Source of the DNA: Fimbriosthenelais zetlandica
Lineage: Eukaryota
Direction of reading: 5' to 3'
Length of the DNA stretch: 64,000 bases
NCBI GenBank assembly: GCA_977030845.1
Contig: OZ365118.1
Location: 19,344,001 to 19,408,000 of the forward strand
Shown: positions 1-64,000 of the stretch, one piece after another
How positions within the stretch are numbered: the first letter of the stretch is position 1
Layout of the letters: every line of letters begins with the position of its first letter
Position numbers and translations under genes: made by a program
The notes under the pieces: model-generated
The model's input: only the letters and a program-made list of their open reading frames with translations
Told to the model about the DNA's origin: nothing
The model's database searches: none

Positions 1-66
1 TTCTTTCTAATTATGCTTTTGAATACACAAAAATTTAAGACAAGTTCAAGGTAGCACCTGCAGCAC

Positions 67-95
67 CCCCCCCCCCCCCCCCCCCCCCACCCCCC
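67..95. repeat. Poly-C tract (similar tracts near 15084, 17797, 18290; poly-G near 60798)
   Basis: Directly visible homopolymer runs. Confidence 0.9.
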
Positions 96-190
96 AACCC
101 TCCACTCTCGTGGTCACTTGGATTAGTGAAGAGAGACTTGCCTAAGTCTTTCTTTCTTTAAGCCTATTTTTTATTAGAACTGTTCAGAGA

Positions 191-218
191 ATAACTGATC
201 ATAACTGATCATAACTGA
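191..218. repeat. 10-bp tandem repeat ataactgatc x3
   Basis: Directly visible: ataactgatc ataactgatc ataactga. Confidence 0.85.
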
Positions 219-1463
219 ATAGCTGGTCATTCATAACAATGGCATCTATTTTATGAGAAGATTGATTGCACAATGAAATGTTCAGCTTCTTTTTAATGAA
301 AGCAATGACACATCTCTGGTAATTGAAGCATTTGAGTCCACATGTAACAGTGAAACTTATATGCCTCATGGCACTGAGAGAATCAAATTAAGTATAAGAT
401 AGAGAATATCTAAATCTACAATTTGTAATACCTATCAAGAGTTTAGTTTTGTTCTCTCATATTTAAAAACATTAGCCTGAAATTGATTACTTTGACACAA
501 TAAGTGATTATCCAACAGAATTATATATAGCCAAGGGGTTTGTGGTCAAGTCTAGGGGGAGACCCTGACTGGGGTGTATGCTTAGAGGTGTTGTGGTCAA
601 GTCTAGGAGGAAACTCTGTTGTTGCCATGGCAGCAGGTCAGAATGGTGGGTGGGTGCAAGACTGGAGGATTAGAATAGAGGGCTAGGAGGCTGTGTTGTT
701 ATAGCAGTTAAGTACCAGTACTTTGCTTAGAGACAAGAGTCTAGACAGAAGTTTGAAAATGTTCACTTTACACATAGTGGAATAGGAATTACAAAAAGAT
801 GGATTTAGGTGTGTCTATGGGCCTAGAACTAAAGATTTTACTTTGTCTATGTTTGGAAAGCACTTAGTCCTTGCATGAGGAATTATGTCAAAATGTGAAT
901 TTTTGAACTATTTAAATTTCAAAGTGTATTTTACTATAGAGTAACAGGCATTAAGAAACGATGACTTATATATGAAGTTTTTATGTAAATATTAAGGTTT
1001 TAAGTATGTTTTTTTGGTACTCATCTATAACTTTCAGTCTGCCTCTCAATACACATTTTTCTCTCAAAGAGGGTCTTTGTTGTGTACACAAGTTTTAGGC
1101 TGGTTGTAATTGGCGACCTGGACAGGAGATAGATAATTGCCTTCAGTATATTCCTATAAATTAATTCTATAATTATGTTCTATATGAATCATCAGAATTC
1201 TTGGTAATGCAACTAAATAATTGATCTCTAAAGTTAAACGCTGCCTGATTTCACGAGGTTAATCATTGAGGTGTGAGGCTGCCTTGTAAAACTCTCCTGG
1301 ATATGTCATGATGATATTATAATGGCTTAGTGTATTTTTAAAGCTTATTCTGGCAGGGGAAATGGGATTATTAATGATTACTAGTAATCGTGGTGGCTAG
1401 TTTACAATAATTTTATGTTATCTCATGATTATAATTATTGATGGGGCTGTTTCATTTTTACAG

Positions 1464-1607
1464 TCACATGAAGCAGAGCTTATGTCCTCTCTGGGAATGT
1501 CCCTAAAGCGTGAAATGTTGAAGTCCCTGGCTACAAAATCATTATATCCCAACGATCCTGAGAGACGAGAGACTATCTATGAGAAATATCGACAATTTAT
1601 TATACCG
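1464..1607 (+). CDS. MRPL28: Mitochondrial ribosomal protein L28 (bL28m), internal coding exon, phase 0/0, 48 aa: SHEAELMSSLGMSLKREMLKSLATKSLYPNDPERRETIYEKYRQFIIP
   Basis: Acceptor ttttacag ends at 1463 and donor gtaagt starts at 1608; length 144 nt. The peptide matches the C-terminal half of human MRPL28 as I recall it (KFGMDLKRGMLLRLA...[21 protein letters not shown]). The upstream exons are not visible and are probably outside the window. Confidence 0.9.
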
Positions 1608-1970
1608 GTAAGTTCTAAATAGGACAATGTTTAAGCGTGAATGTGGATGAATGAATGGATGAATGATTCAATGAATGGGAGACTCATTACAAAATATCAT
1701 TTTGTTGATAAAAATATATTTCTTTTTACTTGATGTGGTATTCCTTTACATGTTGGGTATATATTTTTGATTGACTGTGATGTTTCAAATATATATTTCA
1801 ATATTTATTTGCTGTTTATGTTTGAACAGCTATCTTTGCCCAAGTGTTTGTGAATAAATTAGTCAAATGAGTGGAAATATGATGGAGGCACAAAGTAATA
1901 TTAACTGGTTTATTTTTTATGAGATCCGTCTTTGCGACATAGAAATGTAATGCAGGAAACATGAAAGATC

Positions 1971-2207
1971 AAATAAATAAACTGAACATTATGTACAATA
2001 TATACACTATACACAATCCAATACTTCTTAGGCAAATTGAAGCAACTTATTTTTCACATTTTTTTTTTCATTGATCATTCATAAATTAGCCAACTCAATA
2101 AGTTATGGAACAGGAATAGGCCAATGAAATAATATATCAAAGAACTGGAACAATAAAACTGGAACTTTGAACTGAACTGAACATGAATATATATACAACT
2201 ATTTACA
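1971..2207 (-). promoter_or_regulatory. Gene A 3' UTR: four Pumilio-type UGUAHAUA elements and an AU-rich UUAUUUAUU element
   Basis: On the + strand: tatgtaca 1990-1997, tatataca 1999-2006, tatataca 2190-2197, tatttaca 2200-2207, and aaataaataa 1971-1980. All lie just downstream of the gene A stop (2312). Confidence 0.5.
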
Positions 2208-2311
2208 AGTTTTTACTGATGCATTTAGAAAGATTAAGTTCATGGACGTTACACGCTGACTAGTTTTCTGGCGCATTTAGAGACATAAATTAATTATTAA
2301 GTTCATGGAGT

Positions 2312-4153
2312 TTATACACTGTGTTGCTCCTCGCTTGACTTGTTCTTGTTCTGAGTACCTCGGAGTAATTTACCGAGGTTCATGATTTTCCTGGAGAAGC
2401 TTCGCCTGACGTTTTTCTTGGGGGTTCTGGGTACCTCAAGCTGTGCTCCGGCCTTGTTCTCCTTGCTGGAGTCCAGGGAGGAGTGGGACTTGTCTGATGA
2501 GGACGCTCCACTGTCAGGGGTAGATCTACGGGAGACTCGAGCTGTACCCATACATGAGACTGTAGACTCAGGGTCAGACACGGCTCTGTTAGGGACACGT
2601 GGGAGAAAGTGTAGACGCCCTGTATCACTACCAACACAGGGGGGACGGCTGCCTAGTCCAATATTCTCAATCTCCATGAACTCCACTGACTTAGCGGTGA
2701 GGTAGATCTTGTTGGTAGCTGACTCGCTCGTCATGTTGGGTGAGTTGCTCGGGGCCATCATTCCGCCGTAGCTGGAGGTACTGGTGGCGCTGGTACACTG
2801 ACTGAGAGCACGTCGTGGAGTATTAGTCACTCTGACGGGCAGTGGGTGGCGGCTGTGGTGACGTTTAGTTGATCTGTTCTGTTTGGTGATGTTACCGTGA
2901 GGTCTAGAGGCCAGGCTGGAGGAACTGGTGGCGTCTGATTCCTTATAGGAACTCTCCACACCTGTAGATGATGTGACGTCACTGGAGGGTGGATCTGATC
3001 CATCAGACCGGGTGGGGGAGACAGACAGGCCGCTGAGGTTGTTAGACAGGGAGCTGAGGTTAGCTACAGACGCCCGGGTGGCGTTGATGGAGCAGTGAAC
3101 ATCAGCCATGGTGTGGTCAAAGAATGAGGAAGGATCCATGAGATCGGTCTCTGAGAGACCTACTGGTGATCGGTGCTCATCACTGAGGTTAGGCTGGGCT
3201 GTCTGACGTCTGAGTTTACTATCAGAGCTGTCTGAATCCACCTCATGTCTCCTGGCTACTGGCGTGGCCTGGTTAGATGAGTAGTTATCACTACCTGACA
3301 TGAAGTAGTCCTGGGAGGAGGGGTTAGGTGTGGTGGCATCATCTCCAGTAGATGTCACGGCTCCTCCATGGTACAGTCCTGAGTCCTCACTGACCAGTGG
3401 GACGCGTCCAGACACGGGGCGGGATTTGTGGACCACAATAGGTGTAGCATCAGAGTCAGTGTTAGCATAGATCACCTTAGACCTGACCTGTCTGTTGTCC
3501 ATACCGGTGGGTTTAGGTCGGGGTTCATCCATCATTAGTTTCTTGCTACATTTCTCCTTACGGTCGCTGTCCACCTCCTCGATCCTGGATATCCTCAGTT
3601 TCTTCTCGGGGGTGCTGTACTGGGGGTAGCTCATGGTACTGCTCAGTGGGCCTGGGACATCAATAATGTGAGACTGTGATACTTGCTCTCTGTATGTAAC
3701 ATTAGAGCACCGGGTGATGGAGCTGATATCCTCTACTCCAGCCTCGGCGATCTGACTCAGTCCCCCCACACGGCTGTAGGCCTCTGATGGTAGCTCAGCT
3801 GTGTCGTTAGATCCCAGGAGTGAAGCCCAGTTCTCCCTCTCTGGGGAAGCCTTGGTGTTATTGGGGCAGTGCTGGGACATGAGGGAAGAAGGGTCGGCCA
3901 TGGAGCTAGCAATGGAGCTAACCATGCTGGAGAGTTCTCTGCGGGAGTAGGGGTTCTTCCTGGTGCGACGCTCGGTGGGTCTGTGTCGCTTGTATAGAGG
4001 TTTGTGTTCAGTGTTCTGGCCGGTCACTGCCTTCACATCCATCTCAATGTTGCGCTGCTCGAAAGCCTCGAAGTTCTTGACGAGGTTATAGAAGCGTTCC
4101 TTCATCTCACGAACGTCCAGTTTGAGCATGAGATCAGCCTCAACAATGCGCAT
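2312..4153 (-). CDS. Gene A exon 2 (terminal coding exon, 613 aa) of a 744-aa Ser/Thr/Arg-rich, probably disordered protein of unknown family
   Basis: Long ORF starting exactly after the minus-strand acceptor ttttatttttctag (AG at 4155-4154). It shares several motif blocks with the ORF at 38498-41128. Confidence 0.88.
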   Translation of the reverse strand: MRIVEADLMLKLDVREMKERFYNLVKNFEAFEQRNIEMDVKAVTGQNTEHKPLYKRHRPTERRTRKNPYSRRELSSMVSSIASSMADPSSLMSQHCPNNTKASPERENWASLLGSNDTAELPSEAYSRVGGLSQIAEAGVEDISSITRCSNVTYREQVSQSHIIDVPGPLSSTMSYPQYSTPEKKLRISRIEEVDSDRKEKCSKKLMMDEPRPKPTGMDNRQVRSKVIYANTDSDATPIVVHKSRPVSGRVPLVSEDSGLYHGGAVTSTGDDATTPNPSSQDYFMSGSDNYSSNQATPVARRHEVDSDSSDSKLRRQTAQPNLSDEHRSPVGLSETDLMDPSSFFDHTMADVHCSINATRASVANLSSLSNNLSGLSVSPTRSDGSDPPSSDVTSSTGVESSYKESDATSSSSLASRPHGNITKQNRSTKRHHSRHPLPVRVTNTPRRALSQCTSATSTSSYGGMMAPSNSPNMTSESATNKIYLTAKSVEFMEIENIGLGSRPPCVGSDTGRLHFLPRVPNRAVSDPESTVSCMGTARVSRRSTPDSGASSSDKSHSSLDSSKENKAGAQLEVPRTPKKNVRRSFSRKIMNLGKLLRGTQNKNKSSEEQHSV

Positions 4154-4803
4154 CTAGAAAAATAAAATGAGAAAAACATGAGGAACTGTATGATGGACAA
4201 ACATTTATAATGGGTAAACAATCTATTTGCTTGTGAAACAAAAACCAGTCTTAACGGATTTTCCACCTTGAATTAACATCAATTCATCAGTGAACGTGTG
4301 AAAATTAACACAGATTATAGAGTATCCCTGCGACCAATCCTGGCGCTTCACTTACAATAGAAATCCAGAAAATAAACAAAAAGGCGGTCAATTATAGACT
4401 GTTTGTGTGAGGCACACAGGGCAGTAACTATAGACTAGACTCATGTATCCACTCCCTTTTGTCACTATCTTATTGTTTCCACAATTGTCTACAGAATCCC
4501 TCCAGTTGTCACATTACAAGTGGTTTAGTTTAGTGTTAAGCCACCTCTCTATAATTAACCCCGCCCTAGTTATCCTGACCATAGCTAATCTCTACTATAC
4601 AAGGTGTCATTTAACCATGGCTTAGGCCGGGGTCCCCGCCTGCCAACCTGCCCCTAATTATGCCTCCAATTTCAAAAGTGTGAAGCTATAAGTTATATAT
4701 AACTAAGCTTCCCGCCCCATGTAAATTTTCCCAGGGTTATGTGTCAATTTTGTGTAAAACTTTTTGAGATACGCAAAAGAAATCACTAGTATTGCAAATA
4801 GAT

Positions 4804-4859
4804 TGAAATTTTGACGCGTCCATTTGAAATTTTGACGCGTCCATTTGAAATTTTGACGC
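4804..4859. repeat. 21-bp tandem repeat tgaaattttgacgcgtccatt (~2.7 copies) in the gene A intron
   Basis: Directly visible. Related ttgacgcg copies occur at ~5020, 6671, 6911 and 23385. Confidence 0.85.
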
Positions 4860-5114
4860 AATGTTAAAGCTATGGCGACATCACAAGAAGTATAACATTT
4901 CTGGTATTCGCTATAATATAAATTGTTGGTAGAGTAAACCAATATGATGGAATTTCAAGTATAGTACTTGAAAGGTATGGTTTATGATTGATTTTAGACT
5001 TCCAAGTGACTGATTGAAGTTTGGACGCGAGTTCCTATGTTAAACCTATGGCGACATGTAGATGTTCTATGTCCAATACACAAGTTGATCTAAGTCCAGT
5101 AAAAGTCTACTCAC

Positions 5115-5507
5115 CATTTCGATCTTGGTATCCTTGAAGAAGTCAAATAGTTCACTATCCTGGCAGGGTACGTTAGCCTTGGTTTGGGCCATCTCCGCCC
5201 TGGAGCGGCGAGGCTTAGTTGTTGTAGATGAGGAATCACTAGAGCCATGTCCATCAGCCGAGGACCGGGAAGCCCGGTGACGGCGTGGCCGGCTGTGGTG
5301 GCGGGAGGCCCGGCGAGAGCTGGCTTCCTGAGACCGGGAAGAACCCGAGGACCGGGAGCTTCTATCACTGGGGTATTCCATGCCTGAGGGTGAAGGTCTG
5401 GTAACTGGGATATCCTCCCCCAACACACTCCTTCTCCTTCTCCTACTACTGCCAGAGTTGGCGGCAGTGCTGGTGCTAGTGGCGGTTTGCGTATCCAATA
5501 TAGGCAT
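5115..5507 (-). CDS. Gene A exon 1 (131 aa, MPILDTQ...FFKDTKIEM), Ser/Arg/His-rich
   Basis: ATG in a caacATG context and a phase-0 donor ATG|gtgagt at 5114. It joins exon 2 in frame across a 961-bp intron, and the junction peptide aligns with the gene B junction. Confidence 0.82.
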
Positions 5508-5689
5508 GTTGAATCAGTATGATATTAACATTCAAGTGGCTGTATATTACAGTTGGTAATAGAGGTAGATATGTATAGCTTGCTATGTTTGCTTGTAAGA
5601 GCGTCAGTCGAATGATACCCCTCTGAGCGGTGGAGGGGTTACATATATGGCCAGCTTAATTGCTGCCACAACACCTTACTACCAACACT

Positions 5690-5920
5690 CAGAGCCTGCT
5701 GTGATTGGCTGAGAGTGGACAAAGCTACTGCCAGCACCTTGTCCCCAGCTGTCCGCTGAATGGTCACTCAATGGTCAGTGTGAGAAACACTGTCGCCCAC
5801 TCTGCCATGCCGCATGTCTGGCTCGCCCCCACTCACACTCCGCGTTTGAGAGCTTTTTTGCACCACTGCCAGCCAATTAACCCACAATCCCCCGTATAAA
5901 CATTGGGTTTATATGATAAA
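5690..5920 (-). promoter_or_regulatory. Candidate core promoter or 5' region of gene A
   Basis: GC-richer island ~200-400 bp upstream of the ATG, with CCAAT boxes (gattggc ~5703, gccaat ~5871), a minus-strand TATA-like CATATAAA (~5914-5907) and a TGTGAGAA Su(H)-like motif near 5779. The start site is not determined. Confidence 0.35.
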
Positions 5921-8900
5921 CAAAACATGAGAGGTGAAGGCTGAGTGATAGCCTACCTACACCTGTTATCACCTGACAATGCCTACCTTGATTGATGCTA
6001 TATATCTCTATGATCAAGCGGTCATCTGGTGTCTACTCATTAATAAAGTCTACTACTGACCACTCAATCTAAAGCCAGGCTTTGATCAGTATAAAATATA
6101 GGGATGTGTTTTAAACATAACCTATAATAAGATAGCTATTTAACTGATATATCTATTTAATGTAGTAGAGAAGGCCTGGCCTATAGGTGCTTTGACCCCA
6201 ATCCCAGTGATTGCCCCTTGATTAAAATATTTACTTTACTTATTTTAAAAATAGAACACTCTCTGAATCCCCAAAACCCCAAAAGTTTAATTGAAAGTTT
6301 TTAATGATTGTTAAATATTTTGATATTGAATATGCGAGCCTGTAACGTCTAGTAAGATAGTTTTTATTTAATAATAAATGCATGACATTTGAAATATCTT
6401 TGATCAGCTTGTCCTATTATACAAATTATACACCCTTCCATCTTTAATTTGTCACTGAAGAATTATATTAAAAATAGTCACACTTGTGAGTGTGAAGATA
6501 TGAGTATTAACAAGGGTGAAGGATAGCCCGCTCACTCATCACAGACCTGAGACTTGTCTCTCACACCATGGGCTTGTAATTATTTATTGAGTGTCATATC
6601 GGACGCACATCGTTCACTGACGATTAGCACTCGATTCGCGCCTGGTCCAAAAAACATTTTAACAAATTTATTTTGACGCGTCCAACTCTTTGTGTGTATC
6701 ACTGCATTAGACCAGATGGTGTAAACGTGGTGTTATCACACGTGTTTAATATTCATCATCTTCAGACTGAACACTCACTACAAATTTCTTACATAACAAG
6801 AGCAAAATCAATTTGGTGATGTGCCGCGAAATATATCTCTGAAAAATGGAAAGTTTGGTGGATGTTTCACAAGAAATTACGCGTCATTATTTCAGATTTA
6901 ACATTATCTATTGACGCGCCTATTTTTGTTATAATCCCCGGCCCTGTAATTAATATTTCTAGCCCATTACTCGGGGGTCGGTGGAGAGTTTTACTGAGGG
7001 AAATGGCCATTAATTCCCTCTCTATGCTTTGTGTTTGATGGTCAATAGGATACACATGTCATTCTCTTACGTTTTCAGCTGAATTGAATTGAGGTTAAGC
7101 AACTACCCATTCTCTCTCACTTCCATTGTTTTATTCTTTTATGTATTTTTACCAGTTTTTGGTATCATTTTTCTGAATCAAATATTATATTTGATCAGTT
7201 CTAAATGATTCTCACATTGTCTCTTATATCATGAGTATATCTATACACCTCCACCACTCATTCTCCCCATCTCAATATTTAGTTAGCAATGATAACATGG
7301 CTTTGTCTTAATACTAAATATAACCCAGGTCATGTTAATAATAACATGAGGAAGTTTTAAGTGATGAATGTTCACATGTTAAGTACCTGGTTGAGATTAA
7401 CTCTATTACTGTCATATCCGCCCCATCCCCGGCATTGTTCACCTATAGGATTAATCTATATTGATCCACCAAAGTTAGCATAATGAGTTAGTGAGTTATA
7501 ATAACATGAGATACATGCACTGGTCGCGCCCGGCATGTCTGCCTCTCACCCCATGCATGTTGGTAGAGTAAACCTCTACATGGTCCATGTCTCAGCTATG
7601 TCCTGTCATTCCCTCAGTTAGATGTAAACCAAGCCTGCAATAGTCGGCTGTAATTCCTGTATAAACTTCCCATACTCATGGCTTGTCTGTCTGGAGGGTC
7701 TGAAGATATCATGTATGTGTCCTCAACTCAGCTGAGGAGAGAAATGCCTTAAACCAACACATGTATCATTATATATACCAATATACATCACTTTCAACAT
7801 ATCAGTTTATACCAGTTTTGCACCATATTTTTCCAGTTTGATTTTTATGCATTTTTCGCGGTTTTCTTCCCCCATCTCTTACTATGGGACATGTTTAGTT
7901 GAAGTCATAGGGAGAGAGTCTAACTGTTGGTGTGATAAGATCATGAGGTGGGTAGAGATAGCTTTGTCCACTGTAAGTCTGGGTTATGGGATGAAAGCCT
8001 GTGGTGTAACCAGCATCTGGTGAGGTTTTGTTTTGACCGGTAGACGTTTTGTCTACCTATGAGAACCTACCTGGCTGTCCGGGCTTTGATGTTCACCCCC
8101 TTGAGGCACCCTAACAGCGTGAGCCCGTGGAGGGGGCACAGATAGGTTTCATAAGTATCCTTCAACGGTGATCCCCGCTCTAGAGATTTTTAGTAAAGAA
8201 GACCTAGTAAACACTTGGTGTTTTCTGTTAGAGGACTGCAGGTTTTTAATTGATTTCCGATTTTTTCATCATTGTTTTGCACCCCTGGGAGGTAGGCTCA
8301 GCAGGGCCGACAATATATATCAAAGTGTTAAGAAACGGGGAGATTCAAAGAACATTTCTATATGTGTAAAATTGTTCCTTTCTCCCCCAAAGTACTCCCT
8401 TGTGAGTGATGCTCAAAATTGGACCTTAATTTCTTCTCTATAGATTGAAAAATACCTTTCTACTTGATAATTTTCATGCATCATCAACTTTCTATATAGA
8501 AAGAATTTTTGTCAAAACATGACAAAGGGATGATGTATTAATCGATTCTAATGTTAAGTACAAATTGATTATTAGCACATTTCTCTCAGTGAGGGCGCCA
8601 TGTTCATGATGTCATGGTGGGGGGTGGGAGATGCCGCACCTGTGACCGGGGATTTAGAGAGACTGAGTTAATACCTTTATTGTATAACGAGGTGTTGTTT
8701 TACTTCACCTCGAGGCCTCATCACAGCTGCTATGACAGATGGGGAATCACTCTCTACTTTACTCTCTCTATCATGAGTGATTGCGGGCGTGTGGAGAGTC
8801 TCTCATCTCATTCATATGGTCACTAGCATTAAAACTGACCACTGGTCAGCAGCATTAAGACTGACCGTTTGTACGCCATGCTTGGTGACATAATATTAGT

Positions 8901-9152
8901 CATTAATCAAACGTCTGGCTGAGGCGCTTTCCCACTGTCTCCCACTGTCTCAATATCTCTCTATGTCGATATACAAAATTAGAACGAGGAAGATAAAAAC
9001 ATTGTGACATTCCCCTGTACATGTCTGGGACATAGACTATGTCTAGGTGCTTTATTGATGTGAAAAAGCGCCGTTAATTCCCATCTTAATCCTCATTAAA
9101 TGTATGAAGTGTTAGGTTTTGATATATCTGTGATAATCCATGAGTTTATACC

Positions 9153-9422
9153 ATCAAAGTCGGCCAGACGCCGTCCACCCATCTCATGTGTGAAATCCGG
9201 GAGGGGGACGAGGGCACAGAGCGTCTCCACAATTTTTCAAACCACCCTTCCTTTGTAAATTTCATACAGATTAAGAAAAAAAAAGAAGAAAAAAAAGAAT
9301 CGTCTTTGATCTGGTGAAACTTGTGGCTTGTACGGTAGACTTGTCTGCGCCCCTGTCCGCGACACCAGCTTGGTTTTGTCGCGACCCGCGTCCAAGCCTG
9401 TGAGTAGCTCTTCATCTTTGAT
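9153..9422. promoter_or_regulatory. Cluster of three TCF/LEF-type CTTTGAT/ATCAAAG motifs (candidate Wnt-responsive enhancer)
   Basis: atcaaag 9153-9159 followed by tcggccagacgccgtcc, ctttgat 9304-9310, and ctttgat 9416-9422, within a locally CpG-rich segment. Confidence 0.4.
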
Positions 9423-12400
9423 GTTCAAGACATCAAAAATGACCACAGAGGGATTATCTCCTCTTAATCCGGCGCTCACAAATTTGTTTTTAATCTGTTA
9501 CAAGCGGAGACATTAGATCTGTCGGTAACACCTTGGTTCCTAAAAGAGCAAGTTTTCCTTCATCTTGTGAACTCTGGCTTTTCCAGGCCATCCGGCCTTT
9601 GGTTTAATTCAATATGAAGATCTATACTTGTCACTTGAAAGTTGTGATTACATGATTTTACACCACAGAAATAGCCGTATGTTTTACATATTGACTGATC
9701 CTTTTGAGGGGTTTTGATCTTGTAGGATTCCTCGCCCAAATTAATATTATTACATCCGCTCTATCTTCTTTGTGTTGGTCCACATGAAAGTTCTACCCCA
9801 GCTGACCCAAAACAAATTTTTGATGTGTGAATTATACACTAAAATACAAAGATCCCAGTGATGGAACTTATGTTTCTTTAAACTTTGATAACGAGTTCCT
9901 CCCTTGACAGCGACACTCTAAATGTTCACCCTCTGATCTCTAATTTAGCGCACATTTACCACATGAGTACAATACCTGGCCTGCCGTTGATACATTAACA
10001 TTTACCTCGGGCGCTTTAATGTTAATTAGAAATTAATTCATCCATCTTTGAAGCTGATCCCGTGGGACATTGCTAACTATGTTCATCCATTCTCACCCCG
10101 ACTATGAAAGTCACATCCTCTAGACATTATTGTAACTTTAAATCTATCATGAATGTTGGGAAGTGCTTCCTGCATCACTGGGGCAATTTTATCAAAAACT
10201 TGGTTAAAAACCTGCTCCCCTGCTCACTACTCCCCGTGCTCTATGCATGTCTGGCTCTCCCAGCCACATTGCAAGCCAAGTCTGTCCAGACGGTGTTTTA
10301 AAGCATCCCTGAAATAAAGCTGAATCTCATGTGATTTTAATAAGTTTGATGCTAAACATGCAAGATTTAACATGAAGAGAGTCCCGCTAAGGTAGTTATA
10401 GGTATGAATGAGTGGGGAGGGAGGGAGAGGCGGACACAGGCTAGCCATGTTATGTGAGCAGTTATACCCGCCAGTGTCCATCTCCTCCACCCATCTGCCT
10501 GTCTGCTTCACTGTCTGAAGACAGGATTTACTAACCATTCACCAACTAAAAGTGTCAATGGTTTGTCTGAAGGGAAACAGTTAAAACCTATTGATCTTAT
10601 TCATACACAGATTCAAGCCAATCAATTCTCTAATAAAACCGTTGTAGGGATGTAAGTTTGTTAGTAATTTTATTTATCTTTGGGTTCTTTATATGTTTTG
10701 TCCCTCCTTGAGCTTATATTTAGTCCAGTATTAACACATTTATCCCAGGTATTAATGGTTCATATGGACTTCAGTTATATGAAGTCTTCCCATTCATTGT
10801 AACAGTCCATATCTTAAGACATAGGTAAACCATAAACAATATACAATAAAACAAATTAATTCAAGGAAAACACATGAAAGAACACAACTGTAAATGGAGA
10901 CAATTAGGCACCTAAAGGACAAACTAGACAACTTTAAAGATATTTTCTTCCACAACTGTCACACCCTCACACCTTAGACAGCACGATACCTGTCTCAAGT
11001 ATTAATTAGCACATCCTGCCTTTCCTCTGAACCTTTCCTTTAATACCCATAACGTTAAAAAGTAACCCTAACCACCTTCTAGATCTGTCCTGGGAAAATA
11101 TCCTTCTCTCTAACTTTCCAGGTGTGAACATCTCATTCTAATATAAACATAAACCCAGACATACCTAACATGCAATGACAGAAACTCCATGAAACTTGTT
11201 TGTTTTACTTTTCTCAGCACAAACCCTTCCCATACCCTCATCCATTGTTCCTACCCACTTCAAAGTTCCCTCCTCATCCCTCCTATCCAACTGTCTGGCT
11301 TCCCAGGGGAATCCACTTGTCTGGTTGGAAAAACGGTTCATCCATCACATATAAATTATTGTTGATTCTAAGCTTTATTTACAATTAAGATGAGACCATA
11401 GCATCATAACCATCTAAGGGGTTGTGTGTTTATGTTTATTATTATCAATTACCAGTAAAATTGGACAGTTTTGAAGGTATTGTCTCTGGTAGAAGGACCT
11501 CTGTTTTCATTAATTGTTGATTTATTGTCTGATTCTGATTGATTGGTTTCTCACTGATTTGTGGGTGATTGTCATATCGTTAGTTGTACCATTGAGAAAT
11601 AATCTGTTATCTCTTTGATTTATTAAAAAGTACTGTTCATTTCCCCTTGATTTTTACTGCATATTCATATAATTTCATCATTTTTGAATCAGCAGATTCA
11701 TTCATAAATTTCTTGTGAAGAATTAGTTTTCTGTGATGTCCGAGATTAAGAATAATCCAAAGATTTAGAAAGGACTATGGAATACTAATTTTGCCAAACA
11801 TCAGAAGATCTGACAAAGTTCTTGAATGTTTAATAAGATTTTGTCGGACCAGCGGTGAGGAAAAGATACCTGGATGTTTGATCTTAGCAGGGATCCATAT
11901 TTCTTTTGTAAATAACTAAAGAGTAATAACCATGTTTGTAAATAGATAATAAATGCTGTAAAAGTACAATAGGAGACTAGGTGTGTGAGTAATCTCCAGG
12001 TCGTCCTACCTAGTATTATCATGTCTGGTGTTGAGATTTAACTATAATCCCTATCACTTGTACCATCCCTCACCATTGTCTCTCACACACCTCCATTCAC
12101 CTGTTAAATACCTGCTTTATGTATTAACTATCTCCCATACTGACCACTATACTGACCACTATACTGACCCCTCCTGGGTCGTGTGGCTCCCCCTGGGGGT
12201 CCTAGACAGCCCCAGACAGCCCCCACTGTCTGTGATGTCTGTCGAGGGGATTTACTCATCTTACCATGTTTTAACACCAAAAGCCAACTTACCCTGGTGT
12301 TAGGGCAGGACGACCTACTGCTCTATCCCCAAACTTATACCATTAATGGCTTAATCACGGATAATCTTGTATAGAAAGGTCCAATATTAAAGCAAGGAAA

Positions 12401-12815
12401 GCTCCAGGGTGGGGCACTATCATAGGTTTAGGTGATTAAACGTAGACACAACAGAGATGGTCTCTGGCCATTTAATTGCAATCAGGGATTGTTTTGGGTG
12501 AAGTCTGTACACATGGTGTTTTCTTCACAGTCCGAGAATCCTTAACTTGAAACAATGCTTTGTGTATTGGAGGTACAAGGTGTTGTCAGAGGGCGTTGTG
12601 GGCTAAGATTATGTCGTTGGTTTGTTGGTCCTGCCTTTGAACCTTTTTCATTCACGTAGAGATCTGTTTAGAAAACATATTAAACTTGTGTTTGGATGAG
12701 ATGTCTTTATGGTAGATACGGTGATTACTTTTCTGGTGTATTTCAGGTCGTTTTTCCCTGAAGATATCTTGATGTTTTGACTCAGTAATTTAATTATAAT
12801 TTTCTTGTTTTTCAG

Positions 12816-12954
12816 GAAGAGGAGATAGAGTGGCTAGGACTGAGTTTGGTCGAGGCTGAGAGAAAGCAAATCCACGAGGAGCGACGGAAAGAGTTTGAGA
12901 GCAAACGTCCGCTGAAAGAGGCCTACCTGGCCGACCTCATACAAGATCTCAAAG
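12816..12954 (+). CDS. MRPL28: MRPL28 coding exon (EEEIEWLGLSLVEAERKQIHEERRKEFESKRPLKEAYLADLIQDLK), phase 0/1
   Basis: tttttcag acceptor and G|gtgagt donor. Similar to human EEEAEWVGLTLEEAIEKQ...PLFKIYVAELIQQL. The ORF track missed it because it has no start codon. Confidence 0.9.
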
Positions 12955-13154
12955 GTGAGTCTTACCCCAAGATGCTAGTGTTTTATTACTGTCTTTAGAT
13001 ATATTTATGAAATAATTAATTACAATGGGATAATTATCTATCGTAGATATTAACCTTTATTTTTGATATATTATATTTAGTATAAATAGTACATGTACCC
13101 ATTTAAATAACTTTGGTAATTCTAATTCACTTTTGTCCCTCTCTATTTTTTCAG

Positions 13155-13182
13155 TGAAGGGAATAAACGAGACGGAAGAAAC
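13155..13182 (+). CDS. MRPL28: MRPL28 28-nt micro-exon (VKGINETEET), phase 1/2
   Basis: Flanked by ctctattttttcag and gtaagt. The phases fit both neighbouring exons. Confidence 0.7.
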
Positions 13183-13364
13183 GTAAGTTATTTGAAAGCT
13201 TGTTAATAATTTAGCTTCATAAGAAACATACTCTTGGAAAGTATGAAACACCTTTTTTCCCTTGGGTTCTTATCCTGTTACTTTTAAGGATAAGACTTAG
13301 TACCTTTAAGCAATGTTTGAGATGATTTTTGACCGGTCTGTAGTCCTATATTTCCATATTTCAG

Positions 13365-13410
13365 ACCGTCTCTCATCTCCCGCATCAACCCCTTCAAAAA
13401 AGAGAGCTGA
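13365..13410 (+). CDS. MRPL28: MRPL28 terminal coding exon (TPSLISRINPFKKES*)
   Basis: tttccatatttcag acceptor. It is in frame after the micro-exon and ends at TGA 13408-13410. Confidence 0.7.
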
Positions 13411-14363
13411 CCTGTGGCGCCCTCTAGTTCAGCTCGCCGACACTACGCGTCGTGGGAGTACACCGCCGCTCCAGCATACTCTGATGGTACTGACTCCTAC
13501 TGGAATATTGTGGAACTAAATCACTTTATCATGAACTCTCAATAATCATGTTAAACATTAAATTATTTCAAGTTAAACAAAATATTTCTTGTTTATCAGA
13601 ATGAGAGTTGTGTACTTGAGAGTTTGAATGGCAGGTTTAACATTACTTTATATTTGAGTTTATTAGTAATATTTCCTTCTAGTTAGACATTAGGAACGTT
13701 ACATACTAATGTCATTGGTGACTAACTTGTGTGAAAAGAAATAGTTAACCTGTTGTTATTTCTGTCTTATCTAATCTTTTTCTTATTTCCTTTATTTGTT
13801 TGAATCGAAATGTAGTCTGACATACATTTGTGGCAAATGTAGTTTGGACCAACTTCCTTTGAGGAATCCCCTCCAACAAGCCCCTGGACCTGCGGTAATC
13901 CAGTCCATTCACACATGTATTTTCCAGTATAACATGTAGAGATGGAGCATATAAATGGGAGTATTTGATTTGGGGTCTGGACCACAAATTAGCCACCACC
14001 ACTATACAATGTGGCTGGGATCTGACTCTCTTATTGCCTACATCTGATAAATGATACCCGTCATAACTTCTCTAAATCACAAGGCCACAGAAAGAGCCCG
14101 GGGTCAAAAACACCATGAAGGTGTGAACATTGAGCCCTCCTTTATCATATGTGTGGGTGTATATAGGCCTGTATGAGAGGGCATCGTATGGTTGGGGTAT
14201 GATTTAATAAGAGACCTGGACTGACCACCCGCGCTCCATGCCGACCCCTCACCCCAGACATGCTGCGCTGGACAATAGGTGAGAGGAGGTAGATAGAGAC
14301 GAGCATGTGAGACATGTATGTCTGTTATAATCATGGAAATCATCAAAGCCATGCCGCCCCTAT

Positions 14364-14434
14364 CTCCTCCCATCTCCCCGGCCCCTTCCCCCCTCCTCCT
14401 CCCATCTCCCCGGCCCCTACCCCCTCCTCCTCCC
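14364..14434. repeat. C-rich 32-bp tandem duplication (ctcctcccatctccccggcccct..), G-quadruplex-prone on the - strand
   Basis: Two copies with period 32 starting at 14364 and 14396. Confidence 0.75.
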
Positions 14435-15480
14435 GGCTGCCCAGCGCCTACAGGTGGTGGAGCTGGTATACAGCCCCCGGCCTCCCTCCCCGGGCCTCCT
14501 TTATGTCTTTGACTTGTGATATATCACTGGTGAAACTTGAGACTTTATGATCTATAATTTATAGCTAGATGGTCACTTTTAACTCCGCTCATGGGAAAAC
14601 TTCCAGTATTAGTTTGATTAATGATCTCTCACTTCAGACTTGTACTTCCACTGGTCAAACTTAGATTTATCTTTTAAAGATTTCTAGAAAATCTTCTAGA
14701 AAACCCTGAGGGGAGAATATGTGGATATTTCGAACTAAAACTTAGAAAATAGATTATTCATTTATTGAATTTTAATAAGCCTTAAAAATGTTTTCAAAAC
14801 CGGAAAAAGCTGCAGCTGTAATGGAATGCATGTCAATGTTAATCTTGGTGAGGGTGGTGGGAGGAGGGGAGGGGGGTAGAGGGTAAAGGGGTGTAGAGGG
14901 TAGAGGTAGAAGAGAGGCAGTAAAAGGCGGGTAATCCCAGCACACATCACGCGAGTAGCATGCCTCTACATGCATGTATGTTGTTACATGTTGATTGTCA
15001 TCCTACACTGAGGACTAGAGAGGCTGGTACGAGAAATGTGCATCATTCACTGGTTGATAGTCACTTACACTGTGTGTCTAACCACCCCCCCCCCCCCCCC
15101 CCATCCCAGTCCCACCTTCAGATCTATAATGCATCCCTTCACTTCATTTAGACATAGACAAATTGACCATTGAACCCATCTATTTGTTATGTATATCAGT
15201 TGCTATTGGAAGTTTAATTTTAAGCCTGATTTCTCAACATTTTACCTTATTTTTTCAGACACAACTCCCACACCAATATCTTGTCTCAGAAAGGTTAGAC
15301 CCCTGTAGACTAAGACAAGTTTGTTTTGTTACGTTATTTTACGTTTTAAGTTACGTTGTGTTGTGAACTTACGTTCACTAGTATTAAGAACTGTTTAATA
15401 CCGACCATGAAAAATGTGAGCTGTACTTCCAGTCGTACTGGAGTACGGATAAGTTCACGTCTAACTTCCTAAACTCCTAA

Positions 15481-15541
15481 AATCGAGATTATGGTAAGTA
15501 TAATCGAGATTATGGTAAGTGTAATCGAATCTATGGTAAGT
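15481..15541. repeat. 21-bp tandem repeat aatcgagattatggtaagtat x3
   Basis: Directly visible. Each unit contains ATG|GTAAGT. Confidence 0.85.
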
Positions 15542-18500
15542 AAGGTACCAGTTAATTATTCGATTAATCTGGGAATATTTTTCCGGGGTGTATATTGAAA
15601 AAATCACCCCCGAACTTGGCAATACAAACTAATATTTAAGATATAAATCTAGAGGCTAGACACTTTATTACCATGGTACATCTTGATTACTCAACCATGG
15701 AGAGTTATTACCATAAAAAACAACTAAGAATGTGACAGTTTTAACATTGAAAAGTCAGGTGAATTAACATGAATATGTAACATGGTTTGATGGTTTACAT
15801 GCATGGAAAACGCACAAAAAATGATGTGACATGTCGTCACTTAGTAAGTAAAAGGGGAAAAAAGAAAGAAAGATTCATGAGACATGCAGTGAGTTTGGAA
15901 TTAATGTGCCATCACTTAGTGCCGTACTTGAGGGGTCCTGTGAGGACAGGCCGTTTATATGTAATATTGACTCAGAGGGGGCCTCTCTCATCATTATTTA
16001 TGTGTTTTTTATTGCTTCACTTGAAAAAGCGAGCACCTGCCGGTAATTTCGAAGCAGATTTAGAAACGGCCCCCTCCCTCCGTCCTCCGTCACTCTTCTT
16101 GGTCGTTTCTGTGGCCTAAAAGTTTGTCTGTTTAGAACGCGATAATAGGTAAAGTATCCAATACCTTCCCTGTGGAAATCCATATGGGGATCCAGTAATT
16201 GAATAAGTTCAGGCATTACTTGAAGTTGGACAAATTAAAGCTGGAATAAGTTAAACATAAGGTTGACTCTTTCCCGCTTTGATCATTGAAGTTACTTTAT
16301 TACACCCACTCTGGGTGTTGTTGAGGGTGTCTGGGAACCTTGATGTACATATGTATATTTATGGGGGTATATATACAGGGTTTATATTCGGGGTGTGAGT
16401 ATCACCTCCCGGCCCCTCATTCCCTCATTGATGTTTCCACCTAACATCTTTGAACACACCTGCTGCCTTTTCAAGGACCCCTGAAAAATCTCCCCACCTG
16501 ACGTCCCTAAGAGGCGATCAAGAGAGGTAGAATTATACCGCCAGTGATCAATAAAGTCTCCTCCTTCTCTCCTCCACTCTCTAAAACACTCTCCTCATCC
16601 CCACATCAAAGCCCAACCCTTCATTGTCTTTCCCCGCCCGCCTCAACCCCCCATTTACATGTTACCCTAACATGACACCTCGACTAGTCTGAAACTATAG
16701 CCCTCTCAGCTCCCACCCTCCACACGGCCATCTATACCGGGAGGACGAGGTGCCAGTCTCTATTGTTCCACGGACGCCTATATTTCATTTAAAGCTGTCG
16801 TATTGACACAGCATCCTAAGACAGCCCCACAGCTGCATTAAACTTCCCACTCTCCACCTCCGCTCATCTTTCATTCCATATTTTATCCACAAACGGCGAC
16901 ATGTGTATCTGTAATGACGCGTTTGTTTCGTGACGTCATCAAAGGCAGACGACACATAGTGAGGTGACACTTCTGTGTTTAGCTGACCACTCATTTCTGA
17001 CGCCTTCTAATGACTTCTCTGGTCGCGGGGTGATGACAAACAAGCCAGCTGAAATTGTGGGCAAATTGTCCACCATTGCTTAGACCTATTGTTCTGCCAC
17101 AATCCATAGACTTTGTATGGAAGAGAACCAGGAATTACCTCAATGGTATGATTGGGCTTAATTTGCTGGAGCCTGGGCCGTGTCCACTGTCCTCTCTTAA
17201 ATATCAGTAAATTACAGGGAGACGCGCTTAGTGCAGATTTAGAAATTACAGGCTGGAATGTAAAGATTATAGTGTGAAGCGCATGCAGTGTTTTCACCTT
17301 TTTCTGCGTGTTTTGTATAGGCCTTGTACAAACACATGTATTTGTTATTCTCTCTTGATCAGGTAGATTGAAAATTAGAGAGAAAATATTTATACTCGAC
17401 CAATTGCTCCCCATATAGTTACTTGGTCTGAAATAAAAATAAAGCTGGGTGGATTCAATGTAGGGTAATTATGATCCCTGAAAAATAACTATTAACTCTG
17501 GAGAAGCTGGTATACATTTCTAGAGAATCTTTTCTACAGTCGAACAAAACTCAAGCTCTAGAAATGAAGCTTCCTTGTTTAAGGAGAAAGAGAAAATATA
17601 TACTTTCTGCAAATATACTTTGTTGTTCGCCAAGACTGTTGCCTACAATGGAACAAAATGTAAACCCCTGCAACGAATTTTAAGAATAGACAGCTTCCAT
17701 ATTAGGAGAGAAAAGGGGTTTGAACCCCAGTGGCTTTCACCTAGTAAAGTTATAAGGTTCGTGTCAATATTTTGTGTATCTTTACATGATTTAAACCCCC
17801 CCCCCCCAACTTCCTCGTTTTACCACTAGATGCGTTGGTTCCGCACCGACAACGTATATATTACCTTTTATTGCACTAATTTCATTTCTTAGATTAGTTG
17901 AGCAAGCTGGCTCCCTAGATAGCCTGAAGGTGAATGAAGATGGGGCGTTATAAAGAAACCGCAATGTCCTTCTACACTACAAGCATCCCACTGTACCTGT
18001 ACCGGAAACTAACCACAGAATACACCCCCGGCAGGACAGTAACTCCCCAAATAATGATCAAAAAACACCCCCACACACGCCACGCTCCCTCCATGATCTA
18101 ATACAGGCATATCACCCATTGTAATCAATGTGACTTAGACACAGGTTGGGATGTAGGTGGTACATAGTGTCTTACACACGCTATGCGGTGAAGTTTAGTG
18201 TTTTCTGAAATGCTTTCTTTCCATCCATGACTTAGCTTTGTTCTCTTGATGTCTATACCTGTCATAGGGACGTATGCCCCAAGGCTTCCCCCCCCCCCCT
18301 CCCTCCACTCCCCCCCCCCCATCCCACACTGACTCTAGCCCACATCGCGTGGTGGCAGTCAAAAGGACCCATCCTATTGAGTATATGGAAGCATCGCATG
18401 TTAAAGTAAAGCCCTCTTTGATGAGAACATCATTTAGACGGCCAGCCTATATACCTGTATTTTCCTCTAATACAGCCATTAAATCTCTAATTTCACGCAC

Positions 18501-19284
18501 GTGGTAGAACCCTCCCATTCACCCTGTCACACTTGTTTATACTTTTCACGTTTCTATATTTCAACATTTCTAAAGCAATTCATATCATGACAGGGCGTTT
18601 TTGTCAAATAGAAACAAGTTGGGGCGAAATACATGCGAATATTGAAATGTTTTTCAAGCTTTGTGAATTTTACAATGCATTGGAATGTAACAGAAATGGA
18701 AATGTTACAAATCCGAATGATAACATGCGAATGATAGCAGTCAGTAGTTTGATTAGACCTAGGACTATAACATGCACCCATTCAATCCATTCAATCCCTT
18801 CAAATATTTCTTTAGGTTGAAATTTTAAGCCAATAATAATTATTAAACATCTTGCTGACATATCACAATGTTATTTTAAAGCACCTTGAAGATGTATAAA
18901 TTTACAGGCTCAAACATAGCAAGGTTTGAAAGTCTGTGAGTGTAACATTAGTCAAGCATATTAATGTTTTTATTATATTTAATAATTTCCCCATGAGTGG
19001 TCCCCACACCTGATTAGCGGTAGGGTGGGGACGTGATGCTGTGAGATGATCAGATCTATACCAGCCATCACCTTACACCGCCCCAGGTCTCTCTACTCTC
19101 ACTCTAATCCACTGATCACAGCTTACATTAATCTGATCCTTGACTCGGCTAACCACCCGTGTAAATCACCATGGTCACCGACCATCCACCCGCCACACCT
19201 CGCCTCAACCCTCCCCCAGGCCGAGTTTTTGTTATAGCCTACAAAGAGGGATCTCCACGGCCATCTCACCATGTCATGCGCACA

Positions 19285-19450
19285 TGACCTCCCCTGGAGG
19301 CCCCACCATGACCTCAAGGTCAGGTCAAGGGCACCTCCTCATGCTGCGCCCATCGAAAAGACGTCAAGCAAGGTCAAATGACCTTATGCGACGTCTTGTC
19401 GTAACTTTGACCTTGCCTATCAGGCGCTTCATCGTCGGCGAGGCTTTGAT
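19285..19450. promoter_or_regulatory. Dense nuclear-receptor half-site (AGGTCA) cluster plus a TCF motif
   Basis: Seven AGGTCA/TGACCT hexamers at 19285, 19309, 19317, 19322, 19371, 19379 and 19408, and ctttgat at 19444. Confidence 0.4.
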
Positions 19451-22400
19451 CTGGCGAGAGTGTCTCATCACATGGCGAGGGTAATGAGAAATGGTAATAT
19501 GACGATATAAGTAGAGAAATGTGAGATGAGACAATCGTCATGAGATCATTGATGATTATCAAACTGTCATCACTGCTTATACCCACCTTATTACTCCTAT
19601 CTCTGTCTCTCATATTCCTTACTGATAAGTCTAATTTACATGCATATTCATGACGACACTAACTTTCATCTAGACAATAGTTCACTGTCTATCATTTCAT
19701 TTAGAAACACCTGACACATTGACTTTTGATACCTAGTCCTAGGCCCTACAGGTGGCTTTTCTGAAATATGTTTTCTTTTGAATATAAGGACTGCTTATGG
19801 CAATACCCTATTTCCCAATGATTATCACCACAGAAGAGACATAAAAGATGTCTGTATGACACGGGGCAAGGAAGCTGTGGGAAGATCTTATCAAATATCA
19901 CCCCGTGACTTTGAAAATTGAATATTTGAACCCAGTGTGGAGGTTGAGAGCTGGGAGCTAGCGTCAATCATATTGCCTGTCACATGTAGACTAAACCTAC
20001 ATGCTACATCTCCATGACCTAGCCTCGCTTTGATCTCTAAACCTCCTTGTCAACCCTGTTAACATCCGGGCGTTTCGCACGTCGCACCACGTGATGTGGT
20101 CGCGTGGAGACGTACGTCGACCTCCCGACTAACGAGGGACGCGTTAAATATTAAAATAACTCCATACATGCGATCATTATTGTGGGTCCAATAAAAAGGC
20201 CAGAACGGTGACATGGAGTGACAGCAGACAATGCCTGCCTTGTCTCATTCTTGTATTGCCTCAGCAAAAGACTGCCATGATCTAAGGAAGCTAGGATGGG
20301 GTGGCGGACAGTTGGCTTGAGTCGTACACGCGTCCTCTGACATGGGTTCATGTTAGATTTATTATATTATATGACACCTCGCCTCATGTACCATCAACTG
20401 ACGAAAGCTTTTGCATGATAGAGATACATTAAGGCATGATGGAAGTGGTTGGGAAATTGGCGCTCAACAGGTTAGGTATGAATGTTTTCTGCCTGGTATT
20501 GGTATGGGGGTCAGGGGATGGCTTTAATGTATCTATACATGGTGTGAATGTAGAAGATGAGATCAAAGTGAAGTAGCACGACAAGATGGGGCACATTAAG
20601 TCACAAATAACATCCTGCCCTGGTGACTATCCTTCCTAAAAATCCCAAGATTCAAACAAAAATTCTACTGTCAGATATATGATATGTCCTTATAGTGTTC
20701 ATTCATGGAAGGAACATCTTTATTGAAGATGCCCCACTGAATTATCCAAGATGGAGGAAAGAGTCAGGTTACATTGCATACATGAATTTTTCAATAATGA
20801 AAGGTTTGTGTAGAAGGGCTGACTCTTGTTTGCCTTTGGTGCTTGCCTTCCTCCCACTACATATGCCCACTTCTGATTCAGACGTGAAATACAAGCCAGA
20901 ACCCTTCTAAAGGTCAGCTTTTATCTCCCGAAAACATCCCTATAGACATTGTGACGTGCTACATGCGTCCAAATTACCATGGAAACCAAGTGTATGGATA
21001 ATGGTAACCCAGCTTACACTGGGTCACATCAAGAGTGATTATTCCTCAACCAACACTGCCTCTCAATGCATTCTTGGAGGCAGGGTTCGGGGTTTAGGGC
21101 TATCCGGTCAAGATATGGCCTGGGGTGAGGGAAGACCCGCCTCGACCATAACAAGGGTTATGGGTGCTATGATAATGCCTAAGTATCATCATATGATAGG
21201 TGGATGGACAATGCAGGCACTGGCTTTGTCACTTGTAGGCAAACCCTTGTCTCTTCCAGCCCTGAGGGACTTCCTGAGGCGGGAGGTAGGTGTACCCGAG
21301 GCCAAGGACGATACTTCCCAAAGTTAAATGCTTCCCTTTATGTTGCATATATATAGGAAATTTCCTGGGTTTGACCAGTAAATTGGTTGCTAAGAGCTAA
21401 TGTACCTGCCCATTTTAATTGCAAGTCCAACCCCCTGAGTCTTTAGTCAAGTAGTGAACGTCTTTGGATTTCAAATCCCAAATATATTGCTAAATTACTT
21501 TTTGTTTGAGCTTGATGCACTTTTTCCTCGGGTGATATTGAATGTGCGTCACATTTAAAAGCAATCCGTCTTCACGTAATTTAGAAAATCTGCCACATGT
21601 GCAGTATTTGGTGGGTGGTAACAGTATGGCCTGAATATTTAGTTCCATTAGCTTACATCCATGCATTTTAATTGTTTTAAGGCAGTAATTGTTAGGTTAT
21701 AATTGCCTTGAGAATTCCATGACCTAATGGCTACCTCCTTACTGGGCGACATTTTTGTATAATTACATGAAACCAGCGACATGTAACTGACACGTGGCTA
21801 ATTACGCCATGATTTGTGGTAAATGACCATAGCTGATCTTTTTAACGGAGCTCTACTGGTCCCGTCCCATGGGAACATGTCCCCTCCTGTGACAAATGGA
21901 AAGCAATTTCAGTCATTCATACACACTTTCAATGGTATATAGCCTGGGACAATAAGCTTGAGTTAATTATGACGATCTCTAGTTGCTGTAATTGGTATTG
22001 TGCTATAGTGTCTTGTAGTGTCCGGGGTGGGGTTAGTGAGATGATGGTCGCCACTCCACCATTATCTATAATCAACCTATGATTTATGATGATCTCTGCT
22101 AGGTTTAAGGTTCAGGTGTAGGACCTAGCAAGATCCAGTAATGTATGGGTCAACTTAACAAGTGGATAAGGTCAACGATCCTGTCACCGTGCCTATCTAC
22201 TTAATTAATGATCCATGGGAAAGTTACACTGCTCTTGCCCACCGGACAAATCTCTGCCGTTGCCCTATAATTGATATACATGTCTCAGGGCCATTAATGT
22301 ACTTTGATGCATCGCATGTTCGTGTGCTAGAATTTAATGATACTTTGGACCCTTGGGACATTGGGACAGTTGATATTTTTTAGTATTTCAATGGTTTATT

Positions 22401-25400
22401 GTGTTAATAAAAGCGGCAAGTGGTACAGTTCCCATCACATGGGTTCCACCTGAGGATAATTACACGTTAGGAAAGTGCCCTGTCATATATATCTTTAGAA
22501 ATTAGCTATATTTTCAGTTCCAATTACATTGAAAAATGACTGTTGTGCGATGATTACAGCCTGGCTGAGTTATCTTTGCGTTTTGCACCAGCCAGTTCTG
22601 ACCCTGGTCAGGGGCTCTGACCCCATGTCACGGGGTCATGAGGTAAAGGTAGTGGACAGCGGAAGGACACACAGTATCAATGGCACGCGCAACGTTCGCG
22701 CCCTGCACTTCTTTTATTCAGGGGAGGGTGGCGACGGGCGAGAAGAAACAAGAGAATCTTGTTCCACGTTTGCTCGATGGCGATTTATCTTGTCTAGGTG
22801 GCCGGGGTTAAAGCATAAAGGAAAACAGGCGAAAAATAGCCACAATGTGGGGTCGTCCCAAGGTCCCCACCAGCGGCTTTTGTGTGAGCATACAATGGGT
22901 TACATAATGGTGGCTGGGAACAGGATGTCTAAAGGAATGGTGAAGCTGGTAGAAACATGCAAAGGTAATGTCTTCTGACATGGTAGATATTGTGATGGAT
23001 GTGATGAGGTTATTCCCTCCTTAGTCATTCCTTCACACCAATGTACATGTACATGTATTCAGTGAATGCAAGAAATAGCATCCAGAAGCAAATCTATCTT
23101 AAACGTAAGAATAGATTGAAAGCTACAAACAGCATTGATATATAATTCATTTCCTTATAATAAAATTTGGAAAGAAATGAAACTACATGTACTTATGTAC
23201 AGATAGTTCATCTTCATACATTTAATTGCATATATTACTTTTTAAAACGAGCCTACTTTCATTTTCACAGCATGAATCTTTTAGACACTTAAATGTTACA
23301 TGCAAAGGTCAGACATCCATTAGTAGTTTAAAAAAAAAATTTATTGTCCAATAACAAAAATAACCGTTTTGCACCCCATCCTTTTTGACGCGCCTAATGG
23401 AGAGGAAAGTAAAGCAGGTTGCATGAATTATATTGCCCTTCCGTCTTGTGACATATGACATGTTAGTGTTCCACTGACTCATTATTGGGCAATACTTGAC
23501 AAATTTTCTATAATAAAACACTGTTATCAGAACTTTGGGCGTAAAGCATGAAAACAAGGGACGCATCTGCTGTAATGTAGGAACAGATGCTTTTTGTAAC
23601 ATGCATGTGAGGCCACAGATTGAAAGTCTGGGATATTCTAAGGACTATAAGTGATGCTCTTTATAATTTTGAGGCTCACTTCATAATAGATAACATTACA
23701 GTAGATTATGCAACTCGGCCTGAAGTACTTTCTTCCCTGTGCTCTGGAGTAGGCTGTATTTGCCCATTCCCCCTACCATCGCCCTCCACTCACCCCCACC
23801 CTCCTATAGCTGAAGCTGAACTATCCCTCCCTCCAGCCATCCTTTCCTCATCCACCCAATCTTTCCTCCCAAAAGGGAGAAGTGGAAGAGATGGGAATAA
23901 ACAAGCAATGGGCAACAATTATTTGGTGAAGAACTTCAAAGTCGTAAGGAAACAATGGTGGTGAGAGAGTGACCAAGCCGGTCCCATACACAATGAGACA
24001 GTGGGTCCATAATACCATCTATAGGTGTGTATTGGTAGTGGTGGAGGCCATCTAAAGGCGATCTATTAGAACCAAGAAGGAAGCTATATGGCTGAGATGG
24101 GACCTGTAGAGATTAGAGATGTTATTCTAGGGCTGCTGTCCTTTCTCTTCACCTAATGGCTTCCTGTTTGGCTTGGCGGGCTCACCTGTGATGCGAGGCC
24201 GCCGGTTAACTATGATATCACTACTAACACTAGTGTGATAATTGTCACGACCAACGTCATGTATAACCTCAAATTACTCCCCTCCATTTGAGGCATTCTC
24301 TAAGACAGAAAGGTGGCAGAAAATCAATATTGACTGCACTAGTTAAATATTGACTCTGATGGTCAAAGATATGCAGTTTGAAATTCAGTTGGAAACCAAT
24401 TGATTAGTCCACTGTTTCATTTTAAACAAGTCCAGATCGGTTAAGATCCATTGAGGAAAATCGTTGATGAGAACTTGGTAATTTCAAGTAAGCCAAATGG
24501 TTTGAATATTTGTGGAGCCCCATGAGTGTACCCTTATATAAAATAACTCAGGGTTGCCTTCAGTGGTTTAATCCCTGCTGTCACATTCAAATTTATCAAC
24601 TCTTTAATCAAGAGAGAGGTGTATATTTAAACCTAAGTCTGGAATGTAGTTGTTTCACAAATAGTAGCATATACTGTTGATTTATTTAGGGTTAAACATA
24701 GAGATATTTAGTTTGTGATACCCGCGGTTATTAGGGTATCAGGCTGGTGCTACCAGGTAGAACCCCAACTCCGGATATATCAAATACTTAAATTTAAGGG
24801 CTCCACATCCGTAAATCTATCAACAAATTCAAAAATCACAGCGAGAGGAATCTCAGATAGCCCGTATTATTGAGGAATGTAGCGGGTGGGTTGTTTGAAG
24901 TGAGCAGGGTACCACCATCTGTACATGTACCCCTCACCCGGCATGTACCTACCCCTATGTACCCCAGCATGGGGTATGACCGAGGGTTACATGGTCAGTA
25001 TTCACGTACATGGAGGGTCATTAGCAGGGTGGTAGATGAGGGAGTGACCACTCATCATCACCACACCTTACACTGACCATTACTCGTGTTCACCACTCCC
25101 TTTTTGCCCCCTCTTCATCACTGTAAAACTTACCTTTTTTGGAACAAATTTCTGAGGTAGATTTCCCCATCTATAGATTCATCACATAGATCCTGTAGAT
25201 TCCCCCTGATATGTGCTTAGTATTCATAGGAGATAGACAGTTTCAACTGTGAAGTATTTTAACGATTTCAGCAGCAAAATTAAAGATATAAGAAGCTTCT
25301 CAAAGTTACCTTTTGACCAACATGATACCTTAATTAACTAGATTTCTGATATATCAAGTCTATTACATGACTCAAGATGCCACTAAATTCTTGATTATTT

Positions 25401-26542
25401 ATCTCATAGATAAATCTCGAAAGATGTTATTCACCAATTTCTGACAATATGCGGGGTTGTTTATACCGAGTTTTGAGTGTAGAATGTATCTATTCTCCAC
25501 CCCGCCAGCCATGTTCACCCCCACCCATCCCCCTACAGGCTTCTTTTTCTACTAAATGCTAGTTGAAGCATTAATGACGGGAATTGGCGGCCACGTGGCG
25601 GCGTCCCTACCCTTCAATTAAACCCCGGTCCCACTAAAACTTTAACCCCGATTCTCTGAACCCAAACATGCCCTTCATGCACAGCTTTTACTCTATAGCT
25701 TTGATTATGCATTCTCATATTTTTCTTCTCTTTGTATTGAATCGAAATATATGTTATTATGATCTTGTCCATGAAAATATCTTTGTGTTAAGAAACATGC
25801 AGGATACTATTTCAAACTCGTATGAAAGAATTCCTTTTGATTGCAACTTTGAACTTCGAAATGCTTTACACATCATGAAGCATTTGGCAGGAAATTATAA
25901 ACTGCCTCAAAAATTCAAATCAAAAGAGTTTGTAAAGTGTTAAAGAAAAGAGAAGTGTTGACGTCTAGAACAATAGACTTAATTCCCAGTACAATAGAAT
26001 GAGTATCCCAGAAATGAAGGGCGCCATTCTGACACAGCCTCCATCAAACATGCGACTGACATTTCATTGAAAAGAGACAAAAGATATTTATTTTAGATTA
26101 TTAAATAGTGACATGCGTCGACATGAAATATGACTAAAATTATATTTATGTTAGAAACTGATATTCGAAATAAAAACACTGCCTGAATCACATGACCACT
26201 ATGACATGGTCATAGTAATTGGGTCCAAGCAATAAAAATAAAACGTATAATTCCATAGGTTTGATTTATTGCCTCCCTCCCCACCCTCCTTCACTTTTGT
26301 GATAAGTCAATTGTACAATCAATACCTCAATTAATATTGGTGTTTTATATGAGTAATTCAAACTGAGGGGATATAGAACTATAGGTGTGTATGACACACC
26401 GAGGTGTAATGGAAGCCCTGATTCAGTGAGTCAGTCCTGTAGTTCAGTCATTGATTCCACACCTCATACCTGCTAATTGCTGACACTAATTATCAGTATT
26501 AGCCTCATCTCCTCACCTTCCACAGTTCTTACTCCATTCACC

Positions 26543-26765
26543 CTGACGCTTCTACACGTCCTGACGCCTGTACGCGATCTGACGCCTGTACAAGGCCTGA
26601 CAAACATCCTCCCAAACATTCAATATATGATGCTCAAATAAGCCCTGTATCTGCCCCACCTATCTCTTACAGAATAGGTGTAAAGATCACCACAGCTGGC
26701 GCCTGTAGCCTAACGAAGCTTCCCCCAGGAGAAGGCCTGGCTACAGGCGTCAGTATAAGCGTCAG
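26543..26765. repeat. Small element with 18-bp direct repeats (ctgacgcctgta core) and inverted copies; MITE-like remnant or structured element
   Basis: Direct units at 26543, 26561, 26579 and 26597; a 15-bp inverted pair at 26696-26710 / 26739-26753; and taagcgtcag at 26756-26765. Confidence 0.55.
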
Positions 26766-27829
26766 AGACCATCCCTCTCATTGTGTGCATGAACGCTTAC
26801 CATCAAGTACTGTCAATGAGTGTCCTTCAACGGGGATTAAAAAGTTGAGAAAACCCCCTTGGGGATCCTTTGAATCATTAGAGCAAAAATTAAGCATATT
26901 ACGTAGCTCTGACGTAGATATCTTTTGGCGGGAGCTTTTGTCCTCTTTGGAACTCTCACTAATCAGGGTTTCGGTTGCCATAGAAACGCATCTGTCGCAT
27001 TCGGCCTGAGAAACCCTAAAAAAAATGTCCAGAATATGAAAAGGTCATTGATTTGTAATAGACTGTGAAGGAGGGGATTTTTGACAGTGTAGACTATAGA
27101 AAATGGTCACTTATAGACAGAGATGTGGATATCAAAACAAAAGATCTCAACGGCAGGCTAGGGTGGGTCTTTGATTAGAGGTGGGGTTTCTTTGCTGAAC
27201 TATCATAAAAATGCCCAGCCTGCTCCGACTAGAGACACCACCTACTGGTCGTACGGTACTAGCTGCCGTGCATTATGGGAAACGTCTAGACAAAAGTCAT
27301 TACTGACAGGGCAAGACAAATGATCCTGAATTTACCCCATTACAACCCACCCACCCACCGTCCTCACCCCACCCCCACCAACCCCAAACACCGAACCCTA
27401 GATCGTGATTGAAAAGGTCTCAATTACCGTACTGCTCCTTATAGCTACCCGGTGATCTAATGAACCCCAACTCATTTTATCCCTACAGATCAAGGGATCA
27501 CCAAATATGTTTATAATATTTTATGAATGATATTAGGCACCAATCTGGGTGAAGCATCTTGAATAAAATCATATAAGTATGGGTCGTTTATCAGGGTGAG
27601 TACGGTAGTCATTTGAGAGCTGGCCAAGCATGGAGTGTAGCACCAGCCGGGGGGCCTGTGAAGGTAGGAGAAGGGCACTAAAGATCTACCGTAGATGGTA
27701 GAAAGCTAACACCTCCCACACCTCCCCCACAGCGAGTCAAACACCCAGATATGAACAATTAAAATTAATTATCAGCCCAGCTCTAATTACACCAGTAAGT
27801 CTGAGCCTGATAAAACAGCTTGTAGATCG

Positions 27830-27864
27830 TTTGAACTTATTGAAATATTTGAACTTATTGAAAA
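27830..27864. repeat. 18-bp tandem duplication tttgaacttattgaaa..
   Basis: Directly visible. Confidence 0.75.
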
Positions 27865-30499
27865 AGTTAGCTTCAACAAATCGCTGAACCCTCGATCTGG
27901 GCGAGTTGAATATTTGAAAATCAAAGTTAACGACAGGGTAAACGATAGTTAAGGGTCAATGATTTTGGTCACAATTTTTATTTAGAAAATTTAAATTCCA
28001 GAGATAATTGCCCTTATATATGACAACAAAATTGTCTGTATTGCTTCAAAGTAACAAAGTCCCCTGGAAAAGATAGTTTCTGAGAAGCGTGTCTTAATTT
28101 ATGACATCAAATATTGGCTGTATTTCTTCAAAGAAGACTTAGAAGTAGCCAGTAGTGGTCAATACATGCCCAGAGCAGCATGTCTGACCAGATGACTCCT
28201 GTCCTCGGGGTGTTCCTCTGGTCATTTGTTACTGGTTGGTGTGTACTTGATCACTGACAGCCTGATGGATGGACGGATATATTTGGCCTCACTATCCATC
28301 TCGCCTCTTGACCAATTCAAGTGGTCAGATTTATGTGATGGGAATCTCTGCCTGGGAAAATCTCCCCAATCTAATAACCCACCGACCACTGGAGTATTGC
28401 ATACTACTTTAATCAGAAACAATCTCATATTGTGCGCACCTGTTTCTAAATAATACTTCTGAAGTTTTAAAGGAAATATATCTTTATGAAAGGTATTTAT
28501 GGAAAGAAGTATTTGAGAAGTAATCATAAATCATGATATTATGTAATATATAGGGATTTTATATAGAGGATTTTATAACTTTTCTGGCTTAGAGGCAGGT
28601 AGATGTTGAGGCTGGGTAGACCTATTATCTCAGACATAATAGTACGCTTCCTCTAGGCCTATACGTATTAATGGCCATTGAAGTTTTAAATCTAGAATTG
28701 AGGATCTCTGGCTATAAATCTAGTGAAACTGAATGTGACATAAATGTCAGAATTCGTTTCATCGCTTTTAGTTTTAAACATCGGGAGGAAACCAGCCCAT
28801 TCATCTCTTTACATAAAAAATCCCAACCGCTTATTATAAGCTAAAAAAAGAAGACATAGAAGGACCGGGAATAGACATTAGATACAAGACAATGAGCTTT
28901 CCCACACATACAAATGATACCCTATCTGGTCTAGGCATCTCTACCCACCAACTTATTTTCTGCTTCCAGCTAGGACATATTGGAAAATGAGCCAGTGTTA
29001 ATGTGCAATGGGCGGGAGCAGGGAACATACGGACCTTGCCTTTCAGCCCTATATTATACCCCCAGGCTCAATTGGCAGCTTTGCAATATCCCTCAATAGT
29101 TGCACCGTTCTTACCCCTAAACCCATTACTCGGATTTCACGTACCCATGTTAAGTCCTCATTTTATCAGGATTTAAATGAAAAATCTCCGCCTTGAATCG
29201 GTCAATTCTGAAAGCGGAGATTTTCTCGGTGCTGGGCTTTCTTTTGTCACTTTTGACAGTTGCCTTATAGATTGCATGCTGCGGCATATTGCTCGGCAAA
29301 AGGTTACTTTAGCTGGGTCGTGACCTTCCGGAAGTACTTCCCTGAGATGCCGCGCAGACGCCTTGAGGCGCTACCCGACTAAAGGCGGCGCCGGGGTGTA
29401 GACATATTGTTGGAAAAATTAAAACCCTTTTCCTCGCCCGAAAAAATCATGGCTCGGGTTTCAAACTTGGCTGACATGTCACGAAAGGGAGTGACCATAT
29501 TGGTCATGACGTCCAAGCTACCAGGAGCAAGACATCACTTACTGAGAAGTTAATACCACTTCATGATGTGGCCTTTGTCATGGGGCCATGTGAGTGGCAA
29601 GTTAAGCCTGGTTCTATGACAGGACCTGCCTCATCTATATCCTATTTCTTACCTCATGAGTTTCTTACATTATCTGACCATCAAAATCCGTAACTCATTT
29701 GATACCCAGACCCTTTCCCCTGCAATACCCAAGCTCAAAATGACCTAAGAATTTTAACATGGGCATATGAGGGGTAAACTGCATGGATTGCAAAAATTTA
29801 CTAGTGGAATAGTGAAGGAAAGTAAGATTTCCAGGTAACTGAGCATTTACCTGCGGTTGAGATAAAAGCATACATTGAGCTCTGGTTACAGGAGATCCGA
29901 GCAGTGACCAGTGAGGAGAGGACCTCACGAACGTCCTGACCATCAAAGCTGTAGACAACATGTAATTACTGACAAGATACACATCTCACATGTCCTACTA
30001 AAATGTTTAACCACCAACCCCAATAACCCCCACAACCCCAACATGGATCCCGGCCATTCTCACGAGCTCCAGTTACACCCTGACCAGAGGCGATTTAATT
30101 ATAATATATAATCTCCCTCCTTACCCTCCCCCGCTACACGATCATCCATCAAGAACTGAGGTGAAATTAGACAGCTATTGATAGACTCTGATAAAATAAA
30201 CTTATCAAATGTCCCTGGATGTAGAAAGGTCATAAAGTGGTAAGAACCTAGCTGTCAACACTGTGAGAAAGTCTCCCTAATTTACTGTATTCTAAAAGAT
30301 GCTTGAGGACATGGGTTATTGTATTAAAGGTTTCTGTTGAAGGAAAAATGATTTAATGTATATAGGAATACCCATACTGAACCCTCTTGTGCTTTAATTT
30401 ATTTGGAATGGCAGATACGAATAGACTTAGAAATAAATTAAAATATATTGATTTGTGATATAAAATATATTGAAGGAAGAAGCAATAGAACATATTAAT

Positions 30500-30715
30500 A
30501 TGAAGACAGAAAGAAGGAAGGGAAGGAGTAGGAGGATCGGCCAAAGGAAGGAAGGAAGTTCAAAAAGGAGATGAAATGATTGGTTCAATTCAGGAAAGGG
30601 AAAGTAAGAGTCTAGTAGGGAGAAGGAATAGGAATGAGGACAAGAGAAAGAGAAGAGATAAGAAGTAAAGTTATATAAAGAGACATGTTGAGAGGAGTTA
30701 TAAGGAGTTTAGAGT
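30500..30715. repeat. Purine-rich low-complexity tract ((aagg)n / (aga)n-like)
   Basis: agaaagaaggaagggaagg...ggaaggaaggaag...gagaaagagaagagataagaag. Confidence 0.6.
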
Positions 30716-33700
30716 AGTGGTCTGATCATGTTACCCATGCTGAGCACACATCCTGTCCTCACACGGGACATCCCTGTCACCGTCCTCACCACCATATGAA
30801 TACCACCTGTAGTCTGATCATGTCGGCATGTGTGGGAAACACTCTCACATACATTACTACCCTACACATACTATACTAATATAGAATATTGTCAACTGAA
30901 AAAAGGTCACAGTTGTCTTACATGCTGTGTCGGTTACAGTGCACATTCCTGTACACAGGAAATGTAACCATATGAGTCCCATATACTCAGGATGTAGCCT
31001 TTCCCTTTTCAGAGACTATTCTTTACAATGGGTTCCTCTGGGACATGAGTGATGCACTGCCCCTTAATTCTAGCTTTTGCAGAGACTTAGCCATACAATT
31101 TAAAACAAGTGAAATTTAAGACGGGATTTATTGAATTGTTTGCCACTGAAATCCGGCCAGTAAATATTGGTTAGAGAAAGTAATTTTTACCTGGGGATAA
31201 TCTTTGTGTTCAAATTGCCCCTTTCTTCCAAGTTTAAGTGCCCGTTTTTATTGATGAGTGGCCCTCTCCGCTTCCCCATATTGCAAGTCAAAGGTCAAGA
31301 TAGATCATTATAGATTAGAAGGTGAAAGCTGAACCATCCCCAATTATCAGGCCATGGTGGGCCAGGCTGGAGGTCAGCAAATCTTTGATTTCAGACTCGG
31401 AAGATTTATAGCAATGTCCGCCCGAGCGTGACAATGGAATGTACTTGACGGCTAACACAAATATCTGCCACCTTCCATTTGTTGGTGCGACTTGTGGGCA
31501 GGGAGGGCTTGAGGTGCTGAATGCAGAATGCACAACCCCGGGGAGGCATGGGGCATTAAAGTATACCCTCCTCCACTTACACAGCAACGACCAAATGCAA
31601 GGGCTGTCCCTGAGTACAAAAAACCCATGGAACAAGGTGTTTTTCTCAATGCATTTTTATACCTATTTTATGAGACCAAAATAGGGAAATTATGTATAGA
31701 TGCTTTTCAAAATCATAGCAGGTATGATTAAGGTTCAATACAAGCTGCCTTCTTGCCTTAGAATTGAAAATTAACCCCATATCAATCTATTGATGTGACT
31801 TAGATAAATTCTGTAGAAATTGAAAAGTATCCCCTTTCTCAAGTCAAGAAAGGCAAGGCATCCAATCTATCTTGGAGAGACTGACCGGGGATGGGAGGTA
31901 GGGGTCTATAGAGACTGGACACCGGCCAGTCCATTGATCTACCGACCATACCTTTGTACTGGTATAATTGTTATAATTGCCCCATTGTCGCCGACACACC
32001 TACAATTATGCCATTGTCTGCCAGCCACCATCTCCAGGCATGGAGCGATATAGACCCAACTACTACATATACCCTCCAGACATGTTAAAAAAAAGTGTTG
32101 ACGGAGAAATATTCATCAAGTTCCTACTACCGTTTCTCAGTCAGATTTGTCAGTTAAAGGATGGCTATATTTAAATATAGCAGCATATTCTGACATTCCA
32201 TTGAAGCTGATTCCCCGTGGAATGGTGACTGTGGGAAAGTGACTTGTCTCAGTGTCTTCCCCCTCTGGCTTTGACTTCCAGCGCTCCAGGCGGTGTCCAA
32301 GACAGGTAAAAACTAGCACCACGAGCTCACGTCCCCAGAAAAGAGAGAAAGAGAGGCGAGCCCTGGGCATTGAGGCTAGTTGTGTAATATATCAATGAGT
32401 TCTCACTCATCTTTTGTACATCACTAAGTAAGCTGTGACGCCCCGGCCATGAATCCCCCAGGTCCGTGTTGTATTTTACCCCCTGCCCCTCTACTACTAT
32501 AGCAGAACCAATGAATCAGTCTCGGCCCTGGGAATTTTTTCAAATAATGTTTTCATCTGTGATGGTGTCTGCCTGTCGGGGGTCTACTAGAGGAGAACTC
32601 ACACTCTCCTTCTAGGATGTCTTTGACACTATTCCCCATCATTTCCCCAGTTAAAAACTGAGGTTTTTCCACCACATTTTCTCTGATGAATGAAATCCTA
32701 AGTTTCATTGATATTCTGAGACAAAAGACAAAGGAAGCTATAAATGAAGTATATAAAATGATAGGTATAATTAGACCAGTGTTAAGATTACATCTAATAA
32801 ACCAACTGTAGCCATGAATAGCAGTAGATTCTTTATACCCTAACTGTACCTGGATACAAAGACACTGACCCAATTGTTCGCCGGTACATGAATGCGTATA
32901 TGTAGATTGCATGCAGTTAATTGACTGTTAATTAATTAGTACGCAATCTGGACCGGTGGAGGGGAGAAAACCGTACAATTATGACATCTAATGATACACT
33001 ACTACATGTAGGTCTGACCCGAGGGTGCTTCCCAGGTCCAGGCTCCTCACTCGGTAAGCCCATGGGCTGCTGAATAAACTTAGGAGTTTCTTAAAATTAA
33101 ATAAGACTTTCATGCATAGTCTGTGCTGATTTTTTTCTGCCATTGATTATATGCAATGTATGAATATTAACATAAAACAACGTATATTAATCTGGAACAG
33201 GTACATATTTGTATAAGTCCCATAAAATCTTTTTTCAATTTCTTTATTATCTAATAAGGAAATTGCCTCAGGGCTGGAGTGAGTTTATAAAATGCCGCAT
33301 AACCATATTGTAGTTGATTGTACCAGGTCTTTGTGTGGAGCATAATTTGCGGTTAAGGTGTGTGGGTGAAAGGTCCATATTAATAACCAACATACGTTAA
33401 TTTGATACAAAATATCAAAATGAGAATGAGTCATAAATTGCCTCATACAAACATATCGCGATAACATGAGTCTCCCGGCCCATGCACCTGCCTCTATATA
33501 GACGCTGATAAATGAAATCAACTGACCACAGTTGGAATGGATTTTAACGCTCTGATAATCAGAAGAAATGTGACAATGGTGGGTAGACCTGTGGGTTAAC
33601 ATTGACATTGTCATGGTGCAGGGACATGCTGGAGACACATGAATACTGGACGAGAACACAGCTAGAATAAATACCACCTGACACATTCATACACGTGTTT

Positions 33701-36700
33701 ATATTGTCCAATTAGTAAGTCATTTAGTGCATTTGATGACTGGAATTCAAGAGGGAATCAAAGCTTCAAAGTTGGGGCGTGAACTAAACGTAAATGTATT
33801 CAAATAAATCATTCCATGATTTCAAAATTCACAAGTGCAGTTCACTGGGAGATACTTGTGACTATATTACAGCCATATGGACTATCTGAAAGTCATTCAG
33901 ATATATTTTAAGCCCAAGAAATCCAATTTAATTAGGAAAAATAGTTGGAGAAGGCCTTAAGGAAATTGTTCAAATCAATTGATGATGATAGATCGATACA
34001 TCCTGCCAATGAATAGCCGGGACAGGATGAAATCAGAAGTAGAGAGGATGAAGAGAAATCAATTAAGATTTAAAAAAGATATTTCGCCAGTTGAAATCCT
34101 CTGATTCCCAACAACTGGCAGAATCCAATTGTGAATGACAAGTGTGAGCAGTGAGTGTAGAGTAGAGGCACCTGGTGTGATGGTCAGAGATTAAGGTGGA
34201 GGGGGATGATAGGGGCAGGTATAGAGTGGGCATTACTGTCGGCTTTACGGCCTGATTAGAGAGAGATTAACGTGTAGTGATGTACTGTAGTAAATTACAG
34301 TTATACTGTAACAGATGGACGCCTGTAATGGCATCCCTGGCTGGGTGGGCGGGGGGTGCGTACAATATACGATCGGTTACGTTTAATACACCTGCAGAAA
34401 AAACCTCCCGATTCACCCAGCTGTTTTTTTATGTAAGGGAATGTTTCATAGAATGTTGCGAGGGATGTCTGGAAAGTCCTTTAAAAACAATCAGACCCCT
34501 GGATATGTGATTCTCCTTCTAAATCTCATATCATTGTTAGGCTTGCCTGGACTGAAAATATATTCGGATTTTGGTCCTGGAAACTTATTTTCTCCTAGAA
34601 ACACCCAGGCCTTTTGCTCTCCCCTAATGCTATAGGAACCATGTGAGTTTTCCCCCAAGAATCTTGTTTAATTGGAGACCATCTCAAAAAGATACACTGA
34701 CTATATTCCCTACCTTTGCCAAGGCTTATATGACTTGTTTATTTTTTATGAATCGCCCCCTATTTTATGTGAGTAATGTGTGATCATGGGTAGTGGGGGT
34801 AGGGTAGGTGAGAGGGCTCCATATCATGCCCCTGGCTATCAGATACTATACCTGCATCTAACCATGAACCTAACATCATGTTAGATACAATGTGACTCCT
34901 CCATTTTGTGCCTGTCACTCAGCCCTCACACCCATGTCTTATACAAGGCCGACACATCGCTACACACACACCCATGAACAGGTGTTCAAGCATGGTCACA
35001 AAGCTGGCTGAATCTTCCCTCTATCATACTCCATTGTCCACACACATTACCATGACAATCCCGCCCTTGGTTTCACTCCTCCATTCTCCCCGGGGGGAGG
35101 GCCTAACTTGGCAAATCATTAAAAGAAGGACTGTGAATTTTCAGTTGGGAGCATTATGGGTTCATTGGAAGTTAGGGACGCGCGATGCGACGTCACGTTC
35201 AGAACACTCGACGCCGCCTCCTTACGTCACCTAAAGAACAGCCCTCCTGGCCTTCACTGTCCTCCCTCTCTGTCCTTCTGTCCAGGAGTCAGGAAGGAAC
35301 CAACAAAGCTTAACCAGGCTTAATCATTGAGTGCATTGAGATGGACCAGTGTAGCTTTAATGTGTAACGTACATTATAACTGCCATACAAGGCATGCAAC
35401 TGACGATTGTTAAACGTACAATATATATGCATGTCCAGAGACCGGTGACCTATGGTCAGTTGATGATGACCATTACTCTGAGATGCCAGATGAATGATGT
35501 GTGTAGACAAGTGTTGAGGATGTCCATTATACTGAGCTGGACCTGTCAGGTCTGAGACTGTAATTACTAGATCTCTATCACTCCCCACTAATACATTTAT
35601 ACCATGCACTGTCCCAGAGAAAATGTCACAATGTCGTGACCATGCTTTCTCTAATTGTCACGTCACAATTAATACTGAAAAAAGTTGTCTTGGTCACTTT
35701 GAAGTCACAATGAAACGAGTAACATCCTCGTTAAGGCTTCTGAGTACGTCATAAGTGTACTGTCTCAATTTTGGGGCTACATAATTTATCATTTTCTATT
35801 TTGGCAAGATTGACCAGATTCCCAAGAAAATACAATGTATGCATTTGTGTGAAGTGAATAATTGTTATAATCTAAGAGGGTGGGTGGTTATAGGTTGTAA
35901 GGTATATTTTATGGTGTAAAGTTGAACTTTTAAGTCCATGGGTCAGTGTAGACTATAGGGGCGGAGAGACCATCTAAATGCCTCACAGGGATTTGCCCTC
36001 AACAACTTCTCTCACATGAACTTCTGCTCCCACCAGATTTCCCTATAAATTATCAGTCCACCTGGACCTTCCTCAGTCTTGATTCTTAAAAGAATTATAA
36101 CCAAGACCAATTTTATTTTTGGGAAATAATATCTTAATCATAAAATTAATCGGATTTAGATCCAATTCAAATAAATCCCCTTGAAAATTTGAATTTTAAC
36201 TGGCCAGTGCTCCCTTCATCCGTAAATGACCATCCTCTAATTGCTGCTTAACCCGATGAGTCGTTTAGCAGAAACCTTAAACTGCTCTGTGTGTTTTCTT
36301 TCTCTGGTTTTATTTTCCTCAATTTCTTGGCAATTTAGATATGATTCATGACATGATAAGGCAGATAAAGGGAGGAGATGATACCGGGCCGTCCACACAC
36401 CTGGATCTATATAGCGGGGTATCTGATAAGGCGGGGTAGAGGGAGTGTGACAGGTGAGTGACAGGTGGTAATGGTGAGCTGTACAGGTAGAGACCACACC
36501 TGTAATCAGGTGTATAGACCTGGGAGGCTGTGTCCTCCTCACCTGGCGCTGTGTGTCACTTTTTCAGCCATGTCTCTCCTATCACCAGTATTGTGTATCG
36601 CTCATTTACAGCCTGCTATAATGTATTTCTCTCATGCTCGATTTCATGCATGTACCCAATGCGTTCATCTAGGCCTAATAAACCTAGCCTAGTGAACACC

Positions 36701-38497
36701 CTTTCTCAAAAATCCCATACTTTTTACATCATATCAGACCATGTGTTTTTTTCTCATGATTTTGTCAAGCATGCGCTAAATCCGTTCATCTAAGGCCGCT
36801 TTGTATCCTGATAGATCTAGCCTGTGACTGAACATATTTCTCAAAAATCCCCATGTTTTGACAGCTGGTATTTCCCAGGATTTGGTAATGTGAATTCTAT
36901 CCATGAAAAAATCTGTTCTGGTCTTAAAACATGATAGAAAACTGTGATCCTGATAAGAGTCTATCGGATACAAACCCATGTGGTCCCCTCCCCTTATATA
37001 TCATGAGTGTTTTAAGAACACCAAATTGCTTTAATCAATTAGAATTTCTTTGATAATTCACAAAAAAGTGTGACTGAATGTGTTATTTAAAGTTTGTAAA
37101 ACACCCTTGACAGTTATAGCTGGCACCTTGATGTGTAATCCCAGGTTAAACCCCCGTTAATACCCGCTAAGTCTACATCCTTACATCCCTAAAGTCAAGA
37201 CGAGTGATGTAAGCACCAGACTTGACTTAATTTGAATAATCTTCTCTCAAAGGATTCAACAAACAGATTATGATTTCAATGTTTCAAGACTAGTTTATTT
37301 GCTCGTCATTAAATTTACACAATGTTTGTACATCTACAAACCAACACTTTACATACACATCCATCCCACACAAACTCTAATCCTTGGTAATCAGTGGCTA
37401 CCGAGCCACATTTAAATTCTCATATAATTGCACTTCATTTTTGATTGCATTATGACAATTATTGCTTTCAATATTGCAATATTTTTGAACACTTAGTGGA
37501 ACATTTCTTTGTGTAATAAGTAACCATTATTTCGTGAACACATATGGAATGAATTAGGAGGATGGTGCAAGGTTCGAAATGGGTAAAGAACACCTGCCTT
37601 GTAGAAAAAGATTTATATAAAAAAGCCCCAATAAAATTGGCAAGATACTGAGATATAGCTCAGCAGATAAGGCCCTACTAGTAAACATTTCCTTACACGA
37701 AATTAAAAGTATCAAAACGAAAGGAAATAAATTCAGTGGGCTCCAAAAATTGTATTTTCCAAAAATAATCTTGCAAGGAAATTGCAAGGATATTATCATT
37801 AAATTCGGGAGATAAATACTCATAAAAATCTCTAGAATCAAGGGATGCATTTTGGCAAGACAGCATCTTACTTTTGTACAAATATACACATCTACTTATT
37901 GGAAACATTATATAAAATAGACACGTATAAATATGTATTCATGATAAAATTTTGATCAGGAATAAATCTTTTGAACCATAATCAGGAGTTAACCATACAA
38001 GTACAAATGTATCATAGCAGAGAGTCCACGGTAGGTTAACTAGGGAATGATTGATCAACTGTAGATCACAGTTATTCCATACATATCTCATGTCTAACAT
38101 GTAGCACCTGGTAGGTTTATACCTCACAGAATGGGTCATTATTATAACAGTTGATATGACGAGTTACAAGTGCGCACATTTATACAAGTCAGTGTGTTAA
38201 TACTTAGGGTAAAACATATCTACATAGTCACTAACAATCTAAGATTTAATACATTATATATTATAGTAAGGTGCATTTACAGTGGTGTAGTATGACAGTA
38301 TGTACACATGTACAATATATAAGATCTGGAGGAGCGTGTCACTGAGACACATTATAAATGCATGTTCTTAAAATGAACACAATCATGGCTGAGATTGCTC
38401 CAGTACAAAATATACTGAATAAATATATTGAGTATTTCTATCAATGAATAACAACAGTATTCACCAAAAGGTGTAAAATCCTACACATTACTTATGG

Positions 38498-41128
38498 TTA
38501 GAAATGCCCCAGTGTATGTATGTGTAAATTACCAGTACTCTTATAGAAATTACTGCTAAATTGTTTAATTTTCTTTACGAGTTGTTTTTTACGGTCGTGT
38601 TGGAGGTTGCGTGCGACCGCTGAGTGTTGGACGACTGTTCTTGTATTACCAGCATTGTCCTGGAGCTGGATATGGTGACCAGGGTCGGTTTTCCTGCCAG
38701 ATCCTGGGGTGGAGAAACCAGAGTCATAATCATGAGCGTATCGTAGACACTTCCTCACTGATCGCCCTTCAGACCGGGTCTCTAGCAGCTCCTGTGAGCT
38801 GTGGCTGGCAGCCTGGGGTGGAGCATGTTTACCCACAGTACAGGGAGGTCTGATACCCAGATTCCTCCTCCGTGGTGGAGGATTCTGATACCGAGGTGGA
38901 AGACTCACTGGTGGACCCATGATCTCAAACTTGGGTACATCGACATAGTCATAAGTGTCAGTGGTGGGTCGGCTGGAACCAGAGTCTGTGACATTAGGGG
39001 AGTTGACAGGGACTGGTAGATCTCGTGACTCGGTGCTCTCAGGACTAGTATTGTCAGTAGTACTGGTGGTGGTGGTACTGGTGGATACTGACAGGGGGCG
39101 TTGTTTGAGGGAATGGCGGTCTGAGCTGACAATGGTGTCATCCAGGCTGTTGGGGCTCCAGAAGCCGTCAGACTCCTTCATGGACGTCTCCAGCGCCATC
39201 TGGGAGGCGTGGAGAGTGTCCTCTGAGATGTCAGCTTCAGGATCATCAGCTTCTGATGTGGTGGTAGAGAGGGCGCTGAGATCAGGAAGGGACGAGCGAG
39301 TCGCTTCTAACGACAAATGTTTCCTGGTGATGTCCAGCCTGGTGGCATCAAGCCTGGTGACATCCAGGAAGTCGGACTCTGACAGACCAATAGGGTCTCT
39401 CAGCTGAGTCTTGTCCAGCACTGTCTGACCGGTCTGACGTTTGAGCATGCGCATACGACCGTTCCTGGCATCATACGTGGCAGTGTAGTCCTCAGCTCGA
39501 GCGTTGGCTGTACTGAAGTGACTGCTGTCATCCATACATTCTGACAGGTATGAACTATCATTGTCTGTCTCAGTGACAGCGGTCGAGCTCCTGGGCCTGA
39601 TCTCTCCCTCACTCTCAGTGCTCGATTCACTGATGGAGAATGAATCGTCTGTTTGGAAGATGCACGGTCCACCAAATGTAGGATGGAGGCCGTGTTCCTT
39701 ACACAGCTTGGGTTCCTTGTGGGATGTTGGTGTTAACTGAGCCTCACGTTCCTTCTGCTTCAGTCGTTCACGTCGACGCGTACGTGCACTACGGCTACGT
39801 GATCGACGTGACTGAGCGCTGGCTGTGAGATCTGTGGTTTGTACAGAGTTAGGCTTCTGTAATGATCTGATATCTACAATGCTATCATCTAGAGATCGTG
39901 GAGTCTTCTTGATTGAAGACGGCGTCAGGACTTTCTTCCTGATGACAGCGCTGGGTTCAGAGATGGTGGTCCGCGCGTCAGATAAACACTTAAAGTCAGG
40001 TTCATTAAACGTGACGTCAGGAGAGTGGAGGGCGTCATCACGGGACATGTTGAGGGTACTGTGGAGGGGGTAGTTGAGGGTACTATGTAGGGGGTAGTTA
40101 AAGGTACTGTGTAGATTACCACTGATGTTACTACCCGATGACTGCTCACGTAAACTACTGTGAGATACATTGTTACTAATTTGACTAACATCTTTAAGAT
40201 TACTCAGTGATCTAGATGTGTAGAGTTCACTTATAGCGTCACTCGTGGCGTATTTGACTGGGCTCTCTCTCCGCCGTACAGGCTGCTTGTTCATTACATT
40301 ACCTCCCATGTTCTCCTTGTTGGAGGAATCAAGGTGAACTGATAACCGTGGACAGTGAGGCCCCAGGTTATCAATACTGTTGATCCATATAGATGTTTGA
40401 TCATTCTTATTGACAGTGTCACTGACTGATGTCCTCTTAGAGCCATACAAGGCACTACTGGGGGTAGAGTTGACATCCATATAGTTCTCATCAACCTCCA
40501 TGGAGACCACACCTTCCTGGGACGGTGATCTGAGCATGACATACTCCCCCTCTAACTCACTCATGGTGGGGGACGTGGTGCCCGTGTTGAAACCAGAGCT
40601 GGTACTGAACTGATGTTTGCACATCTTGGTTCTCTCCTCCTGTATGGGGGTCAGCAGCTGACTAGGTGTGGTGCGGGGGTGGCAGGCACAGCGGCGGTGT
40701 GGCTTACAGAATGGTGTGGATGTTTTATGTTTACCATCACTATATTTCTGATCACTGTCCAGTACTCTCCTCTCACCACCACCCTGGAGTCGATGTAATC
40801 CAGCGTTCTCCTTGTCCTCCTCGGGTACCCGGGCGCTGGCCGCTCGTCGGAGCGACCTCCTGGGTGTGGATCCAGATCCTCCAGGTGTACTGGATCCCAG
40901 GGACCGCCGTGACTGTATGCGGGCACGCCGGGCGTCGTACAGCGCCCTCACGCGGGCTCGCGGCAGGGACGCCACCTTGTCTGTGAGCGGTACGCCTGTA
41001 GACGCCTTCATTGGCGTCACGCTTGGCTGACTCTGGTAACTCTCAAAGTTCTCCAGCAGTGAGAGAAACTGCTGCTTGATGTTCTTCAGTTCCAGCTTCA
41101 TGTGTAGGCCTTCCTCTATAATCTCCAA
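38498..41128 (-). CDS. Gene B exon 2 (terminal coding exon, 876 aa), paralog of gene A exon 2
   Basis: The 896-aa ORF has its true start after the acceptor cttgttatttttcag (AG at 41130-41129), beginning LEIIEEGLHMKLEL. It shares motif blocks with gene A. Confidence 0.9.
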   Translation of the reverse strand: MEIIEEGLHMKLELKNIKQQFLSLLENFESYQSQPSVTPMKASTGVPLTDKVASLPRARVRALYDARRARIQSRRSLGSSTPGGSGSTPRRSLRRAASARVPEEDKENAGLHRLQGGGERRVLDSDQKYSDGKHKTSTPFCKPHRRCACHPRTTPSQLLTPIQEERTKMCKHQFSTSSGFNTGTTSPTMSELEGEYVMLRSPSQEGVVSMEVDENYMDVNSTPSSALYGSKRTSVSDTVNKNDQTSIWINSIDNLGPHCPRLSVHLDSSNKENMGGNVMNKQPVRRRESPVKYATSDAISELYTSRSLSNLKDVSQISNNVSHSSLREQSSGSNISGNLHSTFNYPLHSTLNYPLHSTLNMSRDDALHSPDVTFNEPDFKCLSDARTTISEPSAVIRKKVLTPSSIKKTPRSLDDSIVDIRSLQKPNSVQTTDLTASAQSRRSRSRSARTRRRERLKQKEREAQLTPTSHKEPKLCKEHGLHPTFGGPCIFQTDDSFSISESSTESEGEIRPRSSTAVTETDNDSSYLSECMDDSSHFSTANARAEDYTATYDARNGRMRMLKRQTGQTVLDKTQLRDPIGLSESDFLDVTRLDATRLDITRKHLSLEATRSSLPDLSALSTTTSEADDPEADISEDTLHASQMALETSMKESDGFWSPNSLDDTIVSSDRHSLKQRPLSVSTSTTTTSTTDNTSPESTESRDLPVPVNSPNVTDSGSSRPTTDTYDYVDVPKFEIMGPPVSLPPRYQNPPPRRRNLGIRPPCTVGKHAPPQAASHSSQELLETRSEGRSVRKCLRYAHDYDSGFSTPGSGRKTDPGHHIQLQDNAGNTRTVVQHSAVARNLQHDRKKQLVKKIKQFSSNFYKSTGNLHIHTLGHF

Positions 41129-44100
41129 CTGAAAAATAACAAGTGAAAAGTCCATAAGTAACAAGTTATAAGTATTTAAATAAGACATTAATATTTCCCT
41201 GGATATATGTTAATGGACTGCATGTCAAACCATGCGTTTTTACACGTTAAATGTTTGAATAATTAAGACAAAGCTGTTAAATAAGAGTCATAAATTACAC
41301 TTGTTGTGACTTAAATATGCATAATACTTTTAACTCTGAAAGTAGGAAAAATGCATAAAACTAGTCCATAACAATGGACCCTTTGAAATGATTGACCCTA
41401 ATAAATACATTTCCTGAAGGAATTGCCTATATAGCTATTTTTCGAACCTTGGAGGATTCCTATAAAAAAGTTGTATTCCCTGAGAAAGTTTTAGAAATGT
41501 CCAGTCAACTCCTACATGTGAGGGACATTTAGCCTGAGGTGGAACTATCCATCTCAACCTTTGCCCCCACCTTGTCTCAGACGTCTCTTCCTCTATATCC
41601 CCACCAGCTATAGAGCAGAGATAGCTTAGCTGAGGGGGTCCCTTCCCCCTCCCCCAGCCCCACCCAGCTCTCAGTCTCAGACATTAGCCCCAGGTCCCGT
41701 CCCTTTCTCCAGCCTAAGTGGAGTGCTTATTATTTAAATGCGATAAACGGCGGAAAAAAAGTGTTAATGACTCGGTGTACAGCGGCGCCGACAAGAGATT
41801 CAAAATGAAATTAGGCTGGACGCCGACGAGGGCAGGAGACGAGAGGCGATTAAACAATGAATATAGATTCCTTACATTAGAGAATAACGCGGTAAAAACG
41901 TGAATACATGATATATGCTGTATTGACCCTTTAAAGGGAGCGTTACCGGTTGTATTTGATTAACATATTTTATGCCCTTTACCGGAGCCTGTATATTGCC
42001 CCTCTAAGTCCACATGTATTGACTAGAGCTGTTTTTGATGGTAAGTGTGAAATAGCAGGAACATCTCCCTCAAATATTACCCCCTAAATCTACCACACCC
42101 AAACAATACCCCAATACACCACAAAGGCTCTCCCTCCTCCCACTTCCCTCATTCTATTTGCCTCTTTTACAAACCCTCCATCAAGCGATCACATATCCTC
42201 TGTTTCACTTTCCTTCCTCTCCCGCATGGAGTTTTTTCTCAATGTACCCCGCGGCTATTAGGGTTTGGATAGTCTTTGCTATTGTTTGACTTTTGGTTTG
42301 GTTACATCAGGCTGGGTTATAACGATAGGGGTTGTGTGCTTACAAACCCAGGGTTTGCTGAAGGGATTTGGGCTTGTTTTCAAGAGGCTGAGGAATAACA
42401 AAAGTGGAATGAAGTGAAAAGACTAACGACCGGTATGAGCACACAATGTACTGGCCTTCCAGGTTTATAATTGGCCTGAGCACTCAGTAAATTCTATTTG
42501 AGCAATGAAGCATCTAATATGAGTGATTATCAAGGGGATATATAGAAACAATGGGGAGACATGGAAGCCTTAGTAACAATATGTCAATGTTATAGCCCCA
42601 GGCTCAAAGATACCTCAACCATGATGGGGGAAAGCCATGAGGAAACAAAGTAACAATGTGTAACAATAGACTCTAACCAATACACCTAATGACGGGCTTT
42701 AGACGTCCATTTGAACTAGTACAAGTCCGTTACTAGTGTTGTATATAAGTCCATGCTAGCAGACCAATGATCCAGGTGGTTTGTCACAAGCATTAACAAA
42801 CATCTTCAGATATTTGACTTGTCTCTCCAAGCACGAACTGAAATCCCCGGGGAGTGCTAGGTGAATAGGACACACAAAACGTGCCTCAAGATCCCAACCG
42901 TCCACCACAGACAGTTGACTGACTTGATCCTTGTTTTACCGGGCTTTATAATGATCAAACCCACCTGTACTGTCATGACGGGGAGCGGGGGCAGGTGCAA
43001 CGTCCTATACCCCTCCTCCACCTATCTCCCTGCTAAATAGCAGCGGCACGGGGGCAGAGGACAAATATTTGTAGGCGTTACGATTCCCCTGGTTATGCCT
43101 TCAATGGTTGTTCCCATCACCTCGACAGGCAGATGTGCAGAGGTGTTATACCTCGGTATCAATCAATGAAATATTTCCATGTGCCTCGGTTGCCAGGCTC
43201 GGTACAACTATGGGAAGACACCAGCTTTCTGCTAATCGCACTGGGAGGAGGGAAGACACTAGTGGGCATGATCTAATGCGCCCCCTACACACTTAGTAGA
43301 GGAACTAGGCCGTGGAGGTCAAAGGGTCAGGGTTTAGTATAACACGGCCATGTCATCCTAATGAGTTTTGTTAATCATCTGTGGCCATTTTCCTTCTCAA
43401 CCCGCTCACTAGCTGATAAGGCTGACCAGTGGTGTTTATGATAAATTTCCAGGCCCACGACCATTCATACATGCTGACAGTCCAAATTAAGTCTTAATTT
43501 CAGCACCCCACTTCTAAGACTAAAGTTTGTGTCTAAAGATGGGTATACCCATATGAATAAGGGTCACTGTTTTTATTGAAGCCACCAATATATAGTATAG
43601 GATTATTATAGGTAATATCTATTTTATCAGAAAGACCTAAGCCTAAAACTCAAGTGGAAATAGTTGATAAATAGCTCCTTCTCAAATGAATACTCAATTG
43701 GTAGTGTATACCGGGGTATAAGGAAATAGAAGGAGATAGAATGATAAGGCTGGTTATTAAGTGAATATTGTATTCATTATGAACATTAAGTCAAGCACCC
43801 GGCTGATTAGTACATGCGGGTTTAGGGGTAGACCAGGCTATATCCAGATTAGCACTGTTCTGCTGGGAGATAAGGAATATTACAGATGATTTCCTTCCCA
43901 TTACTGCTTCCTTCCTGCCTACCATTTCATAGATAAGATAGCACCCACCCACGCCCTGAATATATTACAATATTCTGAGCTAATAATATGAAATAGAAAA
44001 TCTCAATGACTAGATAATAAATGTAGGACCCCACAACCATCATTTGTTTCCTTCACTTAAATAAAAAACACAACCCTAATGAAGCATGATGGATTTCTTC

Positions 44101-46320
44101 TCAAAGTTTCAAACGGTTTTGTTTTTTTCTGTATCTTCATTTATCAAATTCAAATTTGACATACGGTGCATGAATGATTTACAGGTCTTTGGTCTTTGCT
44201 GGGCTGGAACTGTCTGCCTGGAAATGCCAGCTTAGCAATTATACAAAGCATTGAAATGCCAGGTATTAGTGAAGAATGCATGTAAGAATGCACATGAATG
44301 GTGATGGGAAGATAGAGGTGAGTGATATAATGAGGTAACCTAGATATGGTAAAGTAGGCAGTGATAGAGGGATGCTTCTAGTTCATTCAGGGACAAAGCA
44401 TGCAGCATCAGGTGGCAGAAGCACCGCCTGTGCATCTCATAATAGTGATCAGATCTTGTGAGTTTTTTTCTCTACATTTCTCGCCTACTTTTCAAGGCGC
44501 CATGCACCTGGCCCTATGGGGGACAAGTGGTGGAAGGGGAGCACGCCACCTGCCTGCCGTGTTTGTCAACACATAGCCCTACTCACCAAGATGACCTCTC
44601 CCCCTACTCCCCCACCCCATCCCAGCTGTTTAGTGTTAGATTTATAACAGTACATAACTCTCAGACCATTTCTTCCATTCACACCTGCACTGAGTGAATT
44701 CATACCTGGGGATCTATTTCTGTGAATGAGTTGAGGTAATGATGTGTGATTGGCTGTCTAGTGTAGGGTTTACCTATAGCAGGGGGGAGTAGAGGGCCTA
44801 TATATAGGCGCCTGAGGGGAACACACCTGCCCTATAAAATCAGCAGTAAAAACTACCAGTCAGGAACACAACCCAAGGGGCGGCCACTGAAGATAAAAAA
44901 AGTTTTACTGGGGCTTTGCGAAATTACTATCTTTCAAAGTGAAGTGTGGGGCCTGGATCAGTGCGCCTAGACTAACGTTCTCAGGTACTTAAATATTGTC
45001 ATTTATGGACCCCATCACTTTTCTGAATGAACTTCCCGCCAGAAGTTCTCAAAGCTCTGACAAAGCCCGCAAATCGTCTACTTTTATATCAAACAAGCAC
45101 CATCTTAAAGTCTATTATCGTCTCAAGCGACTAAAATACCAATTTGGATTTTTATTTCTCTTGGGCGTCTCCTTCCTTGAAATGTCTTTTGTTTCGTCAC
45201 AAAAAGTCGTACGAGCCCTTCAAAATGACAAATAGTAGAGGAACCTAGCTCCATCCTAGTAAAGGACCTTGCTAAGCGTTTATGAAGATAGTAAAATGCT
45301 TAATTGCCGTCAGATTAGCTATGATTTCTAAAGTTGAAAAGTTCCCGAGGCGGGGTTCCACATCTCTGGACCTAATCATCTACCATCAAAAAATGTGAGA
45401 AGGACATAGCGTTTGACTGGCTGTCAGTGAAGAGTCGCCGATAATCACTGGTATTTGACCATCACTGACAGTTCAAAGAAAACCCAGACGTCACAAATTC
45501 CAACCCCCTTTGGGCTTCTTTCAATCCCAGAGCACATTCTGGGAGAGTCTGGGCGGCCTCTGATGTCTCCACGACCCAGTGCCTAGTTGCAGCATGTTTG
45601 TAAGTAAAGTATAAGTCTGGATGGACCACATGTTATAATAGACCATCCATCATTGGTGACAGACAAATATGAAGTTGCAGTGCGGGGTGAGTTGCAGGCC
45701 CGTTTCTCCTCACCCTTTGACCTTGTTGCGCGGTCCTAGCCGCCCCACACAAGTAACACATTTGGGGAGCGTCTTTGCTCGGTCTATAAGACCCCCATTT
45801 AGCCGCTTTCTCTCTATTATTTACTTGTTGTTTTGCTCGGGCCTTGAGGTGCTTGTCTTTATGAAGGTGTGGCTAGTTTGACCCTGCCTCACCTGAGGCC
45901 TACCTGTCCCGTCCCGGCTCGGTACTCTCCCCTTTTCTTACCTCCACTCTCCGCCCAACAACCACCATTGCCATGACCATGACTTTGCCACTTTGACAAG
46001 GTCATATCACTCCGCCAAGGGCGCAGGTGGACTTTCCTAAACAAAGCCTCAACTCGACCTCAGACCACTCAAGCTGGATAGCAAAGCCCACGGCCTTTAC
46101 CCAACATTTGATAATGCAATATGTCCGGCAAGTCTGAGGTATGATTGATAATGTATTAACTCCGGGAGAGGGCTGAGGTCTTGAGTTGTCATGGTAACAA
46201 GAGAGGGTATCACGGCAGGGACTCCAGGGTGGCCAGGGTAAGCCAGCATGGGTCAATATAGAGCCATGAACATACCTCCAGATACCTGTGAGAATCTAAC
46301 AATAAACAGCATATCCCACA

Positions 46321-46377
46321 GAGCATCTAACCTCCCATACACCCCACCACGGAGCATCTAACCTCCCATACACCCCA
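46321..46377. repeat. 31-bp tandem duplication gagcatctaacctcccatacacccca
   Basis: Two copies starting at 46321 and 46352. Confidence 0.85.
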
Positions 46378-49300
46378 TCCCTCCCATTAATGCCCTCCAT
46401 TTTAAACCATGGTACTGAATGTAACACCAAAATCTCCATATCAAAGTCGGCCGTGAATAAAAGCCTCCATAGTAGAGTATATTTACCTGGTCTTTAACGA
46501 CCCTCAGCTCAGCCCGCGTTAATGTGTGAAGCTAAATCTGTGTATAGAAGTCACTGCCTTCTAAAGCCCTTTATACAAGGGCAAGGACCTTCAATTAACG
46601 CCCGCAGCCTGGCCCCGCCCTTAATGCGGCCAGTATTAGCGTTTGTTACGTGGGTAGATCTGTACTCCACACCTCTACCCACCACCCCTCATATAACATA
46701 GCGGTAAGCGTCTCACATCAAAGACCAGCACAGCCAAGATGCTGAGATAAGACTACGTTACGTTACATATAACACGGAGCAAAAAGAAGGTCCATATGCT
46801 CCCCTATATAGCCCGCGGCCGAACCATGCTCACCTCTAATTATCGCTCTAATTGTGGGTGGTGAGATATAGTGAAGGAATGTAAAAAGTAAGGGCTTTAC
46901 CCCTATAGGAATCCCGACTGTGACCTATCATGGTTAAAATCGTAGATTCTGATCATCAAAGGTGCTATGTTCAAAAGCATGCAACGGTGCAATGACTTCA
47001 GTTTGAAATTGTAAGATTCACTACTCAGCCACCATGTATTAACATATTTTGTTGCCACAAGGCCATTTGCATGGGTGGTGACCGTTTAAATTGGACTCCA
47101 CTTGGCATCTACATTCATTTTAATCAAGAGAAAATAATGACAGAACAATTGGCTGGAGTCAGCGTCTCTGACCCAGGACGGTAATTTAAAGTTCACGACC
47201 GCCTGTCTTACCTTCATGTGTATAATTAGTCTACAAAAGGTGGAAGATGAAGTGGAAACACAGGTAGAGATCCTTGTGAAAATACTACAATATATTCTCA
47301 CCTTGTATAACGTATCTCTGTCTATAGTTGCCTCCCTCTCATTGACTCAGTGTTAATTAAACAAGTCTTCATTAGGACCTGATTGCCTGGCGTTCCTGCT
47401 CGCACCTCCGTCACCAATGTTCTGACCAGGAGGTGTGGAGGTATGGCTGGCCCACCGTTGGGAGGTACCTAAGACTGTATGGTCTTTTCAGTGAGGGTGT
47501 GAGATGGGGTACAGCCCCCTCACACCTACAAATGACCAGCCTTTGTTTTCCCCACATAAACAATACCCCGGGACCCTTCAGTAGGTCTCACAGGGGGAGG
47601 ACACTAATGATGGCCTGCCAGTAAATGGCTGCTATTGTTTTAGTTCCCTAATAAGACGGGAACGGCTTAACTAACCCTTATGGTTAGGCTCCTTTTCATG
47701 GACGCAAATCAAGGGTGAAGGATTTAACTGAAATTCATTGAAGTAGAAGGAAAAGAAAATACTCTCCCTGAACACCTGTTAGAGTAGGGATCAGGGAAGA
47801 AAATCCCAGAACAAAAACTCTAGAGTTCCATAAAAAGGTCATTATAATATTGATATAGAATCTTGATAAATGTTTTAGAACATTGATAAATGAACCTTCA
47901 CTTGATTTTGGTTATGAAATCCTACACCTCTCAATTGTCTAACCCAAACTGCCATGTATTGTATGACTATTACATGCACATGAACATGATTAATGATTAC
48001 ACACCCATGACCTCCATGTCACACTCTTTACCCGTCAAGCTCATGTATAGTGATCGAGGGACAGGGAAGAATAACTGATGGATAGATGGATGAACTCTGT
48101 CCCATACATGCATCCAAAACCATTACATACCTGTCACTCGGAAAATTAAAATTTGCATGCCATCTTCAATTACTCCCATGGCCTTAATTTAGCTAACGAT
48201 TTAGGCTTAATTGAATGCTAGGAAATAGTACCTTTGGTAGGCCATCTCTGGCAGTGCTCTAGTTTAGTATTAGAAGAGACAGGTAAAGATAATTGTAGGT
48301 GAATGGAGGGAGTATAGGGGTGTGTGGAGTGATGGACAGGTGGTGTAATAGGTCTGACTGTGATTATATATAACATGATGGTACATCCTCACCCTCCACC
48401 TACCTATAATCATAAACTCCTCCTAGAACACTACATCCAATGTTCTACCCTCAACCCACTCCTCTACCTGGACAGGTGATGTAACCATCTCAGGTATCTC
48501 ATGTACCCCCCCGGTACCTCGCCTACCTCCCCTCACCACCCCAACCCCATCATTGTGTACCCTTAATCAACAATGACTACCTCCAATACAAACATAACCC
48601 GCTGAAATTCACCACTAAATGTCCTAATATAAAACCATTTGCACAGCTAAATGCTGGTCATTTGACCCCTGATCCAGCCTAATTACTCCCCCTCCCAGAT
48701 CAGTTTAATTGTCCTAAACACTTTCCCACAGAATCCACTTTTGTGAGGCTGGGAAATTGCAGCTTGAAAAGACTTCCTCTATGTCCCTCAAATGGCCAGT
48801 TTTAAGCCTCAGCCCCAGAGGGCTAAATTATAGAGGAGGGGGCCCCGGGGCTTTGAAGTTAGACGGCCCTAACACTTCATTAAACACATTTTGGTCAGAT
48901 CCAAAGCCTGAGAGTAGGACTCGTAACTGGGGCCTTGTTAAGCCTTTACGTCTGTCACACTTAATTAGGCCGCTGTTTGAACCTCAATAGGAAAAAGTTG
49001 TTATCTCTGGTGAATCGAGCAGACAATGGTCTGTTTTCATTCAGCGCTAATTGAGTTTTTACTCTTGGTTTAATCCCACTTATGTTCTGAACGAAATAAT
49101 AGGGGCACTATTACTTAAACCGTCTATACAATCCCCGGATACCATCTACCTTTTTACCATTGACTGCCCACCATTGTTCTTCTCAGTTAAAGTTAATTTC
49201 GAGCAATTGCAAAAAGCTGGGGAAGAAAAACAATCTTTGTCCAATTCTTCTTAACCTTTCTGCTCAGAAAACCCAGCAGACAAAGTGAGGGACATGTATG

Positions 49301-52300
49301 TGTGTTTTCCAATTTTCTTCTTTGTCAAAGTGGCCATCGACTAACAAAAGAGAAGGGTTGGGTATTTGGGTTAGCCACCTTTTTGTGGGCTTCTACCTGC
49401 ATCAGCAGCAAGTGGACAAGTGGAGTTTTATCACCGGGCGGTGACAGTTTCAAACCCATATATTGTAAATAATTGACTACCACTGTTGACTTTACAATCT
49501 ATATTTCCCGAGGTGAGGGGGAGAAGGTGGGGGGAGGCACTCGGGAATGATACCTCATACCTTGATAATCCCTGAGGCTATCTCTCCCAAACCTCATACT
49601 AAACCCAACCACTAATTACTACAAAATATTCGTCCTCGCGAAATCCATCCAAATTTCCATTAGTTCACATAGAAATTCTCACACAAATTGGTGAAATATC
49701 CTTACATGTATGAGTTATTGGATAGTCTCTTCACCACAAATATTGAAGGAATTTAAGGTTTGTTGAGTGGATATTTAGTTAGAATGTCTATAGATATGCT
49801 GGTGGTAAAAGCGCTGGTGGGTGGAGGGGACCTGTATGCCTGGCAGGCTATCAAGGTGATAATGTAGCGATAAGCATTATAAATCAGCTACACACACAAC
49901 AGGTCCATCCGGAAAAGGTGCGAGACCAGAGACACCATCTCAACCCCTCCAGGGTAAATAGCCAGGTAGGCTATACCCCACTCAGGTGTAGGTATATATA
50001 TATAGCTTATAGACTAAAGACACACTGGGAGAAACTAGACGTGTTGGTTTCTAATTGATAATGACCACTAGTGGACAAAAGCTCGGGTGGTCAGTCGATA
50101 CAGGAGATATGTATAGGTTGACGGATACAGGGGGTTTAATGATATAGACGGGCTACAGGCCTAACGGGGAACACGCCAATACCTCCACCTTAAATTATAC
50201 ACGAATCAATAATGCCCGGTACTGGGGGAGAGACTGAAGGTAGTGGTCAGCTGCCTGGTCAACAGGGCTGAAATCCTGACTGACCACAGGTGAGAATTAC
50301 CTATGGTGGTCTTTAACATGGGAGTGGTCAAGGAATGGGTTGATGCCGTGTGGTCTCAGTGGAGTTACCTGTGCACAAGCCTAAAGGTATAATTTACTAC
50401 GAGGGTCCAGACCCTTCATGACCATTGAGCTGTGTTAATGATATGAAAAATTAATATCCACCACAAAGGGATGTATTCATCCGGTCTGATGTTTCCCAAC
50501 ACCTTTTTTCTGCTGTTGATAACTGGGGTCAGTTCGGAAAAGATTTTGAATTTAATGTGTGAACATTTTGGGTGTTGGTCAGTAGTGGTCAGTTGATAAT
50601 AGAGGTGTGTATAAAGACTTGTAGGTGGACATAGTCGTGACTAATCGGTCGTCATGGATGCCTCCTTGACATGACTATAAAGGCACATATCATGATAAAG
50701 ATGAAGTTACACTGAGTTAACTCTCTAAACCAATAGATTTACGATGGCAGTGTTCAAACACTATAATTCACCAGACAAAACGTTACTATCAACAATGTGA
50801 AAGTGATATGAGAGGGGGTGAATGATGTAGGGTCTTTTACTGGCACCTCTGGCCCTGTGATGGCTGGAGGTGAAGCCCTTCTATGGCCCTTTCCCCTGGA
50901 CACAACCCCCGACCCTGGGGAAACCCTCAGGTGGCTTAATTCAATGTCCAGCGGACAGAACCACCGCCCCGTGAGTGACCAGGAACTGACCCAAACCATG
51001 GGTCAGTCTGGTCCGGAGGTGGACAGGTCAGGCAATGGTCAAACAACTGCCCAGTGGTCACCATAGTGATGTTCATTCCACCCCGAGCCCGCTCACCGCT
51101 AATGATATAATTTGATACAATAGATGCGAGGCGAGATGACCGTTCTGGAAAATGACCAGCACTAATGGTCAGTATATCACATATCGCCTGAGAAGACCGG
51201 GAGGTGCGGTCAACATGCTTTGTCCACTAAAAAAGGTCCAGTGTTGAGCCTCTAGGGGCTATTACTGCCCCGGACCACACCCAGACACTCCGAATCTTCC
51301 CTCAGTGTGGTGCATAACAATACACATGCATATACCACTACTGGGGGTAAGAGAAAAGGTGCAGCCTAAAGCCATAACCCCACGGTCACATAATATGATC
51401 GTACCCCTGATAACCCTGCCTGCTTCCTCCCCGCTCTATAGCCCCTCACTCATTATAATAATCAATTGTTGCCTGGCTTTTTACGAGCCTCAGGACACGC
51501 GTTTTGCCTTGTTACGCGTGCATGATATCTAAAGCCCTTCATCTTACCAACACGACTTTTATGGTCCCCCTTCTAACACTACCCCGAGCTAGCCCTATCA
51601 CTTAACGCCCGTGAATAATACACCCAGATAGAAAGTGAATATTATCACTAACTTATCTCTGACCGAGGGATTAGTGTGAAACCCATAAAACCCGACCTTC
51701 CTATTATTATCACACAAATATGTGTATTGCATTTCAAAATGGAATTATTTATAAATGCTGGGGTTTGAATACCCACCTGTCAAATGTCTTATGTGACATA
51801 GACATAGACTGCAGCAGACGCCCCTAAACCCAAGACATTCTACCCCTTGGGAAAACAAACCCGCTCATAAAATGTCTCCAGGCGCGGCACTTATGTAATT
51901 GGGGAAATTATTATTCTAACCAATGGCAATATACACAAAGTCAGACCATACTTCCTGTGTAGACCACTGGGAAAATTAAGTTAAAATTTAAAATAAACAC
52001 CCACCTTTCTCTTGCCGAGTTTTCTATCCATAAGTGCTGTTCAAACCAGTGATATATTCATGATAAATCAGATATAAACTGTATAAAGTCAGGTTAGTGT
52101 GGTAGCTTCCTGCTTCTATATGTAAAGATGACAGTCCTGTGCTTGGAGCAAAGTTCCCACGAAGTACAACTTGTGAAATGACATTCACAACTAGTGCTCT
52201 ATCTCAAGTCCATGAAGCTTATATACGACCAGTTACCGCACCCATCTATTCCATAGGTGTCAAAAATCTATTCCACAGGTGTCAAAAAGTTCTCCCTCTG

Positions 52301-52821
52301 CGTCTCCCAGACTTTAGGGAGGATGAGAACAAGAGAGTTTGGTTGATGTAGGAGCCAGTGGCTGTGTGGAGGGTGTGATGTAGAATGGTAGTAATGCACG
52401 GCGCCAGGCTTAGCTTTACTCACTGTCTGCTCTATTATATCACAATCACACTGACATGAAACATTCACTAATCATGACACAACCATCCATGATATGTCAG
52501 TCTATTGTTTCTTCTATTCATGTAGATGTATATTCACCTATATCCATGTATGTAAGAGTAAGGAGGGGGTCCTCAGTTGGGCGTCGCTACGTCTCTTCAC
52601 AGCAAGACTCAGGCTGTGAATGACTGCCTCTTCCCTCTTCCCCCCTACTCCCTCAATCCTCCCCTTATCCCCACTAGCGCCACCACGCGTCACAAACGTC
52701 AAACACCGCTCCCCAGAGACGGCGCCATGTTTGGTGTTTGGTACATGACCAGGCCCACTCTTCTCAGTGGAAATTCATCAAACAAATAGAAAACGCCTGT
52801 CAAACTCGTGCCTGGGCCGGG

Positions 52822-52847
52822 AGGGCCTGAAAGGGCCTGAAAGGGCC
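52822..52847. repeat. 10-bp tandem repeat agggcctgaa x2.6
   Basis: Directly visible. Confidence 0.75.
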
Positions 52848-55800
52848 GTGATCATATCAACATAAAGCCTGAACTCAAGAAACGTATGCCGCGCCTGATT
52901 CAAAGAGGGCGAGGGATGGGAAAGGACAAATATTTAAAGTTAAATGGAGAAAAGCTGGGGTCCTATTGCCGTCTCATAATATATAGGCACATATGCTGGC
53001 TTTGTGAGGGGACGGGATGAAGGATACTTGAAGAAAGCATGTCAATAGCACTATGGGGTTTGACATTGACTTGTGAAGCATATGGACGTTATGATTTACA
53101 TGTGAATTTACATGAAAATCGCCAACTTTTGATCTAAGATACAACGCCAACATATTGTACTCAGTTTGCACTTCTTTCCCTTTTAAGAAACCATCATCGA
53201 TATTTCCATAAGAATCGCGATCATATACTTCTATCCATAAAAAGAGAAAGGCAGGATATTCTAACAATACGCAGGAAATGCCTGAATTATTCAGAATATT
53301 GTCCATTTCCTATTGCTTTTAATTCGGACAAAGAGATCAAAGGTGAAGCAGGATATGATGATCTGTAAGACCACCATATTCCACATCTCAAATTTGTGAA
53401 CAAGATGGGTTCAGATACCGGCCACTTAAACAAAACACTTCCCGTATTTCCCTTAAAATAAAAAACACCTCATTTGCATTTTCTTCAATAGGAACCAACA
53501 CGATCAAAGGGATGGAATCATATGTAGACTTTTAGTCGGGGCAGTTTTGAAATTTTGAAGTTTGAGGGTCAGAGACAAGACATAGGAAGTGTACTGGTCG
53601 ATTTGAAGCCACAATGAGGAACTTTGTGTTGGTGAGGGTTGGTAGTCGACATGGCCGTGATGTGTGCGGTATGACGGGTCAGTGATGACCATATAGAGAT
53701 GTATATACGACTACTGGTATATTGGTCAGGTTGTACAGGGGCTGAACACATGATTTAGCAATACTTTCCCCGCACCTTTTTTAAGGTAGTTCGGGGCGGG
53801 GCTGGGGTAGGGCGGGGAAGGATGTGCATCTAATGTACTTTGATGCCCATCTTTCTGCATGGCACATTGGCCATGAATTCACATACATGCATGCTATCCC
53901 GGACACAACCCAATCTGCCCTCCACAGGCATGTATTCTTCGCGGGGAAGAAATTTTCACCATTCTTTATGAACCCCCAAATCACAACTTCAGTACATTAA
54001 TCCAACAACCCCAAATAAATACAATATTGCAATTAGTTCTAAGATCAATTGATTATAATTTAGTGATTGGGTTAATGATATAATTCAAAACGCGAAAATT
54101 TGAATTTCGCTAAAATAAAATGTAGGTGAGTGAAGGAGTAGAAAGCATTTAGTGAGGTGGAGATAGGGACATGCCATCCTTATTGCAGCATCTTCCCACA
54201 GAGATGAGTACCATGGTATGTGGTTGATTCCACTCACTATGTTTGATTATGTCGTGACAACATAACTAAGGTTCATAGGCTACTGGAATGTCCCTACCAC
54301 CAGCACTGAGAATAGGCGAATTGTCACAGGACAATTACTCAATTAATACTGATAAATATGAAATTCAATACTCAATCCTTTATCCTTAAGGATATCTTTG
54401 AGAAACTATAAGGAAAACATCACTTTAGCAAAATTTTAAGTTGATAAAATGGTAAGATTTCAAAAAAAGATCTTTTCTCAACTGTCTATTGCTCTATTGG
54501 CGCGCAATCCTAAAATCCATCCCAAATTTCAATACATCCCGCCCAGCAGAAACCTAACCCAATTTTTTCCCACCCACAACCCAAAAACTATCTATCCTCG
54601 ATAAATTTTCCGTTAAAATGATTTTTTCCCACTCTTGACACTCTATTATATGAGTGAGGTAGAGGACAAGATAACCCACCCAGCCCATCTATATACTATA
54701 AGACCCCATCCCCCGTTATTCCCCCCACACCTGTTCCCCGAGCCTTGGGCTAAAGGCAGGCAAAAACTGTGGAGCACCACTCGTCCCTCGCCTACCGCTT
54801 TGTTGACACCCTTCAAATGCTCGAGTTTTTTTGCGCCTGAAATTAACTCCGGGTGGGCTGGTCTGTAAGTAGCAGTTCTGACGTTTGGAGGGTTTAGCCG
54901 ATAAAAAGTGATACTGAGAAAAGTGCACGAGGCGGGGGAGGGTTGGGAGGAGGGGGCAAGCTAACCCTAAATTAAACACCCCAATGCATACGGTAAATGA
55001 TCGCCCAGAACCCATCTTCCACATGACGCGCTATTTTAATCTTCCCATTATTGGGCTGTATTGCCTCCACCCTGAATGAGCCACAACACAAGGCTAATCT
55101 TCCTATTATGCAACAAAATGAATTTTCCACTTCACATCTTAATCTAGAGGGCATTTCATAATGTGTATGTACGGCAAAAGTCATTAAAATGAACACAGGG
55201 GCTGTATTTCCAGGAGATGCTTGTGAACCCTGAAGGGCAATTCTTGACAAATTATGCCAATATATCACAAATGATGTCCCGTTAGAATGAAACGAGGTAA
55301 TGGCGCTAGGTCGGCCAGTTAGACATACACAGGGCTTTTTAGGGGTGTGGGCAATAAATCAGAAAAGTGGTCCATTAAAGCATAAGGGGCGCGGAAGTAA
55401 ATCAAGAGGTTATGTCCGGTATAATGTTAAAACCTCATTATAAGACCCGTGTTTACATTGCCATATCATCATACAAACAAGATAATGGACTTATCCTGGT
55501 CCTCCACAATGACCAGCCTGACAGGCTAGCCACCAACATGGTGAATTATTACTCTATACTGGATTCATAAATCTGACCCGCACTGTTAGAATGCTCCATC
55601 TAACAGGCCTTAATAGCGCGGCCGCGCAGAGGCCAGGCGCGCTAAGAGAACACCTGTTGTATAATGTCACGCATTAAGGTGATTGAGCAAAAAGGCCCGT
55701 CCTCACCTAATATAGAAAGCAAAACAAACATAACTGAAGAGAATCAATGAAATCAGAGAGCCTCGCGTGGTTATGAATGCTTATCTCTGTCCCTAGCACA

Positions 55801-58800
55801 TCCCCTCCCCCCGGGTCAAAAATCGACACCAGTAGGGGAGGGCAGGAATTGTCACAGAGAACATCCCAGTAAATGCACCTGTTCTGGAATTCTTGGTCTG
55901 CTTTTTGGGGGATATTTTAGAATTGATCGATCGTTTACACCTGATTCACAAGCTGCTGCGTTGCTTTGGTCAAAAAGAGGAGGAGTTGCTACACGCCCCG
56001 GCCCGGGGGAGTGCGGGGTATTATGTATTGGTGGCGTAAGCTTGTGTACAACCCACGGAGGCATTGCCCGGGCGGACGTAACGTGATATGAATATACGTG
56101 CGTCCACCTGGCGGAACCCCCGCTCATCACTCATACACACACACCTGTCACGTGACAAACCAAACTAACCAAAGCGAGGCTCGCCAAGGAGGTGGATCTG
56201 GCCAATAATGATTGATGAGGCTTACAAGCACCTGTCCGTCTACCCCAACAAAAGATCAGCTTGATGGCACAAAAAAGGTGCGAGGAAACAAGAGAGAAAA
56301 GTGGGGAACTGTCAGGGGGAGGAGGATTAGAGGTACGTTATGACATGACATGGCCAGGTTGATGGGACATTGCTAAGAGACAGGTACATGCATTCTACAC
56401 ATACATGTAGAACTCCTGCCAGAATGAGATGTCTCTATTTATCTAACTCAATCATGAGCAGAGAGAGAAGACAATCCATTCACTGAACATGTCACTCATA
56501 CCAAAATACAGGAGAAAGACATCATCAGTCATAATCTAAACCACCAGTTAGGTCGTAGGCATTAATATGAAAAGCGAAGAGATAAAATGACTCAAATTTA
56601 GAAAAAATAGGGGCGTATGTTCCTATGCTATACCGTATGAACCATATCAGATGAAAGGAAACTATTTCCTTCCAGTTAGATATAAAAGTTTAAATCCATG
56701 GCTATGTATTGGTTTATATGAATCTATATTAGGTTCCACCAATTTTCCCCTCATCTCATTTTAAAGCAGGCATTGCTCGGGGGCTGAGCATGATACATGG
56801 ATGGTGAATGGTGAAGTTAAGTCAGGCTTGTTAGCAGAACAATACTGGAGTAGGAGACTATAGTAATGTATATCTGTCCGTGTGTAAGCTCGGTCCCCGC
56901 CCGCTCCCCCAGCCCCCGGGCTGTCTCATAGGGTGGCTATATATACCAGTATTTAACATGGCACCCTTTATACCTGTATCTCTACCTCGATTGTATAAAG
57001 ACCATGGATTAGAACGCTCAGGTAATGCTCGTCTTTTCAAAGGGAACCATGAAGGGTGTGGGTTTCTAGCATGTCATTTTGTATACATTATTGTAACCAC
57101 TAAACTATCGCTTTCTGATAAGTGACGGTTTCTTAATACAAAGTACTATGCAGAATTTATCATTACATTTAGTGTTTATTTCTAGGAATTTATTGCAAAA
57201 GATCTGTTAGATCCCAAAGTCTTTTACTGAAATTCAAATGTCAGAATGTGACATATAAGGGAACATGGGAAGTTCCCTGAAGGAGGGTTGACTGGGGGTA
57301 CATGTATAACCGATCCTGGGGACAAGCGAGTGACAGATGTTTTCACACGCGACATGTGTGTTAGCTTGAATCATTCAAAATGTTCAGCCCAGGCTCAGAT
57401 CCCATCTTCCTGTTCAAATTCTTAACGTATTCTCAGATCCCTCACTATTTTATTATTCCAGGACATGCCTGTGTTACCCGAGTACACAATGTATATACCA
57501 GCAAGGTAAAAACTGAATACAACATTGGTCGCATGTTAATTAAGGGATTTTACTTTCAGAATGTCAAATGACATCATGTATAGATCAATTAAGTTTTATA
57601 TGTAAGTTGTTTTCGTTTTCATTTCAGAACTTGATTTAAGATTTTCTGTACTTGACATGATTATTTGTCAATAGTCCCTTGTTGTGTTACCCACCTTCAC
57701 CCCGTGTCGGGGGATGGTAGGATAGAAATCACGAGGTGTGAAGCGAACCCACTTTCTAAAACATGCTTATCAACCGTCGGTAGTTCATCAATAGGATTAT
57801 AGATCAGATTGGACCGTTTCCCAGGTATACAAATCTCAAAACGTGCCAGTAAAAGAGGGGGCAGACGTGCGCGGGACCTCAGTGGTACCCAGTATTACAT
57901 AACCAGCTGCCTCCCCCCGTGCCATAAAGGTGTTTTGTTAGAAGATAAATATTATCTGTGCCCTCTCCCGCTCCCTGCACCTGCCACACTGCGCGGCACA
58001 GATAGAAAAACCTGCGGATCCATGGAAACACCTGTCTCTGTTCCCATGGAAACGCATGATCAGCATGGGTGAACACCTTTGGGAGTTAACTGAAAATGGT
58101 GGCTTGGTCGTTTGGTTGGCCATTGGCCTCCATGAGATAGGAATGTGAGAGGAGGGTAAAGATGGGGTCGTTGGGTGTTCAGTTCCAGTCAACTGACATG
58201 CTCAGATGAATGTTTCAAACACTGACTCCATGCACTGTGTGACTATGAGGTTTATATTAAAGTGAAGGTCTATACTATGGTCTCAAGTAACACTTTTAGG
58301 GAGAGTCCCTCCGAGGAAGGATGGGTATTTCATGACAAAATGAATGGAGTTTTCTTTGCAATAACTTCATAAAAGTCCCATGAATGGCTGGTGTATTCTT
58401 GCCTCGTGGGAATTTGTCTCAATTTAAAGGAGTAATTGCATTTAAAGTGAGAGTTTGGGGTGAGATGGTGGGTTGAGGGACGTGCTGACCGTGAGAGGGT
58501 AGGGGTGAATCTCAAGTGTCCATTTGTATGGTCAGTAATCAATTTAGTTACCATGGTCCCCGCTAGGGTGATCCGAGGCCTACTTGATCTCACCCAGGTG
58601 TTCCTCCTTCAACAAGTCACCCCAGTTAAAGTGACCTCCCCATGAGAGCAACCTTTTCTCTTCCCCCTGTGAACCCTGCTCAAAAAGGACCTTTTTCTAA
58701 GGCCAAGGCTGGACTTAGGGCAGGCCTTAAGTCTAAAGGCAAACAATTGTTACCGAGCCTACTCACCCGACCATCTCGCTATAGGAGCCCTTGTTTACCT

Positions 58801-61786
58801 ATAATGTATTTTTCTCTCAGGGCCAGGCCAGCAATGTTTGCAAACCTATTGAGTATCAATATGCCGTCAAGATCAAACAGCTTTTTCATCAAAGTCACAA
58901 TTGACGTAATTAATTTCTCACAAGCCGCGTCATTCATATACATTATATAGAGTCCTCTATATCCCTGGATGACCAACTATATCCCTATACCCCACTCAAT
59001 AAAAAACCGGCATCTCAACACAACAAACTCACAAAAAACGTGATACGGGAGAATAAGAAAACATCCCTTATTCCCAGACTAATTGAAACATCAAAAAGTC
59101 TCTCATTTCCTCGCGCTTTGTTGGAGAAAATAAACAACTTTGAGGCGTATTGTAGGCCTAATCCCCCACTGACACCCATGGGAATATAAACCCTTATTTT
59201 GGCTGGGTTAATCTTTTTTCAGGCTCTTTGCTCCCTCTATGCCCATGTCCCCTACCTTCACTGAAGGTTCAGTGGTGCGTGAAATCATAGACCAGCACCC
59301 AAACATGCCTGGTCACTGGGCCATGGAAGGCCGACACAGTGGTGACACCTAGCAACAGACCCGGTAACCTTGCGGCAAAATACTGAAGGTGTCGCCACTG
59401 AGACTTTTCTGCATCTCTAATGCCAGAAAAACTCACGAGGTGGCGCCAGGGTAGGCATGATGTTGCAAAACCACACGACCTAAAAATCACTGACAAAACC
59501 ATGATCTAGAAAATTACATTACAGATTAATATCTCATGTAATTTGCTTGCATTATGATGGCTAATTATGACCAAAAAATCATGGGAGAACGATATAGATA
59601 AAACAATAAAGGAATCGATATAGGCTTGTGTAGACTATATAGGAAATATTCTACTATATAGAAAACATGAAAATACATGTAAAGAACTATTAGTTCAGTA
59701 CACATATTTAGAAAATACTGCTGTTGGCAAAGATTATTTGTTGAGTACACATATTTTGTCTTTACCATATGATAATTATGAGTGGTCACAGATGGTGGTT
59801 GGTCTACCAGCATCATCTGTCCTTTACATATTTACCACTTCACACTAACATGACATTTCATCCTATCTCTACCTCACACCCCATGCTACATGCCCACGTC
59901 CATGTGGCACATCCATTCTCTACCCACCACACAGATAAAGGGAGCGTGACATGGGAGATAAAGGTGCGGGGGTAGGGTGTGAAGGGTTGACCAGGGATGG
60001 TGGTGGGTGGGTGTGTAGGTGTCCACACAGGGTGTGCATGGTCGACCGTCACGCATCACTACCATTACCATCACCCAGTGACCATCAGTCATATCACACC
60101 TGGAATAACACCCATTGTCACAATGCTCTTCTAAAAAAAATACACACTATTTATCATTTTCTTGTCGTAACCCAATTTTTATCATTGTTAACAAATGCCT
60201 GAGATCTATGAATATTCTTTCCAGACTTATAATAAATTGTTTGGGAAAATAAGTTTCATTATTATATATATGTAGACAGTTTATTGAGACTTATAATTGA
60301 AATTTGGAACATTGTAGAAAGGTTATGGTAGGCAGGGTCAAGCTGTTAGCTTGAGTATAAACATATTGGCGATATGTCCATGGTTTGAGTGATCATGTAT
60401 TAATCTATTATGATTATCATGACCATGTATATGATGATTGATTGTACATTATGATTGATTGTATATTATGATTGATGTCCATGTATGATGTATCTCCGCG
60501 TGTGAGTGTTTATATATGTGTATATAAGTATAATAGGTGAGTTATACATACATCTGGTCACCCGTCCCCTCCCACACATCTCATATTATCCCCTATACGA
60601 TGACCATACCACACCCCGCCCATAGGTCATCCTAATACTCCACACCCCCCAACGTGTGATAAATACATCACCTTGACCACTGAGTGGACATGACAGAAAT
60701 TTAACCCTCACATGACCAGAGAACACCCAGTATTAACCATTGTCAGGCCTGTAGATAAGGGGGTTAATACCCATCCCCCTGCCCCTTGCATGTCATGGTT
60801 GCATGTGATGCTGACATTTCAGCGTCTGTAAAAAAGACGCCATTAACTCAGCACCGAGGGGGGGGGGGGGGGGGGTTGCCAGCCATGGTGGAGCAGATGG
60901 CACCAGAAACAAAAAAAAATACAGGAAATCACAGAGACAGTTTAATCAAGCGAGAAATAGATCAAAAACCTCTGAGTTCTCTATGAGATGTAGGTGAACT
61001 ATGGGGCTGTAAAGGGCCAGGGATGGTATATATATATAGATGCTATATTAGATGGGGTCTCCAGTGGTGTAGGCTAATTATGGACGGCCCACTCCCACGC
61101 GCCCAGGGTGGCGAGTTTACTTAGCAGTTTTTGTTCAGCGACATTCTACACGTCCACCATTTTTCATTTCCTGTTCACTAATCCGCCATTATTGATACTG
61201 TCTCTCCCACCATTGTGGATGTTCACCGTGCCCCAGCAGCAGAAATGGTGTCAAGGTATAAAAGCGACACACTGCTCTGTCCTATATCAAATGACAAGAC
61301 TTCCTCCTAATTCTTACTGAAAACGCAAGCTACCATAGCCTGCTATATATAGCAGACACTGAATACAATCAAATGGCACATATATACTATATTTCACTGC
61401 TCTTTTTGTACCCCTCCTATACTGCCAAAGATATTCCCACGCAATTTTAAAGCTGCCACATTTAAGAAACTAATATCTGTCAGATATATGAGACATTGCC
61501 TCACCCATTTTAAATACATGCATATATGAACTAACCTAAATCCCATAAAATATGCACAAATTAAAAGGTCATATATATATGGCATAAAACAATCGTTATT
61601 GTTAAACCATATTACATAAGGAGGGGAATGGGCACCCCCTTTGACCTCAAAAGAAAGATCTTTAAAAACCTTTTGACGTTTGTCAAATGATATTAAATAA
61701 AAAAGAATGTGAATATCATGTGATATTCCACTGAACTATGGCCCTCATAAAGAGACTGACCATTACATAAAGCTACATGTACTCAC

Positions 61787-62105
61787 CATATTTTGCTTGG
61801 TGTCCAGATACATGCTGGCTATCTCTGTCTTGTCCACCCTACTGTTGCCTGTGGCAGGGCTGGCAGTCTCGCCCATCTCGCTCCGTGATCTCGTGTGATG
61901 ACGTTTAGGCGTCCGTTGATCGTTACCATGGAGACCAGCGTCCTGGTTGCTATGGTTACTGCGGTGTGTGTGACGTGAGGTAGAGGATCGGTGACTGTGT
62001 CGTGAGTGACTGCTGTGACTGGACCGTCCGTGACTGCTACTCTGACTACATACGTCATCCATGCTGTCCTCCAGCCCCCGGGAGCCTAGGCCCCCACTCA
62101 CGCCC
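61787..62105 (-). CDS. Gene B upstream coding exon (His/Ser/Arg-rich; probable start ATG at 62062, MDDVCSQ...YLDTKQNM, 92 aa)
   Basis: Acceptor tctttttctctccactag (AG at 62107-62106), ATG in a gacagcATGg context, and donor gtgagt at 61786. RSRSEM and DTK..M match gene A exon 1. The frame is open back to the acceptor, so a further upstream coding exon is possible. Confidence 0.78.
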
Positions 62106-64000
62106 CTAGTGGAGAGAAAAAGATTCATACTTTAGTACAGTGATAGGATAGAAAGTTTTAAGCACAGATTTAAGTATAAAGCAATGGCAATACATGTAAA
62201 GCCATCAAATGAAATATATTGAAGTAGCTAATCATTCATAGAACAGATTCATTGAATCATACATTGATGTATCCATAATTACTCTGGCAAGCAGACCCTT
62301 GAAAAGCAGTTGGACACATTGATGAACTTAAGATCAAGTCTTGATATAATGCTAAAGGGCTAGACGTTGATACCTTCAGTTTAGACTGTGCCCCAAAAGG
62401 ATTAATCAATGGATCCTTTACACAATGTATAAAATACCAGACCAGGGCGCCACCTCAGCTGCCCCTACAGCTCACAAGTTACCAGATGAGCCGATTGTGT
62501 GTAATAATCTCTACTTTAGAGATTAGTAATCTGGATTAGAGGGAGTGGGGATGGTATCACATGTCATGGTTAAAACGTTAATCTCAGGACAAACATGGAT
62601 TAACCATTATATCCGCTTATACTGGGGGGCTAGCCCCGCCATGGATGGCCAGATTAAGCCCCACATAATGCCCGTGACATCCTCAAAGTGTGCCCAGTAA
62701 AATATCCTACCAACATGAGATAAATTAACCCGCCCACAGACAAACATAGGGCCCATACATGCTAATTGCCATATTGCTGTGCCACCCCTCTCCTCCCATG
62801 CTAACATGTAGCATCCTACCTCCGAACTAGATTACATAAGTGGCAAGAGTTGAGCCAATGAGAGATCAAATTCATCTCAACGGTCCATGCCAATTAATAA
62901 CCAACCGATGGACAAATCCGACCTGTTTGTTCAAGCCTTAAGTATGGTCAAGTCTAATAATGATGGTCGAACCTATATCAATGGTCAATCCCATTAGGTC
63001 GGAGAAGTCTTATTGTTGCATGCATCTCTGCATTAGACGACATGTTAATGCTGACAACTCCTCAAAAAAAGTGACTTTTTGACCACTCGACTCTTTAGAA
63101 ATGCTAATGACAAGGTCCGATCTGTCGATAATGATTCCCTGTCAGACATGGCCGCCAAGAAAGGCAGATGAATGTTGACGTTGACACCTGTACATGACAC
63201 TTAGAGCGCGGAGTGAGGGGAGAGTGTCACTGTCACACCCCTATTGTTCTACCTTGATGGGTGGACACCTTGACAGGGTGTCTACCGCACGGAGAAAGGT
63301 GTCAGGAGATGTGCTAGTGATTAAGATCCCATTAATGTAAAAAATACACTCTAACCCCCGGTCATTTAGTGGTAAATTATAGGTGGGTCCGTGCCACGGA
63401 CAGCACCCTCACTGAATGTACTGAAAACCTCATATTATAGTAGAAAATGGACAAGATAATACTAACCAATGCCACAATTGTGCATGCAAATCATTTCTAC
63501 AATCTTAACCCGAGATTCTTTGGCAACTCTTGCAGAGATTTAATTATAATTGAGTCAAGAGTCTTTGCCATTCTAGCACCGACTCTTCGGCAAGTCCGGC
63601 CCATGCTGACTAGGATTCTCTCGGGGGTAAAATCCGCCTATTGTAAACTTTTAATGAAAAAGTCCCGAGGCAGCTCCCAAGTCAGACCTAATCCCCGCCC
63701 CCTGCTAAGTGGTCAGTCCCACCTGAAGTAAAGGTCCTTTTACTGTCCAGATCCCTCGGACACTGGTCACTAGATGGTCAGTAATAGCCAAGACACACTT
63801 CACATAGACGAGATGTGACCCCTTTACACCTTTCCACTCCAGATGTCCTGATCTAAGAAATCCAACCAAAATTGTTACTTTAAACTTCAAAAGGCTTATG
63901 TACATTTACAAAAGCGATTAGTCCCAAGGTCTGAATAGCATAGCATCTGTCTGCTATGGACAAATGTTTTGGTTTCATTACTGCTTACCTATGGCCATCC

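What the first reader, a model, noticed from the sequence alone, without database searches (positions are those of the whole stretch)
2312..62105. Tandem pair of diverged paralogs (A 744 aa, B >=968 aa) defining an unrecognised motif-scaffold protein family
Seen: after splicing, the two minus-strand genes share collinear islands in otherwise unalignable Ser-rich sequence. These are RSRAEM / RSRSEM; ELFDFFKDTKIEM|MRIVEADLMLKLDVREMKERFYNLVKNFEAFEQ versus EIASMYLDTKQNM|LEIIEEGLHMKLELKNIKQQFLSLLENFESYQS; the RQT..PxGLSExD..ATRxS..LS block; GLGSRPPCVG / NLGIRPPCTVG; and a basic amphipathic C-terminal helix (RKIMNLGKLLR / KKIKQFSSNFYK). Inference: islands retained after such deep divergence are probably binding modules of a disordered regulatory scaffold. 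I cannot match them to a family I know (I considered Dact, Naked, AMER, Emi1/2, Bora and Bearded). The ORF track splits both genes, so automated annotation would likely label them low-complexity or uncharacterised.
Basis: partly seen in the sequence, partly recalled or inferred. Interest (0 to 1): 0.8.

Follow-up and report, generated by a model that had tools for sequence, protein, structure and literature searches.

The report
Unnamed annelid scaffold-protein gene pair
Two neighbouring genes encode floppy, serine-rich proteins of a so far unnamed family, named only from bristle worms here; their best-kept stretches resemble docking sites for cell-division enzymes, which suggests, but does not prove, a role as cell-cycle scaffolds.

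Summary
Gene A (744 aa) and gene B (at least 968-982 aa) are real minus-strand genes with canonical phase-0 splice sites. Their last exons are significantly similar (BLASTP E 4e-11 and 1e-7; profile-profile E 7.8e-29). They are the only two family members in this genome.

Relatives exist: 80 cluster representatives by HMM, 27 below 1e-30. The few that carry names are all annelid proteins labelled hypothetical or given only a locus tag (Capitella, Paralvinella, Dimorphilus). There is no match in Pfam, in PDB sequences or to the Dapper HMM.

A-type and B-type split on a branch with 100% support. The order B then A on one strand recurs in another assembly, so the duplication is old. AlphaFold2 gives near-total disorder apart from an N-terminal helix and a C-terminal helix.

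The most invariant island is a tandem P-L-H-S-T unit. It shares six of eight residues with the PBIP1 peptide crystallised on the PLK1 polo-box. A-type carries S-T-P-x-K there. B-type alone also keeps D-KEN, L-[ST]-P-I-x-E, DSG-x-x-[ST] and a -TLGHF end.

Best reading, inferred and not shown: phospho-regulated scaffolds that dock Polo-like kinase. A distant Dact relationship is not excluded. No RNA run was listed, so splicing rests on comparison between species.

The parts
5115..5507 (-). Gene A, first coding exon (131 aa; Ser/Arg-rich; ends RSRAEM..ELFDFFKDTKIEM; donor gtgagt at 5114)
   Evidence: the conserved exon end in ortholog locus L001
2312..4153 (-). Gene A, last exon (613 aa plus stop at 2312-2314)
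   Evidence: ortholog P0001, 60% identity, E 6e-193
4022..4153 (-). A: N-terminal amphipathic helix MRIVEADLMLKLDVREMKERFYNLVKNFEAFEQ..
   Evidence: AF2 helix 2-44, pLDDT above 90 over the first 30 residues; aligns with the B helix at E 1e-7
3593..3649 (-). A: family core island PLSSTMSYPQYSTPEK, two polo-box-type S-[ST] units, the second with a CDK-type T-P-x-K
   Evidence: S-T-P-x-[KR] found in 12 of 15 A-type sequences
3047..3214 (-). A: LRRQTAQ..PVGLSETDL..INATRASVANLSSL block shared with B
2933..2953 (-). A: SSYKESD, the most invariant A-type island
2624..2746 (-). A: NSPNMT and LGSRPPCVG islands
2366..2401 (-). A: C-terminal basic helix (SFSRKIMNLGKL)
   Evidence: AF2 helix 585-596
61787..62104 (-). 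Gene B, upstream coding exon (106 codons; His/Ser/Arg-rich; RSRSEM..EIASMYLDTKQNM; donor gtgagt). True start unresolved
   Evidence: homologous exon ends
38498..41128 (-). Gene B, last exon (876 aa plus stop), reached across a 20.6-kb intron
   Evidence: (HMM E 2.8e-234)
41033..41128 (-). B: N-terminal helix LEIIEEGLHMKLELKNIKQQFLSLLENFESYQ
   Evidence: AF2 helix 2-32, pLDDT 85-95
40898..40966 (-). B-type only: basic helix ..RARVRALYDARRARIQSRR
   Evidence: AF2 helix 55-77; conserved island
40805..40813 (-). B-type only: D-KEN box
   Evidence: KEN present in 22 of 25 B-type and 1 of 15 A-type sequences; collinear position
40637..40654 (-). B-type only: LTPIQE(E), matching the PP2A-B56 LxxIxE pattern
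   Evidence: L[STE]PI.E present in 18 of 25 B-type and 0 of 15 A-type sequences
40058..40192 (-). B: family core island DVSQIS..SLREQSS..LHSTFNYPLHSTLNYPLHS (three LHST units)
   Evidence: P346, L347, S349 and T350 are among the 12 columns at least 90% invariant; compared with FDPPLHSpTA of PBIP1
39656..39706 (-). B-type only: LCKEHGLHPTFGGPCIF (C-x2-H-x2-H-x6-C)
   Evidence: AF2 small hairpin, pLDDT 67-70
39266..39568 (-). B: TDNDSSYLSECMDD, RMLKRQTGQ, PIGLSESDF and LEATRSSLPDLSALS islands
38831..39013 (-). B: VPVNSPNVTDS..YDYVDVP and NLGIRPPCTVG islands
38708..38725 (-). B: DSGFST, matching the beta-TrCP degron pattern DSG-x-x-[ST]
   Evidence: DSG.{2,3}[ST] present in 24 of 25 B-type sequences; conserved island
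38501..38674 (-). B-type only: C-terminal module, a hairpin (..NTRTVVQHSAV..), the helix DRKKQLVKKIKQFSSNFYK and the free end ..HTLGHF
   Evidence: AF2 strands 819-833 and helix 844-864, pLDDT 80-87; the end [LF][GA]x[FLVI] is present in 25 of 25 B-type and 0 of 15 A-type sequences

Best explanation
Shown. A and B are intact, spliced, anciently duplicated paralogs of a protein family that carries no name or Pfam model, and whose named members are all annelid. Both proteins are almost wholly disordered. Each has an N-terminal amphipathic helix, a string of short conserved islands and a C-terminal basic helix. Inferred. They act as phosphorylation-controlled scaffolds built from short linear motifs, and their shared core function is to dock Polo-like kinase. 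The family-defining island is a tandem [F/L]-x-Y-P-L-H-S-T unit, which is of the polo-box ligand type. In A-type it is followed by S-T-P-x-K, a CDK-primed polo-box site. The terminal helices would place the scaffold on a partner or structure that is still unknown. B-type keeps extra control modules that A-type lacks. These are a D-KEN box (APC/C degron), L-[ST]-P-I-x-E-E (PP2A-B56 docking), DSG-hydrophobic-x-[ST] (a Polo-primed SCF-betaTrCP degron type) and a free -TLGHF end. This predicts that B is an unstable, cell-cycle-gated hub, and that A is a stripped-down version that keeps the kinase docking but not the turnover and phosphatase modules.
For: Genes and paralogy. Family size and absence of annotation. 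The two subfamilies split on a branch with 100% SH-aLRT support, and each holds many species. The order B then A on one strand about 28 kb apart recurs on ERZ21781341 ctg63945l. A-type and B-type genes share one contig in ERZ26052378. Intron position is conserved. Disorder plus terminal helices. Motifs: P, L, S and T of the PLxST unit are among the very few columns at least 90% invariant in 36 B-type sequences. The P[LQ]xS[TS] pattern occurs in 23 of 25 B-type and 15 of 15 A-type sequences, and S-T-P-x-[KR] in 12 of 15 A-type sequences. B's FNYPLHST matches the PBIP1 peptide FDPPLHSpTA (PDB 3P37) at F(-7), P(-4), L(-3), H(-2), S(-1) and T(0); in that structure F71 fills the polo-box Tyr pocket and pT78 is required for binding (PMC6828814). 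KEN (22 of 25), L[STE]PIxE (18 of 25), the DSG degron pattern (24 of 25) and the C-terminal end (25 of 25) are collinear islands in B-type and are essentially absent from A-type. That these patterns are the KEN box, LxxIxE, DSGxxS/T and the polo-box consensus S-[pS/pT]-[P/x] rests on established knowledge of those motif classes.
Against: No experiment, no expression data and no phosphorylation data exist for any member. Short motifs are degenerate, and with about 20 islands some matches to known motif classes are expected by chance. My rough estimate is that a 6-of-8 match to some well-known peptide is not very improbable once all islands and all remembered peptides are counted. Several strongly conserved islands have no candidate partner (RRQTGQ, ATRxSLPDL, VPVNSPNxTD, RPPCIG, SSYKESD). 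B-type also keeps YDYV and YVxL, which are tyrosine motifs pointing to a different kind of signalling. A homodimer prediction for the N-terminal region gave no verdict.
Confidence: 0.42

Rival explanations
1. The family is a disordered scaffold of some other pathway, such as cortical, cytoskeletal or tyrosine-kinase signalling or transcription, and the cell-cycle motif matches are coincidental. The conserved islands bind partners that cannot be guessed from sequence.
For: Most invariant islands match no known motif class. YDYV, which is Nck-SH2-like pYDxV by established knowledge, is kept in 17 of 25 B-type sequences. Motif classes are degenerate.
Against: Four independent conserved islands all point to mitotic control. 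The polo-box-type unit is the most invariant part of the protein in both subfamilies.
Confidence: 0.3
2. The family is a very distant homolog, or a functional analogue, of Dact/Dapper. The N-terminal helix would correspond to the Dact leucine-zipper region. The B-type free end, hydrophobic-G-x-F, would bind the Dishevelled PDZ domain, which tolerates Gly at -2. That tolerance is from my own knowledge of Daple's GCV end and of phage-display ligands ending GWF, and was not verified here.
For: The architecture is similar: small 5' exons, one huge last exon, an N-terminal helix, a Ser-rich body and a C-terminal basic helix close to the free end. Dact motif strings taken from PMC4236578 land on collinear positions of the B-type HMM. 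Motif 2c falls at positions 7-11, 4b at 263-272, 11d at 380-383 and 11g at 637-652. For 11g, 0, 7 and 19 of 500 shuffles reached the observed score; for 4b, 9 of 500 did.
Against: All bit scores are 3.3 or lower. The Pfam Dapper HMM hits neither gene, nor any of 36 relatives at E up to 10, nor the locus in a whole-genome scan. The HMM search from this family did not visibly retrieve any Dact (none of the hits scanned carries the Dapper domain). The -MTTV end is absent. The published survey found no Dact outside chordates.
Confidence: 0.1
3. The genes are decaying or mis-modelled open frames without function.
For: No RNA evidence could be obtained.
Against: The open frames of 613 and 876 codons are intact. 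Orthologs show 60-91% identity. Islands are conserved across deep annelid divergences, splice sites are conserved and gene order is conserved.
Confidence: 0.02

Closest known systems
PBIP1 / CENP-U polo-box docking site (FDPPLHSpTA, PDB 3P37)
   Same: B's repeated FNYPLHST and LNYPLHST share F(-7), P(-4), L, H, S and T with the crystallised ligand. This includes the residue that fills the Tyr pocket.
   Different: The resemblance covers one 8-residue motif only. There is no CENP-U domain, the motif is tandemly repeated, and the helix sits at the N-terminus rather than the C-terminus. This is convergence, not homology.
Polo-gated unstable regulators (Emi1/Emi2, Bora, Claspin, Wee1)
   Same: B-type has the same motif grammar: a polo-box docking site plus a DSGxx[ST] degron. 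It also has KEN and, like Emi2 and BubR1, an LxxIxE B56 site. This comparison rests on established knowledge of those proteins.
   Different: There is no F-box, zinc-binding region, Bora domain or kinase domain. No Pfam match was found. The comparison is about how it may work, not about membership.
Dact / Dapper (Pfam PF15268)
   Same: Both are disordered Ser-rich adaptors with an N-terminal helix, a large last exon and a basic helix next to a functional free C-terminus. There are loose collinear motif echoes.
   Different: There is no HMM match in either direction. The end is -TLGHF in B, or has no tail motif in A, instead of -MTTV. Motifs 1, 2d-f, 5 and 11b have no counterpart.
Annelid hypothetical proteins CAPTEDRAFT_207223 (Capitella teleta), LSH36_12g11012 (Paralvinella palmiformis), DgyrCDS12014 and DgyrCDS3369 (Dimorphilus gyrociliatus)
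   Same: These are true family members with the same islands in the same order and the same -TLGHF type end.
   Different: None is characterised. A search of the paper library for three of these identifiers found nothing.

Membership tests
Unnamed annelid family (CAPTEDRAFT_207223-like) | Significant full-length HMM match to other members | tested here: met
   Hits range from E 4e-245 to 1e-30 for 27 representatives. The own-genome scan finds only A and B.
Unnamed annelid family (CAPTEDRAFT_207223-like) | Collinear islands: N-terminal helix, D.S.IS..REQ, PLxST units, [KR]RQT, GLSE[ST]D, ATRxS, NSPNxT, C-terminal basic helix | tested here: met
Unnamed annelid family (CAPTEDRAFT_207223-like) | Phase-0 intron immediately before the N-terminal helix | tested here: met
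   Seen in A, B, L001 and P0028.
Dact / Dapper | Match to the Pfam Dapper HMM (PF15268) | tested here: not met
   No hit for A or B at E up to 1. No hit for 36 relatives at E up to 10. In the whole-genome scan the only match (E 0.87) is an unrelated coiled coil on another contig.
Dact / Dapper | C-terminal PDZ-binding motif -(L/V)MTTV | tested here: not met
   B ends -HTLGHF and A ends -EEQHSV.
Dact / Dapper | Conserved motifs 2c, 4b, 11d and 11g in order | tested here: inconclusive
   Placement is collinear, but scores are 3.3 bits or lower. The best controls were 0 to 19 of 500 shuffles for 11g.
Dact / Dapper | Binding to the Dishevelled PDZ domain | not testable with these tools
   The genome's Dishevelled PDZ domain is split over exons, so no unaltered chain could be handed to the complex predictor.
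Emi1/Emi2 (FBXO5/FBXO43) | F-box and IBR-type zinc-binding region | tested here: not met
   No Pfam hit.
Bora | Bora N-terminal domain | tested here: not met
   No Pfam hit.
Shugoshin | Shugoshin_N coiled coil and Shugoshin_C basic motif | tested here: not met
   No Pfam hit at E up to 10 in 36 members.
KRAP / ITPRID | KRAP_IP3R_bind domain (PF14722) | tested here: not met
   The family appears only as a low-score Atlas neighbour (0.75-0.80). No Pfam hit.
Polo-box ligands (a functional class, not a family) | S-[S/T] core with Pro/hydrophobic at -4/-3, His/Gln/Thr/Met at -2, conserved across orthologs | tested here: met
   This is a pattern match only; phosphorylation and binding were not tested.

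The most novel reading that the evidence does not exclude
A-type and B-type are the missing non-chordate relatives of Dact/Dapper. The B-type free end, hydrophobic-G-x-F, would be the ancestral ligand of the Dishevelled PDZ domain. That would overturn the published view that Dact genes are chordate-specific and would give spiralians a Dact-like node in Wnt/planar-polarity signalling.
Probability: 0.1. Interest if true: 0.6.

Novelty: new member of a known kind. Interest (0 to 1): 0.4.

Why it matters
Annelid genomes hold a conserved, syntenic pair of large disordered proteins that no database names. If the motif reading is right, they form a lineage-specific hub linking Polo kinase, PP2A-B56, APC/C and SCF-betaTrCP. 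The paralog pair would then be a natural dissection: A keeps the kinase docking and has lost the turnover and phosphatase modules. That would be a tractable case of how motif-only proteins evolve after duplication, and it would offer a new handle on spiralian cell-division control. If the motif reading is wrong, this is one more orphan disordered family, useful mainly for annotation.

Tried and rejected
- **Pfam:** scans of A, B and 56 relatives found nothing relevant.
- **PDB:** a sequence-profile search returned 0 hits at E up to 10.
- **ESM Atlas:** three searches gave best scores of 0.75-0.86, all below the level that counts. KRAP_IP3R_bind recurs as a neighbour at low score and is not supported by Pfam.
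- **Dapper HMM against the whole genome:** the only hit was a spurious coiled coil.
- **Word-indexed protein searches:** the searches with whole A and with the A1 profile were swamped by low-complexity words and gave only 5 hits. Restricting the words to the core island fixed this.
- **Cluster name look-ups:** 30 proteins checked; the only names were 'hypothetical protein' and a Dimorphilus locus tag.
- **RNA evidence:** no sequencing run was listed for either gene, so read laying could not be used.
- **Complex prediction:** two copies of B residues 1-80 gave no verdict (score 0.02). This is neither support nor evidence against.
- **Dishevelled PDZ test:** I planned to test the B tail against this genome's Dishevelled PDZ domain. 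I dropped it because the domain is split over exons.
- **Fold searches:** not run, because the models are below pLDDT 50 over most of their length.
- **Literature:** a search for three of the named annelid locus tags found nothing.
Full report
**What is there**

The window is animal DNA: C37:19344001-19408000 of a 447-Mb assembly in 79 contigs.

- **Gene A.** A 131-codon exon (5115-5507) ends ..DTKIEM and is followed by gtgagt. After a 961-bp intron, tttttctag precedes a 613-codon last exon (2312-4153).
- **Gene B.** A 106-codon exon (61787-62104) ends ..DTKQNM and is followed by gtgagt. After a 20.6-kb intron, ttttcag precedes an 876-codon last exon (38498-41128).
- **Shared features.** Both introns are phase 0 and lie immediately before the N-terminal helix.
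- **Start of B.** This is unresolved. Candidates are an acceptor-like site at 62105 and in-frame ATGs at 62128 and about 62062. That gives 968 to 982 or more residues.

**Is the similarity real?**

Yes.
- BLASTP of the last exons gives E 4e-11 for the RRQT-to-RPPC block and E 1e-7 for the helix.
- The upstream exons alone are not significant. However, their ends (FFKDTKIEM and MYLDTKQNM) recur in orthologs.
- Profiles of the two subfamilies match at E 7.8e-29.
- An HMM scan of the whole genome finds only these two genes.

**Support for the gene models**

No RNA run was listed for either gene, so the evidence comes from comparison between species.
- In the locus of an A ortholog (P0002, about 42-50% identical), an exon about 900 bp upstream ends ..LFMDTKIEM followed by gtaagt. 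The last exon starts after ccag at ATGCGT...
- The deposited Paralvinella palmiformis model P0028 joins ..EAKTNM to LKIIEQ.. at residue 54/55, across a 5.7-kb intron.
- The Capitella and Dimorphilus models read straight through the same junction.

**The family**

- **Size.** A profile search of 1.84 billion cluster representatives gives 80 hits at E up to 1e-3, and 27 below 1e-30.
- **Names.** Nearly all hits come from unannotated assemblies. The only names found are 'hypothetical protein CAPTEDRAFT_207223' (Capitella teleta), 'hypothetical protein LSH36_12g11012' (Paralvinella palmiformis), and DgyrCDS12014 and DgyrCDS3369 (Dimorphilus gyrociliatus). All are annelids. GCA_025642065 is cited in a paper on deep-sea polychaete genomes.
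- **No known family.** There is no Pfam family, no PDB relative and no convincing Atlas neighbour.

**Two old subfamilies in a conserved arrangement**

- A maximum-likelihood tree of 40 sequences separates A-type (15) from B-type (25) on a branch with 100% SH-aLRT support. A-type branches are longer.
- On ERZ21781341 ctg63945l, a B-type gene lies at 202.9-205.2 kb and an A-type gene at 233.4-235.3 kb. They are on the same strand with B upstream, which is the order in the window.
- A-type and B-type genes also share one contig in ERZ26052378.
One 3.70-Mb contig holds four members.
- The duplication therefore predates the divergence of these annelids.

**Structure**

AlphaFold2 with the family alignments gives a mean pLDDT of 47-50.
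- **A:** a helix at residues 2-44 (pLDDT above 90 over the first 30 residues) and a weak C-terminal helix at 585-596. Everything else is disordered.
- **B:** helix 2-32 and a second basic helix at 55-77. There is a small hairpin at the CKEHGLHP..GGPCIF island. The C-terminal module, a hairpin plus helix 844-864, has pLDDT 80-87.

**The islands**

Column statistics are, and counts.
- **Shared by both types:** the N-terminal helix, D.S.IS..S.REQ.S, the PLxST units, [KR]RQT[GA]Q, P.GLSE[ST]D, ATR.S..LS, KESD, NSPN.T and the C-terminal basic helix.
- **B-type only:**
  - the RARVRALY helix
  - D-KEN (22 of 25)
  - L[STE]PI.E (18 of 25)
  - YV.L
  - LCKEHGLHP..GGPCIF
  - DCDSSYLSEC.DD
  - YDYV (17 of 25)
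  - DSG-x-x-[ST] (24 of 25)
  - the free end ..TLGHF (a [LF][GA]x[FLVI] end in 25 of 25)
- **A-type:** it lacks the B-only modules. It keeps RPPCIG (13 of 15) and has S-T-P-x-[KR] after the second PLxST unit (12 of 15).
- **Most invariant residues in 36 B-type proteins:** P, L, S and T of the PLHST unit, S and I of D.S.IS, and K, F, L and F of the C-terminal module.

**How it most likely works (inference)**

- **Polo-box ligand.** The PLHST unit has the form of a polo-box ligand. B's FNYPLHST matches PBIP1's FDPPLHSpTA at six of eight positions. One of these is the Phe that fills the polo-box Tyr pocket in PDB 3P37 (PMC6828814). A's ..YPQYSTPEK is a CDK-consensus T-P-x-K inside S-T-P, the classical primed polo-box site (established knowledge).
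- **B-type motif set.** D-KEN, LxxIxE-type and DSGxx[ST] motifs form the grammar known from Polo-gated, unstable mitotic regulators such as Emi1/2, Bora, Claspin and BubR1 (established knowledge).
- **Proposal.** I propose a Polo-kinase docking scaffold anchored by its terminal helices. B would be additionally phosphatase-bound and degradable. A would be a reduced paralog.
- **Limits.** This is a pattern-level argument. Motif classes are degenerate, several strong islands have no candidate partner, and nothing was measured. I put it at about 0.4.

**Dact**

- **Against.** The Dapper HMM finds nothing in A, B, 36 relatives or the locus. The search from this family did not visibly retrieve any Dact.
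- **For, weakly.** I scored the published Dact motif strings (PMC4236578) against the B-type HMM. Motifs 2c, 4b, 11d and 11g fall in the right order. Motif 11g lands on the C-terminal basic helix, with 0 to 19 of 500 shuffles reaching its score.
- **Weight.** All scores are 3.3 bits or lower. The -MTTV end is absent.
- **Verdict.** This is a lead, not a finding. I give it about 0.1.

**Verdict**

- This is a real, previously unnamed family of motif-only proteins. Its named members are annelid, and it is represented here by its two ancient paralogs.
- Its function is unknown experimentally. The sequence gives a specific, testable Polo/B56/degron hypothesis.
- Interest is moderate. Orphan disordered families are common, but this one has unusually legible islands and a built-in paralog contrast.

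Noticed in passing
G000:C37:19342905-19343015 (+), about 1 kb before the window start; window 1-13000: A Ribosomal_L28 (MRPL28-type) exon lies just upstream of the window on the plus strand (E 1.1e-5). The downstream MRPL28 exons inside the window were not mapped.
   Followed up: partly
window about 4805-4900 and 5040-5075 (gene A intron): The intron holds a short tandem repeat of a unit of about 21 bp (gcgtcaaaatttcaaatggac, nearly 3 copies). It also holds a second copy of a segment of about 25 bp, tgtcgccatag.tttaacat. This is probably a small repeat element.
   Followed up: no
window 39656-39706 (-): The B-type-only island LCKEHGLHPxxGGPCIF has C-x2-H-x2-H-x6-C spacing and a predicted hairpin (pLDDT 67-70). 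It could be a minimal zinc knuckle or a rigid binding epitope.
   Followed up: no
window 38933-39013 (-): YDYV, kept in 17 of 25 B-type proteins, fits the Nck-SH2 pYDxV pattern. The upstream G.YV.L.P islands are also tyrosine-centred. This hints at tyrosine-kinase input that the cell-cycle reading does not explain.
   Followed up: no
relatives P0032, P0058, P0065 and P0112 (contig of 3,697,033 bp); P0028 and P0029 (Paralvinella contig JAODUP010000012.1): Some annelids have expanded the family locally. One contig holds four members, and Paralvinella has two B-type genes on one contig.
   Followed up: partly
G000:C25:17290000-17304700 (-); L004, L005, L007: This is the genome's Dishevelled gene. 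The second half of its PDZ domain is a separate exon (L007 4171-4323).
   Followed up: partly
P0035 (TARA ocean metagenome scaffold), P0047, P0069: These are short, Arg/Cys-rich family members (216-467 aa) ending -KIKTLGVF. They keep KEN, the PLHST repeats, RRQTGQ and the tail, but little else. They look like a minimal version of the B-type protein from unidentified plankton.
   Followed up: no
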